Of a stretch of 64,000 bases of DNA, positions 1 through 64,000 are shown in pieces. The notes beneath the pieces were generated by a model. The model had not been told where the DNA came from. It did no database searches and saw only the letters and a program-made list of their open reading frames with translations. The stretch is from Nannocystis bainbridge (GTDB lineage: Bacteria > Myxococcota_A > Polyangia > Nannocystales > Nannocystaceae): NCBI RefSeq assembly GCF_028368995.1, contig NZ_JAQNDL010000003.1, forward strand, positions 2,752,001 to 2,816,000, read 5' to 3'. A program made the position numbers and the translations under genes. Position 1 is the first letter of the stretch. Each line of letters opens with the position of its first letter.

Positions 1-1092
1 GCTCCCGGGCAGCGCCCGCGCGACCCCGAAATCCAGCACCTTGACCACCCCGACGTCGTCGTCGTTGCGCGTCAGGAACAGGTTCGAGGGCTTGAGGTCC
101 TGATGGAGGAGGCCCGCGGCGTGGATCTGCTGCACCCCGGCGCAGGCCTGCAGGGCGTAGTCGATCGCCTCGTGGACCGGCAGGACCCGGCGCGAGTCGA
201 GGTACGCGTCGAGGTCCTCGCCGACCAGCCGCTCCATGACGATGTACGGGGCCCCATTGCCGAGGTTGCCGACGTCGAGGATCTCCGACACGTGCCTGCT
301 GCGCACCCGCATCAGCGCCCGCGCCTCCTGGGCGAACCGCTCGATCATCCCCTGATCGAAGCGGGCGTTCGGCAGCAGGAACTTGATCGCCACGCTGCGC
401 TCGGTCTGCATGTCGGTCGCCGAGACGACCACGCCCATGCCGCCGACGCCGAGGATGTTGCCCATGCGATAGCGCCCGGCCACGGTGTCGACCGGCAGCG
501 GCACGTCGGTGAAGACGTCGGAGAACACCGTCGAGCGGGCCGCCAGCAGCGCCGGGTCGATCGCCGGCGGGACAGTCGTCGTGCTCTGGATCTGGCGGAT
601 CTGCCGCCGCAGCTTGAGCTCGTTGGTGACCTGCCTGGCGAGCAGCCGCAGCGAACCGAGCTGCGCCGGCGTGATCTCCCGCGGCACGTGGTCGACGATG
701 CAGAGCGTGCCGAACACCAGACCGTCGTCCATCGTCAGCGGCACGCCGACATAGAAGCGGACCGGCGGCTCGGCCAACGTCCACGGGTTGTCGAAGAACC
801 GCGGGTCGTTGAGGGCGTCCGGGACCACCGTCGGCTGGTCGGGCTCGAGGATCGTGTGGGCGCAGAACGACAGCTCGCGCGGGCCCTCGGTGATCGCCAT
901 CCCGACCTTGGCCTTGAACCATTGACGATAGGTGTCGGTCAGAGCCACGATGGCAATGGGGACATTGCACAAATGGGCTGCCAGCTGCGCGATATCGTCG
1001 AACGCTGGCTCCGGTTCGGTGTCCAATATGCCGCAGCTCTGCAACGCTTGCAGACGCTGCCGTTCATTCGTCGGTTGAGACGGGTAGAGCAT
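1..1092 (-). CDS. GAF-domain Ser/Thr protein kinase (3' end runs off the window)
   Basis: Manual translation from ATG at 1092: MLYPSQPTNERQRLQALQSCGILDTEPEPAFDDIAQLAAHLCNVPIA...RQWFKAKVG (typical GAF N-terminus), then kinase motifs LGVGGMGVV, VAIKFL, HQDLKPSNLFL, VKVLDFG. Absent from the ORF track because there is no stop in the window. Confidence 0.88.
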   Translation of the reverse strand, partial: MLYPSQPTNERQRLQALQSCGILDTEPEPAFDDIAQLAAHLCNVPIAIVALTDTYRQWFKAKVGMAITEGPRELSFCAHTILEPDQPTVVPDALNDPRFFDNPWTLAEPPVRFYVGVPLTMDDGLVFGTLCIVDHVPREITPAQLGSLRLLARQVTNELKLRRQIRQIQSTTTVPPAIDPALLAARSTVFSDVFTDVPLPVDTVAGRYRMGNILGVGGMGVVVSATDMQTERSVAIKFLLPNARFDQGMIERFAQEARALMRVRSRHVSEILDVGNLGNGAPYIVMERLVGEDLDAYLDSRRVLPVHEAIDYALQACAGVQQIHAAGLLHQDLKPSNLFLTRNDDDVGVVKVLDFGVARALPGS

Positions 1093-2080
1093 GGCCCACT
1101 TCAGGAGATTTATTGTCCAAAAATTCGACGATCGCAATAGCCTTGCCAGGGCGGCCCCGACTGTACGACATGGACGGCGCGGGTCGGGGAGCGTGGGTCC
1201 ACGAGCCAGCAGACTGAAGCGCTGTAGGACGTGACTCGACCTCGCGCAGCGCTCATTCACTGGTACAAGCCCAGGCGCCGCGCGAGCGCCTCCGCCCGCC
1301 CGCGTGACTCGTACGACGCCAGGGCCGGCGGCGGCCGAGAATGACCGCACCCTCGCGACGGCCAGCTAACATTGTTCTTGGGTCATTCGGCCGAACTCAC
1401 GCCATGGCCGGCCTGCAATTCGCCAGCAGACTCCAGCGTGCGCGCCGGGTGGCGCGGGCCGTCTCGTTCGCGTCTGGCCATTCCGCGTCCGCACCGGTCA
1501 TGAACATTGTACCGAGCCGTCTGCGTCGGGCCCGCCGCCTGGCAATCGTACGCCTGCGCGATCGGTGGGGCTGCTGCGAGTGCGAGCCTTTTGCCGCTGT
1601 CTCGTTCGTCCTTTCTCCGCGCCCGTCCTCCTGGCGTCTTCGCCGCTGAGGCGATCGGTTCGCACCGTCTTCGCGCCTGCCGTCTCGACGGCTCGTCGAT
1701 CGCCTTTTTCCTCACTGCTGTCTTTGCGCGGGACGAGTTCGCCGAAGTCTCGTTCGTCATCTTGCGCCTGTCGTCTTTACGTCTTCTTGATCACCGTCCT
1801 CGCGGCCCGTCTTCACCGCTGACTGCGCGCCTTCATCGTTGGTTCGCCGCTGCTCCGCGCCGTGCTCGCAATCCTCGTCACCGGGCGCTGCTGCTGAGCC
1901 TGCGTCACGATCTTCACACCCGCTCGGGCCGTCCTCCGACGTCTCGCCAATTGTCGTACCTCTGCCACGATTTCGAGTGCCGTCGTCGCGCACTGCAGGA
2001 CGATCTCCGTCCTCGTCCGCCGCAGCCCGTTGCGCCTCCTCGTCGTCGCGCTTTCATCGCCGCCGGGTCGCTCATCCCAG

Positions 2081-2340
2081 TCGCGCCCGCGGCCTTCACC
2101 CTGCCGGCCTCCCTCGCCGGGCCTTCGGCGCTAACCTTCTCGCTCGTCCTTCGTCGCGCCGCGGCCTTCACAGCGCCCTGCTGGCCTCCCTCGCCCCGGC
2201 CTTCGGCGCTCACCGTCTCCCTCATTCTTCGTCGCGCCGCGGCCTTCACAGCGCCCTGCTGACCCACCTCGCCGGGCCTTCGTCCTCGCCAGCTCGCTCA
2301 TCCTTCGTCACGCCGCGGCCTTCACAGCGCTCTGCTGCCC
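2081..2340. repeat. Degenerate ~75-78 bp tandem repeat (about 4 copies, core GCCGCGGCCTTCACAGCGC)
   Basis: Core recurs near 2087, 2158, 2236 and 2312, directly downstream of the Lys/Ala-rich tail of the FGE-domain gene. Confidence 0.7.
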
Positions 2341-3728
2341 TTCTTCGCGCCCGCCTTCCTCGCTCCCGTCTTGCTCGCCTTCTTCAGCGGGGCCTTCTTC
2401 ACACCTGCCTTGCGCACCTTCTTCGCCCCGGCCTTCTTCGCTCCCGTCTCACTCGCCTTCTTCGTCGCGGCCTTCTTCCCCCCCGTCTGACTCGCCCTCT
2501 TCTTCGCGGCCTTCTTCGCCCCCGTCTTGCTCACCTTCTTCGCCCCGGTCTCACTCGCTCTCTTCGTCACAGCTTTCTTCGCGGCCTTCTTCGCTCCCGT
2601 CTGACTCGCCCTCTTCTTCGCGGCCTTCTTCGCTACCGTCTTGCTCACCTTCTTCGCTCGCGTCCCACTCGCGTTCTTCGCGGCCTGCTTCGCTCGCGTC
2701 CCACTCGCCTTCTTCGCCCCCGCCTTGCTCTTCGCCGCCTTCGCGCCCGTCTTCTTCCCCGCCTGCCGGATCGGGCGCTTCGCCTCACCTGTCTCTTCGG
2801 CCATCTCTAATTCGACCCCCTCGTGCTCGCCGAGCCCGAAGACCAGCCGCACCGACGCCCCGAACTCTGCCGCGTGTTCGTTCATTCGCATCGCGCACAG
2901 CATCAGGTTCCACTCGCCGCAGCCTTGCCACGGATAACAATCGGCGGCTCCGCCGCGCACCACGTGCATCCCCGAGCGCAGCCACGGCGCCCCGTCGTCG
3001 GGCGCCCCGCGGTAATGGTCTTGCCAGTGATCCGCGCACAGCTCCGGGAAGAGCCCGTAGCCGTGCACGCCGAACGCGTTGTGCGTCGCGCCGTCCTCGT
3101 CGGCCAGCATCGCCTCGATCGCCGAATCGTCGGGCAGCGCATCGCCCCACGGCAGCAGCCGGCGGTGCAGCCCCCCGCGGGCCGCGTACTCGAGCTCCGC
3201 CTCCGCGGGCAGCCGCAGCCCCGTCCCGACCAGCACCGCCGTGATCTGCTCCGGGTTCAGGTGCGCCGCCGCCCTCGACACGTGCCCGTACAGCGGATCG
3301 CGCAGGTTGGGCAGCCAGCGCAGCGCCTGGCCGATGCTGAGCACTCGCTGCGCGATCAAGAATGGTGGCACCACCACGCGGTGCAGCGGCCGCATCTGCC
3401 CGATCTCGCTGAGCAGCAGATCGAACTCCTGATCGAAGTCATGATCCGCCGCAGCGGCTGCCTCGCGAGCCGCGCGGATCGTCGCCTCCTCCTCCGGCGA
3501 CAGCCCCATGTCGAAGCCTCCGCCCGGCACGAGGCTCAGCTCGCCGACGCTCGCGTGCGCGAATACTGCCACCGGCGCGCTCGCCTGGCCGTAGCGGCGC
3601 AGCCCCACATACGTGAATTCCGGCCCGAGCTCCGCCGCCACCTGTCGCGCCAGCTCCTCGCGGCATTCGTCGGTCGCGCTGACCCAGAGGGTGTGGTCGA
3701 ACAGCTCGGGGGCCGCGGCGACGTGCAT
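2322..3728 (-). CDS. SUMF1/FGE-sulfatase-family domain protein with histone H1-like Lys/Ala-rich C-terminal tail
   Basis: VPGGGFDMG, PLHRVVVPPFLIAQ, LRLPAEAELEYAARGG, NAFGVHG and VVRGG motifs; ~150-aa tail of AKKAAKKRASQTG repeats. Confidence 0.85.
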   Translation of the reverse strand: MHVAAAPELFDHTLWVSATDECREELARQVAAELGPEFTYVGLRRYGQASAPVAVFAHASVGELSLVPGGGFDMGLSPEEEATIRAAREAAAAADHDFDQEFDLLLSEIGQMRPLHRVVVPPFLIAQRVLSIGQALRWLPNLRDPLYGHVSRAAAHLNPEQITAVLVGTGLRLPAEAELEYAARGGLHRRLLPWGDALPDDSAIEAMLADEDGATHNAFGVHGYGLFPELCADHWQDHYRGAPDDGAPWLRSGMHVVRGGAADCYPWQGCGEWNLMLCAMRMNEHAAEFGASVRLVFGLGEHEGVELEMAEETGEAKRPIRQAGKKTGAKAAKSKAGAKKASGTRAKQAAKNASGTRAKKVSKTVAKKAAKKRASQTGAKKAAKKAVTKRASETGAKKVSKTGAKKAAKKRASQTGGKKAATKKASETGAKKAGAKKVRKAGVKKAPLKKASKTGARKAGAKKGSRAL

Positions 3729-4081
3729 CTGCCCGTTTTACCTCGACCCTGGCGCCGCTTGCATCCAGCATCGCGGGCGCTCTGCTGCGCCTGCGCGAGC
3801 GTGCAAAGGCGCGCGAGGAGAGTCGATGGTTCGCGGTCGCGCGAGCTCGCGACGAGGAGCGCGAGCGAAGGTCGCCACGCTCGCAGCTTCGTGCTCCGCC
3901 TCGCCGCTTCCGTTTGCGCTTCGCGCTCGCTCTGCGCGCGCTTCGAGCTCCGCCGTGTCTCTCGCTCCACGCCCGCTCGCGCTTCGCGCCCTCCTCGTCG
4001 TCCGCTCGCGCTTCGCGCCGTTCCAACCGCCCCCGTCCTGTCTCACATCGCACGTGCACGCGCGTCGATCCGCTCGGCTGC

Positions 4082-4275
4082 CATCGCCTGCTCGCGCCTC
4101 GAGCGCTGCTCATCCGTCATGGCGACCTGGCCTCGCGGCATTGCGTGCTCACGCCTCGAGCTCTGCTCCCTGTCATTGCGACCTCGCCCGAGCATTGTCC
4201 GTTCGCACCTCGAGCTCCGCACCTCGGTCATGGCGACCTCGCCCGAGCATTGCCCACTCGTATTTCGGGCATCCG
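4082..4275. repeat. Degenerate 54-57 bp intergenic tandem repeat (3.5 copies)
   Basis: Units start at 4082, 4139, 4193 and 4248 with consensus CATTGC..GCTCGC.CCTCGAGCTC.GC....GTCATGGCGACCTCGCCCGAG; no unique spacers. Confidence 0.75.
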
Positions 4276-4570
4276 CGGCTGCTTCCCTACGCGCAGCGCT
4301 CCACAAGCGCTCGTGCCTGCTCGACCGCAAAGCCGCGTCGTTCTCGCCTCGCCGGCACACCGCCGCCGCCTCGCTCGCGCGACTGAAGCGGACGCTCATG
4401 CGCCGATAAACATCGTTCCACGTCCGGCGCGCGAATTCGCAAGCATCCCCACGCCCGCCGAGGTACACCCGCCGAGTGAGCCGCCTTCACCCGACCGCCC
4501 CCGTCCTATCGCATCGCATGTCCCGCGCCTCTGATTCCTATTAGAAAAAACTGTCCTTTGGGAGCATGTC

Positions 4571-5095
4571 ATGACAATGAACTCTTGGACATGGATGTCC
4601 AGCCCGCTCGGCGAGTTGCGGCTCGTCGCTGGTGGCGGCGTCTTGCGGCGCGTGCACATGACCGACACCCGTGACCTGCCGGCGCCCGCCGAGTATGGCG
4701 ACGCCTGCGACGACGAGCCCGTCTTGCAGCAGGCGCGGCGCGAGCTCGACGAGTATTTTGCCGGGCGACGGCGACGCTTCGAAGTCGCGCTCGGGCCTGA
4801 GGGCACCGAGTTTCAGCGGGCCGTGTGGACCGCCCTCGTCGCCGTCGATTTCGGCGTCCTCTGCAGCTACGGAGACATCGCCCGGGCCATGGGGCGCCCG
4901 ACCGCCACCCGGGCCGTCGGCCAGGCCAACAATCGCAACCCGATCCCCGTGATCATCCCCTGTCATCGTATCGTCGGCAGCGATCGCAGCCTCACGGGCT
5001 ACGGGGGCGGCCTCGAGCGCAAGCGGTGGTTGCTCGCCCACGAGGCGCGGCTGGTCGGCGCCGTCTTCACCGGCTACGATCCGCCCGCATGTTGA
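4571..5095 (+). CDS. ogt: Methylated-DNA--protein-cysteine S-methyltransferase
   Basis: Active-site IIPCHRIVG, plus GTEFQRAVW, SYGDIA, RAVGQAN and LTGYGGGLERKRWLL. Confidence 0.95.
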   Translation: MTMNSWTWMSSPLGELRLVAGGGVLRRVHMTDTRDLPAPAEYGDACDDEPVLQQARRELDEYFAGRRRRFEVALGPEGTEFQRAVWTALVAVDFGVLCSYGDIARAMGRPTATRAVGQANNRNPIPVIIPCHRIVGSDRSLTGYGGGLERKRWLLAHEARLVGAVFTGYDPPAC

Positions 5096-5664
5096 AGCCG
5101 TGCACGCTCGCGCTCGCCCTCCTCGCTGGCGCTTGCGCCACGCAGCCCGATCGCGGTCGCTGGCGGGAGATCCCCAAGGGCCTCGTCCACGTCGTCTTCA
5201 CCGGCATCGACGCCGCTCCGAGCGAGAGCATCGGCTGGCGCGAGGCCGTCGACCTGCAGAACAAGGCCCGCGAGGAGCTGCAGCGGACCGTCCGCGAAGA
5301 GGGCCACGTCGCGTGGTTCTTCCACGCCTTTGACGACGACGACCTCGTCTTCATCCTCGCGCGCTGGCACGCCGGCGGGCTCGGCGGCACCTACGAAGTG
5401 TTCACGCGCTACCTCGTCCCGCGCGGTCGCCGAGGCGAGCGCATGCTCGGCGTCGCCGACGAGATCGCCGAGTACGAGCGGGGCGTCGGCAAAGTCCGCG
5501 CCGGTATGTCGCTGGCCGATGTCGAGACCGTGCGCGGCAAGCCCGACAAGCTCGTCGAGCTCGGGCCCTTCGGCGCCTTCGACGTCGTCTACCCCGACCT
5601 GTGCGTGCGCTTCCTCGAGGGTCGCGCCGCGCACTTGTGGTCGCCCGAGCGCTGCCAGCCGTAG
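5089..5664 (+). CDS. Putative lipoprotein with SmpA/OmlA-like C-terminal motif
   Basis: MLKPCTLALALLAGAC lipobox-type signal; C-terminal VRAGMSLADVETVRGKPD; start overlaps the ogt stop. Confidence 0.7.
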   Translation: MLKPCTLALALLAGACATQPDRGRWREIPKGLVHVVFTGIDAAPSESIGWREAVDLQNKAREELQRTVREEGHVAWFFHAFDDDDLVFILARWHAGGLGGTYEVFTRYLVPRGRRGERMLGVADEIAEYERGVGKVRAGMSLADVETVRGKPDKLVELGPFGAFDVVYPDLCVRFLEGRAAHLWSPERCQP

Positions 5665-5686
5665 CCGCGCTCGCGGCCACGCCCGC

Positions 5687-6592
5687 TCAGCAGTTGGGGC
5701 AGATGCAGATCAGGTCGGCCTCGCCGTTGCCTTCGCCGCACAGCCCGAACGGCTGCTCGCACGCCTCGCTGGCGCAGTCGCAGCTGGCCTTGTCGCCGCA
5801 CTCGGTCGGCAGCGGCAGGCACGTATGCTCGTTCATGAACGCCTGGAACTGCACACACATCAGCGAATCGGGGCACGACTTGCAGTCCGGCACCTTGTCG
5901 CACGACACCGCCGGCACGCAGGCGCCGCTCCAGCACGCCCCGTCGATCCCCGGCAGCGTCCCGGGCGGGCACTCGGGCGGCAGCGAGTCGCACGCGACCT
6001 CGCTGCTGCAGTCGACCTTCTCGGTCGTGCACTGGCCGAGCACGCACTTCGCCTCGTCGATGCCGATCTGCTGGCACTGCGTCTCGTCGCACAGCGCCTT
6101 GCAGATCGGGTCGGTCTGGTCGTTGGGGATGCCGTAGCACGAGCAGCAGTCGTCGTGCAGCTTGCAGTCCGCGTCGACCTCGCACGGCCCACCGCCCGGG
6201 CCGCCGGTCGTGCCGTCGGTCGTGCCGTCGGTCGTGCCTTCGGTCGTGCCGTCGGTCGTCCCCGCGGTATCCGTCCCCGCGGTATCCGTCCCCGCCGTCG
6301 TCTCGCTGCTCGTCCCGTCCGTGCTCGGGCCGGTGGCCGCCGTCGTCTGGCTCTCGCCGGTCGTGCCCGAGGCCGCGGTCGTGCCCCCGGGGTCGCCCGT
6401 CGGCTCGAACTCCGTGGTCGGCGAGTCGGTGCTCGCGGTCGTCACCTGCGTCGCCGCCGACGACTGCGCCCCGGTCGATTCGCCGCTGTCGCTCGCGCTC
6501 GCGGTGCCGAGGGTCTCGCTGCTCTGGGGAGCGGCCGTCGAACAGGCGCCGAGGCCGATGCTGGAGATCAAGAAGAGAGATCTAAGTCGCAT
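5687..6592 (-). CDS. Cys-rich lipoprotein with Thr/Ser/Gly-rich linker
   Basis: MRLRSLFLISSIGLGAC signal; TTDGTTEG linker; C-terminal domain with more than 20 Cys. Confidence 0.85.
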   Translation of the reverse strand: MRLRSLFLISSIGLGACSTAAPQSSETLGTASASDSGESTGAQSSAATQVTTASTDSPTTEFEPTGDPGGTTAASGTTGESQTTAATGPSTDGTSSETTAGTDTAGTDTAGTTDGTTEGTTDGTTDGTTGGPGGGPCEVDADCKLHDDCCSCYGIPNDQTDPICKALCDETQCQQIGIDEAKCVLGQCTTEKVDCSSEVACDSLPPECPPGTLPGIDGACWSGACVPAVSCDKVPDCKSCPDSLMCVQFQAFMNEHTCLPLPTECGDKASCDCASEACEQPFGLCGEGNGEADLICICPNC

Positions 6593-6721
6593 GGGCCGAA
6601 GGATGGCAAACAGGCCGCGGGCGCGCCAGGGGGCGCAAGGCCGCCCTCGACGCCGCGTGTGCGTCCGCGCCCCGCCCGCGAGGGCCCCGCGCCGCTCGGG
6701 GTGCGCTATCGTGCCCCCGAC

Positions 6722-7738
6722 ATGCTCAACGACAGCTTCCTCCGCGCCTGCCGCGGCGAACGCCCCGCGCGGACCCCGATCTGGCTCATGAGACAGGCAG
6801 GTCGCTACCTCCCGGAGTACCGCGCGATCCGGGCCAAGGTCAGCTTCGAGGAGCTGTGCCGGACCCCCGAGCTGTGCGCCGAGGTCACGCTGCAGCCGAT
6901 CGATCGCCTCGACGTCGACGCCGCGATCCTGTTCTCCGACATCCTCGTCGTGTTCGACGCGCTCGGCGTCGACGTGCGCTTCGAGCCCTCGCCGGTGATC
7001 GCCGAGCCCGTGCGCACGCGGGCCGACGTCGAGCGCCTGCGGTGGATCGACCCGCGCGAGGCCTGCCACTACGTCTACGCCGCCGTGCGCGCCTGCAAGG
7101 CCGCGCTCGCCGGCCGCGTGCCGCTGATCGGCTTCTGCGGCGCGCCCTTCACCACCCTCAGCTACCTCGTCGAGGGCAAGACCAGCCGCGAGTTCGAACA
7201 TGTCAAATCGCTCATGTTCTGCGAGCCAGGTCTCTTCGGACAGCTGATGGGGCGCATCACCGACCTGCTGATCGACTACCTGCGTGGTCAGGTCGAGGCC
7301 GGCGTCGACGCGCTGCAGGTGTTCGACAGCTGGGCCGGCGCGCTCGCGCCTGACGACTACCGCGAGCACGTCCAGCCGCACACCGCCCGCCTGTGCGCCG
7401 CCGTGCGCGAGTTCGGCGTGCCGCTCATCATGTTCACCCGCGGCAACGCCAACCTGCTCGCCTACTCGGCCGAGATGCCGGCCGACGTCGTCGGCGTCGA
7501 CTGGTCGATCGACCTCGCCCGGGCGATCGACGTCGTCGGCCCCGAGCGGGTCGTGCAGGGCAACCTCGACCCGTTCGCGCTGCTCGGCCCGCCGGCCCTC
7601 GTCGAGCACAAGGCGCGGGCGATCGTCGCCGCCGGCAAGCGCGCGCGCGCCCACATCTTCAACCTCGGCCACGGCATCTCTCGCCACACCGACCCGGCCA
7701 TCGCGCGCCTCCTGGTCGACACGGTCCACGACGCATGA
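6722..7738 (+). CDS. hemE: Uroporphyrinogen decarboxylase
   Basis: PIWLMRQAGRYLPEY, DAAILFSDIL, PLIGFCGAPFT, QVFDSWAG, QGNLDP and HIFNLGHGI. Confidence 0.97.
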   Translation: MLNDSFLRACRGERPARTPIWLMRQAGRYLPEYRAIRAKVSFEELCRTPELCAEVTLQPIDRLDVDAAILFSDILVVFDALGVDVRFEPSPVIAEPVRTRADVERLRWIDPREACHYVYAAVRACKAALAGRVPLIGFCGAPFTTLSYLVEGKTSREFEHVKSLMFCEPGLFGQLMGRITDLLIDYLRGQVEAGVDALQVFDSWAGALAPDDYREHVQPHTARLCAAVREFGVPLIMFTRGNANLLAYSAEMPADVVGVDWSIDLARAIDVVGPERVVQGNLDPFALLGPPALVEHKARAIVAAGKRARAHIFNLGHGISRHTDPAIARLLVDTVHDA

Positions 7739-8283
7739 GCCTCTCGTCGCGCGTGCTCCTGCTCGCGGCGGTCGCGGCCGCTGCGTGCACGCGCCCGCAG
7801 ACCGGCCCGCCGCCCGAGCCTCCGCCACCCGACGCGCCCGTCCAGCCCACGCAGGCGATCCGCCACGCCGCCGGCGAGGTCCTCGACGTCACCGTCCCGC
7901 TGCTCGCCGGCCCTGCGCTGCCGCTGCCGAGCCTGCGCGGCCGCGTCGTCGTCCTCGAGCTCACCTCCGCCGCGCTGCCCTCGTGGCCGGCCAGCTTCGC
8001 CGCCTACAACGACCTCCTGCGCGAGTACGGCCCCGCCCGCCTCGCCGTCGTCGTCGTCGCCCTCGACTTCGACCGCAGCGCCCTCAGCCCCGAGCCCGAC
8101 CTCCGCCTCCACGGCTTCGAGCTCGGCTGGGACCCGCAGGGCGCCCTCGCGGCCCGCCTGCAGCTCGGCGCGCTGCCCACCGCGCTGGTGCTCGGCCGCG
8201 ACGGACGGATCGTCCACGTCGCCAGCGGCCCGGAGCCCTCGCGCACCCTCGCCGACGCCGTGCGCGCCGCCTTGGGCCCGTGA
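7735..8283 (+). CDS. TlpA/thioredoxin-fold lipoprotein lacking the CxxC motif
   Basis: Lipobox AAAAC; SLRGRVVVLEL..., VVVVALD, LPTALVLGRDGRIVH (TlpA-like); ATGA overlap with hemE. Confidence 0.75.
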   Translation: MSLSSRVLLLAAVAAAACTRPQTGPPPEPPPPDAPVQPTQAIRHAAGEVLDVTVPLLAGPALPLPSLRGRVVVLELTSAALPSWPASFAAYNDLLREYGPARLAVVVVALDFDRSALSPEPDLRLHGFELGWDPQGALAARLQLGALPTALVLGRDGRIVHVASGPEPSRTLADAVRAALGP

Positions 8284-8561
8284 GGCTCGCAGAGCGGCAT
8301 GTCCCAAAGGACAGCCGTGAGCGCGCCGAGATCTTGCAGCCGCAGCGATCGCGTCGGTCGACGATCGTCTGGGGTGACACAGGAGCGGGCAGCAGCCGCG
8401 CGGGCCGTCGATCTCGAAGTCCACGCCGCCCTGTCGACCCGGCATCGGCCATCGCGGGCCCTCGGCGCCGCTCGCCCGGGCCGATGACCCCCGCGGTTCA
8501 CGCTCGCGCTGCGTGCTGACGCGCGCCGGGCGCTCGTGTATCCTCGCGCGCACCAGCGCGC

Positions 8562-9137
8562 ATGACACACACGACCTCGGACACCTGGCAGGGCGGCCTC
8601 ACCGCGGACCTCTCGAAGATCCTCCTGAGCGAGCAGCAGATCCAGGAGCGGGTCGCCCAGCTCGGGCGCACGCTTGCGAGCGAGTACGCCGGCAAGGACC
8701 CGCTGATGGTCGGCATCCTCAGCGGCAGCCTGCTGTTCATGGCCGACCTCGTGCGGCACATGAACATCCCGCTGTCGATCGACTTCATGGCCGTCTCGTC
8801 CTACGGCGATCGCACCACCTCCTCGGGCGAGGTGCGGATCTTGAAGGACCTCGGCAGCGCGGCCACCGGGCGCCACATCGTCCTCGTCGAGGACATCGTC
8901 GACAGCGGCCTGACCCTCGATTATCTGTGCGACATCCTGCGCACGCGCCACCCGGCCTCGCTCGAGATCTGCACCCTGCTCGACAAGCACGAGGCCCGCA
9001 AGCGGCCGCTCCAGGTCCGCCACGTCGGCTTCCCGTGCCCCAACGAGTTCGTGGTCGGCTACGGCCTCGACTACGCCGGCCACTACCGCAACCTCCCGTA
9101 CATCGGCGTGCTCAAGCCCGCGATCTACACCACCTGA
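8562..9137 (+). CDS. hpt: Hypoxanthine phosphoribosyltransferase
   Basis: PRPP-binding VLVEDIVDSGLTL; FVVGYGLDYAGHYRNLPYIG. Confidence 0.97.
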   Translation: MTHTTSDTWQGGLTADLSKILLSEQQIQERVAQLGRTLASEYAGKDPLMVGILSGSLLFMADLVRHMNIPLSIDFMAVSSYGDRTTSSGEVRILKDLGSAATGRHIVLVEDIVDSGLTLDYLCDILRTRHPASLEICTLLDKHEARKRPLQVRHVGFPCPNEFVVGYGLDYAGHYRNLPYIGVLKPAIYTT

Positions 9138-9150
9138 CCCAAAGGCCAGC

Positions 9151-10230
9151 ATGCCCGCCACTCTGACGCTGGAGCAGATCCAGCGCCTGCCGAAGACCGA
9201 CCTGCACGTCCACCTCGACGGCTCGATGCGGCTCGGCACGATCCTCGAGCTCGCGCGCGAGCGCGGCGTCAAGCTGCCGGCCGACACCCCCGAGGGGCTC
9301 GGCGCCGCCATGAACCTCGGGCAGAACGCCGGCAGCCTGGTCGCTTACCTCAAGGCGTTCGACGTCACCCTGCAGGTGCTGCAGGACGAGGAGGCCCTCT
9401 ACCGCGCCGCCTTCGAGCTCGCGGCCGACGCCGCCGCCGAGAACGTGCGCTACATGGAGGTCCGCTACTCGCCGATGCTGCACACCCGGCGCAAGCTCGG
9501 CCTCACCCGCGTGGTCGAGACCGTGCTGCGCGGCCTGCACGACGCCCAGCAGGCCCACAACATCGAGAGCAACTTGATCTTGTGCGGGATCCGCAACATC
9601 TCGCCCGAATCGTCGCTGCGGATGGCCGAGCTCGTGGTCGCCTACAAGAACCGCGGCGTCGTCGGTTTCGACCTCGCCGGCGCCGAGTACGACTACCCGC
9701 CCAAGGATCACCAGGAGGCCTTCAGCCTCGTCCGCCAGAACAATATCAACGTCACGATCCACGCCGGCGAGGCCTACGGTCCGGCCTCGATCGCGCAGGC
9801 GCTGCACGTGTGCGGCGCCCACCGGATCGGCCACGGCTGTCGCTTGCGCGAGGACGGCGACCTGCTCCGCTACGTAGTCGACCACCGGATCCCGCTCGAG
9901 TGTTGCCCGTCGTCGAACGTGCAGACCGGCGCCGTCAGCAGCATCGCCGAGCACCCGCTGCGCCTCTACTTCGACCTCGGCGCGCGCATCACCGTCAACA
10001 CCGACAACCGCCTTATCACCGACACCACCGTCTCGCGCGAGCTCCACCTGCTCCACACCGAGCTCGACTTCGACTTCGCCGCCCTCCGCCAGGTCATCCT
10101 CAACGGCTTCAAGAGCGCCTTCTTGCCGTATCACGAGAAGCGCAGGTTCATGCGCGCCACCGTGGCCGAGCTCGACGCGTTCGCGCGCGAGCACGACCTC
10201 GGCGAGACCGAGCCCGCCGACCCGGGCTGA
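9151..10230 (+). CDS. add: Adenosine deaminase
   Basis: LPKTDLHVHLDGS, TIHAGE, RIGHG, LECCPSSN and TVNTDN. Confidence 0.96.
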   Translation: MPATLTLEQIQRLPKTDLHVHLDGSMRLGTILELARERGVKLPADTPEGLGAAMNLGQNAGSLVAYLKAFDVTLQVLQDEEALYRAAFELAADAAAENVRYMEVRYSPMLHTRRKLGLTRVVETVLRGLHDAQQAHNIESNLILCGIRNISPESSLRMAELVVAYKNRGVVGFDLAGAEYDYPPKDHQEAFSLVRQNNINVTIHAGEAYGPASIAQALHVCGAHRIGHGCRLREDGDLLRYVVDHRIPLECCPSSNVQTGAVSSIAEHPLRLYFDLGARITVNTDNRLITDTTVSRELHLLHTELDFDFAALRQVILNGFKSAFLPYHEKRRFMRATVAELDAFAREHDLGETEPADPG

Positions 10231-10398
10231 CCGCGAGGCAGTCGACCGCTGGCTCGGCTTCGCCGGATCGGCGGGCGCGCCCGGGACCTGCGCCCGCGCT
10301 CCACGCGGCCGATCGACGGCGGTCGGCGGGCCGGGGCCTGTTCCCCTCGCGCGGCGGTGGTTCTGGCCAGCCGACGCCGATGCAGGCATCCTCGGAGG

Positions 10399-11862
10399 AT
10401 GGCGAGGCAGCGCGACTGGATTGGCTCGGTCATCCTCCTGTTCGGCTGCCAGGACCCGATCGGCATGGACGACACGGGGACTGGCGCGACCGATGCGACC
10501 ACCACGACGAGCATGCCCGGCCCCGGCTCGGAGTCGGCCTCGCAGACCAGCGTCACCGCATCGGAGACCGATCCACCGACGGGCACCGGACCTACGACCT
10601 CGGAGCTGCCCGGCACCACGATCGGCCCCTCGACCAGCACCGGCGAGGACACGAGCACGAGCACCGGTGGGCCGATCGCTTGCGACGAGCTCCTCGTCTT
10701 CGAGGGCCCGCTCGAGATCTTCGACGACACCGATCCGGCCAGCCTGGAATGCATCGTCGAGATCACCGGCGACCTGCTGATTCGGAACACCACGTCGCTG
10801 GTCTCCTTCGAGTCGCTGGGGAACCTGCAGCGGGTCGGCGGCAAGGTCCGGATCGAGAACAACGCCACGCTCGCGTCCCTCGACGGCCTCGCTAGCCTGC
10901 AGGTCGTCGAGGGCAAGAACACGACCCCGTTCATGTACATCTTCGACAACCCTTCGCTCACCGACATCAGCGACCTGCAGGCGCTGCGGCACGTCGGGCT
11001 GGTGAGCATCGCCGGGTGCGACGCGCTCACCGACCTCACGGGCCTCGCCGGGATCGTCGAGCCCGGCTGGAGCCTCCACCTCGGCGGCAACGCCGAGCTG
11101 AGCTCGCTCGCCAGCCTCGCAGGGATCACCGGCTTCAGCGGCAGCCTGGAGATCGGCTTCAACCCGAAGCTCGCCGACCTCGGCCCGCTCGCCGACATCC
11201 TCGCGCCGAACATGGCGCGGCTCAGCATCAGCGGCCTCCCGCTGCTCCCGGATCTCCAGGGGCTCGAGTCGGTCGAGACGCTCGGCTCGCTCGAGATCCG
11301 GGACAACCCCGGCCTCGTCGACCTCTCGGGCCTGGACGGTCTCTCGTCCGTGAGCGCCGACGCGTGGCTGGTCGGCAACGCCAAGCTCGCCAGCCTCGAC
11401 GGGCTCCAGGCGCTCACGGAGGTCGGCGGCCTGCAGATCGAGGGCCACCCGCAGCTGGCGTCCCTCGACGGGCTCCAGGCGCTCGCACAGGCCGCCCGCC
11501 TGCGGCTCGAGGACAACCCGAAGCTGACCAGCCTCACGGCGCTGGAGAGCCTGAACAGCATCAGCGAGCACCTCGAGATCGGCTACTGCGACGCGATGGG
11601 CAACGACGCCCTGATCGACCTGCACGGCCTCGAGAACCTCACCACCCTCGGCGGCCTGAGCCTCTACCAAAACGACGCCCTGCAGTCGATCGGCGCGCTC
11701 CCGCAGGGCATCGGGCTCGAGTTCCTGTGGGCGTTCAACAACCCGATGCTGCCGACTCCCATGCTGGAGGACTACGCCGCGGAGACCATGTCCGACCCAT
11801 CCTTCTCCCTGTGCAACAACGGCGGCGCGCCGGCGGCCTGCTTCTGCGTCATCCCCCCGTGA
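10399..11862 (+). CDS. Receptor L-domain / leucine-rich-repeat lipoprotein (paralog 1)
   Basis: LLFGC lipobox, Thr-rich linker, repeated LxIxxNxxLxSLDGLxxLxxV units. Confidence 0.88.
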   Translation: MARQRDWIGSVILLFGCQDPIGMDDTGTGATDATTTTSMPGPGSESASQTSVTASETDPPTGTGPTTSELPGTTIGPSTSTGEDTSTSTGGPIACDELLVFEGPLEIFDDTDPASLECIVEITGDLLIRNTTSLVSFESLGNLQRVGGKVRIENNATLASLDGLASLQVVEGKNTTPFMYIFDNPSLTDISDLQALRHVGLVSIAGCDALTDLTGLAGIVEPGWSLHLGGNAELSSLASLAGITGFSGSLEIGFNPKLADLGPLADILAPNMARLSISGLPLLPDLQGLESVETLGSLEIRDNPGLVDLSGLDGLSSVSADAWLVGNAKLASLDGLQALTEVGGLQIEGHPQLASLDGLQALAQAARLRLEDNPKLTSLTALESLNSISEHLEIGYCDAMGNDALIDLHGLENLTTLGGLSLYQNDALQSIGALPQGIGLEFLWAFNNPMLPTPMLEDYAAETMSDPSFSLCNNGGAPAACFCVIPP

Positions 11863-11954
11863 CGGCCGCGCTGGGCCGAGCCGCACCCGACGCAGAGCGC
11901 TCCGACCCCGGCATCGCACTCGCCTTCACCGCATCCCCGCCCCGCGTCAGGTCC

Positions 11955-12048
11955 GCCGTACACGAGGAGCGCCGGTGCGTGCGCGCCACCGTGACCGAGC
12001 TCGACGCGTTCGCTCGCGACGACCCTCTCGGTGAGACCGAGCCCGCCG
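11955..12048 (+). pseudogene. Degenerate duplicate of the 3' end of add
   Basis: Translates to HEERRCVRATVTELDAFARDDPLGETEPA, versus the add C-terminus HEKRRFMRATVAELDAFAREHDLGETEPA (10125-10219). Confidence 0.88.
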
Positions 12049-12177
12049 GCCTGCGACGGGTCGACCGCGAGACCCTTCGCACTCGCGCTCGCGCGTGCCG
12101 GTCTGCGGGCCCGCGGCGGCATCCGCCCCCCCCGACGCCGCTGGCCTCCCACGCGCCGATGCACCATCCTCGAGCGA

Positions 12178-13173
12178 ATGGCGACCCCGCGCGCGCTCCT
12201 TGGTTTGGGACTGTTTTTGTTCGGCTGCCAGAACCCCGGCGGCGAGACGGGCACCGGAGACACGGACGCCACGACTTCGACCTCGACGGTCCCCGGCACC
12301 GAGTCGGGCTCGCAGACCGGCGCCTCCGCGTCGGAGACCAGCGCTCCGACCAGCAGCACTTCGACCAGCGAAGACCCGACCCCCACGAGCGGCGAGGTCT
12401 CGACCACCCTGGTCTCGACCACCGTCGACACCTCCACCACCTTCGCCTCCACCACCGACGACACCTCCACCACCGAGCCGGGCACCACCGGCACCATGAT
12501 GGGCTGTGACGAGCCGGTCGTGTTCGAGGGCACCCTCACCATCACCGAGGCCACCGATTTGGCCGGCCTCGAGTGCATCGTCGAGATCACCGGCGACCTG
12601 CATGTCCAACACACCCTGACGCTGGCCTCGTTCGCCGAGCTGGGCAACTTGAAGCTCGTCGGCGGTTTGATCGTGTTCGAGTCGAACGCCCTGCTCCCCA
12701 ACCTCGACGGCCTCAAGAGCCTGGAGAGAGCCCAGGGGCTGATCTTGATCAACAACCCGCAGCTCACCAGCTTCGACGGGCTGGAGTCGCTGACGCAGCT
12801 CGGCAACCTGAAACTCGAGTCCAACCATGCGCTGACGAACGTCAAGGCGCTGACCAACCTCGAGATCCTCGAGAGCCTCGAGGTCGGCGTATGCGGGGGT
12901 GATGGCAACGACGCGCTGGTCGATCTCCAGGGCCTCGAGAACCTCACCGCGCTCGACTCCTTGACCTTCGACAGCAACGACGGCCTGAAGTCGATCGACG
13001 CCCTGCCGCACGACATCGGCCTCACCTGGCTCGCGGCCCACAACAACCCGCAGCTGCCGGCGGCGATGCTCGAGGCGTACCTCGCGGAGACCATGCTGGA
13101 CCCGGAGGATCAGCTCTGCGGCAACGCCGACATGCCGCCGCCGGGCCTGTGCGGCTGCACCATCCCGCCGTGA
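12178..13173 (+). CDS. Receptor L-domain / leucine-rich-repeat lipoprotein (paralog 2, fewer repeats)
   Basis: FLFGC lipobox; shares GCDE..VFEG.L.I, LECIVEITGDL, GNDAL.DL.GLENLT and the terminal IPP with paralog 1. Confidence 0.88.
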   Translation: MATPRALLGLGLFLFGCQNPGGETGTGDTDATTSTSTVPGTESGSQTGASASETSAPTSSTSTSEDPTPTSGEVSTTLVSTTVDTSTTFASTTDDTSTTEPGTTGTMMGCDEPVVFEGTLTITEATDLAGLECIVEITGDLHVQHTLTLASFAELGNLKLVGGLIVFESNALLPNLDGLKSLERAQGLILINNPQLTSFDGLESLTQLGNLKLESNHALTNVKALTNLEILESLEVGVCGGDGNDALVDLQGLENLTALDSLTFDSNDGLKSIDALPHDIGLTWLAAHNNPQLPAAMLEAYLAETMLDPEDQLCGNADMPPPGLCGCTIPP

Positions 13174-13224
13174 GCCGCGCGCGGGCGACGGACGCGAGGC
13201 TTCCCCGCGTCCGCGTCCCCCGAA

Positions 13225-13779
13225 TCACGGCACCTGCACGTATACGTAGTCGTGCCCCGGATGGTCGGCGTCGCTGCCGGCCGCCTGATGGCAGGTGACG
13301 CACACGCTCATCGCCGGTCCGGCGTCGCCGAGGCCGTCGGCCACGATCCCGTCGGCGTCGTGAGGCGCCGGATGATCGGACGGTACCTCCTCATACCAGT
13401 ACCAGCTGCCGCCGTCGGTCCCTGGTTTCACGTGGCGGTAGACCGCGTAGCCGATGATCGCGGCCCCGTCGGCGTCGTACAGCTCCTTCACCGCCGCCGA
13501 CCCGACCGGGTACTCGCCGTCGCCGTGCATCGCCAGCGCGTCGTTGCTGCAGATCCGCTGCTTTCCGTGCGGCGACACCCCGATCGTCGCGTCGTGGGCG
13601 CTGGCCTCGCAGGCCGCCCATTGTTTGTAGTGGCCCTCCGCCAACCATTCGCGCATCGCCACCTTCCCGCTGGTCGGCGGCACCTGGGCCGTGTCGTCGG
13701 GGCTGTCGGTCGTGCTGCTGCCGTCGTCGCCGCAGCCGGCGAGCAGCGCGAAGGCGATGAGACATGTCCAGATCTTCAT
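13225..13779 (-). CDS. Cytochrome P460-family c-type heme lipoprotein
   Basis: LLAGC lipobox; YPVGSAAVKEL; GSWYWYE; C-terminal heme motif CVTCH followed by DYVY. Confidence 0.75.
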   Translation of the reverse strand: MKIWTCLIAFALLAGCGDDGSSTTDSPDDTAQVPPTSGKVAMREWLAEGHYKQWAACEASAHDATIGVSPHGKQRICSNDALAMHGDGEYPVGSAAVKELYDADGAAIIGYAVYRHVKPGTDGGSWYWYEEVPSDHPAPHDADGIVADGLGDAGPAMSVCVTCHQAAGSDADHPGHDYVYVQVP

Positions 13780-13965
13780 GAAGTCCTCCTGTCGAGATTG
13801 CCGCGCGACCTCCGGGTCGCCGAGCACCAACGGGGAGCCGCGCCTGGTGTTACGCGAATTCTCCGGCGCCAGAAGAAATCACGGCCGGATGCGCCGGCGC
13901 GACCGCGCCCCCTTCGAGCGCTTGTCAACCTCGCGCCGCCTTGCTAACCCACCAGGCGGTCCGCC

Positions 13966-15207
13966 TTGGTCACCCCGATCGCCCGCTACGCGCCTGCCCT
14001 CTTCGACCTCGCCCAGGACATCGTCGGCGGCCTCCCGCTGCGCCTGCTCGAGCAGTGGTGGGCCAGCGAGCAGACCGAGGCCGACGCGCTGCGCCTGCTC
14101 GCCGCCTGCAGGGTCACCGGCTACAACGTCGTCTCCGACGCCGCCGGCCTGACGCGCCTGACCGCCGAGCGCGGGTTGATGGAGATCCTCGCCATCATCG
14201 ATCAGCCCAAGGCGATCGTCCACGATCACGGACTCGCGCTCGGCGGCGAGAGCGTCGGGATCTGGGCCGCCGACAACACCCAGATGTTCTACCCCGCCGC
14301 GCTCGCGCCCGAGCGCCTGCTCGCCTCGCTGCTCGCCGTGCAGGACCAGGTCGCCCGCCGCTGCGCCATCAAGATCGGCCTCGCCGCCCACTTCGGCGAG
14401 TTCTACGGCGCCGGCGGCGGCCTGTACGGCGACGCCTCCGACGCGATCGAGGCGTTCGCCGAGGACCACGTCGCCGGCGGCGAGATCGTCGTCAGCCAGG
14501 CCGTCGTCGCTCGCCTGCCGCCCGCGCACGGCTTCACCCTCGCGCCCATCGGCGACACCGCCGCGCTCGAGCGGCTGTGGCGCGTCGTCGACGGTCCGCG
14601 CCTGTCCCTCGAGACAGCAACGACTCGGCGCTACCCGATCCCCTACTCGGACGCTTTTTATGCCGACCTCGTGCGCTTCGAGGGTCGCCTCGGCGATCCG
14701 GAGCTCGCGCGCGAGATGACCGCCAAGTACACCCGGCACAAGGTCGTGGTCCTGATCGAGCGTCACGCCCAGGACGCCGAGAGCCAGGCGATCGCGCTGT
14801 TCACCAACCTCTCGCTGTCGGCGCGGATGAAGGACGTCGGCCTGCGTCACCTCGACGGCGACCACGGGGCCGAGGTCAAGGTCAGCGGGCCGCTCGGGAT
14901 CTACACCTTCGACGATCCGGCGCGCGCCCTGGCGTTCGCCCGCGGCTTCCGCGGCGAGCTCGCGGACGCCGGCATCGATTGCCGGATCGGCGTCGACCAG
15001 GGCCCCGTGCTGGTGTTCGACCTCGCCGGCGGCGGCAAGGACATCGCCGGCATGCCGGTCAACATCGCCTCGAAAATGGCCCAGGACTGCGGCGAGTGGG
15101 GCAAGCTGTACCTCAGCGATCGCGTGCACGCCGGCCTCGAAGTCCCCGAGTTCCGCGAGCGCCGCTTCACCGTCTCGGGCCTGCAGCTGCGCGCCTTCGA
15201 GGGCTGA
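13966..15207 (+). CDS. Class III nucleotide cyclase-like protein with two tandem degenerate cyclase domains
   Basis: VVSDAAGLTRLT, KIGLAAHFGEF and GGEIVVSQAV in the first half; CRIGVDQGPV, DIAGMPVNIASKMAQ and GKLYLS in the second half. Confidence 0.75.
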   Translation: MVTPIARYAPALFDLAQDIVGGLPLRLLEQWWASEQTEADALRLLAACRVTGYNVVSDAAGLTRLTAERGLMEILAIIDQPKAIVHDHGLALGGESVGIWAADNTQMFYPAALAPERLLASLLAVQDQVARRCAIKIGLAAHFGEFYGAGGGLYGDASDAIEAFAEDHVAGGEIVVSQAVVARLPPAHGFTLAPIGDTAALERLWRVVDGPRLSLETATTRRYPIPYSDAFYADLVRFEGRLGDPELAREMTAKYTRHKVVVLIERHAQDAESQAIALFTNLSLSARMKDVGLRHLDGDHGAEVKVSGPLGIYTFDDPARALAFARGFRGELADAGIDCRIGVDQGPVLVFDLAGGGKDIAGMPVNIASKMAQDCGEWGKLYLSDRVHAGLEVPEFRERRFTVSGLQLRAFEG

Positions 15208-15587
15208 CGGGCCGCGCCGCGCGGTCGCCGATCTCACCCGCCTGCTCGGCGACGCCGACCCCCCCGTCCGCCGCCAGGCCGCGCTCGCGCTCGGCAATTG
15301 CGGCGCCGCTGCGTAATGTGCAGTGCCCGCATTGACCGACCTCGCCGCCGATCTCGATCCGCAAGGCCGACGAAGCGGTCGCCAAAACCGCAGCGTCACA
15401 ACTGTCACGATAGCGGTCACCACAATCGCCGCGGCCGTGCGCAGCGTGCTCCCCGCCACGCCGCAGACCCGCCTCAAACAGCCCTATTCTCCGGATTTGC
15501 GGCCTTCCAGCGCCGACGTCCGATCGCGGTCCGATGGGCCGAAGCGGGTCCGATCGAACAATCCAAGCCCATGCTATTCAATATTCC

Positions 15588-16445
15588 ATGTTCATCTCGA
15601 CACGTATTCACCTCTGCATCGTCGCCTCGACGCTCCTGGCGTGCACGTTCCAGAGCAAGCTCTACGACAGCGCGAGCGACCCTGCGAGCTCCGACACCGA
15701 AGGCGAGTCCTCGCAATCGCCGGGCGGCTCCGACGGCGAGAGCACCTATCAAGGTACCACCGACGAACCGGCCGCGACGGAGCCCGAGCCGGCCACGGCC
15801 ACGTCGTGGGTCGGGACCACCGACGCGGGCTGGACCTCCACCACCGACCCGACTTGGACCTCCACCACCGGCTTCTCGACCGACAGCCACGGCGAGACCA
15901 CCGCCGCCGTGACCACCGAATGGGAGACCGGCACCACCGGCGTCTCCTCCTCGTACACCACCTCAGCGCCGGAGGAGCCCGTGCCGTGCGAGGGCGAGGC
16001 CGAGCCGATCGACGCCGAGGTGCTGGCCTACCTCGAGTCGCAGATCGCCGCCGACCCGGACAGCGCCGGCACCACCGGCGAGGACGACGACCCGAACCTG
16101 CTTTACGTCCGCTTCTCGAGCGAGACCCACAGTTGCGCCGACCCACACGACCGCATCGGCTGCGGCCAACAATGGGAGCTGTCTGTGCGGATCCCCAGCG
16201 CCTTCCAGGCCCCGGGCCTCTATGCCCTCTCGTGGCCCGGCGTGTACGCCTTCGGCCTCGAGACCGACACTGACCAGGGCGGCGACAACTGTAGCAGCGG
16301 CGGCAGCGAGGCCAAGGGCACGCTCGAGATCATCGCCATCGACGGGGACAAGGTCGTCGGCCGCCTGTGCCACGTGAAGTGGTCGGGCTTCGGCAATGAC
16401 TTCGCGCTCGACGGCAAGTTCATCGCCCCGCGCTGCCCCGAGTGA
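15588..16445 (+). CDS. Putative lipoprotein, Thr-rich linker plus Cys-containing C-terminal domain
   Basis: STLLAC lipobox; Thr/Ser/Glu-rich linker; GTLEIIAIDGDKVVGRLC...FIAPRC. Confidence 0.8.
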   Translation: MFISTRIHLCIVASTLLACTFQSKLYDSASDPASSDTEGESSQSPGGSDGESTYQGTTDEPAATEPEPATATSWVGTTDAGWTSTTDPTWTSTTGFSTDSHGETTAAVTTEWETGTTGVSSSYTTSAPEEPVPCEGEAEPIDAEVLAYLESQIAADPDSAGTTGEDDDPNLLYVRFSSETHSCADPHDRIGCGQQWELSVRIPSAFQAPGLYALSWPGVYAFGLETDTDQGGDNCSSGGSEAKGTLEIIAIDGDKVVGRLCHVKWSGFGNDFALDGKFIAPRCPE

Positions 16446-16708
16446 GACGCGGCGACCTGCGGGCACGCGATCCTGTGATTCGCGTGTCCGCGCCGATGGC
16501 CGTGTGGGCATCCAGACCGCGCAAGATCTGGCGTTGGTGGCTCTCGAAGAGGCGCGGCGCTCCACGGCAGCGAATCACGGCACGCTCGTCAGGCCGTGGG
16601 CCTCGCCTGCCGGTCCCGGGACGGTGAGGCCGTGGCCATCGAGCGCAGCTGCTCGCCAGGTGTTGACGCTGCGCGTCAACGAGCAGCGGCTCTGACGTGA
16701 GCGCGGCT

Positions 16709-18118
16709 TCAGGCCGCCGCTGCTGCTGCCTGATCGGCGCGGCCGAGCAGCGCGTCTGCGGCCGGACCGATCACCCCGATCAGCGCGTCGCGGCACAGCG
16801 TCACCTGCTCGTCGGGCATCAGCCGCCCGTGCGCGCGCAGCAGCTCCGGATCGGCGTCTGCCGGCCACGGGCGGACGCCGACCGGCTCGCGCAGGGCCGC
16901 GGCGAACGCCTCGCGCACCGCCTCGCGCACCGCGGGCGAGCGGCCGAGGGCCCACTGCACGAACCGCCAGGCCAGCTGCGAGTGGCGGCCCTCGTCGACG
17001 GCGATCTGCCGCAGCACGCTGCGGACCACGTAGTCGCTGGTCTGGAACGCGGCGACCTGGGCCAGCAGGGCCGCCAGCGTCTCGCCGACGCAGCCCTCGC
17101 GCACCGCCGCGGCGGCCAGCGCCGGCAGGTCGCTGTCGCCGAGCGCATCGGACATGTCCAAACGGCCAGGTCCCATCGGGCTGCCCGCGTACGCGCCCGC
17201 CAGCGCGTAGCAGGCGCGCGCGTGTGCGATCTCGTCGGCCATCGCCCGCTGCGCCCCGTCGACCAGCGACGCCGGCGCGCCGATGGCCAGCAGCTGCAGC
17301 GCGAAGCGGGCGAACGAGGCCACCGACGCGTGCTCCTCGGCCGCCGTCGCGCCCCACAGCTCGGCCAGCGCGGCGCGGGTCGGCTCGTCGAGGCCCGTGA
17401 GCGACGGCAAGATCTGACCCTGCCAGTCGCTGCGGCGCAGGCTCGGCGCCACCCGGCCCGCGCCCTCGACCATGAACGGCCGGCCCTCGCACACCATCCC
17501 GTCGCCGTGGGCGACGAAGTAGCAGCACTGGTCCGGAGCGGCCGGCATCGGGTCCGGCCCGCACTGCACGGTCAGATCGGTGTAACTGCAGAACGGGTCG
17601 CCGGTGGCCGCCGCGTTGGCCCAGCTCTGGCTGCACGCCTCGTCGCAGGCGGCGCAGTCGGCCAGGCCGTCGGGCACCGGGAAGCACACGTACTTCTGCA
17701 TCAGCCCCGGCGGCGGCGGCTCGCACGTGAACTCGCCCGGCTCGTCGGTGGTCCCGGGCTCGCCCGTCGTCGTCGTCGTGCTCGTCGTCGTGCCGCTGGT
17801 CTCGCCGGTCGTGCTGGTGGTCTCCTCGCCGGTGATCGTGTTCGGCGTCGTCGTCGTGCCCGGCGCGGTCGTGGCCTCGCTCGTCGAGGTCGTCACGCCC
17901 TCCGTGGTGGCCGTCAATTCGCCCGGGTCATCGGTCGTGCCGGTGAGCGGCCCCGACGTCACTGCGCCGGTGGTCGAAGTGGTCGAGCTGGTCGAGGTCG
18001 ATTCGGGTTCGGTCCCCGCGTTCGTCTCGCTGCTCGCGCCCCCGCAGGCGGCCACCAGCCCCAGCGCCGCCATCAGCTCGACATAGAAGGCGCGGGTCAC
18101 GGCAAAGTGGGAGCGCAT
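16709..18118 (-). CDS. Ferritin-like di-iron domain lipoprotein
   Basis: LVAAC lipobox; Thr-rich linker; Cys-rich segment; EEHASVASF, DEIAHA, EGCVGET and DEGRH carboxylate/His motifs. Confidence 0.85.
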   Translation of the reverse strand: MRSHFAVTRAFYVELMAALGLVAACGGASSETNAGTEPESTSTSSTTSTTGAVTSGPLTGTTDDPGELTATTEGVTTSTSEATTAPGTTTTPNTITGEETTSTTGETSGTTTSTTTTTGEPGTTDEPGEFTCEPPPPGLMQKYVCFPVPDGLADCAACDEACSQSWANAAATGDPFCSYTDLTVQCGPDPMPAAPDQCCYFVAHGDGMVCEGRPFMVEGAGRVAPSLRRSDWQGQILPSLTGLDEPTRAALAELWGATAAEEHASVASFARFALQLLAIGAPASLVDGAQRAMADEIAHARACYALAGAYAGSPMGPGRLDMSDALGDSDLPALAAAAVREGCVGETLAALLAQVAAFQTSDYVVRSVLRQIAVDEGRHSQLAWRFVQWALGRSPAVREAVREAFAAALREPVGVRPWPADADPELLRAHGRLMPDEQVTLCRDALIGVIGPAADALLGRADQAAAAAA

Positions 18119-18432
18119 GCGGGAAACCTAGCCAAGCCCTGCCGGGCACGCCACCGGGCTCATGCGATTCGCGCCACCACCCGCGCCCCGTGTTCGCCCG
18201 CCCTCCGTCGATCACATCCGGTGCCGTGAAGCAGGCCCACGAAATGCGGCGCTCGTCACCAGTTCGCGCAGTTGCGCGCACCTGTCCCTTCGGACATCCG
18301 AGTGGGCCCGATCGCAACGCTCGCATGGGTAAAAGCAACGTGTTTCAACCGACCTCGTCGGCAGTCGCCGGGGCCGGCACCCACGTTCGCGGGCCCGATC
18401 TCTCCGGCACCTCGCTCGTCGCCGCCAGCGAG

Positions 18433-19488
18433 CTACGCGGTCGCGTCCGTCGTCTCGCACGCGGACGGCGTCGCGTCCGGCGCTCGGATAGCTCTCGTCG
18501 CTGCGCTCGCGTCACTCGCCTCGTCCGTCGCGGATGTCGCGGCCGTCACATCCGTCGCGGCGATCGTCTCCGTCGTGGCGAGCACCTCCGTCGCGGCGAT
18601 CGTCTCCGTCATCGCCTCGCTCGCGACGCCGGACCCGATCGTCTCGAACGTCGGCGCAGCGAACGCCAGGCGACGGCGCATCACCTCGATCGCCTCCGGG
18701 TTCTGGTCGACCAGCACCACGTCGCGACCGTGGCGCAGCGCCGCCTCGCCGAAGCTGCCGCTGCCGGCGAAGAAATCGAGCAGCAGCTCGCCCGGGCGCG
18801 AGTGCACCTGGACGATGCGCTCGAGGATCTTGAGCGGCTTCTGCGTCGGATAGCCCGTCTTCTCGCGGCCTTGCGGGCTGACGATGGTCTGCCACCACAC
18901 GTCGGTCGGCGTCTTGCCGCGGGCCGCCTTCTCCGGCCCGACCAGGCCCGGGGCCATGTACGGGATGCGGTCGATCGCCTCGTACTCGAACGTGTAGCGC
19001 GCGGGATCGCGGGCGTACCACAGGATGTTGTCGTGCTTGGCCGACCAGCGGGACTTCGAGCGGCCGCCGTAGTCGTACGACCACACGATCTCGTTCATGA
19101 AGCACTCGCGGCCGAAGATCTGGTCGCAGGCGATCTTCGCGTAGTGGACCTCGCGATAGTCGAGGTGGAGGAAGAAGCTGCCGTCGGCCGTCAGCAGCCG
19201 GTGCGCCTGCTCGAGGCGGGGCCACAGGAACTCGAGGTAGTCGTCGAACACGTCGGCGTAGCGGCGCTCGCCGAGCTTGATCGTGCGGTAGCGCTGGCCC
19301 TTGAAGCCGGTGCGGTCACCCTCGGCGTCGCGCACCGTCTTGAGCTGCGCCCGCCGCTGGGTCTGGCCGGTGTTGAACGGCGGGTCGATGTAGATCAACG
19401 AGAACCCGCCCGCGGGCAGGTCCGGCAGCACTTCCATGTTGTCCGCGAGCACGACCCGCGCGCGCGGTCGCGCCGCCGCGTCGCTCAC
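18433..19488 (-). CDS. Site-specific DNA methyltransferase (N6-adenine/N4-cytosine, beta class), orphan
   Basis: Catalytic IYIDPPF precedes SAM-binding LLDFFAGSGS; YPTQKP; GTG start overlaps the upstream TGA; low-complexity Thr/Ala tail. Confidence 0.92.
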   Translation of the reverse strand: MSDAAARPRARVVLADNMEVLPDLPAGGFSLIYIDPPFNTGQTQRRAQLKTVRDAEGDRTGFKGQRYRTIKLGERRYADVFDDYLEFLWPRLEQAHRLLTADGSFFLHLDYREVHYAKIACDQIFGRECFMNEIVWSYDYGGRSKSRWSAKHDNILWYARDPARYTFEYEAIDRIPYMAPGLVGPEKAARGKTPTDVWWQTIVSPQGREKTGYPTQKPLKILERIVQVHSRPGELLLDFFAGSGSFGEAALRHGRDVVLVDQNPEAIEVMRRRLAFAAPTFETIGSGVASEAMTETIAATEVLATTETIAATDVTAATSATDEASDASAATRAIRAPDATPSACETTDATA

Positions 19489-20099
19489 GGACGGAAGTCC
19501 CCTTTGCCCTCGCGCAGCACCTCGATGTCGTCGCCGATCATGCGCAACACCGTCGACGGGTCGGGCCACTGGGGGCCGACGTCGACCGCCACCGCGATTT
19601 CGCGGGAGTAGCGGTTCTCGAGCTCCTCCGCGTCCTCGAGCTCGGGCGCGGTGTTCTCGCCCGGCGTCACCGAGCCGTTCAGCAGCGGCTCGCCGAGCTC
19701 GCCGATCAGCATGCGGCACACCAGGTGGTCGGGCACGCGCAGGCCGACCTCGTGGTGGCGGTTGTGCATGCTCTTCGGCACCTCCGACGTCGCCTGCAGC
19801 ACCAGCGTGTACGGCCCCGGCAGCAGGCGGCGGACCAGGCGGAAGTGCGAGTTGCCGAGCACGCCGAAGCGGCCGACATCGGCCAGCCCGGACACGATCA
19901 TCGTCAGCGGCTTGTGCGAGCGCTCGTCGAGCCCCTTGAGCCGGCGGATCGCCGCGATGCCCTTCACGCTCGACATGGCGCAGCCGAACGCGTACCCCGT
20001 GTCGGTCGGGTACACGATCACTTGCCCCTTCTTCAGGGCATCGACCGCGGGCTGCAGCTTGCGCGGGTTTGGGCGCTCGGCGTCGACATGTACCCGCAT
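19485..20099 (-). CDS. Sua5/YciO/YrdC-family protein (threonylcarbamoyl-AMP synthase fold)
   Basis: VIVYPTDTGYAFGC, RRLLPGPYTLVL, VGLRVPDH, PSTV and LREGKG. Confidence 0.92.
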   Translation of the reverse strand: MRVHVDAERPNPRKLQPAVDALKKGQVIVYPTDTGYAFGCAMSSVKGIAAIRRLKGLDERSHKPLTMIVSGLADVGRFGVLGNSHFRLVRRLLPGPYTLVLQATSEVPKSMHNRHHEVGLRVPDHLVCRMLIGELGEPLLNGSVTPGENTAPELEDAEELENRYSREIAVAVDVGPQWPDPSTVLRMIGDDIEVLREGKGDFRP

Positions 20100-20132
20100 C
20101 GTTCGGTCCTGCAGCTCCTCGGTGGTGGAGGT

Positions 20133-21167
<1,035 letters not shown>

Positions 21168-21275
21168 GGTTCCTCCGGGCGTGGCGCGGCCAAGGGGTAA
21201 CACACTCTCGCGCCGCGGCACCGCGAAAACCGCCGCCGCCGCTCGCCCGCGCCCGTGAGCGGGCCTTCGCCCCCC

Positions 21276-22649
21276 TTACGTTGCCGCCCTGGCCGAACGT
21301 CGGGCACGCCACGCTCGCCACGCCGGCAGCGCCACCGCGACCGCGTAGAGCGCGAGGATGATCGACACCGGGTCGTACGGCGTGCGCAGACGCGGGTCGC
21401 CGAAGAAGATCGCCGCGATGATCATCGCCCCTACCAGGCAAGCCGCCAGCACCGCCAGCGCCGGGTCGCGCCGGATCCCCCGCAGCGCCAGCCCGATCCC
21501 CACCAGCGACGGCAGCAGCACCACCGTGTTGAAGAAGTAGCGGTACACCTCCGCCACCACCAGCGTGCGCGCGTGGCCCTTGCTGGTCTCGGGCCACTGC
21601 CCGGCGATGAACCACTGCAGCATCATGTTGACGAAGCTGTAGCGGGCCTGCTCGAGCACCCCGGTGGCCGCGTAGCACTTGCGCTGGATCTCGCGGTGCA
21701 CGAACGGGTCGCCGATGTAGCCGACGAAGCGGATGCTGTCGCCGCCGAGCGCCGGTCGCAGCGCCAGCGGCGACCACTCGGGGACCCAGTTCTTGAGCGT
21801 GCGGAAGCCCGGCAGCGTCACGCGACGGCCATTGCTCTGGTCGTCCTTGCGGTCCGCGGCCTTCTTCTCCTTCTCGGTGCGATACGCCTGGGTGTTGATG
21901 TTGTGGCATCGCCCGGCGGTGAGGTTCATGTTGGCGTTCTCGGCGATCCCGCCCCAATAGCCGGTGTGATAGTGGAAGCGCCACAGGCTGAAGCCGAGCG
22001 CCAGCACCAGCGGCGTGCCGACGCCGACCAGGTGGTGCCAGCGGACGTGCTTCAGCCGCCGCGCGTTGACCAGCCACACCAGCAGCACGAACACGTAGAA
22101 CACCGCCGCTTGCGGCCGCAGCATGAACGCCAGCGCCGAGGCCACCCCCGCCGGCCAGGCGCGCTTCCCCTCCTGGAAGCACACCACCAGCCAGTACAGC
22201 GACAGCAGCTGGAAGCACAAAAACGGCGTCTCCGACAGGAAGAAGCCGGTCGTCGAGAGGTTGGGGAACCACAGCAGCGCCGCGATCCCGGCCGTGCGTG
22301 CCTGCCAGCGCTCGCGCAGCACCCGGCACGCCAGCAGGTACGCCAGCGGCACCGACACCGCCCCGAGCAGCCCCCACAGCAGCGCCCCCGAGACCATCGG
22401 CGCCGCGGTGCCGAACAGCCGCAGCGGCGCCGCCAGCAGCATGTGCGTCCCGTACGCCTGCCACGCCAGCGTCCGCGTCGGCGCCGGGATGCCCTTGTCC
22501 GCCAGCGCTACGGCTCGCTCCATGTACAGCCGCATGTCGCTGTACAGGTAATTCCCCGGCGGATGCACCCACAGCACCCAGACCAGGCGCGACAGCAGCG
22601 CCAGGCCGAACAAGATCCACAACAGACGCCGCTCCGGGGGTTGGCCCAC
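21276..22649 (-). CDS. Polytopic membrane glycosyltransferase (GT-C / PMT-2-like)
   Basis: Many TM segments; YSDM in the first loop; FLSETPF, LRP and GDPRLRTPYD; GTG start at 22649 inferred from an upstream TACCCT -10-like hexamer. Confidence 0.75.
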   Translation of the reverse strand: MGQPPERRLLWILFGLALLSRLVWVLWVHPPGNYLYSDMRLYMERAVALADKGIPAPTRTLAWQAYGTHMLLAAPLRLFGTAAPMVSGALLWGLLGAVSVPLAYLLACRVLRERWQARTAGIAALLWFPNLSTTGFFLSETPFLCFQLLSLYWLVVCFQEGKRAWPAGVASALAFMLRPQAAVFYVFVLLVWLVNARRLKHVRWHHLVGVGTPLVLALGFSLWRFHYHTGYWGGIAENANMNLTAGRCHNINTQAYRTEKEKKAADRKDDQSNGRRVTLPGFRTLKNWVPEWSPLALRPALGGDSIRFVGYIGDPFVHREIQRKCYAATGVLEQARYSFVNMMLQWFIAGQWPETSKGHARTLVVAEVYRYFFNTVVLLPSLVGIGLALRGIRRDPALAVLAACLVGAMIIAAIFFGDPRLRTPYDPVSIILALYAVAVALPAWRAWRARRSARAAT

Positions 22650-23281
22650 GCGCGCGAGGGTACTGGCCGGCGGGGCCCACGGGAAGAGGCCGACGGACGA
22701 TGCCTGAATCCGCGCGACGATGACGAGACTTATCTCATGACATCGCAGTCCTAGCATTGGGGGAACGCGGCCCCGCGCGCTGCAGAGCATTGCCGGCGCG
22801 GCCACGGCACCAACCGCAGTTGGCAGCACCACATTGGAGTTGCGCCCGATCCTCACAATGGTCAGACGGGCGAAACTCCTTGAAGCCGGGATCGCCGGGT
22901 GCTTTTATGAAGACATCGCAGCAAGCGAATCATAGCAGCGCCGCATTCGTGCAATCTCGGATCACAAGAGCCTCTCGCCCCGCGATTCGGGCGCGGCCGA
23001 TCGCTCGCAGTTCCGCCGCCCGCTGTCGCCACGGACCCCGATTCACCTGAGCGACGCAGACCAGGCTTCGCCCGCTATGGTCGCTCACCATCACCCCACA
23101 TTTTTTAAAATACCGCGACTACGTTTGCACAAACCTCGCAGCAGCCGTCGCCTCGGCGATTCACTGCGGTGACGATCGTCCTGCAGCCTGCCGACCTCTC
23201 GGTCGGCCCGCCGATCGTTCGAGCGCACCTCGCGCGGCGCCCCACTTCATCAACCCTTTCCGCCTGAGGTAAGCTCCCCGC

Positions 23282-24715
23282 ATGTCCGTCCTCGTCCCGC
23301 CGCAGCCGGCCGCCGTCTACGTCTCGCGGCGTGCACGACTCTCTCGCGCCCTCGCCGGCGAGCCCGCGATCTTCTTCGCCGGCGATCTCGTGCCGCGCAA
23401 CTACGCCGCCAACATCTACCCGTACCGCGCGCACAGCCACTTCCTCTACTTCACCGGCGTGCACTGGCCGGGCGCGGTGCTGCTCGGCAGCGGCGACGGC
23501 TGGGAGATCTTCGCCGCGCCGCCGGCGCCCGACGATCCGCTGTGGATCGGTCCGAGCGCGACCTGGGACGACCTGCAGGCGGCCACCGGGGTGCGAAAGA
23601 TCCGCCCGCTGAGCGAGCTGCGGACCGCCCTCGACGGCCTCCGCGGCGTCGCCACCCTGCCGGCGATCCATCCGCGCACGCGGGCGCGGCAGGCCTCGCT
23701 GCTCGGGCGGCCGTGGGGCGCGCACGACGAGTCCGAGGCGGGCGCCGTGGCGCTCGCGGGCAAGGACGCCGAGCTCGCCGACGCGGTGATCTCGTTGCGC
23801 CTGCAACACGACGGGCCGGCGCTCGAGCTGCTGCGGCAGTCCGCGGAGGCGGCGCGCGCGGGGCACCTCGCCGGCATGGCGGCCACCCGACCTGGGCGGC
23901 GCGAGGCCGACGTGCGGGCGGCGATCGAGGCCGAGTTCGCGGCCCGCGGCATGAGCCCGGCGTACGGCAGCATCGTCACCGTGCACGGCGAGGTCCTGCA
24001 CAACGAGCACAGTCATCACCCGCTGAAGGCCGGCGATCTCCTGCTGGCCGACTGCGGCGCCGACTGCCACGGCTGGGCCAGCGACGTGACGCGGACCTGG
24101 CCGGTCTCGGGCGCGTGGAGTCCGACCCAGCGGGCGCTCTACGACGTGGTGCTGCAGGCCAACCTCGACGCGACGGCGATGGTGCGTCCGGGGGTCCGGT
24201 ACCGCGACATCCACCTGCGCGCCGCGCTGACGCTGGCCCGCGGCCTGGTCGACCTGGGGATCTTCCACGGCGACCCGGAGGGTTTGGTCGAGCGGGGCGC
24301 GCACGCCCTGTTCTTCCCGCACGGCGTCGGGCATCTCCTCGGGCTCGACGTGCACGACATGGAAGATCTCGGCGACCGCGCCGGCTACGCCGCCGGTCGA
24401 GCCCGGAGCAGCCAGTTCGGCACCTGCTACCTCCGCCTCGACCGCGACCTGGCGCCCGGCATGCTCGTCACCATCGAACCGGGGTTCTACCTGGTCCCGG
24501 CGATCCTCGACGACAAGGCCCTCTGCGCCCCGTTCGAGGCCGATCTGGACCGCCAGCGTCTGGCCGCCTACGCCGACGTCCGCGGGATCCGGATCGAGGA
24601 CGACGTCCTGTGCACCGAGGCCGGCCCGGACGTCCTCACGGCCGCCATCCCCCGCGACGCCGACGCCGTCGCGACCCTCGTAGGCGCCGCCGGAGCGTCC
24701 CGGGACGCCGCCTGA
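23282..24715 (+). CDS. pepP: Xaa-Pro aminopeptidase (M24B)
   Basis: YRAHSHFLYFTG, LLADCGA, ASDVTRTWP, HGVGHLLGLDVHD, TIEPGFY and GIRIEDDVL. Confidence 0.93.
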   Translation: MSVLVPPQPAAVYVSRRARLSRALAGEPAIFFAGDLVPRNYAANIYPYRAHSHFLYFTGVHWPGAVLLGSGDGWEIFAAPPAPDDPLWIGPSATWDDLQAATGVRKIRPLSELRTALDGLRGVATLPAIHPRTRARQASLLGRPWGAHDESEAGAVALAGKDAELADAVISLRLQHDGPALELLRQSAEAARAGHLAGMAATRPGRREADVRAAIEAEFAARGMSPAYGSIVTVHGEVLHNEHSHHPLKAGDLLLADCGADCHGWASDVTRTWPVSGAWSPTQRALYDVVLQANLDATAMVRPGVRYRDIHLRAALTLARGLVDLGIFHGDPEGLVERGAHALFFPHGVGHLLGLDVHDMEDLGDRAGYAAGRARSSQFGTCYLRLDRDLAPGMLVTIEPGFYLVPAILDDKALCAPFEADLDRQRLAAYADVRGIRIEDDVLCTEAGPDVLTAAIPRDADAVATLVGAAGASRDAA

Positions 24716-24923
24716 AATGCCGCCCCGGGCCGCTGCTCGGCCGTACGGCCGCGAATCGGCCCCGCCGCGCGCCCTCGCCCCCCGGCGGTCGCCCCCTTGC
24801 TGCCGGGCCCGCCGGAGGAGGCTGGGGAGGATGCGCGGTTTGTTTGCCCTGGCGCGTAGTCAGCGCTAACTCCTCGTGTTACTTTGCCCCGGCGCCCCTC
24901 GCAGGCGCCCCTAGGAGTCGACG

Positions 24924-26414
24924 ATGCACCTCCGCCCCCTCGTCCTTACCACCGCCTTCGTCACCAGCGCTCTCGTCGGTTGTTCGCGCGAAGAGTTCGC
25001 CCCCTGGGGTTTTGCCGAGGACGTCTCGCTCGAGTGTTCGAGCCCGGCGCGCGGTCAGGTCGGAGTCCCGTACTCCTACACGCCCACCGTGGTGACCGGC
25101 GTCTCGCCCTTCGAGTTCTCGGTCGACCCGACCACGCCGCTGCCGGCGGGCCTGTCGATCGACGCGGCCACCGGCGCCATCACGGGCACCCCGACGGCCG
25201 AGGGCACCTTCCCGCTCAAGGTCGTCGTCGTCGACAGCCGCGAGGCCCGGTCGGTCGTCACCTGCGGCGACATCATCATCGACGCCGGCGCCGGCATCGA
25301 CTGCCGTGACGAGAGCGTCGCCCCCGGCGACATCCCCGACGGCTTCGTCGGCTACGCCTACAACTTCCAGGCCACCGCAATCGGCGGCCGCGAGCCGTAC
25401 GGCAGCTGGACCGACAACGGCACCCTGCCCGCGGGCCTGACGATCGACGCCGCGACCGGCCTCGTCTCGGGCACCCCCGAGGCCGCCGGCATCTCCAACG
25501 TGACGCTCACCGTCACCGACGCCGAGGGCCAGGAGATCGCCAGCGAGTGCGGCGTCCTCGAGATCCGCGACCCGATCCAGGTCGACCCGGAATCGCTGCT
25601 GGCCGCCTATCCCGACGGCTGCATCAGCTACGGCGAGGACCTCGACGGCCTGATCGCCAAGGGCATCGTCATCCCGGTCAAGGACGCCACCGCCAACCCG
25701 ACCTGCGCGCTGGTCGCCGGCCGCGGCAACGGCAGCCGCAACTTCGACGCCGACGCCAACACCCCCGACAGCTTCCCGCCGGGCATCGCCGTCAGCGCCG
25801 ACACCTGCGAGCTCTCGGGCACCATCGACACCAAGCTCCGCTTCGGCGCCTACGCGTGGATCACCACGATCGAGCAGTCGGGCACCAAGGCGTACCTGCC
25901 GTACTGCGCCCCGCAGGACGTCCAGGCCGGCACCGCCTACGGGGTCGAGCGCCAGGACACCGGCACCGACAAGACCCTGGCGCCGGGCCACATCGTGTTC
26001 GACGTCGACGGCAGCCCGCTCGAGTTCACCTTCGGCAGCGACGTCCCCGACCCGCAGGTCACGGTCACGTACAACGAGGCCTGCGGCGGCTCCTGCTTCT
26101 ACGCCTACATCTTCTCGTACAACGCGCTGTCGGCGACCGCCCAGGTCAGCGCCGGCCCGTCGGCCAAGTTCCCGGCGATGGGCTTCGACGGCTTCACGCA
26201 CGCGATCCGCGTGACCGAGAACGACGAGACCTTCCTGCGCAACTACGGCGAGCGGGCCTTCGTCGCCAACATCAGCTTCGACTACTGCATCGCGCAGAAC
26301 GAAGACGACTGCGGCAACAACGAGGCCGACCCGGCCGCCAAGGCGGCGCTGATCCGGGCCAACGGCGACGGCAGCAACTACGAGTTCGGGCTGATCGTCC
26401 TGCCCAAGAACTGA
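24924..26414 (+). CDS. Putative Ig-domain (He_PIG-type) lipoprotein
   Basis: LVGC lipobox; two LPAGL(S/T)IDAATG.(I/V).GTP repeats. Confidence 0.85.
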   Translation: MHLRPLVLTTAFVTSALVGCSREEFAPWGFAEDVSLECSSPARGQVGVPYSYTPTVVTGVSPFEFSVDPTTPLPAGLSIDAATGAITGTPTAEGTFPLKVVVVDSREARSVVTCGDIIIDAGAGIDCRDESVAPGDIPDGFVGYAYNFQATAIGGREPYGSWTDNGTLPAGLTIDAATGLVSGTPEAAGISNVTLTVTDAEGQEIASECGVLEIRDPIQVDPESLLAAYPDGCISYGEDLDGLIAKGIVIPVKDATANPTCALVAGRGNGSRNFDADANTPDSFPPGIAVSADTCELSGTIDTKLRFGAYAWITTIEQSGTKAYLPYCAPQDVQAGTAYGVERQDTGTDKTLAPGHIVFDVDGSPLEFTFGSDVPDPQVTVTYNEACGGSCFYAYIFSYNALSATAQVSAGPSAKFPAMGFDGFTHAIRVTENDETFLRNYGERAFVANISFDYCIAQNEDDCGNNEADPAAKAALIRANGDGSNYEFGLIVLPKN

Positions 26415-26441
26415 GCCCCTCGCGGCCGACGCATCCATCCC

Positions 26442-29123
26442 TTGAGCACACAAGACAGTCGCGGCGGCGGAGCCTCGGGGCTCCGCGACCGAAGGGTCGC
26501 CCGGGTGCTCGACCGCGAGATCTCGCCGGTCTGGCACGACCGTTTCGCGCGGCTGATCGTCCGTAACCTGCCCAACCTCCCCGAGGTCCTCGCGCTCGAC
26601 ATCCACTGCGGGACCGGGCGCGGCACGGGCGAGCTGCTGCATCGCCTCGGCGCCGGCGCGAAGATCCTGGCGATCGACCCCGACGAGGGCGCGCTCGAGC
26701 TGGCGAAGACGCGGATCCGCGCCGAGTGGAAGAACCGGGTCTACTTCAAGTCCGGCCACTTCGACGACGTCACGGCGATGGCCGACGACAGCTACAACCT
26801 CGTCGTCGCCAATCTGGTGCTCGGCGAGTCGGTCGACCTCGAGCCGGCCCTGGGCGAGATGATCCGCGTCGGCAAGATCGGCGGCCGGATCCTCGCCACC
26901 GTGCCGCTGCACGGCACCTGGGAAGAGGTCGAGGACATCTTCGCGGAGATCTTGCGCGACGCCGGGATGACGGCGGCGCTGCGCCGCCTGGAGGCGCTGC
27001 GAGCGATCCGCCCCACCGGGCCGCAGCTCGGCAAGATGCTGCGCAACCTCGGCGCGGTCGAGGACGACTACGTCATCGAGCACGAGCGCTTCCAGCTGCT
27101 GTTCCCGAGCGGCCGTGAGTTCCTGTTCGCGCCGGTGATCGAGCACGGTCCGCTGCAGATGTGGAAGGCCGTGATCGGCAAGGACGGCGCCCCGCAGGAG
27201 CTGTTCTGGCGCCTCAAGGAGGCGATCGACACCTACTACGCCGGCCACGTCCTGGCGGTCACGGTGCACGCGGGACTCATCCACGTCGAGGTCGCCAAGG
27301 GCACCGCGCGGCCGGGTCCGCGGCTCGCGGCGCGGTTCTGGCGGCACTACCCCGAGCTCGACAAGCTGTGGGGCGGCCTCGCCGTCGGCTACGCCCGCGT
27401 CTCCGACCCGATCCTCCCGTTCAGCGACGCCGACGTCAGCGACTTCGACCTCGACATCGACATCGACGAGTCCGACCCGCGGCGGCGCACCGGCGCCATG
27501 CGGGCCCTGCGGCAGACCGGCCGTCAGGCGGCCGTCGAGACCCCGTCGCCGGAGGACTTCGGCCTGCGCTTCCGCCCGCGCGACCCGACCGAGGCCTCCG
27601 AGATCCGGGCGCTCGACGCCGAGACCTCGGGCCTGCGCGCCCGCGTGCCCGGCTCCGAGGCCTCGGGTCTGCGCGCGCTGTCGCAGCTGCGCGACACCGA
27701 GATCTCGGCGGTCCGCCCCGCCAGCTCCTTCCGCCGGATCCCCGTCGCCGCCGACGAGGACGATTTCTCCGAGCTCAACAGCTTCGACACCCGCTCGCAC
27801 AAGGCTGTCCCGGCGGCCAGGTCGCCCGCGCCCGCCGCCGAGCCCGACGAGGACCTGTCGCGCCTCGCCGAGACCGAGGACGACTTCTCCAACCTCAACG
27901 ACAGCCCGCTGCTGCCGCGGCGCCCGATCTCCTCGAGCTGGCGCCGCTCCTCCGAGTCGTCCTCCAGCCGCCCCGTCCCCACCGACCTCCGCGGCGACAG
28001 CGAGAGCAGCGCCCACCGGGCCCTCGCCGAGCTGTCCCTTCGGCCAGGTGACTCCGCCACCGCCGGCCGGCGCCCGAGCGGCCCGATCCCCGTGGCTCGC
28101 CGCGCCGAGGCCTCAGCCAGCCAGGCCCGCCGCCCGACCTCCGGCCCCTCGGCCGAGGCCTCCGGCAGGCGCCCGCTCGGCAACACCGAGTCCTCCGTCT
28201 CTAGCCGCTTGCCCGACGCCGCCGAATCCGGCAGGCGCCCGCTCGGCAACACCGAGTCCTCCGTCTCGAGCCGCCTGCCCGACGCCTCCGGCTCCGGCAA
28301 GCGCCCCCTCGGTCCCACCGAGACCTCCGTCTCGAGCCGCCTGCCCGACGCCTCCGGTTCCGGCAAGCGCGCCCTCGGTCCCACCGAGACCTCCGTCTCC
28401 AGCCGCCTGCCCGACGCCTCGAGCTCCGGCAAGCGCCCCCTCGGCACCACCGAGACCTCTGGCCTGCTCGCCGGCGCCTCCGGTTCCGGCAAGCGCCCGC
28501 TCGGTCCCACCGAGACCTCCGTCGCCAGCCGTCTGCCTGACGCCTCCGGCTCCGGCAAGCGCCCCCTCGGCACCACCGAGACCTCCGGCCTGCTCGCTGG
28601 CGCCTCCGGCTCCGGCAAGCGACCCCTCGGCACCACCGAGACCTCCGGCGCCAACCTGCTGGCCGACGCTGCCGCTTCCGGCAAGCGCCTGCTCTCCGAC
28701 TCCGCCTCCGGCAAGCGCCCCTTGCCGGACCTGCGCAAGCCGGAAGCCGAGGCCGCCGATAGCGAGACCAGCGGCTCGCGCCCTGCCGCCCGGCCGACGG
28801 CCCCGCCCGAGGCGAGCCGGCCTGCGCTGCCCTCGTTGCGCCTGCCCGACCCCAAGCCGACCAGCGCCAGCTCGAGCGGCAGCATGTTCCGCCCGCCGAC
28901 CTTCAAGTCGCCGGGCGAGGAGAGCCTGCCGCCGGTCAAGCACGCCTTCCGCCCGCCGGGCCCGGAGAGCGTCGACGAGGAGGAGCCGGAGGAGATCGAC
29001 GAGCTCGAGCCGGTCGACGAGTTCGAGCCCGACGACGAGCCGGTTTTCGCGGCCCCGCGCCCGCCGCCGCCCAAGGCCCCGCCGCCGCGCCCGCCGAGCC
29101 TCAGCCCGGACAAGAAGAAGTGA
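26442..29123 (+). CDS. Class I SAM-dependent methyltransferase domain with long Ser/Thr-rich repetitive C-terminus
   Basis: ALDIHCGTG, ILAID and YNLVVANL in the first ~290 aa; the rest is low-complexity and repetitive. Confidence 0.8.
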   Translation: MSTQDSRGGGASGLRDRRVARVLDREISPVWHDRFARLIVRNLPNLPEVLALDIHCGTGRGTGELLHRLGAGAKILAIDPDEGALELAKTRIRAEWKNRVYFKSGHFDDVTAMADDSYNLVVANLVLGESVDLEPALGEMIRVGKIGGRILATVPLHGTWEEVEDIFAEILRDAGMTAALRRLEALRAIRPTGPQLGKMLRNLGAVEDDYVIEHERFQLLFPSGREFLFAPVIEHGPLQMWKAVIGKDGAPQELFWRLKEAIDTYYAGHVLAVTVHAGLIHVEVAKGTARPGPRLAARFWRHYPELDKLWGGLAVGYARVSDPILPFSDADVSDFDLDIDIDESDPRRRTGAMRALRQTGRQAAVETPSPEDFGLRFRPRDPTEASEIRALDAETSGLRARVPGSEASGLRALSQLRDTEISAVRPASSFRRIPVAADEDDFSELNSFDTRSHKAVPAARSPAPAAEPDEDLSRLAETEDDFSNLNDSPLLPRRPISSSWRRSSESSSSRPVPTDLRGDSESSAHRALAELSLRPGDSATAGRRPSGPIPVARRAEASASQARRPTSGPSAEASGRRPLGNTESSVSSRLPDAAESGRRPLGNTESSVSSRLPDASGSGKRPLGPTETSVSSRLPDASGSGKRALGPTETSVSSRLPDASSSGKRPLGTTETSGLLAGASGSGKRPLGPTETSVASRLPDASGSGKRPLGTTETSGLLAGASGSGKRPLGTTETSGANLLADAAASGKRLLSDSASGKRPLPDLRKPEAEAADSETSGSRPAARPTAPPEASRPALPSLRLPDPKPTSASSSGSMFRPPTFKSPGEESLPPVKHAFRPPGPESVDEEEPEEIDELEPVDEFEPDDEPVFAAPRPPPPKAPPPRPPSLSPDKKK
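28158..28730 (+). repeat. Intragenic 60-66 bp tandem repeat (ASGSGKRPLGxTETSVSSRLPD; 8 full and 2 partial units)
   Basis: Directly visible in both DNA and translation. Confidence 0.92.
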
Positions 29124-30259
29124 CGCGGCGAGCGCTGGTGGCCCTCGCCGCCCTGCTCGCCTGCGGCCAGCCTCAAGGGACAGGTCCCAACAAACCTGCC
29201 CCGAGCGACATGTCCTCAAAGACAGCCCCGGAGCCGGCCCCCGCGCCGGAGCCGGAGCCCGAGCGCGCGGCCCCGCCGGTGCGCAAGGACGGCACGATCT
29301 ACGCCGAGACCCAGCAGATGGGCACCCGCGTCTCGATCAACGTCCACGTCGGCGAGCGCGCCCCGGCCGAGGCGGGCGCGGCGATCGAGGCCGCGTTCGC
29401 GGAGATCGAGCGTGTCGAGCAGATCATGAGCGAGTGGCGGCCGAGCAGCGAGCTGTCACAGCTCAACGACGGCGCCGGCGGCCCGCTGCGCCCGCTGAGC
29501 GTCGATCTCTTCGACATCCTGCAGCGCAGCAAAGAGATCGCCCAGGCCACCGGTGGCGCCTTCGATCCGACCTTCTACAGCGTCGGCCAGCTGTGGAAAT
29601 ACGACCCCGGCAGCCGCCCGCCGACGCGCGAGGCGATCCTCGAGAAGCTGCCGCTGGTCGACTGGCGCTCGATCGAGCTCGACCCCGCCACCCGCAGCGG
29701 TCGCCTCGCCAAGCCCGGCATGAAGATGGGCCTCGGCGCGATCGCCAAGGGCTACGCGGTCGACCGCGCCTCGACCATCCTGCGCGAGCGCGGCTTCCCC
29801 GATCACATCGTCGAGGGCGGCGGCGACACCTTCGTCTCCGGCACCAAGGCCGGCAAGACCTGGATGGTCGGCATCCAGCGCCCCGACGGCCCCGGCTCGA
29901 TCGCCGCCATCCCGGCCCGCGACCGCGCCGTCGTCACCTCGGGCGACTACCAGCGCTTCATCGAGTTCGAGGGCGTCCGTTACTCGCACATCCTCGACCC
30001 GCGCACCGGCTTCCCCGTGCCCGAGGATCGCAGCCTGCAGAGCATCACGATCCTCGCGCCCAACGCCACCGACGGCGACGCCTACGCCACCGCCGTCGCA
30101 GTCATGGGCGTCGACGCCGGCCTCGAGTTCATCACCTCGCACCCTGGCCTCGACGCCGCGCTCATCACTCGCACCGGCGAGCTCCGCGTCACGCCCGAGC
30201 TGGCGAAGATCCTCGTCTACCCGCAAGACAAGCCCGCTCCGCCGCCGCCGGCCCCGTGA
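29120..30259 (+). CDS. apbE: FAD:protein FMN transferase lipoprotein
   Basis: LLAC lipobox; MGT, TGGAFDPT, GAIAKGYAVD, VVTSGDYQR, YSHILDPRTG and DAYATA. Confidence 0.95.
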   Translation: MTRRALVALAALLACGQPQGTGPNKPAPSDMSSKTAPEPAPAPEPEPERAAPPVRKDGTIYAETQQMGTRVSINVHVGERAPAEAGAAIEAAFAEIERVEQIMSEWRPSSELSQLNDGAGGPLRPLSVDLFDILQRSKEIAQATGGAFDPTFYSVGQLWKYDPGSRPPTREAILEKLPLVDWRSIELDPATRSGRLAKPGMKMGLGAIAKGYAVDRASTILRERGFPDHIVEGGGDTFVSGTKAGKTWMVGIQRPDGPGSIAAIPARDRAVVTSGDYQRFIEFEGVRYSHILDPRTGFPVPEDRSLQSITILAPNATDGDAYATAVAVMGVDAGLEFITSHPGLDAALITRTGELRVTPELAKILVYPQDKPAPPPPAP

Positions 30260-30520
30260 TCGCCCGCGCCGGTCATGCCGGCCCGGCGATCTCCCGCGAG
30301 CGCCCGCGACTCGTATCGCTGTCATCCTCCGGCTCCGCCCAAAGCCCCGAACTCGCGCGGGCCGGACCTGCCGCAGCGACAGCATTTTCGCGCCGGCGAG
30401 CCTGCGCCCGTGGCCGCCGCGGGCTCGCCCGTCGCACCCGCGCGAAACCGCACAGGCCATCGCACCTTCGATCGACGGCACCTCCGTCGGCGCCGGCAAA
30501 CTGGCCTAGACTCGTATCCA

Positions 30521-32878
30521 GTGACCGAGCACGGCCGTCGCAGCGAGTCCGACGGGGTCGACGAACCCCCGGCCGGCGCGCGTCCGGGCGCAGCGGGCTC
30601 GGCCGCCACCGCACCTGTCTCTTCGGCCAGCCCCGTCCACGCCGGCACCGATCCTGTCCTTTCGGCCAGCTCCTCCGACATCACCGAACCTGTCCCGGCG
30701 GCCAGCTCGATCGACGCCACCGTCGGCACCATGCTCGAGCCGGAGCAGGACCCTGGCGGCGGCGAGCGCACGCGCGTGCGCCTCGTCAGCGGCCGCGTCG
30801 TGCCCGGCACTCGCTATCGCCTGGTCCGCTGGCTCGGCGAGGGCGGCATGGGCGTCGTCTACGAGGCCGAGCACGTCGACATCGAGCGCAAGGTGGCGCT
30901 CAAGGTCCTGCGCTACGACCTCAGCCGGCGCGCCGAGATGGCCGCCGTGTTCCGCGCCGAGGCCCGCGCCGCCAGCCGCACCGGCCACCCCAACATCGTC
31001 GAGATCTACGACTTCGGCGAGCTCCCCGACGGGCGGCTCTTCATCTGCATGGAGCTGCTCGACGGCAAGGACCTCGTGCCCGCCACCGAGTCCGAGGTGC
31101 GCCCGCCGGCCGAGGTCCTCGCCATCTTCCGTCAGCTCTGCAAGGCCCTGGGCGCCGCCCACAAGGCCGGCATCGTCCACCGCGACATCAAGCCCGAGAA
31201 CATCATCCTCGTGCGCAAGGCCGGGCGCGACGGCGTCGTCAAGGTCGTCGACTTCGGCATCAGCGCCGTGCTCGGTCAGGAGCGGCGCGGCAAGATCGCC
31301 GGCACCCCGCACTACATGGCACCCGAGCAGATCCGCGGCCTCGCGTTCGACGGTCGCCTCGACATGTACGCGGCCGGCTGCGTCGCCTTCGAGCTGCTCA
31401 CCGGCAGCCCGCCGTTCCCCAACGAGGCGCTCGAGGAGGTCCTGAACGCCCACGTGCACCAGCCGCCGCCCTCCTTCCGCCAGGCCCGGCCCGACCTCCA
31501 GCTGCCCGCCGCGCTCGAGCAGGTCGTCCTGCGCTGCCTGTCCAAACAGCCAGACGAGCGCTACGCCGACATGCACGAGCTCGAGGCCGCCCTGTGCGAG
31601 GCGCAGATCGCCTGCGGCATGCGGACCGCCTGGGACGACCTGCCGCTGCCCGAGTGCGCCCCCGAAAGGCTCGAGCGCCTGCGCGCCCGCATGCCGAGCC
31701 CGCAGGCCGTCCCGCGCCGGTGGCTGTGGCCCATCGTCGCGGGCGCCTCGCTCGTCGCCGCCGGCGTCGCCATCGCCGTCGCCCTGCGCACCCCCGACCC
31801 GCCCGCGGCCGAGCGCTCGCGCATCGACGCCCTCGCCGAGGAGGCCCTCGTCGCCGCCAGCCAGACCCTCTACGTCGCCCCGCCGCCGGACCAGCCCGAC
31901 GTCCCGACCGCCTACACCAAGGTCCTCGAGCTCGAGGCCATCGGCGGCCCCGCTGCCGGCCTCGCCGACGCTCGCGCCGGCGAGCTGCGCGGCCAGTTCG
32001 CCGCCGGCCTCGTCAACCTCGGCGACAAGTACTGGGAGGTCGCCGGCGCCCGCCCGTTCGCCGTCGAGTATTACATCTGGGCCCGCGCCTTCGACCCCGA
32101 TCATCGGCGGGCCATCGAGCGCAGCGGCATGACCCCCGGCGCCTTCACCCTGTTTCAGGAGAAGGCCCGCAGCGGCAGCTGGTCGCTCGGCGAATTGCAG
32201 GCCCTCGGACTCGTCAGCGCCCTCGCCGACGACGACGCCGAGCGCCGGCAGAAGCGCACCCTCGTCGCCCACCAGAGCGCCTCGCAGCTGTCGATCAGCC
32301 AGCACCTCGACCTCGACGCCGGCCTCCGCGGCGCCGGCATCGAGCTGCCGCAGAAGCCCGCCGCCAAGCGCTCCGAGCCCGAGCCGCCGCCCGTCGAGCC
32401 GCCGCCGCAGCCCGAGCCCGCACCTGTCCTCGAGGACAGCCCCGCCGAGATCGCCGACGCCCCACCCGTCGCCGACGTCGAGCGGCCGAAGAAGGCCACC
32501 CTCAAGTCGAACCGCGACCCAGCCAAGGCCAAGCGGCTGGCCGACGACGGGGTCATCGCCCTCAAGGCCGGCCGGCGCAACGACGCCGAGAGCCTGTTCC
32601 ACCAGGCCATCTTCTACGACAACCGCAACGCCCGCGCGCTGATGGGCCTGTCGGACATCTACTTCGACACCGGCGCCAAACAAAAGGCCGTGCAGTTCGC
32701 CGAGCTCGCCGTCGAGGCCGCGCCGCAGTCGAAGTCGTACCACCTCAAGCTCGGCGACGCCTACTTCGTCGTCCTGCGCTACCGCGACGCCCTGACCCAT
32801 TACGAAAAGGCGCGCGACCTCGGCGAGGACGGCGCTCAGGGCCGCATCGACAAGGTCAAGAAGCTGATCGCACCATGA
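30521..32878 (+). CDS. Membrane Ser/Thr protein kinase with C-terminal TPR
   Basis: LGEGGMGVVY, VALKVL, HRDIKPEN, DFG and GTPHYMAPE; TM segment WLWPIVAGASLVAAGVAIAVAL; C-terminal TPR. Start uncertain (GTG 30521 follows a TAGACT hexamer). Confidence 0.9.
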   Translation: MTEHGRRSESDGVDEPPAGARPGAAGSAATAPVSSASPVHAGTDPVLSASSSDITEPVPAASSIDATVGTMLEPEQDPGGGERTRVRLVSGRVVPGTRYRLVRWLGEGGMGVVYEAEHVDIERKVALKVLRYDLSRRAEMAAVFRAEARAASRTGHPNIVEIYDFGELPDGRLFICMELLDGKDLVPATESEVRPPAEVLAIFRQLCKALGAAHKAGIVHRDIKPENIILVRKAGRDGVVKVVDFGISAVLGQERRGKIAGTPHYMAPEQIRGLAFDGRLDMYAAGCVAFELLTGSPPFPNEALEEVLNAHVHQPPPSFRQARPDLQLPAALEQVVLRCLSKQPDERYADMHELEAALCEAQIACGMRTAWDDLPLPECAPERLERLRARMPSPQAVPRRWLWPIVAGASLVAAGVAIAVALRTPDPPAAERSRIDALAEEALVAASQTLYVAPPPDQPDVPTAYTKVLELEAIGGPAAGLADARAGELRGQFAAGLVNLGDKYWEVAGARPFAVEYYIWARAFDPDHRRAIERSGMTPGAFTLFQEKARSGSWSLGELQALGLVSALADDDAERRQKRTLVAHQSASQLSISQHLDLDAGLRGAGIELPQKPAAKRSEPEPPPVEPPPQPEPAPVLEDSPAEIADAPPVADVERPKKATLKSNRDPAKAKRLADDGVIALKAGRRNDAESLFHQAIFYDNRNARALMGLSDIYFDTGAKQKAVQFAELAVEAAPQSKSYHLKLGDAYFVVLRYRDALTHYEKARDLGEDGAQGRIDKVKKLIAP

Positions 32879-34704
32879 GCACCCCCGAGATCCTCGCCAC
32901 CCAGGTCGACCTCTTCGGCCTCATGACGGTGCTCGGCGAGCACCTCTATTCGACCCCTTTCGTCGCCCTGCGCGAGCTGGTCCAGAACGCCCACGACTCG
33001 TGCGTGCGCCGCCGCCTCGAGGACCCCGCGCCGTTCACCCCCGAGATCCGCGTCACCTGCGATCCGGCCGCCGGCACCCTCTCCGTCAGCGACACCGGGG
33101 CCGGCCTCACGCGCGACGAGATCGTCCGCTACCTCGCCACCATCGGCGCCGGCTACACCCGCAAGCTGCGCGAGCAGCACGGCAGCGACGACCTGATCGG
33201 CCTGTTCGGCCTCGGCTTCCTCTCGGCCTTCGTCATCGCCACCCGCGTCGCCGTCACCACCTCCTCCTATCAATCGCCGGACACCACCCTCCTCTATCAA
33301 TCGCGCAGCGGCGAGCGCTTCAGCATCGAGCAGGCCCCCGCGCGGCAGGTCGGCACCACCGTCACCCTGCACCTCAAGGACAACTTCCGCGAGCTCGGCG
33401 ACGAATCGGCCCTGCGCGCCCGCCTGCTGCACTACTGCGCCCTCCTGCCGCTGCCCGTCTTCGTCGGCGACGACGAAGTCGCCGTCAACGCCCAGCCCGC
33501 CCCGTGGCGCGCCGGCGATGCGCACCCGGCCCGCGCCCGCGCCCTCCGCCTCGAATTCGCCCGCCGCCTCGAGCGCCGCTTCGAGCCGCTGTGCACCCTC
33601 GACGTCGGCCCGCGCGAGGGCACCGACGTCCGCGGCCTGTTGTGGATCCACGACGCCGCCACCTACGGCACCTCCGACAACCGCAACCTCCACGTCTACG
33701 TCCGCGGCATGCTGCTCGACGACGACGCGCGCGAGCTGTTGCCCCCATGGGCCGGCTTCGTCAGCGGCGCGATCGAGTCGGCCAAGCTGACCCCGACCGC
33801 CTCGCGCGAGGACCTCCAGCGCGACCCCGCCTATCGGGCCGTCGCCGCCGCGATCGCCGAGGCCCTCGTCGACGGCCTCAAGCACATCGCCGAGCACGAG
33901 CCCGAGGCCTGGCGCCGCGTCCTCCTCCGCCACAACGAGGCCCTGCTCGGCGCCGCCCTGTGCGACGACCGCTTGTTCGAATTGCTCGCCGACGAGCTCA
34001 CCGTCCCCACCAGCGAGGGTGACCTGCCCGTCGCCCTCGTCCAGCGGCGCGGCCAGGGCAAGCTGTACGCCAGCCTCAGCCCGCGCGGCGGCTTCGAGGA
34101 GGTCCTGTTCCGTGCTCTCCGCGTCCCCGTCGTCGTCGGCACCCGCTACGGCGCCCTCCCGTTCGCGCGTCGCCACGCCGAGCGCCGCGGCGGCGCCGTC
34201 ATCGAGCTCGGCACCGCCGCCGGCAACCGCCGCGTGTTCCCCCCGGCCGACCTCTCCGCCGACCAGCAAGCTTTCCTTTCGAACATGCTCACAAGGCCAG
34301 GTCAACGCCTGATCGCCGCCCGCTTCGCCCCCGCCGAGCTCCCGCTCGTGCTCGTGCCCGACCGCGAAGCCGAGCTCAAGCGCCGCGTCGAGAGCGACGA
34401 GGCCGCCGGCCGGATCGCCAGCGGCGCGCTCGGCCTCATGCGCATGTTCACCGCCAAGATCGACGCCAGCGTCGACGCCGACCTCTACGTCAACCTCGAC
34501 AACCCCGCGATCGCTCGCCTGCTCGAGCAGCGCGCCGGCATCGACGCCGGTCACCCCGGCGTCAAGCTCCTGCGCGCCCTCGTCGCCTTCGTCGCCGGCG
34601 CCAGCGAAGCCGCCGCCAACGAGGCCGACGGCCTCCACACCGCCCTCGCCGAGTACGGCCGCGCCGTCTGCGAGCTCCTCGACACCCCCCGCCCCGCACG
34701 CTAA
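32875..34704 (+). CDS. HSP90/HtpG-like GHKL ATPase (non-canonical subfamily)
   Basis: HLYSTPFVALRELVQNAHDS, VSDTGAGL, IGLFGLGFLSAF, GTTVTL, LTPTASREDLQRD and YVNLDNP; ATGA overlap with the kinase. Confidence 0.92.
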   Translation: MSTPEILATQVDLFGLMTVLGEHLYSTPFVALRELVQNAHDSCVRRRLEDPAPFTPEIRVTCDPAAGTLSVSDTGAGLTRDEIVRYLATIGAGYTRKLREQHGSDDLIGLFGLGFLSAFVIATRVAVTTSSYQSPDTTLLYQSRSGERFSIEQAPARQVGTTVTLHLKDNFRELGDESALRARLLHYCALLPLPVFVGDDEVAVNAQPAPWRAGDAHPARARALRLEFARRLERRFEPLCTLDVGPREGTDVRGLLWIHDAATYGTSDNRNLHVYVRGMLLDDDARELLPPWAGFVSGAIESAKLTPTASREDLQRDPAYRAVAAAIAEALVDGLKHIAEHEPEAWRRVLLRHNEALLGAALCDDRLFELLADELTVPTSEGDLPVALVQRRGQGKLYASLSPRGGFEEVLFRALRVPVVVGTRYGALPFARRHAERRGGAVIELGTAAGNRRVFPPADLSADQQAFLSNMLTRPGQRLIAARFAPAELPLVLVPDREAELKRRVESDEAAGRIASGALGLMRMFTAKIDASVDADLYVNLDNPAIARLLEQRAGIDAGHPGVKLLRALVAFVAGASEAAANEADGLHTALAEYGRAVCELLDTPRPAR

Positions 34705-34719
34705 CCTGCGCAGCGGACG

Positions 34720-35394
34720 ATGCAGCCGCATCCGCAACAATCGCCGCGCAGCAGCGACGCCTGGACCGCGGACGACGCCAAGCCGAAGCGGCAGCCCAAG
34801 CCGGCGCCCACCAAGAAAAAGTCGTCCGCCAAGCAGACCGCCGCGAAGAAGACGACCCGCGGCAAGAAGCCGGCCTCGAGCAAGAAGAAGAAGTCGGCCG
34901 CCAAGCGATCGAGCAAGCCGACCGCGACCCAATCCCGCGGCGCCAAACAGCCCCAGGCGCCCCTCCCCGGGCAACTCTCGAGCAAGCCGGCCACCGAGCC
35001 CCGTCGCCCCCGCGAGGCGACCCAAGTCGCCGCTCTCGAGCACAAGCTCGGCGAGCTCGAACGCCAACTCGCCGAGCTCGAGCCGCTGCGTCGGCACCTG
35101 GAGAACCTCGAGCACCAGCTCGCCGAGCTCTCGACCCGCGTCGCCGAAATGTCCGCGGCTCGTGCCGAGCCGTCGCTCGGCGGTGGCGAAGAGATCCAAG
35201 AAGAAGACCCGTATCTCCGCTGGCTGGGGCATCCCTCCATCGAGCAGTACATCGGCCAGCACGTCGCGCTCCACGCCACGCGCGGCGTCGTCGCTCATGC
35301 CGACTCGGTCGCCGCCGTCGTCGAGTCGGTGCGCGCCCAGGGCATCCCTCTCGACGACGTGTGCCTTGCGACCGTCCCGGCGCTACCTTTTTAG
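34720..35394 (+). CDS. Hypothetical protein: Lys-rich N-terminus, coiled coil, DUF5678-like C-terminal domain
   Basis: KKKSSAKQTAAKK tract; heptads LEHKLGELERQLAEL; EQYIGQHVALHATRGVVAHADSVAAVVESVRAQG resembles DUF5678. Confidence 0.7.
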   Translation: MQPHPQQSPRSSDAWTADDAKPKRQPKPAPTKKKSSAKQTAAKKTTRGKKPASSKKKKSAAKRSSKPTATQSRGAKQPQAPLPGQLSSKPATEPRRPREATQVAALEHKLGELERQLAELEPLRRHLENLEHQLAELSTRVAEMSAARAEPSLGGGEEIQEEDPYLRWLGHPSIEQYIGQHVALHATRGVVAHADSVAAVVESVRAQGIPLDDVCLATVPALPF

Positions 35395-35404
35395 TTCTGC
35401 GCTC

Positions 35405-37993
35405 ATGGATCCCCGCCACGGTACCGCCCACCGGTTCACGACCCGTTCCTACGGCGGCTTCGGCCGCATCGCGCAGCCGCTGATCCGGGTCCGCTTGCGC
35501 CGGGACGCCTCTCGCGGCTGGTCCAGCGCCATCGAGGCGCTCGTCGATACTGGCGCCACCATCACGCTCGTGAGCAGCGACTTCCTCGCTGCCGTCCCCG
35601 ATCTCGGGCCGGCCATTTTCGGCCCCGAGTTGGCGTGGCAGACCGCCGTTCACGAGCGCGAGAGCTGCCGCGCCATCTCACTCGACCTGCAGCTCGGCCA
35701 CGAGCGCGACCACCCGTCGCTCGTGCTCGAGCGGGCTCACGTGTACGTCACCTCGAGCCGGCTCGTCGCCCCGATCCTGCTCGGCCAGCGCGGTGTGCTC
35801 GAGCGGGTCGGTCTCGTCCGGCGGATCCCCTCCGCCACTGTCGACGACCATCACGACCGCGTCGACGCCCTCGCTCCCGAGGCGCTCGCCCTCGCCAAGG
35901 CCGCGGGTCTCCCGTGGGTCGAGGTCTTCGTGCGTCACTGGCACCTGCAGAGCCGCGTCCTGCACCGCTGCCAGGGCGACATGGCCCTCCGCGAGGCTGT
36001 CGCCCTCGTCGACTACGCCCACGGCGAGGCTGCCCGCGGCTGTCCTCAGGCCGTGTGCACCGTGCAGGACCTCGCCGCCTGTTACTCCCAGGTCGACGGC
36101 CCCGGGTGGGCACGCGAGCGGGCCGACGTCTCGCGCGAGACCCTCGGTCGCATCGACCCCACCTGGCCCTGCTTCACCTGCATCAGCTGTGAGCACGCTG
36201 CCGCCTTGCGCGAGCAGGGCGACCCCCAAGCCGCCCTCGATTTCCTCGAAGCCCAGCAGAAGCAGCTCGTCGCTGTCGGCCAGGGGCGCGAGCGGACCTC
36301 GCTCCTGCCCGAGCGGATCTCCGACCTCATCTTGCTCGGCCGCATCGAAGAAGCCCTCGCCGTCTGCCAGGACGCCATCGCCAACGGTCGGCGCGACGAG
36401 GGACAGCGGCGGGCCCGGCAGATCGACCTCACGCGGATCTACGCCCGCCTCGGCCGCCGCGACGACGCCATCCGCCACCTGCCTGCCCTCGAGGACATCC
36501 TCCCCACCCCCAGCCATTACGAGCCCTACACCGACGCCCTCGTGCACCTGGTGAAGCTCGACGCCTGGCCCAACGACCTCGCCCTCGGTCGGCTGCTCCA
36601 GCGGTTTGTCGCCCGTCTCCGGCTCAACGGCTCCAACCGCCTCCCGTTCGACATCGCCGCCGCCGCCGCCCTCCTCGCCATCGAGCGCGGCAGTCCGGCC
36701 GTCGCCGCCCTCCACCTCGCCGCCATGGAGCGGTTCGCCGCTCGCCTCAACCGCCCTGCCGGCGCCCCCGAGCGCGTCGCCGCCCTTCGCCTGTCTCTCG
36801 AGACAGCCCTCGCCCAGCCGCGCCCTGACGGCTCCGGCGACACCGACGACCCCGAGCAGCTCCTGCGCCGCTGCCTCGACGCCGGCCCCGCGCCTGACCT
36901 CGAGCGAGCCCGGCATCACGCCCTGCTCTTGCTCGACCTCGGCTTCGCGCTCGAGGCCGCCGACCTGCTCGAGCGCCACGTCGACGCTCACCCTGACGAC
37001 GACGACGCCGTCGACCTCCTCGAGGCCGCCTATCGCCACGCCGAGGACGACGACCGTCACCGCGCCCTCGGCGAGCGCCTGCTCGCCAGCGACGACCCTG
37101 CCAGGCAGCGCCGCGGCCGGTGGGTCGCCGCGCGCCGGCACACCCGCGCGCGCGACTGGGACGCCGCCAATCGCCTGCTCGAGCGCCTCGCCGCCGACCC
37201 GGCCGACGCCCTCGCCGCTCGCCTCGCCCACGCCCGCAACGCCTACCAGCAGCGCGACTGGCCCACCCTCTTGCGGCTCCTCGACGAGGCCCTGCAGCTC
37301 CAGCCCGACCTCTCGCCCGGCGCCCACGACTGGGACCGCATGGTCGCCGCCACCCTGCTCGGCGCCTGGGATCGCGTGCGTCACAGCGCTGCTCGCCTCG
37401 ACATGCCGATCGACGGCGAGGGTCCCATCGACCAGCGCTGGGAGCTGTGCCGGATCCGCGTCGAACACCCCAGCGGCAAGCGGCAGGACCTTTTCGCCGC
37501 CCGCACCGGCCCCGTGACCGCGCGGATCCTCCAGGTCTCCCGCATCGACCAGCCGCAGCGCCTCTACGACCGCATCGTCTTCGACGCCGCCCCGGTCGGC
37601 GAGCAGGAGGGCGACGACCGCCCCGTCTACGTCTACGCCGAGGTCGAACCGCTGCAGCGCGCCGACTACCGCGCCTTCGCCATCGACGGCGCTCACCCTG
37701 GCGAGCCCGTGCTCACCGAGCTGCGGCAGGTCGTACAGGCCCACCGCGGCAGCTTGCAGGTCCAGAGCGGCGACGCTTACCGCCTCACCTCGCCCGCTGG
37801 CGACGAGCGGCCCGGCCTCTACGCCTTCACCGCCTTTGGCCCCGACACCGACCTCCGGATCGTCTCCGACGAGCTCGCCGCGGTCGTCGGTGCCCTCGAC
37901 GACCCGCTCGTATGGCCCGAGCTCGCCGCCGCTGCCGGGGACGAGACCCGCGCCGGACAGCACCGCGAGCTCGCCCGCGCCTGGGCGCTCTGA
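35405..37993 (+). CDS. Retropepsin-like aspartic protease domain fused to a TPR-like helical protein
   Basis: N-terminal PLIRVRL...EALVDTGATIT...PILLGQRG (clan AA signature); continues in frame into helical repeats (PWVEVFVRHWHLQSR, WPCFTCISCE, RTGPVTARI). Confidence 0.8.
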   Translation: MDPRHGTAHRFTTRSYGGFGRIAQPLIRVRLRRDASRGWSSAIEALVDTGATITLVSSDFLAAVPDLGPAIFGPELAWQTAVHERESCRAISLDLQLGHERDHPSLVLERAHVYVTSSRLVAPILLGQRGVLERVGLVRRIPSATVDDHHDRVDALAPEALALAKAAGLPWVEVFVRHWHLQSRVLHRCQGDMALREAVALVDYAHGEAARGCPQAVCTVQDLAACYSQVDGPGWARERADVSRETLGRIDPTWPCFTCISCEHAAALREQGDPQAALDFLEAQQKQLVAVGQGRERTSLLPERISDLILLGRIEEALAVCQDAIANGRRDEGQRRARQIDLTRIYARLGRRDDAIRHLPALEDILPTPSHYEPYTDALVHLVKLDAWPNDLALGRLLQRFVARLRLNGSNRLPFDIAAAAALLAIERGSPAVAALHLAAMERFAARLNRPAGAPERVAALRLSLETALAQPRPDGSGDTDDPEQLLRRCLDAGPAPDLERARHHALLLLDLGFALEAADLLERHVDAHPDDDDAVDLLEAAYRHAEDDDRHRALGERLLASDDPARQRRGRWVAARRHTRARDWDAANRLLERLAADPADALAARLAHARNAYQQRDWPTLLRLLDEALQLQPDLSPGAHDWDRMVAATLLGAWDRVRHSAARLDMPIDGEGPIDQRWELCRIRVEHPSGKRQDLFAARTGPVTARILQVSRIDQPQRLYDRIVFDAAPVGEQEGDDRPVYVYAEVEPLQRADYRAFAIDGAHPGEPVLTELRQVVQAHRGSLQVQSGDAYRLTSPAGDERPGLYAFTAFGPDTDLRIVSDELAAVVGALDDPLVWPELAAAAGDETRAGQHRELARAWAL

Positions 37994-38288
37994 GCCGCGC
38001 CCTCGCGCGATCCTCTCGCGCGCTTCGCCCCGACACGCCACTTCTCGGCGCGAGCGTGCACACCGGCCAATGCTGCGACTCGTCGCGCGATCTCGCCGCG
38101 CGCGGATACGAGTCCTCATGCCATCGCCGTCGCCGTCCTGCGACGCCGATATGACGAATCTGCGGCCGCTGCCCGCTCGTCCCGCGCGAACCGTTGCGCG
38201 TCACCGCGAGCAGACCTCGGAGGATCTCGCCGGCGCCCGCGGGCCCTGGGCTATCATCCCTCCCTTCTCTCGCTCGATCGGTAGACTC

Positions 38289-40742
38289 ATGGCCCGCGCC
38301 TCACGAACTCGCCTCTCGCTCCTCTCCTCGTCCGTCCTGCTCGCGGCTGCCTGCGGCGACGATTCGCGCCTCGACACCGAGGGCGGCGCCGCCGGCACCC
38401 AGGGCACCCTGCCCATCACCATCGGTCCCACCGAGGCCACGGCGGGCAGCGACGGCACCGTCACCGGCGGCCCCACCGAGGGCGGCACTGGCACCGCCTC
38501 TGCCACCGCCACCGGCACCGACACGAGCGTGCCGACCAGCGGCACCGACAGCACTGCCAGCGACACCGGCAACACGACCTCCGGGACATGTTCCGAAGAC
38601 CAGCTGTGCAGCGGCGTCTGCTGCGGCGACGGCCAGCTGTGCGACAACGGCCAGTGCGTCGCCGACTGCGGCGGCCCGCCCCCTTGCGGCCAGGCCAAGG
38701 AGTGCTGCGGCGACGGCCAGCTGTGTTACCTCGGCGCCTGCGTCACCCCAGGGTCCGCCTGCAGCGACCAGGCCTGCGTCACCAAGCCGACCCAGGACAC
38801 CTGCGACGACGGCTTCATCTGCGACCCCAACCTCGGCCTTTGTCTGCCCAGCCAGGCCGACCCGACCTGCCAGTACATCCCGCCGGCCAACGTCTTCAAG
38901 CCGACCCCGCTGTTCACCTGGGGTCGTCGCAAGGTCATCGCGTGCAACGCCGACGTCGACTGTCAGGTCGCCGAGGTCTGCACCGACAAGGTGTGCACGC
39001 CGACCTGGAATCACCTGATCCCCCAGGACGACGACATGCCCAATCACTACCAGAGCTCGTCGATCCCGATCGTCGTCGACCTCAACGACGATTGCGTGCC
39101 CGAGGTCATCTTCAACACGTACACCGGCACCAATATCACCGCCGACGGCGTCCTGCGGGCCATCCGCGGCGACACCGGCGCCAAGCTGTGGACGGTCACC
39201 GACCCGATGTACCGCACCAACAGCACCTCCAACATCGCCGCCGGCGACATCGACATGGACGGCCGGGCCGAGATCGTCGCCAGCGGCGCCGGCAAGTACC
39301 TGGTCGCCATCGACAGCGACGGCACCCCGCTGTGGCGCTCCGAAAATTTCGCCGGCACCAACTCGAGCGGCTCGGTGGCGATCGCCAACATGGACAACGA
39401 CGGCCCGCCCGAGATCCTGTTCGGCCGCGCGATCTTCAGCAACACCGGCAAGCTGCTCTACGAGGGCCCCGGCAACCAGGGCCAGGGTATGAACGGCCAG
39501 GGCCCGATCTCCTGCGTCGCCGACCTCGACGGCGACAGCCGGCCCGAGCTCATCGGCGGGCGCACCGCCTACAAGACCACCGGCACCGTCGCCGGCGACG
39601 ACTTCGCCGGCAGCGTGCTGTGGACCTCCAACGTCGCCACCGACGGCTTCTGCGGCGTCGCCGACTTCGACGCCGACGGCAAGCCCGAGGTCGTGCTCGT
39701 CACCATGGGCACCCTCCGCGTCCTCAACGGCCAGACCGGCGTGCAGATCGCCACTGCCAACATTCCCCAGCAGGGCACCGGCGGCCCGCCCAACATCGCC
39801 GACTTCGACGGCGACGGCGTGCGCGACATCGGCGTCGCCGGGTCCGCGCGTTACACCGTGTTCCAGTTCAACGGCATGGCCCTCAGCCAGCTGTGGACCG
39901 CCGCCACCGAGGACGACAGCTCGCAGGTCACGGGCTCCTCCGTGTTCGACTTCGACGGCGACGGCCGGGCCGAGGTCGTCTACAACGACGAGGCTTACAT
40001 CCGCATCTACCCCGGCGTCGAGCCCGACTGCGCCATGAACCCGCCCGGCCCCGGCTGCAACAAGAACATGACCGACGCCGAGGTCCTGTTCCGCGACCGC
40101 AACTCCTCGCGCACGCGCACCGAGTACCCCGTGATCGCCGACGTCAACGGCGACTTCAAGGCCGACATCGTGTTCGCCACCAACAACGACAGCCAGGCCT
40201 CGATCGTCACCGACGCCGGCATCGAGGTCTTCAAGGATTCGCTCGACAACTGGGTCTCCACTCGCCCGGTGTGGAACCAGCACTCCTATCATATCACCAA
40301 TGTCGGCCTCGTCGGCGAGATCCCCACCGTCGAGGACAACAACTGGAGCTCCTTCAACAGCTACCGCAACAACGTCCAGGGCGCCGCCGACTTCTGCGCC
40401 CCCGACCTCGTCCCTTACGACCTGACCTTCGACGCCCAGGTCTGCGCCACCGGCCTCAAGCTCTCGGTGTGGGTCGCCAACCAGGGCTGCCTCGGCGTCG
40501 GTCCCGGCGTCAACGTCGCCTTCTACGAGGAGACCCTCGGCCTGCTCGGCGTCGTCAAGACCCAGGGCCCGCTGGTCGCCGGCGCCGCCGAGCAGGTCAC
40601 GATCGAGTACCCCGGCATCTTCGACTCCGTCAGCGTGTGGGCCGCCGCCGACGACGACGGCATGGGCAACGGCGTCCTCAACGAATGCGTCGAGGACAAC
40701 AACAGCTCGCCCATGGACAAGGTCTGCATCCCGCCGGGCTGA
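38289..40742 (+). CDS. FG-GAP/VCBS-repeat lipoprotein with Cys-rich region and CARDB-like C-terminus
   Basis: LAAAC lipobox; repeated (A/G)D(F/L)DGDG.PE motifs; APDLV...VANQG...ECVEDNN. Confidence 0.9.
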   Translation: MARASRTRLSLLSSSVLLAAACGDDSRLDTEGGAAGTQGTLPITIGPTEATAGSDGTVTGGPTEGGTGTASATATGTDTSVPTSGTDSTASDTGNTTSGTCSEDQLCSGVCCGDGQLCDNGQCVADCGGPPPCGQAKECCGDGQLCYLGACVTPGSACSDQACVTKPTQDTCDDGFICDPNLGLCLPSQADPTCQYIPPANVFKPTPLFTWGRRKVIACNADVDCQVAEVCTDKVCTPTWNHLIPQDDDMPNHYQSSSIPIVVDLNDDCVPEVIFNTYTGTNITADGVLRAIRGDTGAKLWTVTDPMYRTNSTSNIAAGDIDMDGRAEIVASGAGKYLVAIDSDGTPLWRSENFAGTNSSGSVAIANMDNDGPPEILFGRAIFSNTGKLLYEGPGNQGQGMNGQGPISCVADLDGDSRPELIGGRTAYKTTGTVAGDDFAGSVLWTSNVATDGFCGVADFDADGKPEVVLVTMGTLRVLNGQTGVQIATANIPQQGTGGPPNIADFDGDGVRDIGVAGSARYTVFQFNGMALSQLWTAATEDDSSQVTGSSVFDFDGDGRAEVVYNDEAYIRIYPGVEPDCAMNPPGPGCNKNMTDAEVLFRDRNSSRTRTEYPVIADVNGDFKADIVFATNNDSQASIVTDAGIEVFKDSLDNWVSTRPVWNQHSYHITNVGLVGEIPTVEDNNWSSFNSYRNNVQGAADFCAPDLVPYDLTFDAQVCATGLKLSVWVANQGCLGVGPGVNVAFYEETLGLLGVVKTQGPLVAGAAEQVTIEYPGIFDSVSVWAAADDDGMGNGVLNECVEDNNSSPMDKVCIPPG

Positions 40743-40821
40743 CCGATCCGCGCAAGTAGCCTCGGCGCCGACAGCGGCGCGATGCTGGCGACCCTCGACA
40801 CGACCACGGAGGCGACGCCGA

Positions 40822-42168
40822 TCAGGGCGGATCCGACACGCTCGGGTGCCGGGCCGCCGCCAGGGCCGCGCGGCAAGCCGCCAGCGCCCCGTCGCGCGCG
40901 TCGAACATGGCGAAGCGCTCGCGCGGCTGGACCGCGCCGACGATCAGCGTCGCGGCCATCACCTTGACCGGGTCGCCGCCGGCAAGCAGGGCGACGAAGA
41001 CCAGGTGGGGGTCGGCGAACAGCTGGACGATGTGGCGCCGGATCTCGGGGCCCGGCATGTTGGCCTCGTCGAGCTCGACGAGCAGGGTGTACGGCGCGCC
41101 GTCGCTGGTCAGGCGCGTCATCTCGGCGCGCATCACCTGGACGCTGAATTCGCTCGGCAGCGGGATCTCGTGGTAGCGGATCACCCCGGGCTCGAGCAGC
41201 GCGATCCGGGCGCGGATCGCCCCCACGTCGGCGATCCCGCGCGGGGCGGCGCCCGGGTCGAGCGCGCGCAGCAGGTCGGCCATGCTCGCGTGCCGTCGCC
41301 CGGGCTCGGGGTCGAGGCCGCGGACGATCGCCGCCTGCAGCCAGCCCGGCACATCGCTGTCCTCCGGGACAGGTCCGACGTCGCGCCCGCGGATCGCCCG
41401 CAGACGCGCCTGCAGGTCGCGCGACGGGAACGGCGGGGCGGCGTACAGCGCCTCGTACAGCGCGACGCAGAGCGCGAACTGATCCGCCGCCGGGCCGCCC
41501 GGGTCGCCGGCGAACAGCTCCGGGGCCATGTAGCCGGGGGTCCCGGCCAGCCCGCCCCCCGACGCCTCGCCGACCCGCCGCGCCAGGCCGAAGTCGGCCA
41601 CTCGCACCCCGCCGTCGCGCCCGATCAGCACGTTCTGCGGCTTGAAGTCGCGGTGGCACAGCCCGATCGCGTGCGCGGCCGCCAGCCCGCGCCCGGCCGC
41701 GAGGAACGTCTCGACGATCGCCGGCCACGGCCGCCGCGTGCCCGCGAGCCACTGCGCGAGCGTCTCGCCGTCGACGTGCTCCATCACCACGAACAGCCCG
41801 CCGCGGCCGTCCGGCAGGGTGTAGGTGCCGACATCGTGGACCGTGAGGACGTTCGGGTGCGACAGCCGGGCCATCGCCTGCGCCTCTCGCAGCAGCAGCT
41901 CCGGCGCGGCGGCCTCGCGGTCCTGGCGCATCAACTTGATCGCTACCCCACGCTCGAGCCGAGGATCGTGGGCGAGGTAGACCGCCCCGAACCCGCCGAC
42001 GCCGAGCAGCCGCTGCAGCTGGTAGTGCCCGAGCATCACCGGCCCGGCGGCGCCGAACATCCGCTCCTCGACGTGGCGCAGCAGCAGCGCCGCCTCGACC
42101 GGATCACCGTCGCCGAGGCCCGTCAGGGCGAGCCCTGTCGTCGTCGTCCCGGCGGTGGTCGGACCCAT
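40822..42168 (-). CDS. Ser/Thr protein kinase with C-terminal STAS/SEC14-like alpha/beta domain
   Basis: LGVGGFGAVY, VAIKL, HRDFKPQNV, DFGLAR and GTPGYMAPE; the C-terminal ~125 aa are homologous to 43743-44159. Confidence 0.9.
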   Translation of the reverse strand: MGPTTAGTTTTGLALTGLGDGDPVEAALLLRHVEERMFGAAGPVMLGHYQLQRLLGVGGFGAVYLAHDPRLERGVAIKLMRQDREAAAPELLLREAQAMARLSHPNVLTVHDVGTYTLPDGRGGLFVVMEHVDGETLAQWLAGTRRPWPAIVETFLAAGRGLAAAHAIGLCHRDFKPQNVLIGRDGGVRVADFGLARRVGEASGGGLAGTPGYMAPELFAGDPGGPAADQFALCVALYEALYAAPPFPSRDLQARLRAIRGRDVGPVPEDSDVPGWLQAAIVRGLDPEPGRRHASMADLLRALDPGAAPRGIADVGAIRARIALLEPGVIRYHEIPLPSEFSVQVMRAEMTRLTSDGAPYTLLVELDEANMPGPEIRRHIVQLFADPHLVFVALLAGGDPVKVMAATLIVGAVQPRERFAMFDARDGALAACRAALAAARHPSVSDPP

Positions 42169-42247
42169 CGCGCCCAGCGTATCAATCTCCGGCGGCGCGG
42201 CCGACCCCGGCGCGCCGTAGAGATCGCGGTTTGCTAACCTCCGGCCC

Positions 42248-42865
42248 GTGACCGACGACGCCGACCTACTGGCCCGCTGGCGCGCGGGAGATCCCGCCGC
42301 CGGCAGCGCGCTCGTCCGCCGCCACGTGGCGACGCTCGCCCGCTTCTTCCGCGGCAAGGCGGTCGACGTCGCCGACGTGGTCCAGCAGACCTTGACCGCC
42401 TGCGTCCAGGCCAAGGGCCGCGTCCCCGACGGGCTCGAGTTCCGCGCCTACCTCCTCGGCATCGCGCGGAACGTGCTGCTGCACGATCTCCGGCGCCGCG
42501 GACGCAAGCCCGAGCCCCACGGCCTCGACGACCTCCCCCTCGCCGCCCCCAGCGCGCTCTCGCCGAGCCGCGCCGTGGCCGCCCGCGAGGAGCGGCGCCT
42601 GCTCCTACGCGCCCTGCGTCGGCTGCCCTACGACCTGCAGTGGCTGATCGAGCTCCACTACTGGGAGGGGCTGCGCCAGGACGACGTCGCCGCCGTGCTC
42701 GAGGTCCCGCCTGGCACGATCAAGAGTCGGCTGTCGCGGGCAAAGAAGCTGCTGCGCGCCGAGATCGAGGCGCTCGCGGCCGATCCCGCGCTGCGGGCCT
42801 CGACCGTCGACGACCTCGACCGCTGGGCCCGCGAGCTCGCCGCGCTCCGCGACGACGAGCCCTGA
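42248..42865 (+). CDS. ECF sigma-70 factor, divergent from the kinase
   Basis: DLLARWRAGD, DVVQQT, FRAYLLGIARNVL and LEVPPGTIKSRLSRA. Confidence 0.92.
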   Translation: MTDDADLLARWRAGDPAAGSALVRRHVATLARFFRGKAVDVADVVQQTLTACVQAKGRVPDGLEFRAYLLGIARNVLLHDLRRRGRKPEPHGLDDLPLAAPSALSPSRAVAAREERRLLLRALRRLPYDLQWLIELHYWEGLRQDDVAAVLEVPPGTIKSRLSRAKKLLRAEIEALAADPALRASTVDDLDRWARELAALRDDEP

Positions 42866-42878
42866 GCGCGCCGCGACC

Positions 42879-43595
42879 TCAGGTCGCGCGGCCGAACACG
42901 AAGAGGTCGGTCGGGACCAGCGCCGTGTGCCCGCCGGGCAACGTCAACGTGGTGTGGATCGAGCCCTTGCCCTGGGCGATCGGCGTCAGCCCGGCGAGCG
43001 CGAACAGGCGCGTCAGGTCTCCGCGCTGCAGGGCGGCCGGGCGGATCCCGTGCCGCAGCACCTGCTGCAGCCCGGGCGGCGGCCCGCCGAATTCGGCGAA
43101 CAGATACTCGAAGTAGGCGTCCGCGGCCGGCGACAGCTCGCACACCAGGGCGCGCCCGCGGTGGCCGAGCAGCGCCCGCAGCCCGGCCACCGCCTGCACG
43201 CGCGCGGCCTCGTCCAGTTGGTGAAAGACGGCCCGCACGTACACGTTTGCGTCGCCGATCCGGCGCTGCAGGGCGGCCGCGGCGGCGGGGTCGAGCAGGT
43301 CGAGGACGACGAACTCGAGCCCGGGTAGAGGCTCGCCGGCGAGCGCGATCGCCAGCCCCGCTGCGGACACATCGGCCCCCACGACGCGAGAGAATTGCCG
43401 CGCCAGCGCCCGGGTCTGGGTCCCGTGGCCGCAGCCGAGATCGACGATCGGCAAGGTCCGATCGAGGTGGGCGCCGAACCGGCGCAGGTCGTCCTCGACC
43501 CCGACCTCCGGGCGGCTGTCCCAAAAGACCTGCCCCGTCGCGTCGGTGTCGCTCCAGTAGTCGTCCCACAGCTTGGCGTAGTCCGCGGCGCTCAT
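42879..43595 (-). CDS. Class I SAM-dependent methyltransferase
   Basis: IVDLGCGHG, VVGADVS and NVYVRAVFHQL. Confidence 0.88.
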   Translation of the reverse strand: MSAADYAKLWDDYWSDTDATGQVFWDSRPEVGVEDDLRRFGAHLDRTLPIVDLGCGHGTQTRALARQFSRVVGADVSAAGLAIALAGEPLPGLEFVVLDLLDPAAAAALQRRIGDANVYVRAVFHQLDEAARVQAVAGLRALLGHRGRALVCELSPAADAYFEYLFAEFGGPPPGLQQVLRHGIRPAALQRGDLTRLFALAGLTPIAQGKGSIHTTLTLPGGHTALVPTDLFVFGRAT

Positions 43596-43742
43596 CGGCT
43601 CTCCTCCTGCCCGCACGTGGCGGGCCTCGCTGCAATTCCCGCCGCCGCCAGAAGGTTCACGCGAACCCCCAGAAAATTTCCGTGAACCAAACGGCGCGCG
43701 CGGGAATTCCTCGATCGACCCACCTTCAAGGAGTCCGATCCG

Positions 43743-44159
43743 ATGTTGAAGCTCGAAGCGCGCGAGTACGGCCCCGACAGCACCCCCGCCGAGATCGAGG
43801 CGATCCAGGCCCGCCTCTGCCTGATGCTCCCCCGCGTGGTCATGTACCGCGAGGCGCCCGTCCCCAGCCCGTTCCAGATCGGCGTGTTCGGCGAGAAGCT
43901 GCGGCGCATCACCGCCGACCTCGCCGCCTACGACATGATCATGGACCTCTCCGAGGCCAAGCCGCCGGGGGGCCGCTGCCGTGAGGCGCTGCGCGAGCTG
44001 TTCGCCGCTGAGCACAAGCTCCAGCGGGTGGCCGTGTTCACCGGCGGCAACTTCATCATCAACAGCGTCGCCAAGCTCCTGCTCAAGAACTGCGGGGTCC
44101 GCAACCTGACGATGTGCAAGGACGAGGCGGAGGCGCTGTCGACGATCGGCGCGCGATGA
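43743..44159 (+). CDS. Stand-alone STAS/SEC14-like domain protein
   Basis: AAGGAG RBS upstream; [13 protein letters not shown]...RVAVFTGGN...DEAEAL; aligns by eye with the kinase C-terminal domain. Confidence 0.8.
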
Positions 44160-44274
44160 CCGCGGACCTGTCGCCCGCCGCAGGCCCAGGCCCAGCGGCG
44201 GGCTCGTCGGCCCGCCGAGTTTCTTGTCCCACACGCGACCTGCCTACAAGGAGGCACTCCCCGGAGCTGCCCCA

Positions 44275-44493
44275 ATGCCAGAGCTGACCGCCTCCGAGGA
44301 CAAGGTCGCTTTCTCGCTCGACAACCGCCAGGTCTTCTTCCTGTTTTTCGGCCTGTCGGTGGTCGGATGCTTCGTCTTCGCGCTCGGCGTGATGGTCGGG
44401 CGCCGCAACGAGGCCGGCCTGGCCGACGCCCAGTCGGTCGCCCGTAACGACGCCCGCGCGGTGCTCGCCGAACCCGAGCCGCTGCTCGCCTGA
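44275..44493 (+). CDS. Small single-TM protein resembling the N-terminal anchor of SPOR-domain proteins
   Basis: [32 protein letters not shown]; upstream AGGAGG/GGAG. Confidence 0.6.
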
Positions 44494-44709
44494 TCGCGTG
44501 CTTCTGGGCGATGCGCGCTCGACCTCGTGCGTCCCACAGCGTGGTTGCAGACAGGTTCGCACCCCTGAAACACACGTATCATCAAGCAGCATTCACGCCC
44601 GCGCCGAGGGGCTCCCGAATGGTCATAGGGGCCATCGCTAACCCCGACGGCCGCGTCGGACCGAAGACCATCGCGGCGCTCGACGCCCGCGACCCCCGGG
44701 CCGCAGACA

Positions 44710-45432
44710 TCACTCGTCCGAGGGCAACGTCCGCTCCCCCGCCAACGCCACGAGCGCCGCGAAGACCCGCCGTTGCTGCGCCTCGTGGTTCTCGCTGCGG
44801 CCTCGCCACCGCGCCCGCCCGCCGACCCATCCCGCGATCGCGCCGGTCGAAGTCAGCGCCCCCAACAGCAGGAGCAGCAGCGCCTTGATCACCACCCCCT
44901 TCAGCAGCACGACCGCGAACACCCCGGCGAAGAAACCGGCGAGGCCGCCGAGGAACGCGCTCGCCACCGTCACGCTCGCGTCCATGCGTTCTTCAAGGCG
45001 CAGGGTCGTGCGGCCCGCGTGCTCGACCACCGTGAAGTGCATCCAGCGCGCCGGGTTGGCCGTCGTCGACCAGATCCGCGCCCCGGCCTCGTGCTTCAGC
45101 TGCCCCGGGTCGCCGACCGAGCGCCGCAGCACCTCGATCATCTGCGACAGCGTCGCCTCGTCGACGCTGCCGTCGACGACCTCCTCGAACATCAGCTCCG
45201 TCTTGCCTCCCGCCCACCACACCGGCCGGTTGCGGTCGCCCTGGATCGCCAGCTCCCCGGCCGCGCGCGCGACCAGTGCCTTCGAGATCCCCAGCTCCTG
45301 CACGACCTCCTCGATCTCCCCCTGACTCATCGACCGCGCGTCGGTCTTCTCGCCCTCGCGCGCGTGCAGCTCCGCGACGCGCTTGAGGATCTGGCCGACC
45401 TCGCGGTCGTCGTAGCGGCGGTCCCCGGACAT
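44710..45432 (-). CDS. Conserved-looking hypothetical membrane protein (two C-terminal TM helices)
   Basis: RRYDDREVGQILKRVAEL...EIEEVVQELGIS N-terminus; hydrophobic hairpin near the C-terminus. Confidence 0.75.
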   Translation of the reverse strand: MSGDRRYDDREVGQILKRVAELHAREGEKTDARSMSQGEIEEVVQELGISKALVARAAGELAIQGDRNRPVWWAGGKTELMFEEVVDGSVDEATLSQMIEVLRRSVGDPGQLKHEAGARIWSTTANPARWMHFTVVEHAGRTTLRLEERMDASVTVASAFLGGLAGFFAGVFAVVLLKGVVIKALLLLLLGALTSTGAIAGWVGGRARWRGRSENHEAQQRRVFAALVALAGERTLPSDE

Positions 45433-45615
45433 GCCAGAACCCTAGCATCCGCCCACCAGCGTTGCGCATGCAACCACGCGGCGATCTCGGCGCGACGGCC
45501 TGGCGAGCGCGATCGAGAGCGGCGATCGGGCCGGACCTTTGGCAGCGCGAGCTCGAGGCCTGGCCCTGGGGCCATCGTTCCGCCCTCCCGGCGTCGGACA
45601 GATTGCGCGCGGCGA

Positions 45616-46506
45616 TCAGCGCCGCGCCGGGCCGCGCACATCGACGCTCGCGCCGACGGCCGTCAGCGCCCGCGCGAGCACCCACACCTCGGTCCAGCTC
45701 AGGCCGTCCTTGAGCATCACGTCGGTCGACTCGGCCAGTTCCTTGGCCTCCTGGAGCCCGAGCGTGGTGGCCTGGCGGATGATCCTGATGACGGGGATCC
45801 TGAATCCCCCGTTGGACCGCAACACCACCCCGTAGCCGCGCTTCGGCTCGGGCAACCCTGGCTCGCTGCTCACCTCGCCGGGCGGCACCGGCTTCGACGA
45901 GCTGCTCGCTGCGCCGGGCGGCACCGGCTTCGGCGAGCTGCTCGCCGCACTCGGCGGCACCGGCGTCGGCGGGTTGCCTCCCGCGCCCCACGTCACCGCC
46001 GCCGACTCGCCGCTCACCGCCCGCTCGGGCGGCGCGCTGCTCTCGTGGGCGCGAACCTCGACAGTCGCCCCGGCCTCGAGCAACTCGTCGCGCAGCGCCT
46101 CCGCCTCCTCTTGAACGATCTGCCGGCGCACCAGGCACGGCGCGTCGTCGACCAGCTCGACCGCCTCGCGCAGTCCGAAGCCCATCATCCGCTTCAGCGC
46201 GCGCACCACGTGGATCTTGCTGGCGCCCTGTGCTTGCAAGTACACGTCGAAGAACGCGGGGCCATGGGCCCGCAGCTCGACGGTCGCGCCTGCGGCGACC
46301 AGCGCGACGCGCAGCGCCTCGGCCAGGGCGGGCGCAAGTCGAGTACCCATCGCGCTCGGCGTGCGCGCCACCAGCTCCGCCGCCGCCGCCGCCTCGAGGG
46401 CCATCCTCGCTCGCAGCGTCTCGATGACTGCCGCCGGGTTCGACCCCACAGCTTGCAGGATCACGTCCTGCAAGACCCCTTCGCCCGACTGGTCTCCGAC
46501 CGTCAT
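45616..46506 (-). CDS. Protein with three ribosomal L7/L12 C-terminal-like domains
   Basis: FDVYL...SKIHVVRALKRMMGFGLREAVELVDDAPCLVRR...EAEALRDELLEAGATVE, with two further similar units. Confidence 0.8.
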   Translation of the reverse strand: MTVGDQSGEGVLQDVILQAVGSNPAAVIETLRARMALEAAAAAELVARTPSAMGTRLAPALAEALRVALVAAGATVELRAHGPAFFDVYLQAQGASKIHVVRALKRMMGFGLREAVELVDDAPCLVRRQIVQEEAEALRDELLEAGATVEVRAHESSAPPERAVSGESAAVTWGAGGNPPTPVPPSAASSSPKPVPPGAASSSSKPVPPGEVSSEPGLPEPKRGYGVVLRSNGGFRIPVIRIIRQATTLGLQEAKELAESTDVMLKDGLSWTEVWVLARALTAVGASVDVRGPARR

Positions 46507-47005
46507 CCCTCGACGATACTCGAATCACCGCCAGCCCCGAACGGGCAACCTATAAGCACTCGCAGCGGCGATCCTCCTCGGCTGCATCCCGACCCTCGCC
46601 CACGACGCTCCCTGTCGACCTGTCCCCGCGGCCAGGCAGCCCCCGACCTCCGCCTCTTCCACCCATCGCGGCTCCAGCAATCCGCACCTGATCTTTGCCA
46701 GCTCACCCCTACGGTCGCCGCAATACCAATGGACCGTAAGGCAGCGACACCTCGGTCAATCCTTCCATCACCCCGCGCGCACGCGGTCGCGCCGCCGAAG
46801 GCGCGACGATCAGCACGCGACCGTCGTCGGTTCGCGCGAGGATCTGCGGGCCCCTGCCGCCTCCATCACCCGCGCCCCACGTTGTCATGACCATCGAGCT
46901 CCGGAACCATCGTCAGTCATGAAACAAGCCAATTCATGGGACAGACCCTTCAGCCCGTCGCCAGCCTCCCGCTCACATGCAAAAACAGCACCTCGCCCCG
47001 ATTCG

Positions 47006-48016
47006 CTACCCTGCTTCGCCGCGCCGGCGCCAGCCTTGCGGCGTCTCGCCGGTCCAGCGCTTGAACGCGCGGAAGAACGGCGCCGGCTCGGCGTACCCGA
47101 GCAGCACTGCCACCTCCGACGCGCTCAGCGAGCGGTCCGCCAGCAGATGCACCGCCCGCGCGTGCCTCGCCTCCTCGACCAGCCCCGCGAAGTTGGTCTG
47201 CTCGTCGAGCAGTCGCCGGTGCAGCGTCCGCTCCGACACCCCCAGGCGCTTCGCCACCGCCTGCAGCCGCGGCTCGCCCTCCGCCAGCGCCGCCCCGATC
47301 TCCCGCCGCACCCGATCGGCCCATGAAGCGTCCGCCGGCAGTTGGGCCAGCATCGACTCCGTGCGGCGGGCCAGGTAGCCGAACAGCTGCGGATCGGCGC
47401 GCGGCAGCGGCACCTCCAAAATTTCCGCCGCGAACCCGATCTGCAGCAGCGGCGCGTCCCAGGCCACCGGGCAGGCGAAATGCGCCTCGACCTCGCGCGG
47501 CTCCGCCGGTCGTGACAGCGGCAACGCCACGAACGCCGCCCGCGTGCCCGCCCCCGCGATCCCGCCCATCATCGTCACGATCGACGCCGCCTGCGCCAGC
47601 ACCGGCTCGCGCAGCTGAGCGAACGCCGGCACCATCGCCCGCACGAACACCACGTAATCACCGGCCGCGTCGCGTCGGCGCTCGAGCTGCGGCACCAGGC
47701 CCGGGTACAGCACCGCGCCGACCCGCTGCTGCCACGCCAGCGCGTCGCCGACCGTCGCCTCGTGCTGCATCGCGTAGCCGATCACGCCCAGCCCGGCGAT
47801 CCCGAGCCGCGCCCCGATCTGCAGCCCGTCGCCGCGGCGCGACAGGATCTCCCACATCTTCAGGTGCGGCCCCAGAGGCACCCGCGCGTCCGGGTCCGTC
47901 AGCGCTGACGGATCGATCCCCGCCTCGCGCACGATCGCCGCCGCGTCCGCCCCCAGCCGCTCCGCCGCCGCCAGCACCTGGACCGTCATCGCCGCCAGCA
48001 CCGAGGGGCCCGTCAT
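47006..48016 (-). CDS. AraC-family transcriptional regulator
   Basis: VAKRLGVSERTLHRRL and LLGYAEPAPFFRAFKRWTGETP; divergent from the monooxygenase. Confidence 0.93.
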   Translation of the reverse strand: MTGPSVLAAMTVQVLAAAERLGADAAAIVREAGIDPSALTDPDARVPLGPHLKMWEILSRRGDGLQIGARLGIAGLGVIGYAMQHEATVGDALAWQQRVGAVLYPGLVPQLERRRDAAGDYVVFVRAMVPAFAQLREPVLAQAASIVTMMGGIAGAGTRAAFVALPLSRPAEPREVEAHFACPVAWDAPLLQIGFAAEILEVPLPRADPQLFGYLARRTESMLAQLPADASWADRVRREIGAALAEGEPRLQAVAKRLGVSERTLHRRLLDEQTNFAGLVEEARHARAVHLLADRSLSASEVAVLLGYAEPAPFFRAFKRWTGETPQGWRRRGEAG

Positions 48017-48107
48017 CGCCGCGGATCTTCGACGATGGCCGGCAAAGCCACAAGCTTGGCGGCCGCGGTCAAGGCGGCCCGCGCCCGCGCGCCGCATCCT
48101 CCTCGCC

Positions 48108-49265
48108 ATGAACCTCTCGCAGCTCCACGTCCTCGTCGTCGGTGGTGCCACCGGCGGCGCCGCCACGGCCCTCCTCCTCGCGCGCGCCGGAGCCCGCGTC
48201 ACCCTGCTCGAGAAGGTCGCCCAGCCGCGCGCCGTCGGGGCCGGCATCGCCCTCGCCGAGAACGGCCTCGCCGTGCTCGAATCGATCGGCCTCGGCCCGG
48301 CGATCGCCGCCAGCGGTCGCGCCGTCGACGCGCCCGCGGTCGTCGACGCGCGCGGCCGCATGATGCTCGCCCCGCCGCGCCCGGCCCCGCGCGTCCGCAT
48401 GCTCCGGCGCAGCGCCCTGCAGGGCCTGCTGCTCGACGCCCTCGCCGCCGAGCCGCGCGTCGAGCGGCAGTTCGGCGCCGAGGTGATCGGCGCCGAGCGG
48501 GACGGTCGCGTGCTCGCGCGCATCGACGGCCGCACCGTCGAGCACCGCGCCGACCTGGTCGTCGGCGCCGACGGGGTCCATTCGCGGATCCGCAGCGCCG
48601 GCCGGTTCGGCGCCCGGGTCCGCCCGCCCGGCATCCCGTACCTGCGCGCGCTCGTCGAGGTCGACGCCGCCCAGGGCGTCGAGGCCTGGACCGGCGCGGG
48701 CATCTTCGGCAGCTTCGCGGTCGACGGCGGCACCTATTTCTTCGCCTCCGCCGGCACCCGCGCCTGCCGTCGCGCCGTCGCCGAGCGCGACCTCGACGGC
48801 CTGCGCCAGGTGTGGGCCCGCGCCTATCCGGCCTCGGTCCCCCTGCTCGCCGCGGTAAGGCGATTCGACGACCTCATCTTCAACCGCGTCACCCGCGTCG
48901 ACTGCCAGCAATGGGTCGACGACCGCCTCGTCCTGCTCGGCGACGCCGCCCACGCCATGGCGCCCAACCTCGGCCAGGGGGCCAACAGCGCCCTCGTCGA
49001 CGCCGCCGTCCTGCTCGACGAGCTGCGCCGCGCGGGCACCCTCGCCGCTGGCCTCGACGCCTACCAACAGCGCCGCCGCCCCGCCGTGCACAAGGTCGCC
49101 CGCGCCGCCGCCGGCCTCGGCGCCCTCGCCGAGCTCACCAACCCCGTCGCCCGCTGGCTGCGCGACCGCCTGCTGCTCCCCGTGGCAACCCGCCTCGGCG
49201 GCGACGCCACCCCGGTCGTCATGCAGGAGCTCCCCGCCACCCTGCTGGCGATCGGCCGCGCCTGA
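48108..49265 (+). CDS. FAD-dependent monooxygenase
   Basis: VVGGATGG, DLVVGADGVHSRIR and LLGDAAHAMAPNLGQGANSALVDA. Confidence 0.93.
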   Translation: MNLSQLHVLVVGGATGGAATALLLARAGARVTLLEKVAQPRAVGAGIALAENGLAVLESIGLGPAIAASGRAVDAPAVVDARGRMMLAPPRPAPRVRMLRRSALQGLLLDALAAEPRVERQFGAEVIGAERDGRVLARIDGRTVEHRADLVVGADGVHSRIRSAGRFGARVRPPGIPYLRALVEVDAAQGVEAWTGAGIFGSFAVDGGTYFFASAGTRACRRAVAERDLDGLRQVWARAYPASVPLLAAVRRFDDLIFNRVTRVDCQQWVDDRLVLLGDAAHAMAPNLGQGANSALVDAAVLLDELRRAGTLAAGLDAYQQRRRPAVHKVARAAAGLGALAELTNPVARWLRDRLLLPVATRLGGDATPVVMQELPATLLAIGRA

Positions 49266-49279
49266 CCGCCGAGTCGCAA

Positions 49280-49370
49280 AACATGTCCTCGAAGACATTC
49301 CCTATCGAACATGTCCTCGATGGCATGCTCTTACCGACATGACCTTTCGAGCATGCCCGTTCGTACAGGC
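49280..49370. repeat. 14-bp-phased array of the TGTC-N6-GACA motif (about 6 units)
   Basis: CA(T/G) cores at 49282, 49296, 49310, 49324, 49338, 49352 and 49366, an exact 14-bp period. Confidence 0.85.
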
Positions 49371-49479
49371 ATACCCGGGCGGGCCCACGGCGGGTACCAG
49401 TCGACTTGAGCCGAGGTCCGGCGCAGGCGAACCTCGTCACGCTCGCTCGCATCCGCATCGGGTCGCCTCAAACAGGCTG

Positions 49480-50325
49480 TCACCCGCCGCGCGGCCCCGC
49501 CTGCTTCACCGCCTTCGCCCAGCCTCTCGGCGCCGGCGGCTGCCCGCGCAGATACGCCTCCCACGTGCTCGTGTCGTCGAAGCGGTAGCCCGCCCACAGG
49601 CTCCACGCGTCCGTGTAGCTGACCTCCCCGTCGTACTGCCCGCGCAGCGCCGCCGGCTCCTCCCCGCGCGACCACGGGGCCGGCAGTAGCCCGTGGGCCG
49701 CCAGCAGCACGGCCGCCTGCGCGTACGTCTCGCCTTCCAGCGTCTCCGCCTTCCCGTCGCGCACCGCCTCGAGCACCGCCTCCCAGCTCGTCGGCGCCGG
49801 CCCCACCGCCGCCAGCCACTCCGTCAACGTCCCCTCGGCGCGCCGCCTCGCGCACCAGCGCGCCCAAAAATCGTACTTACGCGCCCCGTAGCGGAACTCC
49901 GTCGCCGGCAGGCGTTCCCCGCGGCCCGCCCACGGCGCCGGCGGCATCGACCCGTGCAGCCGCTCCCACGCCACGATCGCCACATCGTCCGCGATCACCC
50001 CCGCCGCCTCGAGCTCTGCCCGCAGCGACCCGTCGTCGTCGCGCGGCCGCAGCTCCGGCGCATACGTCGACACCGCCGAGCGCGTCCATGTGCGAGGCGC
50101 CGGCGCGTGCCTTTTTAAATACGCCAACCGCCAACCGCGATCGCTCGGCGCCCGCGCCAACCACTCGTGCCATATCTCCGCCCAGCTCTCCCCGTAGCCC
50201 ATCCGCCAGCCGATGCTGCTATGCGGGATCTCGGGCCAACGGGCCCACGGCGGCGCCACATCGCCCTGCGCATCGCTGGCCTCCGCGATCGCCCGGGTCA
50301 GGAATGCCTCTTGATCGAAGCTCAC
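49480..50325 (-). CDS. Hypothetical Trp-rich protein with PPW...SIGWRMGxGE motif
   Basis: PPWARWPEIPHSSIGWRMGYGESWAEIWHEWL...YLKRHAPAP; internal repeats of PAPW; GTG start 7 nt after TATGCT. Confidence 0.7.
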   Translation of the reverse strand: MSFDQEAFLTRAIAEASDAQGDVAPPWARWPEIPHSSIGWRMGYGESWAEIWHEWLARAPSDRGWRLAYLKRHAPAPRTWTRSAVSTYAPELRPRDDDGSLRAELEAAGVIADDVAIVAWERLHGSMPPAPWAGRGERLPATEFRYGARKYDFWARWCARRRAEGTLTEWLAAVGPAPTSWEAVLEAVRDGKAETLEGETYAQAAVLLAAHGLLPAPWSRGEEPAALRGQYDGEVSYTDAWSLWAGYRFDDTSTWEAYLRGQPPAPRGWAKAVKQAGPRGG

Positions 50326-50513
50326 CCGGGCGAGCATACGACCTCGGCCGCGAGCCGTCCGCGCATCTCGCTCGCACGTGCGATTCCCGGGTCGGAGCGC
50401 GCCGGACGAGCGAGCTTTGCGCGGGGCCCTGCGCCACAATTCGGGCCAGCCTGCGCCGGTCGCCGCCTGAGCCTGGTCAGGTCCGCGCCGCTTCGGTGTT
50501 ATGCCTCGCCATC

Positions 50514-51539
50514 ATGGAATACCGACGACTCGGAGCATCCGGTCTCAAGGTCCCCGTGCTGAGCTTCGGCACTGGCACCTTCGGCGGCGTGGGCAAGCTG
50601 TTCAGCGCCTGGGGCGACACCGACGTGTCGGCCGCGCGGCGGCTCGTCGACATCTGCCTCGACGCTGGCGTCACCCTGTTCGACAGCGCCGACGTCTATT
50701 CGGCCGGCGCCGCCGAGTCGATCCTCGGCCAGGCGATCAAGGGTCGGCGCGACCGCCTGCTGATCTCGACCAAGGCCACCTTTCGCAGCGGTGAGGGTCC
50801 CAACGACGTCGGCAGCTCGCGCTTCCACCTGATCCAGAGCGTCGAGGCCGCGCTCAAGCGGCTCGGCACCGACCGCATCGACCTGTTCCAGCTCCACGGC
50901 TTCGACGCCGTCACCCCCGTCGAGGAGGTGCTCTCGACCCTCGACGACCTCGTGCGGGCCGGCAAGCTGCGCTACGTCGGTTGCAGCAATTTCTCCGGCT
51001 GGCACCTGATGAAGTCGCTGGCGGTCGCCGACCGCTACGGCTATCCGCGCTACGTCGCCCACCAGGCCTATTATTCGCTGATCGGCCGTGAATACGAGCA
51101 CGAGCTCATGCCGCTCGGCCTCGATCAGGGCGTCGGCGCGGTCGTGTGGAGCCCGCTCGGCTGGGGTCGGCTCACCGGCAAGATCCAGCGCGGCAAGCCG
51201 CTGCCGAAGGACAGCCGCCTGCACGGTTCTGCCGAGTTCGGACCCCCGGTCAGCGACGACCATCTCTTCCGCGTGCTCGACGCCGTCGAGGAGATCGCCC
51301 GCGAGACCGGCAAGACGGTGCCGCAGGTGGCAATCAATTGGTTGCTGCAGCGGCCGACCGTCGCCACCGTCGTGCTCGGCGCCCGCACCGAGGAGCAGCT
51401 CGAGCAGAACCTCGGCGCGATCGGCTGGAATCTCTCGCCGGAGCAGGTTGCCCGGCTCGACGCCGCCAGCGACCAGACGCCCGCTTACCCCTACTGGCAC
51501 CAGCGCGGCTTCGTCGAGCGCAACCCTCCGCCGGTCTAG
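50514..51539 (+). CDS. Aldo/keto reductase
   Basis: MEYRRLGASGLKV, FDSADVYS, LISTK, IDLFQLH, GCSNF and WSPLGWGRL. Confidence 0.95.
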   Translation: MEYRRLGASGLKVPVLSFGTGTFGGVGKLFSAWGDTDVSAARRLVDICLDAGVTLFDSADVYSAGAAESILGQAIKGRRDRLLISTKATFRSGEGPNDVGSSRFHLIQSVEAALKRLGTDRIDLFQLHGFDAVTPVEEVLSTLDDLVRAGKLRYVGCSNFSGWHLMKSLAVADRYGYPRYVAHQAYYSLIGREYEHELMPLGLDQGVGAVVWSPLGWGRLTGKIQRGKPLPKDSRLHGSAEFGPPVSDDHLFRVLDAVEEIARETGKTVPQVAINWLLQRPTVATVVLGARTEEQLEQNLGAIGWNLSPEQVARLDAASDQTPAYPYWHQRGFVERNPPPV

Positions 51540-51604
51540 CGCGCCGGCGCCCCGGGGCAAACATGCCCCGCGACCGGGCGGGGCGGACGTGCGAGCATCC
51601 CCGC

Positions 51605-52051
51605 ATGCAAGAGTGGCTCTACCGCGCGAGCAATGCCAAGGCCGACGCCGCCAAGACCCAGACCATCGTCGACGACTTCGGCTTCATCTGCCGCAGCGCC
51701 TACGCTGACGTGGCCAACGCGCAGATGATCGCCAACGTCGCCAAGGTCGACTTCGGCGACATCATCCACCTCTACTTCATCGACGGCGAGGGCGGCGGCC
51801 GCTCGCTCGGCGCCTACCGCGTCGTCGGTCCCCACAAGCACCCGCGCGGCGCCCTGTTCGGCGCCGCCGTCCCCAAGACCAAGCTGCGCACCGTCGCCGA
51901 CGACGAGCTGCGCGACGTCCTGCGGCCGGACTACGCCGTCGACCCGCGCATCGGCGAGTTCTGCGGCTGGCCCGTCATCCGCGACGAGCAGCCCTCGCCG
52001 AGCTACGTCAAGGACCTGTTCTCCGGCCGCAACACCCTCGTCCCGCGCTGA
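51605..52051 (+). CDS. Hypothetical protein, possible EVE/PUA-like fold
   Basis: High-GC3 coding pattern; NVAKVDFGDIIHLYF...LGAYRVV resembles the EVE/ASCH core. Confidence 0.7.
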   Translation: MQEWLYRASNAKADAAKTQTIVDDFGFICRSAYADVANAQMIANVAKVDFGDIIHLYFIDGEGGGRSLGAYRVVGPHKHPRGALFGAAVPKTKLRTVADDELRDVLRPDYAVDPRIGEFCGWPVIRDEQPSPSYVKDLFSGRNTLVPR

Positions 52052-52080
52052 CGGCAGACCTTCGGCTCGAATCCCCCGGC

Positions 52081-52101
52081 CGCGCGGCGCTCCGCCGCGC
52101 G
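52081..52101. terminator. GC-rich hairpin between convergent genes
   Basis: CGCGCGGCG-CTC-CGCCGCGCG perfect 9-bp stem. Confidence 0.5.
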
Positions 52102-52105
52102 CTTC

Positions 52106-52549
52106 TCACATGTCCGTAGCGACATGCCCGACGGGACATGTCGCAACGGACACATCATCTCTCCGTCCCCGCGCCTGCAAGTCCGCCAGCACCTTCCCCG
52201 CCCACCTCATGAACGCCTGCCCTCGCGCCGCCGTCGGGTCGACCTTCGCCTCCACGCGCAGCCACGCCGCGTCGGTCCGCAGCGAAAAACTCAGCCCTGT
52301 CCCGTCGCTGCTCGGCATCGTCGCCGCGAACGCCTTCGCCCCGCGCTCCGCCTGCGCGGCCGCCTCGGGCGATCCGAAGCGCAGGCCCACGTGGAGCGGC
52401 ATCACCTGCGGGCTGCCGGAGGCGCCCATCGTCGTCGCCAGCGTGAAGCCCGTGCTGCTGGGCGCTGTCGTGGCCACCGTCCCGTAGTCGCGCAGCCCGG
52501 CGCCCCACGCCCCCAGCGACCGGTCGACCGCGGCCACCATCTTCACCAT
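52106..52549 (-). CDS. Hypothetical protein (start uncertain; 3' end runs through the 14-bp array)
   Basis: ORF with plausible codon usage; no recognisable motif. Confidence 0.4.
   Translation of the reverse strand: MVKMVAAVDRSLGAWGAGLRDYGTVATTAPSSTGFTLATTMGASGSPQVMPLHVGLRFGSPEAAAQAERGAKAFAATMPSSDGTGLSFSLRTDAAWLRVEAKVDPTAARGQAFMRWAGKVLADLQARGRRDDVSVATCPVGHVATDM
52108..52152. repeat. 14-bp-phased array of the TGTC-N6-GACA motif (3 units)
   Basis: TGTC-CGTAGC-GACA / TGCC-CGACGG-GACA / TGTC-GCAACG-GACA at 52111, 52125 and 52139. Confidence 0.88.
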
Positions 52550-52742
52550 CTCGGGGCTCGGCGGTCCGCTCGCGCCCCGGCCGCCGCCTCGCTGACCCTG
52601 GCGGCGCGCCGACGTACCACGCCGCTGCGGCGCGTTATCGCGCCGCGTGCGTCCTGCCGCATCGATGAGGCGCCGGTGAACACGAGTTCACCGCCTTCGC
52701 CTCGATCTGTCGGCCGGTTCGTGTCGCTAACAGGACCCGCTT

Positions 52743-53225
52743 ATGCCTGCGCCGAAGCTTTTGCTCGTCGTCCCGCCCGCGACCGTCCTCGCCCACGCAG
52801 CCGCTCGATTTCCCGCCGATCCCGCCGCTCGTCTTCGTTTTCGCGCCGACGCCGACCAGCCCGATTGCTTCTACATCGAAGTCCACTCCGGCGCCTCGCC
52901 GCGCGCCTATCGAGTGTGTGTCTCGCCTGCTCCTGGCGGCTCGCAGCTCGAGTTTCCGCCCGACCTCGGTGACGCTGCCAGCGCCGTCACCGCCGTCTTC
53001 GTCGTCGGCCTCGTCGCTGCCACCTGGCACAGCCTCGGCTTCCTCTCCTTGCTGCTCGCTCTCCCCTCCGCCGTGCTCCTGCGCGTCGCCGCCGAATCGG
53101 CCGCCAGCCGGGCCGAGCAGAGCGAGGTCTTCGCCGCCCTCGTCACCGCCTTCGAGCCCCTGCGCGGCCCTGGCTTCCCGTACCGCGCCGTCCGCGACAC
53201 CCGCCCCCTGCGCAGCGGCGCCTGA
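52743..53225 (+). CDS. Hypothetical two-TM membrane protein
   Basis: Hydrophobic hairpin AVTAVFVVGLVAATWHSLGFLSLLLALPSAVLL; C-terminal PYR motif. Confidence 0.55.
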   Translation: MPAPKLLLVVPPATVLAHAAARFPADPAARLRFRADADQPDCFYIEVHSGASPRAYRVCVSPAPGGSQLEFPPDLGDAASAVTAVFVVGLVAATWHSLGFLSLLLALPSAVLLRVAAESAASRAEQSEVFAALVTAFEPLRGPGFPYRAVRDTRPLRSGA

Positions 53226-53492
53226 CCTCGCTGGATCCGCGCCGGGGCGGCGGCGCTCGTATCGCCTCCTGCCAGCATTCGATCCGCGTGATTTTTTCAC
53301 AGCTCATCCGCGCCTTCGCACATCGCGGGCCCGGACCCACAGCACGTCTATTTTCCTCGATGCGAGTCATCCGGCGGACGACCTCGAGCGGCGCGCATCG
53401 GCCCATCACACCTCGATGTCCCCTGACGCGAATCATCACACCGCGGCCGGCTCGACCGCGACTCCCCGCAATCACCACACCGCCGCCTCCGC

Positions 53493-54137
53493 TCATTCGC
53501 CTGCCACCCCCGACACCGCCACGAACTCGCGCTCGCTGTCGGAGTACGCCAGCTTCTTCGCCCACGTCGTCGGCAGCTCGCCCACCGCTGCGCGCGCGAT
53601 CGACCGGGCCGTCACCACGAAACCGGCCCGCGCGTACGCCTGCACCAGCGCAGTCGCCCGGCCTTCGCCGCCCAGCCCTGGCAGCGCCTGGACCGCCAGC
53701 GGATCGCCGGGTCCGTAGCCGAACACCACCTGCACGGCCGCTCCTGGCTTGCACAGCCCGCGCAGCCGCGAGAGCCCGTCCGCCTCCGGCAGCGCCACCG
53801 CCCGCAGCAGCGAGCCCCACGGCAGCAGCACCGTCAGCGCGTCCGCCAGCCCGGCCAGCTCGCCCGGCGCCCGCTCCAGCGGCAGCACCCCGAACAGCGC
53901 GTTCGTCAGCCCGCCGCGGGCCGGCTTGGCCGCCGCCCGGCGCGACGGCTCGCGCAGCCCCTCCGCGCTCGCGTCGATCCCGATCACCAGCGTCGACGGC
54001 TCGCAGCGCGCGCGGCGGAGCGCGAACGCCCCATCACCTGTCCCGAAGTCCAGGTGCACCGCGCGGTGACGGGCCGCCAGCTCGGCCAGTCATCAACGGT
54101 CGACCCAGTGTTCTTTTTTGCCTTCGACCCGGTGCAT
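53493..54137 (-). pseudogene. 16S rRNA m1A1408 methyltransferase-like gene (KamB/NpmA/Kmr family) interrupted by in-frame TGA-TGA at codons 15-16
   Basis: MHRVEGKKEHWVDR**LAELAARHRAVHLDFGTGDG...GIDA...KPARGGLTN...LLPWGSLL...TTWAKKL; stops at 54090-54095. Confidence 0.8.
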
Positions 54138-54223
54138 CGTCGCCCCAACCGCCTCGCCTCGCGCCCTATTCCGGGCCCTTCGACCCCGCGAGTTCGGCCC
54201 ACCGGCCACGCGGTGTGTCCCCG

Positions 54224-54940
54224 CTACGACGACTCGTTGCCCGTCGACCCGAGCCGCAGCCCGCGGCACGCCAGCACCAGCTTCGCTCGCTGCGAGCCCT
54301 CCGCGCTGGCTTCCACGCGTTCGACGTCGATCCCCGCGATCTTGAATTCCACCCGCGCCAGCACGGGTCCGGACTCGGCGGCCAGGTACTCGAGCGCGCC
54401 CTCGCGATCGACCAGCGACTCCGCCGCCTCCCAGTCCGCCTCGCCCTCGATCGCCAGCTTGACCCGCTGCAGCCCGCGGCGGCCCAGCGTGATCGTCAGC
54501 GCATCGATCTCGGCCACCGGTTGCGGCGCGGGTCCGTGCAGGTGCACCCGGCAGCCTGCGATCGTCGGCGGCTCGCCGCGCGCCTCGGCCCTCGCCGCGC
54601 CGCCCTGCATCTCCGCCTTCTTCGCCTCGACCTCGATCCACAGCGCGCCCACGCCCTCGGCGTCGACCGACGGCAGACCTAGCTCGACCACTCGCGCCCC
54701 GGCGAGCGCCAGCCGCTCGACCTCGCGCCCCTCCTCGTCGAACGCCACGATCGCCGCGTCGCGCCGCTCGTCGTAGAGGCTGCCCTCGACCCACTCCCAG
54801 AACAGCGGCTCCGGCTCGATCAGCAGCGCTCCGTGCCGCTCGCGGAGCCACGGGTTCACGTCGAAGAAACCGTCGCCCGGCGCCCGCACCCAGCCTGCGT
54901 GCAGCGTCTCGTCGAGCTCCAGCGCGTATCGCTTCGCCAT
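54224..54940 (-). CDS. Divergent phage tail-tube (gp19-like) tandem-domain protein, orphan
   Basis: YALELD..AGWV, FWEWV...RRDAAIVAFDEEGREVERL...LGLPSVDA and REGALEYL...VLARVEF...RAKLVLAC resemble tube proteins of contractile injection systems (recognised by eye). Confidence 0.6.
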   Translation of the reverse strand: MAKRYALELDETLHAGWVRAPGDGFFDVNPWLRERHGALLIEPEPLFWEWVEGSLYDERRDAAIVAFDEEGREVERLALAGARVVELGLPSVDAEGVGALWIEVEAKKAEMQGGAARAEARGEPPTIAGCRVHLHGPAPQPVAEIDALTITLGRRGLQRVKLAIEGEADWEAAESLVDREGALEYLAAESGPVLARVEFKIAGIDVERVEASAEGSQRAKLVLACRGLRLGSTGNESS

Positions 54941-55070
54941 CCGCCCCGCCTCTCGTGGCCAGGGTACCACGCTCTGCCGCGGGCGAGCGCGCGCCCGCGT
55001 GCTCCATTCCGCGCTGTGACGGCGGACCGGGCCGCCGGCTAGTGCCATTCGCGCCCGGACTTCCACTTCC

Positions 55071-55101
55071 GCATGTCCCGAGCGACATGTCCGAACAAAC
55101 C
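55071..55101. repeat. 14-bp-phased TGTC-N6-GACA doublet
   Basis: GCA-TGTC-CCGAGC-GACA-TGTC-CGAACA-AACC. Confidence 0.8.
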
Positions 55102-55103
55102 CA

Positions 55104-55310
55104 TCAACCGCGACGCGGCTTCTTCTCGATCACCCGGAACGTCACCCGCACCTTGCCCGGCCCGAGCGAGCGGCGCGCGTCCATGGCCAGGATCTGCCCC
55201 TGTTCGGCCTCGTGGGCGGCCCGAAACGCCGTAATTTGCGCGTCGAACTCGGCGTCGCTGGTGAACGCGAAGTCGTGGTTCAGGGTGATCTTCTCCGGCT
55301 TCTTCGGCAC
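55104..55310 (-). CDS. Small hypothetical protein (68 aa)
   Basis: GAGGA RBS before GTG; MPKKPEKITLNHDFAFTSDAEFDAQI...VRVTFRVIEKKPRRG; high GC3. Confidence 0.7.
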   Translation of the reverse strand: MPKKPEKITLNHDFAFTSDAEFDAQITAFRAAHEAEQGQILAMDARRSLGPGKVRVTFRVIEKKPRRG

Positions 55311-55609
55311 CCGTCGTCCTCGCGGCGAACGTAGCCGCCGGCGTAAAACCGCGCAAGCACCTTGCCCGCGATCACGCGCTGCCGAGAATCGGGCCGCTGC
55401 GGCGTACACCGGGGCTGCGGTCATGACAATGCATTTCTCACGGTGTTATCAATCGCCTCGCGGGCGGTCGCTGCGCGATCGTCCGGCGAATGAACGAATG
55501 TCCGGACTGGCGCCGCGGCGGACCGTCTGCGCCGGGCGATCCCGCCGGCCTCGGCCGCGATGCTGCAGCGCACAGCCTGCCGGTCCGCATGCCCGTCAAG
55601 GATCGGAGC

Positions 55610-57294
<1,685 letters not shown>

Positions 57295-57298
<4 letters not shown>

Positions 57299-58662
57299 TC
57301 ATGCGACCCTCCACCCTCAATCGTCGTACCTTCCTCCGCGGCGCCGGCGGGGCCTGCCTCGCGCTGCCGCTGCTCGACATCATGCACGGCTGCGACAGCC
57401 CGACCGCCGGCGTGCTCCCGCAGCAGTTCCGCGGCAAGGGCGGGCCCAAGCGGTTCGTCGTGTTCTGGACCCCGAACGGCACCATCATGAAGGACTGGCG
57501 GCCGAGCGGCAGCGCCGACGCGTACACCTTCGGGCGGATCCTCCAGCCGCTCGAGCCGCACAAGCAGGACGTGCTGGTCCTCGACGGTGTCGACGAGCTC
57601 TCCGCCTACAAGGGCCCCGGCGACGCCCACCAGAAGGGCACCGGCCAGGGCCTCACCGGCACCGAATTGCAGGAGGGTGATTTCGCCGGCGCCGACGGCC
57701 TCTCGGCCGGCTGGGCCGACGGCATCTCCGTCGATCAAGCGATCGCCGACGCCATCGGCAACGACACCAAATTCCGCTCGCTCGAGTTCGGCGTCCACGT
57801 CTACGGCGCCAACGTCGGCTCGCGGATCTCCTACCGCGGCCCCGCCCAGCCGATCCCGCCCGAGAACGACCCCACCGCCGCCTTCGACCGCATCTTCGGC
57901 GACCTCGAGAGCGACCCGGCCGCCCAGGCGCGCAAGATCGCCGAGCGCAAGATCGTCCTCGACGCCGTCGCCGACGACTACCAGCGCCTGATCAAGAAGG
58001 TCGGCGCCGCCGACAAGATCAAGCTCGACGCCCACCTCGCCGCCGTGCGCGACATCGAGATGCGGCTCGAGACCGGCAGCACGATCGGCGGCGCCTGCCA
58101 GCCGCCGGTGCTCGGCGACATCGCGGACCCGAGCAAGGTCGGCAACATCCCCGCCACCGGCAAGCTGCAGATGGACCTGCTGGCGATGGCGCTCGCCTGT
58201 GACTTGACCCGCGTCGCCTCGCTCATGTGGATGAACAGCGCCACTGCCAAGCCGTTCCCGTGGCTCGACATCCCCGAGGGTCACCACGAGCTGGCGCACC
58301 GCGGCGACGGCGACGCCGACGCCCAGGAGAAGCTGACCCTGATCAACATCTGGTACTGCCAGCAGTTCGCCTACCTGATCGAGCGGCTCAAGGCGATCCC
58401 CGAGGGCGACGGCACCGTCCTCGACAACACCCTGCTGATTTGGGTCAACGAGCACCAGAAGGGCAACGACCACGACCGCCACGAGATCCCGTACGTCCTC
58501 GCGGGCAAGGCCGCTGGCGCCATGAAGCCCGGGCGCTGGCTGCAGGTCGAGGGCGACGTCCCGCACAACAACTTGCTCGTCGGCTGCATGAACGCCATGG
58601 GCCTCGAGGCCACCACCTTCGGCAACCCGAAGTATTGCAATGGCGCGCTCGGCCTCGCGTGA
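57295..58662 (+). CDS. DUF1552-family Tat-exported protein
   Basis: LNRRTFLRGAG...LPLL twin-arginine signal; KRFVVFWTPNG, SVDQAIA, ALACDLTRVA, GHHELAH and TVLDNT. Confidence 0.92.
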
Positions 58663-58671
58663 GCACCTCCG

Positions 58672-58699
58672 GCGGTGGCGGTAGAGCCTCCGCCACCGC
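58672..58699 (+). terminator. Hairpin just after the DUF1552 gene
   Basis: GCGGTGGCGG-N8-CCGCCACCGC perfect 10-bp stem; no U-tract. Confidence 0.5.
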
Positions 58700-59064
58700 G
58701 CGCGGGCGGACCGCCCGGGCGCGGCGGCTCTGTCCGCCATCCTGGTGCGCCCGCGGTCCTCACCTGCGCACGCGAATCGGGCCTCTCGCGCGCAGATCGC
58801 CGGCGCGCGAGACACGGGCCCCCCTGCGTGCTACCGTGGTCCGTCTTGTTCACGAACTGCGACGGACTGCGGCGAAGAAGCCCCGAATCGTCGCATGTTC
58901 GACAAATTCACGGTCTGCTCGCCGCACCGGCGCCGCCTGACGGCCCTGGCCGGGCTCGACCGCAGGGTTCGCGCGGACGGGCCGGTCGTGAGCGACCGCC
59001 GGCGCGCGGCCTGGGCCGAGCTCGTCCCTGCCCGGCACACCGCCCGCGCGGGCAGGCCTGAGCG

Positions 59065-59505
59065 ATGCAGATCAACGGACTCTCACTCCCTGGCGCATTG
59101 ACCCGGGCGATCGGCGAGCGGCGGTGGCGCCGTCCCGCGGTCGAAGCCCTGCGCCGCGTCTTCCGCGAGAGCCCGGTCCGGGTCCAGCTCTACGACCTCG
59201 AGGCCATGCAGGCCGCCAACCAGCGGTGGTTGGCCGAGAAGGATCCCGCCTACCTGGGTCACTCGGACGACAAGAAGCCGCCGGGCAACATCGACCCCGC
59301 GACCTCGCTGCTGCTCGGGCATCTCGGCCCCCACATGCCGTTCGCGCTCGACTATCGCGTCTCCGGCGAACGGCCCCGGGTCCTGTACCTCCACTCCGGC
59401 GGCGACCAGTGGATCACCGTCGCCGGCGACATCGAACAACTGCTGGCCCGCCTGCAGCTCGACAGGCCGCCGACCGACGACGACGAGACCCCGCGCGTGC
59501 GCTAG
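59065..59505 (+). CDS. SMI1/KNR4 (SUKH)-like immunity protein
   Basis: INGLSLP, PGNIDP, LLLG...PFALDYR...PRVLY...WITVAGDIEQLL. Confidence 0.72.
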   Translation: MQINGLSLPGALTRAIGERRWRRPAVEALRRVFRESPVRVQLYDLEAMQAANQRWLAEKDPAYLGHSDDKKPPGNIDPATSLLLGHLGPHMPFALDYRVSGERPRVLYLHSGGDQWITVAGDIEQLLARLQLDRPPTDDDETPRVR

Positions 59506-59797
59506 CGCGGCGGCCCGCCCGCGGTCCCCTCGCGCACGCTCCCGAGGACCTGGCCGCGTTGCCATCGCCGCGGTCCCGTGCTATCTCCTCGCAGTCATTC
59601 GTTTCTGGCGCACTTGCACGCTCGGGCCTTTGGTCGACTTCGCGTCGCCCGATTGTCATGGGGTTCATTTCCGGCGACGTTGATGGAGCAGCACCAGACC
59701 TTGCTGCGATCTTCGTTCGAGCGCAGGCTCATCGACCGAAAATTTCCCAACACCGGCGCCTCGCGCCGAGAGCCCGATCCAAAGACGAATCACGACA

Positions 59798-60181
59798 ATG
59801 GGTAACCGACTCTTCGTAGGCAACCTCTCCTTCCAGATCACCGACAGCGACCTCCAGCAGGCGTTTCAGCCGTACGGCGCGGTCAAAGAGGTCAAGCTGA
59901 TGACCGACCGCGAGACCGGGCGCTCGCGCGGCTTCGCGTTCGTGGAGATGACGAGCGACGCTGACGCCAAGCGCGCCATCGAGGCGCTTCACGGCGCGTC
60001 CCTCGACGGCCGCCCGCTGCGGGTGTCCGAGGCGGAAGACCGTCGCTCGGGCGGCGGCGGCGGCGGCGGTGGCTACGGCGGTGGTGGCGGCGGCGGCGGT
60101 TACGGCGGCGGCGGCGGTGGCGGCGGTTACGGCGGCGGCGGCGGTGGTCGCAAGCCGAACCGTGGCGGCGACCGCTACTAG
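59798..60181 (+). CDS. RRM RNA-binding protein with Gly-rich tail
   Basis: RNP2 LFVGNL, RNP1 RGFAFVEM and GGGGY repeats. Confidence 0.96.
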   Translation: MGNRLFVGNLSFQITDSDLQQAFQPYGAVKEVKLMTDRETGRSRGFAFVEMTSDADAKRAIEALHGASLDGRPLRVSEAEDRRSGGGGGGGGYGGGGGGGGYGGGGGGGGYGGGGGGRKPNRGGDRY

Positions 60182-60190
60182 GCATCGAGT

Positions 60191-60215
60191 CGCTGCGCCC
60201 GTCAGGGGCGCAGCG
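60191..60215. terminator. Hairpin after the RRM gene
   Basis: CGCTGCGCCC-GTCAG-GGGCGCAGCG perfect 10-bp stem between convergent genes. Confidence 0.6.
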
Positions 60216-60319
60216 TGATCGTTTCGCCGTGCGAGCCCTGGCGACCTGATCGAGGTCTCCCTGGTTCGCCGGCGTGGCAGCGTCCATGACGCTGACCGAG
60301 CGCCGGCGCCTCGCGGACC

Positions 60320-61501
60320 TCAGTCGTCCGCGGAGCGCGTGAGCGTCGGTCCAGCGCCGGCCACGACATCGATCGCCGGGTCGACGCCGAACAGCGTCGC
60401 GTGGTGGATCCACCACACCCAGCACAGCATGCCGAACGGCAGGTACCCGAAGTACCCCAGCAGCGGCATCTCGTACACGTGCAGCACGTTCACGTACGGC
60501 ACGTCGTACTTCCAGAAGTTGGGGTTCTGCGGCGTGCCGTAATAGTTCCACATCTCGCCGACCAGGTAGTTGAGCGCGCACGCCAGCCCGATCAGCACCA
60601 CCGGCGCCCAGTTGCCGCGGCGGATCGCCGAGAAGGGCGTCCACCCGCCCGCCAGCGACACCGACGTCGAAAGCACGACGAGCGGGCTGAGCCACAGCAG
60701 CGGGAACAGCGGCGCCGGCCACAGCACCAGCGCCGCCAGCGAGCCGACGCCGACCCATGACAGGCGTCGCACCGTCGCGCGCGACAGCTCGACCCGCGGC
60801 CCGCGCTCGAACCGGGCCCGCAGCGGCGCGATCGTCGTCAGCAATTGATAGACCACGAAGATCGACGGCAGCACCGTCGTGAACGCCAGGCCGAACCACA
60901 GCAGATAGCCGGCCTGCGAGAAGATCGCGTCGTTGGGGTAGTACCAGTTCGAGCGCGTGAAGTAATTGAGGTACTCGAAGAAGTACCAGCACACGCACGA
61001 GGTCGCGGCGATCGCCAGCACCGCGCCCGGCCGGCGCGACACCAGTGAGGCCCCGCCGGTGCGGCGATAGACCACGCCGTCGAGCGCGAGGATGAAGCCC
61101 CACCACAGCGGCACGAAGCTGAACGGCACCAGCGGCGCGGCCGCCTGCGGCAGCTCGCCCCACATCAGCGCCCACGAGGCCATCGCCAGCAGCGCCCCCG
61201 GCACGCACCACGGCGGCAGCCGGACCGGACGCACGCGCGGCCCCTCGCTCGGCGCCGGCGGGGCGAAGCCGAACCGCTGCGGCGCCGCCAGGAACGAGAG
61301 GATGCCCAGCGCCAGCGCCACGCCGAGGCCGAACACCAGCCCGCTGAAGCCCGGCACGTCGGGGCTCTTAGGCGGCGGGAACGTGCCCCAGGTATCCGGC
61401 ATGTCGCCGTGGACCAGCAGGCGGGTGGCGAGCGGCGTCGCCACCAGGGCGAGCAGACCGAGGACGAGCGGCAGCTTGCGGACCTTCGCGGACAGCGTCA
61501 C
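60320..61501 (-). CDS. Conserved-looking polytopic membrane protein
   Basis: FVPLWWGFILALDG, WYFFEYLN...NWYYP, EMWNY and YEMPLLGYFGYLPFG; many TM helices. Confidence 0.8.
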   Translation of the reverse strand: MTLSAKVRKLPLVLGLLALVATPLATRLLVHGDMPDTWGTFPPPKSPDVPGFSGLVFGLGVALALGILSFLAAPQRFGFAPPAPSEGPRVRPVRLPPWCVPGALLAMASWALMWGELPQAAAPLVPFSFVPLWWGFILALDGVVYRRTGGASLVSRRPGAVLAIAATSCVCWYFFEYLNYFTRSNWYYPNDAIFSQAGYLLWFGLAFTTVLPSIFVVYQLLTTIAPLRARFERGPRVELSRATVRRLSWVGVGSLAALVLWPAPLFPLLWLSPLVVLSTSVSLAGGWTPFSAIRRGNWAPVVLIGLACALNYLVGEMWNYYGTPQNPNFWKYDVPYVNVLHVYEMPLLGYFGYLPFGMLCWVWWIHHATLFGVDPAIDVVAGAGPTLTRSADD

Positions 61502-61581
61502 CCGCGACCCATACCACGCCCCTCGCCGCCCCGCGACCGCGCGCGAACGCACCGCGCGCAGGCGCGAGCGAACACAGTCAA

Positions 61582-61630
61582 CAATGACCCGAAGGACATG
61601 CCCTTTCGAGCATGTACTTTCGAGCATATC
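61582..61630. repeat. 14-bp-phased array of TGTC-N6-GACA variants (3 units)
   Basis: TGAC-CCGAAG-GACA / TGCC-CTTTCG-AGCA / TGTA-CTTTCG-AGCA at 61585, 61599 and 61613. Confidence 0.8.
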
Positions 61631-61636
61631 AGCGCC

Positions 61637-62989
61637 CTACTTCGAGTTGGCGGCGCCGAACGTCGGCTTGCAGCCCGACGACCAGCTGCCTGCCGGCCCG
61701 TCGGCGATCCGGCAGAACGACAGCGCGGCCTGGTCGGCGCCGTAGGACACCTGCGACACGGGCGTGAGGTCGGGCTTCAGCAGCGTCACCGTGTCGCCGT
61801 TGGAGCTGAGGCCGAAAGGGTGCTGGCCGGCCAGATCGCCCTTGGCGACCACCATGAACTGCCCCGGCATCAGCTTCGCCCCGGCGGCGAACACCAGCTT
61901 CTCGAGGTCGTCGACGGGGTCGTAGGTCGCGTCGAACGCCTGGTCGGTGAGGATCCACCCCGCCATGTCGAGCGGGTCGGCCCCGGCGTTGAACAGCTCG
62001 ATCTCGTCGTTGGTCGACTCGAGCTCGTTGATCGCCGCCGCCAGGTCCGACATGCACATCGAGGTGTCGAGGATGCACTGCGGCGTGCAGGCCATCGCCC
62101 CGCCGGTGAAGCCCCGGTCGGCGCACTTGGCCGCCCCGACGTCGAGGCCGTCGCAGGGCTCGCCGCCCTCGCGCACCCCGTTGCCGCAGATCGTCAGCGC
62201 CTCGGTGTTGGCCGCCCCGAGGGTCTGCTCGCAGTGACCCCACGAACCTGTCCCATCGGGCAGGCGGCACCACGACACCATCGCCGTCACCCCCTCGACC
62301 GTCAGCGCGTCGATGACCGCGTCGTCGCCGTCGACCAGCGTCAGCGTCTCCTCGCTGCTCGAGCTGATCCCGAACGGCAGGTCGCCCTCGCCCGACATCA
62401 CGTCGAGCTCGACCAGCACCATCCGCTCGCCGGGCATCAGCGTCGTCCCCGCGGGGAACACGTAGGTCTTGTCGGCCGGCATCGTCGAATCGTCCGACAG
62501 CCGCCAGCCGGACAGGTCGGCCGGCGCCCCGCCGGCGTTCAGCAGCTCGATCGCGTCGCCCTTGCCGGCGTACGGCCCCGACTCCGCCCCCTTCGAGGTC
62601 AGCTCGTTGAGCGCCACCAGCCACTCGGCCGGCTCGCCCACGCAGTTCGAGACGTCGAGCGACAGGCAGTCGGGCGCGCACGCCAGCGGCCCCGAGAAGC
62701 CCGGGTCGACGTCGGCGCACGACATCCCGCCGAGCTCCGCCCCGTCGCACAGCTCGTCGCCCCCGACGATCCCGTCGCCGCACGCCGGCGCGCCCGGCCC
62801 CTCCGAGGTCACCGAAGGCCCGTCGCCGCTGCTGCTGCTGCCGTCCGGCCGGTCGCCGCCGCTGCTGCCGTCGTCCGGCGAATCATCGGTGGCGGAAGCA
62901 TTGTTCATACCGCCGCTCGGGTTGCAGCCGACCAGCGCCGGCCCCGCGATGCACAATAGTGACAGAGACACCCCTACGATTCGCCGCAT
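61637..62989 (-). CDS. Lamin-tail-domain (x2) lipoprotein with Cys-rich repeats
   Basis: LVGC lipobox; two INEL...IEL.N.G..P.DL.GW.L.D...FG(I/L)SS..ET(L/V)TL units; CGDG...E.CDG repeats. Confidence 0.9.
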   Translation of the reverse strand: MRRIVGVSLSLLCIAGPALVGCNPSGGMNNASATDDSPDDGSSGGDRPDGSSSSGDGPSVTSEGPGAPACGDGIVGGDELCDGAELGGMSCADVDPGFSGPLACAPDCLSLDVSNCVGEPAEWLVALNELTSKGAESGPYAGKGDAIELLNAGGAPADLSGWRLSDDSTMPADKTYVFPAGTTLMPGERMVLVELDVMSGEGDLPFGISSSSEETLTLVDGDDAVIDALTVEGVTAMVSWCRLPDGTGSWGHCEQTLGAANTEALTICGNGVREGGEPCDGLDVGAAKCADRGFTGGAMACTPQCILDTSMCMSDLAAAINELESTNDEIELFNAGADPLDMAGWILTDQAFDATYDPVDDLEKLVFAAGAKLMPGQFMVVAKGDLAGQHPFGLSSNGDTVTLLKPDLTPVSQVSYGADQAALSFCRIADGPAGSWSSGCKPTFGAANSK

Positions 62990-63039
62990 GACTCACCCGT
63001 TGTTTTTTGCTGAGATTGGGGACGTGAGACTGATTCGCT

Positions 63040-64000
63040 TCAGCGCGACAGCGGCGCCCCGACCGCTGCCTCCAATTCGATGAGCGCGTCCCGGCGCTCG
63101 AAGCGGGCCGCCAGGTGCAGCCGCCGCGCGGCGACCCGACGCGCCTCGACCTCGAGGACCTCGACCACGTCGAGCGTGCCCGCCACCAGCGCCGCGTCGG
63201 CCTGGCCCGCCGCCGCGTCAACCTGCGGCAGCAGGTCTTGCTCGATCTCGAGGACCCGCGCGTCGGCCCGCTGCGCCCGCGCGATCGCCTCCGCGACCTC
63301 GCCGGCGATCGCCGCGACCTCCGCCCGCTCCTCGACCTGTCGCTGGCGGATCGTCGCCTTGGCCGCCTTGATCTTGCCGCGGTTCAAGCTGAACAAAGGG
63401 ACATCCACCGCGAACCCGACCCCGAACGACGACGGCGTCGCCGGCCCCGGGCCGAAGAAATAGTTGACCTGCGCCCAGCTGATCCACGGCGCCGCCGCCA
63501 CGCGCGCCAGCGAGATCGCCGAGCGCGCCTGACCGACCCGCGTCTGCGCCGCCCGCAGCTCCGGGCGCGACCGCAGCGCCTGCTCCGTCAGCGCCGTCGG
63601 GTCGAGCACCATGTCGGCGATGTCGAGCTGGGCCCGATCGACGCGGACGCGAAACGCCGGCCCCGGCCCGACCACGCGCGCCAGTTCGGCCTCGGTGCGG
63701 GCCAGCTCGCCGCGCAGCTTGCGGACCTCGTCGGTCGCCTCGGCGCGGGCCACCTCGGCCATCGCCAGCGCGACATCGGTCGCCACCGCGCGGGCCACCC
63801 GGGCCTGCAGTTGGCGCCTCCGCTCCTCGCACAGCGCCACCGCCTGCGCGACCTCCTCGAGGTCGGCGGTCAGCCACGCCAGGCGCGCGAACAGCCGCTG
63901 CACCCGCGCCCGCAGCTGCCTGCGCGCCGCCGTGGCCGCGTCCTGCGCCCCGGCGGCCGCGTGGCGGGCCCCTTCGACGCGGGCGCGCACGCTGCCGGGG
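63040..64000 (-). CDS. TolC-family outer-membrane efflux protein (5' end off the window)
   Basis: ALRSRPELRAA, VDVPLFSLNRGKIKAA and LDVVEVLE...LIELEAAVG. Confidence 0.85.
   Translation of the reverse strand, partial: PGSVRARVEGARHAAAGAQDAATAARRQLRARVQRLFARLAWLTADLEEVAQAVALCEERRRQLQARVARAVATDVALAMAEVARAEATDEVRKLRGELARTEAELARVVGPGPAFRVRVDRAQLDIADMVLDPTALTEQALRSRPELRAAQTRVGQARSAISLARVAAAPWISWAQVNYFFGPGPATPSSFGVGFAVDVPLFSLNRGKIKAAKATIRQRQVEERAEVAAIAGEVAEAIARAQRADARVLEIEQDLLPQVDAAAGQADAALVAGTLDVVEVLEVEARRVAARRLHLAARFERRDALIELEAAVGAPLSR

Follow-up and report, generated by a model that had tools for sequence, protein, structure and literature searches.

Why does a 14-letter interrupted palindrome, TGTC-N6-GACA, recur so often in a 64-kb stretch of DNA (the window) from the soil bacterium Nannocystis? 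The initial annotation listed 11 perfect copies, and all of them are present (8300, 14603, 18283, 29211, 32425, 36792, 41358, 49284, 52111, 52139 and 55074). Its rough chance estimate was 0.4 perfect copies, and 100 dinucleotide-preserving shuffles of the window gave a mean of 0.61 and a maximum of 3 and in no case reached 11. The 14 one-mismatch places that it named are also real, but the list is incomplete, as the window holds 38 such units. Including the perfect copies, there are 49 units with at most one mismatch against 18.3 expected from the shuffles, and many of the one-mismatch copies in the window may therefore be due to chance. A two-mismatch copy at 54039, which reads TGTCCCGAAGTCCA, was correctly called. 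Three features were overlooked at that stage, i.e., the in-phase abutting arrays, the position behind stop codons and the occurrence in related genera.

The motif is indeed genome-wide, as had been proposed: the 11.05-Mb genome holds 3663 perfect copies, which are found on all five contigs with no gradient in density between origin and terminus. The other spacings of TGTC-Nn-GACA (n=0-5 and 7-19) have only 29-175 copies each in the whole genome, with 78 at n=5, 120 at n=7 and the minimum of 29 at n=8. One-mismatch units likewise peak at n=6 (8008 vs 1421-3428 at other spacings genome-wide), and the GCCA variant is about five times commoner at n=6 than at n=5 or 7. The enrichment persists under a codon-aware null model that leaves codon usage and amino acids unchanged. 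In the inner 80% of 7045 coding regions (7.18 Mb) taken from a crude GC3-based ORF call, so that the coding and gap classes carry error, n=6 occurs 1094 times against a mean of 87.8 and a maximum of 92 in five synonymous-codon shuffles, i.e., an approximately 12-fold enrichment, while real and shuffled counts are similar at all other spacings from n=0 to 12. The half-site TGTCC is barely enriched by itself (12351 copies genome-wide vs about 10250 expected from a hand estimate based on composition, with about 2750 of them within dyads), and the suggested likeness to uptake sequences therefore does not hold in the usual sense. The flank rule (A/C)TGTC...GACA(G/T) seen in the window holds throughout the genome, with A 0.58 and C 0.37 at base -1 and T 0.59 and G 0.35 at base +14, and the fuller form of the motif is R-C-M-TGTCC-YYRR-GGACA-K-G-Y. 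No published description of TGTC-N6-GACA was found in the literature, in agreement with the initial view that the motif had not been characterised.

The copies are distributed unevenly and follow gene 3' ends, which does not fit the earlier suggestion of a HIP1-like element. Arrays start within a few bases past stop codons, and the last 100 nt of 7044 genes contain about 70 sites compared to about 1700 in the first 100 nt past the stop. Among gaps of 50-200 bp, 40-43% of the convergent ones carry TGTC-N6-GACA (63-75% if one mismatch is allowed), whereas the divergent promoter gaps are nearly devoid of it (2-4%); in counts reconstructed from rounded fractions, a perfect site is present in 217/522 convergent vs 10/310 divergent gaps (p=4e-40). 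Long same-strand gaps show this bias too, with 137 sites no more than 100 nt from the upstream stop and 29 equally close to the next start. A 33-kb cluster of ribosomal protein genes and rpoBC has zero sites inside and two at its end. About 1100 copies fall inside genes, where they occupy fast-evolving linkers (near-flank identity 0.78 vs 0.89-0.90 for coding DNA generally). When oriented by the upstream gene, TGTC-N6-GGCA outnumbers its mirror image 173 to 76, with no comparable skew at other spacers or in base composition. As this polarity is tied to the direction of the upstream gene, the arrays appear to be transcribed.

Within arrays, the 14-bp dyads abut head-to-tail and in phase in runs of 1-8 units, which also accounts for a count of 984 at the n=20 spacing genome-wide. 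The N6 dyad is the basic unit: an N6 partner with at most one mismatch is present for 88% of GACATGTC junctions, whereas 68% of N6 units lack a perfect abutting half. The 3663 copies contain 854 different spacers, the commonest making up 2.9%, which argues against spread by copy and paste. An all-vs-all BLAST of 2699 loci revealed no shared larger backbone; all matches were between arrays, with a median of 61 bp. A recognition site for a dimer, as first proposed, thus fits better than a mobile repeat. Local tandem duplication does occur: C3:1085845 has 8 near-identical units, and 19.5% of pairs show direct similarity of their spacers at 42 bp (vs 4.9%).

Spacing is rigid and the spacer sequence is free, as the initial annotation had stated, and the two halves vary independently. 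Watson-Crick pairs at the mirrored spacer positions 4:9, 5:8 and 6:7 match the expectation from column frequencies (2165/2091, 1209/1222 and 987/963 observed/expected). At arm pair 3:12, single variants are enriched 4-6 times, while compensatory doubles stay at background (C:G 295 vs 298, G:C 428 vs 435), and no compensatory base-pair changes were found in arms or spacer. Spacers of adjacent units are not complementary, and arrays with swapped spacers fold no worse than real ones, which are even slightly less stable. What is constrained is base identity, not pairing.

The window illustrates these patterns at individual sites, to which no strand is assigned. The solitary perfect unit TGTCCCAAAGGACA (8300..8313) lies within the crude ORF 7462-8568(-), which has no Pfam match, and 249 nt upstream of a phosphoribosyltransferase gene (8562-9137(+)). 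With its flanks it folds as RNA to -15.5 kcal/mol, and no alignment to the related genomes G010 or G001 was obtained. Another solitary perfect unit (14603..14616), inside ORF 13966-15207(+) with only a weak cyclase-domain match, has conserved arms and one spacer change in G010 and G001. A third one (18283..18296), 165 nt past the start of ORF 16709-18118(-) in a long gap between same-strand genes, is perfect in both genomes with a different -1 base or spacer; its RNA fold is weak (-5.8 kcal/mol, z -1.1). Two abutting units, TGCC...GACA followed by the perfect 29211 copy (29197..29224), fall in a coding linker of an ApbE-family lipoprotein gene, where the ApbE domain begins at residue 67 of ORF 29120-30259. 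The array is at the same place in 5/5 Nannocystis relatives, but there the other unit is the perfect one.

In the kinase gene 30275-32878(+), three TGTC-N6-GCCA one-mismatch units (30616, 30655 and 30691; 30616..30704), 39 and 36 bp apart, lie in the N-terminal low-complexity part and each code P-V-x-x-A-S. A perfect unit (32425..32438) falls in the linker between the kinase and TPR domains, and its CCTGTCCYCGAGGACA is kept in 5/5 relatives amid a proline-rich stretch rich in insertions and deletions. The perfect unit at 36792..36805, inside ORF 35162-37993(+), codes L-S-L-E-T; its arms are invariant across 5/5 relatives, while the spacer occurs in four versions and G005 has a single amino-acid replacement (E to G). 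For the perfect unit at 41358..41371, near residue 348 at the kinase domain end of a Ser/Thr kinase gene (40822-42414(-)), the syntenic loci compared have no counterpart. The convergent gap array at 49284..49325 begins 19 nt past the stop of an FAD-binding monooxygenase gene and consists of a perfect, a degenerate and a one-mismatch unit (49312), with a TRF period of 28 and an RNA fold of -17.3 kcal/mol; in G010 this stop codon is likewise followed by a unit, whose spacer differs. Three abutting units (52111..52152; perfect, TGCC variant, perfect) lie in a gap with no alignment to G010. They fold to -30 kcal/mol because units 1 and 3 are almost reverse complements of each other, and this strong fold is an exception among arrays, not the rule. 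Finally, a perfect unit is followed by a degenerate one at 55074..55101, and the matching place in G010 holds a two-unit array after the stop of an extra small gene that is absent here.

Sites are present at orthologous places in other Nannocystis genomes, and synteny with other species extends over 430 kb. A perfect site is found in the orthologous gap of G010 in 20/35 cases where this genome has one vs 8/97 otherwise. The coding alignments with G010 give an identity of 0.927 for the arms and 0.780 for the near flanks (p=1e-10), and 31/48 sites are still perfect against an expected fraction of 0.43 (p=0.003). Compared to isolated TGTC/GACA tetramers, however, the arms are not significantly more conserved in coding DNA (0.927 vs 0.900, p=0.09) or in intergenic DNA (0.862 vs 0.864, p=0.9), and these alignments thus offer mixed evidence for possible selection on the arms. 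Only 19/70 intergenic sites are alignable between species, and the arrays turn over, as the number of units differs between species. Sites arise and decay through point substitution at fixed length (e.g., site 2717653). The enrichment is restricted to three genera of the family, which have the same flank preference and carry 548-3663 (g1), 623-705 (g2) and 283-586 (g4) copies per genome. In the family's remaining 14 genera, each genome carries 16-186 copies, compared to 9-73 for reversed-pattern controls, and none of 300 further genomes sampled from the phylum is enriched (2-236 copies each). TGTC-N6-GACA is best read as the building block of palindrome arrays at gene ends, a family specific to this lineage.

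With a probability of roughly 45%, our tentative best reading is that each unit is a duplex-DNA site for a putative symmetric dimer that marks where transcription units end. A protein dimer with two-fold symmetry would read the unit on double-stranded DNA, where the two 4-bp cores, 10 bp apart centre to centre, would be separated by one helical turn, and in-phase abutment with a period of 14 bp would allow 1-8 dimers to line up. The arrays occupy apparently transcribed DNA directly behind stops and fill convergent gaps, and the most likely job of such a protein would be to mark or insulate transcription-unit ends. The bound protein might act as a roadblock that stops or slows RNA polymerase, or as a topology or nucleoid anchor where converging transcription piles up supercoils. 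No binding protein was found, and the nucleoid or chromosome-architecture protein of the initial annotation is therefore likewise a putative binder. A scan of 20 ORFs beside the rare promoter-side sites yielded only one ArsR-type and two TetR-type regulators and singled out no candidate, and no PadR-domain gene was found.

The units may instead work in RNA, which we consider rather unlikely. Transcribed units would then be 3'-UTR elements forming short stem-loops (UGUCC-NNNN-GGACA), alone or stacked or paired over long range in arrays, which would stabilise mRNA 3' ends, aid termination, or bind an RNA-binding protein or RNase, as REPs do in enterobacterial mRNAs. The location immediately after stop codons and the exclusion from promoter gaps agree with this, as does the sense-strand polarity at pair 3:12, where the A12>G variant keeps a U.G wobble. 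However, the other three wobble-type changes are symmetric (14 vs 13, 66 vs 53, 7 vs 8), and the loop sequence has no strand preference (CCGAAG 31 vs CTTCGG 29). Stable folds are possible for multi-unit arrays (about -19 kcal/mol with 3 units, -34 with 5), and the two window arrays at 49284 and 52111 fold well (z -5.2 and -6.0), but the folds of single units are weak (-5.8 to -8.2 kcal/mol, z -1.1 to -2.6), and spacer swapping, as described above, costs no stability. About 41% of units lack a Watson-Crick match at the fifth pair (4:9), leaving a 4-bp stem with a 6-nt loop, the loop is never 3 or 5 nt long, and covariation is lacking in arms and spacer. With a canonical terminator-like site in only 481/7043 genes, another 3'-end signal would be welcome, and 55 sites do belong to hairpin-plus-T-run terminators, although co-occurrence is at chance level (127 vs 112 expected).

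Still less probable is a functionless by-product of a sequence-specific drive, in which a methyltransferase- or repair-linked bias, or an uptake or recombination preference, recreates the dyad, which then piles up where it is least harmful, i.e., in 3' gaps and protein linkers. The bipartite N6 dyad form is typical of TRD-type methyltransferase sites, HIP1 offers a precedent, and the codon-aware enrichment within genes, the fast-evolving linkers, the gain and loss through substitution and the turnover of unit number all fit such a drive. A barely enriched half-site does not, and neither the in-phase arrays nor the extreme bias to the first 100 nt past stops, even in long gaps, is expected from drive alone. 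Moreover, HsdS genes do not track the motif, being present in 13/17 genera and absent from the motif-rich genome G011. We regard it as very improbable that the units are selfish REP/REPIN-like elements moved by a dedicated transposase, or that a tyrosine recombinase uses the 7-6-7 dyad as its core site for shuffling gene cassettes. Recombinase core sites do have a 6-bp non-conserved centre between inverted arms, as here, and the bias to 3' ends and convergent gaps, the local tandem duplications and one example of an array bordering a gene presence/absence difference (55074) point the same way. Yet the assembly, which is 90.5% complete, yielded no Y1/RAYT transposase, no 2-unit array was detected in 2.9 million viral contigs, the 14-bp units are far shorter than REPs, and the many spacers, the lack of a shared backbone and the origin of new sites by point substitution are equally at odds with mobility. 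Thousands of active sites would also scramble the chromosome, while the synteny noted above holds.

The duplex-DNA site that we favour resembles several known systems in part. Like intrinsic terminators, the units are palindromes behind stops that would work both ways in convergent gaps. However, their 4-5 bp stem has a fixed sequence instead of being longer, GC-rich and of any sequence, and most units lack a T-run. The DUS of Neisseria and the USS of Haemophilus are oriented 9-12-mers enriched as single copies. They reach a density of about one copy every few kb, in coding as well as non-coding DNA, and often form inverted pairs behind genes. TGTC-N6-GACA shares this frequency, both DNA classes, the inverted pairs behind genes and the presence in related genera, but only the exact-spacing dyad is enriched in Nannocystis, and the units form in-phase arrays.

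REP/BIME/REPIN elements with RAYT transposases in Enterobacteria and Pseudomonas (PMC3116915, PMC3337134) are likewise short palindromic units in hundreds to thousands of copies, extragenic, clustered behind genes and between convergent genes, and vertically persistent within a lineage. REPs conserve about 20-40 nt, whereas the Nannocystis unit has 14 bp with 8-10 constrained letters and a free centre, and is arranged head-to-tail in one phase. The number of spacer variants implies that the Nannocystis copies are not replicas; they also lack stem covariation and a detectable RAYT gene, and many lie inside genes. HIP1 (GCGATCGC) of cyanobacteria, a hyper-abundant palindrome tied to orphan methyltransferases (PMC4390886, PMC5861425, PMC13756078), is similarly lineage-wide, over-represented under codon-aware nulls, present in coding and non-coding DNA and conserved between species, and a function is established for neither motif. 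However, HIP1 is a contiguous octamer whose cognate methyltransferases are known and which is spread quasi-periodically over the genome, while TGTC-N6-GACA is bipartite, has a free spacer of 6 bp, occurs in tandem arrays and is concentrated immediately after stops, and comparing HsdS genes across 17 genera revealed no methyltransferase link. The nearest characterised myxobacterial site is that of MrpC, a CRP-family protein of Myxococcus xanthus with the site TGTYN8RAC and 1608 ChIP-seq sites (PMC4320627). Both motifs are myxobacterial, share the half-site letters TGTY / RACA and have many genomic sites, and we infer a dimer for TGTC-N6-GACA as well. They differ in spacing, 8 in MrpC against 6 here, where n=8 is the rarest, and MrpC sites lie in promoter regions, whereas TGTC-N6-GACA avoids promoter gaps.

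A genome-wide signal of the 14-bp dyad TGTC-N6-GACA is real and very strong in Nannocystis bainbridge, and in Nannocystis and two related genera its in-phase arrays mark the 3' ends of genes. The window holds 11 perfect copies, each exactly where the initial annotation had placed it, while 100 dinucleotide-preserving shuffles gave a mean of 0.61 and a maximum of 3. The 14 one-mismatch places listed in that annotation all exist, but they are only part of the 38 such units in the window; the copy annotated at 54039 indeed has two mismatches. Units with at most one mismatch number 49 in total (38 one-mismatch and 11 perfect) against 18.3 expected, so chance may account for many of the single-mismatch copies.

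Across the whole genome (11,048,555 bases in 5 contigs, 71-72% G+C), the arms TGTC and GACA occur 3663 times with a spacer length (n) of 6, compared with 29-175 times for each n of 0-5 and 7-19. The 984 copies at n=20 represent two abutting units. When 12 distinct tetramer orderings were combined with their reverse complements at N6, the runner-up reached 220 copies, and one-mismatch units are likewise most frequent at n=6 (8008 versus 1421-3428 at other spacers). The initial annotation had pointed to a fixed spacer of 6, and this enrichment holds under a codon-aware null consisting of 5 synonymous-codon shuffles, restricted to the inner 80% of each of 7045 crude coding regions, 7.18 Mb altogether. 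Coding interiors contain 1094 copies at n=6 versus a mean of 87.8 (maximum 92) after shuffling, and for all other spacers in the range n=0-12 the real and shuffled counts are about the same. Chance or base composition as the cause of the motif is ruled out by the shuffles, the spacer counts, the orderings and the codon-aware null. A peptide repeat was also rejected, as the coding copies are spread over all three frames (542, 404 and 134) and the arms survive an amino-acid change.

The placement of the motif was analyzed with a crude GC3-based gene model, whose 7045 ORFs make up 77% of the genome. Sites outside these ORFs make up 57% of the total, in 23% of the genome. Summed over all genes, about 70 sites fall in the final 100 nt and about 1700 in the first 100 nt past the stops, beginning 2 nt after the stop. 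Among gaps of 50-200 bp, a perfect unit is found in 40-43% of the convergent, 8-21% of the same-strand and 2-4% of the divergent ones, and a unit with at most one mismatch in 63-75% of the convergent and 6-15% of the divergent gaps. With counts rebuilt from rounded fractions, this corresponds to a perfect site in 217/522 convergent versus 10/310 divergent gaps (p=4e-40). In the 641 long same-strand gaps, 137 sites are found up to 100 nt past the upstream stop, compared with 29 in the 100 nt before the next start. The 33-kb cluster of ribosomal-protein genes and rpoBC has 0 sites within it and two at its end. Among sequencing runs, no RNA library of this organism was found, only metatranscriptome contigs with small shares; their coverage at the ribosomal-operon end represents the ribosomal genes of relatives and is uninformative on the array. 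A density map against ori and ter, as proposed in the initial annotation, displayed no gradient on any contig: full 250-kb bins hold 33-130 sites on both GC-skew signs, density is unrelated to that sign, and ori/ter polarity was discarded.

Within the window, the 3-unit array at 49284 starts 19 nt past a stop in a convergent gap of the crude model. The sites at 29211, 32425, 36792 and 41358 lie within long ORFs or genes whose domains are supported by Pfam, most of them in linkers, and those at 18283 and 55074 lie outside the crude ORFs. The copies at 52111 and 52139 are located at the 3' end of a 147-codon ORF which has no Pfam match and is possibly not a real gene. The kinase gene with site 41358 belongs to a stretch (40745-47004) without a long megablast match in the syntenic parts of G010 and G001, two genomes used for comparison, and the stretch appears to be genome-specific or rearranged. 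The array at 55074 looks promoter-side here because a small gene is missing from this genome: opposite 54941-55108, G010 has an extra small gene (positions 523199-523737 of its concatenated loci), and the two-unit array after its stop matches array 55074. This single example may point to a location of arrays at the boundaries of gene gain or loss. Genome-wide, the motif occurs in 24 divergent gaps, and a Pfam scan covered 20 of the ORFs that flank them, namely the 12 shortest plus 8 others. Among these 20 there were one regulator of the ArsR type, two of the TetR type and one weak transposase-HTH match, with no conclusive binder. One rare promoter-side perfect unit is found at G000:C2:1650836-1651109, on the same contig as the window, in a divergent gap of unusually high AT content, flanked by a SnoaL-like gene and the gene of an ArsR-type regulator.

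Several other features of the window were observed. An ORF at 53493-54059 (minus strand), whose 5' end includes the two-mismatch copy at 54039, matches the NpmA family of 16S rRNA (adenine1408-N1) methyltransferases (PF24675, E 1.7e-48, 165 bits), which is known for aminoglycoside resistance. A 66-bp tandem repeat in 8 copies (28160-28689, 83% matches) is contained in ORF 26442-29123 on the plus strand, which has an N-terminal class-I methyltransferase domain and a repetitive Ser/Gly/Pro-rich tail and is located directly upstream of the ApbE gene. Nested tandem repeats with periods of 39/78/154 bp and 72-82% matches, unrelated to the 14-bp motif, occur at 2099-2760 in the crude ORF 2322-3728 (minus strand). 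Further downstream there is a gene pair at 55490-58662 (plus strand) that carries the planctomycete-type domains DUF1587/1595/1592/1588/1585 (PSD/PSCyt) and then DUF1552 (HXXSHH). At 60050-60144, about 32 copies of GGC form a run with a higher-order period of 27 bp.

The motif logo has the core TGTCC-YYRR-GGACA, preceded by R-C-M and followed by K-G-Y, with a faint echo 14 bp away on both sides. Spacing between perfect copies peaks at 14 bp (144 pairs), 28 bp (88), 42 bp (61) and 56 bp (36), i.e., the units abut in phase. Starting from each perfect copy, in-phase neighbours matching at least 6 of the 8 arm letters were chained, which resulted in 3435 arrays genome-wide, holding 5714 units. Most are single units (2106), followed by arrays of two (817), three (282), four (96), five (78), six (40), seven (14) and eight units (2), and the biggest span convergent gaps from stop to stop. 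The basic unit is the N6 dyad rather than the GGACATGTCC junction; 1973/2237 GACATGTC junctions have an N6 partner at no more than one mismatch, and 2477/3663 dyads have no perfect abutting half. In the GACA arm, the second letter is tolerant (1874 copies of GCCA and 1346 of GGCA) and the third nearly invariant. The 3663 copies have 854 distinct spacers, the most frequent accounting for 2.9%. On contig C3 of the same genome, eight near-identical 14-bp units (TGYCCCTGAGGTCA) at G000:C3:1085845-1085956 look like a recent tandem expansion, and G000:C3:716814-717037 contains a 42-bp higher-order repeat in four copies with one perfect unit per copy. Direct similarity of spacers is in excess at 42 bp, which together with these repeats suggests that three-unit blocks duplicate.

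Sampling of related genomes delimits the lineage range of the motif. Its 20-mer form is present in 9/10 other genomes of the genus, the exception being a 64%-complete genome, and the ApbE of the window is 91-92% identical to its nearest named records, which come from four Nannocystis species. Copies of the 14-mer per genome (reversed-pattern control in brackets) are 548-3663 (25-37) in 4 genomes of the window's own genus, including its own, 623-705 (21-109) in 4/4 genomes of the genus here called g2, and 283-586 (9-50) in 4/4 genomes of genus g4. The remaining 14 genera of the family have 16-186 (9-73), and 300 further genomes sampled across the phylum have 2-236 (1-179). The M...K flank preference is found in 47-61% of copies in g2 and 72-85% in g4, versus 25% by chance. 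At orthologous places, 5/5 relatives retain the window's coding sites, while spacers and flanks vary.

Conservation was compared with controls over 445 kb aligned to G010 by BLAST; an earlier test based on global alignment gave a stronger contrast between arms and flanks, and we rely on the weaker BLAST-based result. At 48 aligned coding sites, identity to G010 is 0.927 in the arms, 0.780 in the near flanks (p=1e-10), 0.847 in the far flanks and 0.900 in isolated TGTC/GACA tetramers (p=0.09). The corresponding values at the 19/70 intergenic sites that could be aligned are 0.862, 0.703, 0.832 and 0.864, with 0.684 for the intergenic spacers. Coding sites are still perfect in G010 in 31/48 cases versus 0.43 expected from the tetramer control (p=0.003). 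Gap orthologues in G010 have a perfect site in 20/35 cases where the gap in the window's genome has one versus 8/97 otherwise (p=1e-8), and at orthologous gaps the number of units often differs between the two genomes. The overall picture is of sites that stay at their positions amid rapidly evolving DNA, are gained and lost through substitution and multiply by local tandem duplication, for which the eight near-identical units on C3 and the spacer similarity at 42 bp are the evidence. The case for purifying selection on each arm letter is moderate rather than strong.

With a probability of roughly 0.45, we read the dyad as a putative duplex-DNA site of a symmetric dimer that acts at the ends of transcription units. 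What is maintained at the two cores, which lie one helical turn apart, is the identity of the bases rather than their pairing, the signature of such a dimer on duplex DNA. With unit positions numbered 1-14, Watson-Crick pairs at mirrored spacer positions are observed 2165 times versus 2091 expected at 4:9, 1209 versus 1222 at 5:8 and 987 versus 963 at 6:7. For the arm pair 3:12, single variants are enriched 4-6x over other spacers, while compensatory doubles are at background (C:G 295 vs 298, G:C 428 vs 435, A:T 116 vs 84); the table for arm pair 1:14 is confounded and was set aside, as GTC/GAC stay in codon phase at n=6 but lose it with control spacers of 4, 5, 7 and 8. Spacer orientation is independent of gene direction. 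A 3'-UTR element read at the RNA level is rather unlikely, since covariation is absent and real arrays fold no better than those with random spacers. Single units fold at -5.8 to -8.2 kcal/mol (z -1.1 to -2.6) and 3-unit arrays at -17 to -30 kcal/mol, and real arrays of 2-5 units are slightly worse, by +0.6 to +2.0 kcal/mol, than arrays given random spacers from the pool. Long array-wide hairpins, suggested by 52111-52152, are not general, as random-spacer arrays fold no worse. Between the spacers of neighbouring units no complementarity was found, with at least 5/6 letters matching in 4-7% of pairs versus 4.4% at random.

The RNA element does gain from a skew among variants: behind genes in same-strand context, TGTC-N6-GGCA, which keeps a U.G wobble, is found in the sense direction 173 times versus 76 for its mirror TGCC-N6-GACA (p=7e-10), a skew absent at other spacers and in base composition. 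Perfect units also tend to occupy the position in an array closest to the stop (flanks C..T 105 vs A..G 78), and the polarity of units is shown to be tied to transcription. However, the other three wobble-type changes have no skew (14 vs 13, 66 vs 53 and 7 vs 8), and therefore the polarity is about equally well accounted for by a mutation bias linked to transcription or by a polar roadblock geometry. A sequence-specific drive that maintains the motif, with individual sites having no function, seems improbable to us. It is highly improbable that the motif is a mobile element or recombination site. Genome-wide, no larger repeat backbone was found around the arrays, and a larger mobile element or MITE was ruled out since nothing outside the arrays is shared.

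The dimer reading can be extended to a lineage-specific DNA-binding protein that delimits transcription units in Nannocystis and the two sister genera via rows of dimers on the arrays, an extension that we regard as speculative and unlikely to hold in full. In-phase rows of the dyad right after stops would load a row of dimers, which would halt or insulate RNA polymerase coming from either side and largely substitute for hairpin-plus-U terminators. If true, a bacterium would here possess a terminator or insulator code that is DNA-encoded, factor-dependent and genome-wide, and a dedicated protein reading the arrays would mean a new genome-wide way of marking bacterial gene ends. The host group includes some of the largest bacterial genomes and is of natural-product interest. 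Mechanism aside, the motif predicts transcription-unit ends, being carried by 63-75% of short convergent gaps, and it provides candidate terminator or insulator parts for myxobacterial engineering as well as a REP-PCR-like typing handle. The DNA and RNA readings are cleanly testable because spacing, arms and spacer can be mutated separately.

Compared with known systems, an intrinsic terminator has a stable GC-rich stem followed by a T-run, whereas single units of the motif fold weakly. A terminator-like site, defined as a stable hairpin and then at least 4 T within 300 nt of the stop, is present behind only 481/7043 crude genes, so canonical intrinsic terminators seem to be rare in this 71% G+C genome. 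Only 55 motif occurrences lie inside hairpin-plus-T4 structures, and co-occurrence of motif and canonical terminator is at chance (127 vs 112). The operator consensus of the PadR family, ATGT-N8-ACAT, provided a lead that was dropped, as the PadR domain (PF03551) had 0 matches in the window's genome and was found in 14/14 control genomes. In form, the bipartite N6 dyad would fit a type I or TRD-type methyltransferase target. The specificity subunit HsdS (PF01420) is present in 13/17 genera regardless of the motif and was not found in the motif-rich genome G011; it is an unlikely reader since its distribution fails to track the motif. Sites of the CRP-family protein MrpC consist of TGTY/RAC(A) half-sites 8 bp apart in promoters (PMC4320627), while the Nannocystis motif has a spacing of 6 (3663 copies vs 29 at n=8) and avoids divergent gaps. 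No Rfam family reached its gathering score in the window, and no 2-unit array was found in viral contigs. A search of the literature, supplementary files apart, returned no published description of TGTC-N6-GACA, and the signal is apparently undescribed so far.

The motif also resembles known repeated palindromes. Like REP/REPIN elements with their RAYT transposase, the motif is extragenic and biased to gene 3' ends and convergent gaps (40-43% versus 2-4% of divergent gaps). However, REP/REPIN elements are replicas of one whole element with a stem kept by pairing, whereas the motif has 854 spacers, no backbone outside the arrays and no covariation at the spacer pairs or 3:12, and its spacers add nothing to folding. 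No match to RAYT (Y1 transposase, PF01797) was found in the window's 90.49%-complete genome, and 6/14 control genomes were positive. The initial annotation had suggested a HIP1-like or uptake-sequence-like element. Like HIP1, the palindrome exceeds the codon-aware null (1094 vs 87.8 in coding DNA) and occurs in both coding and non-coding DNA, but the quasi-even spread of HIP1 is replaced by a strong 3'-end bias, with more than half of the sites confined to the small share of the genome outside ORFs. HIP1 is linked to cognate orphan DNA methyltransferases; for the present motif, the survey of methyltransferase components covered HsdS, which does not follow its distribution. Uptake sequences (DUS/USS) are single oriented motifs enriched as monomers; here the half-sites alone amount to 12351 (TGTCC) and 11418 (GGACA) genome-wide versus about 10250 predicted from composition by a hand estimate, and this surplus arises because the dyads themselves contribute it. 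Collectively, the motif belongs to the known kind of hyper-abundant short palindromes and adds a further member alongside REP, HIP1 and uptake sequences, while differing from each of them in the properties that define it.
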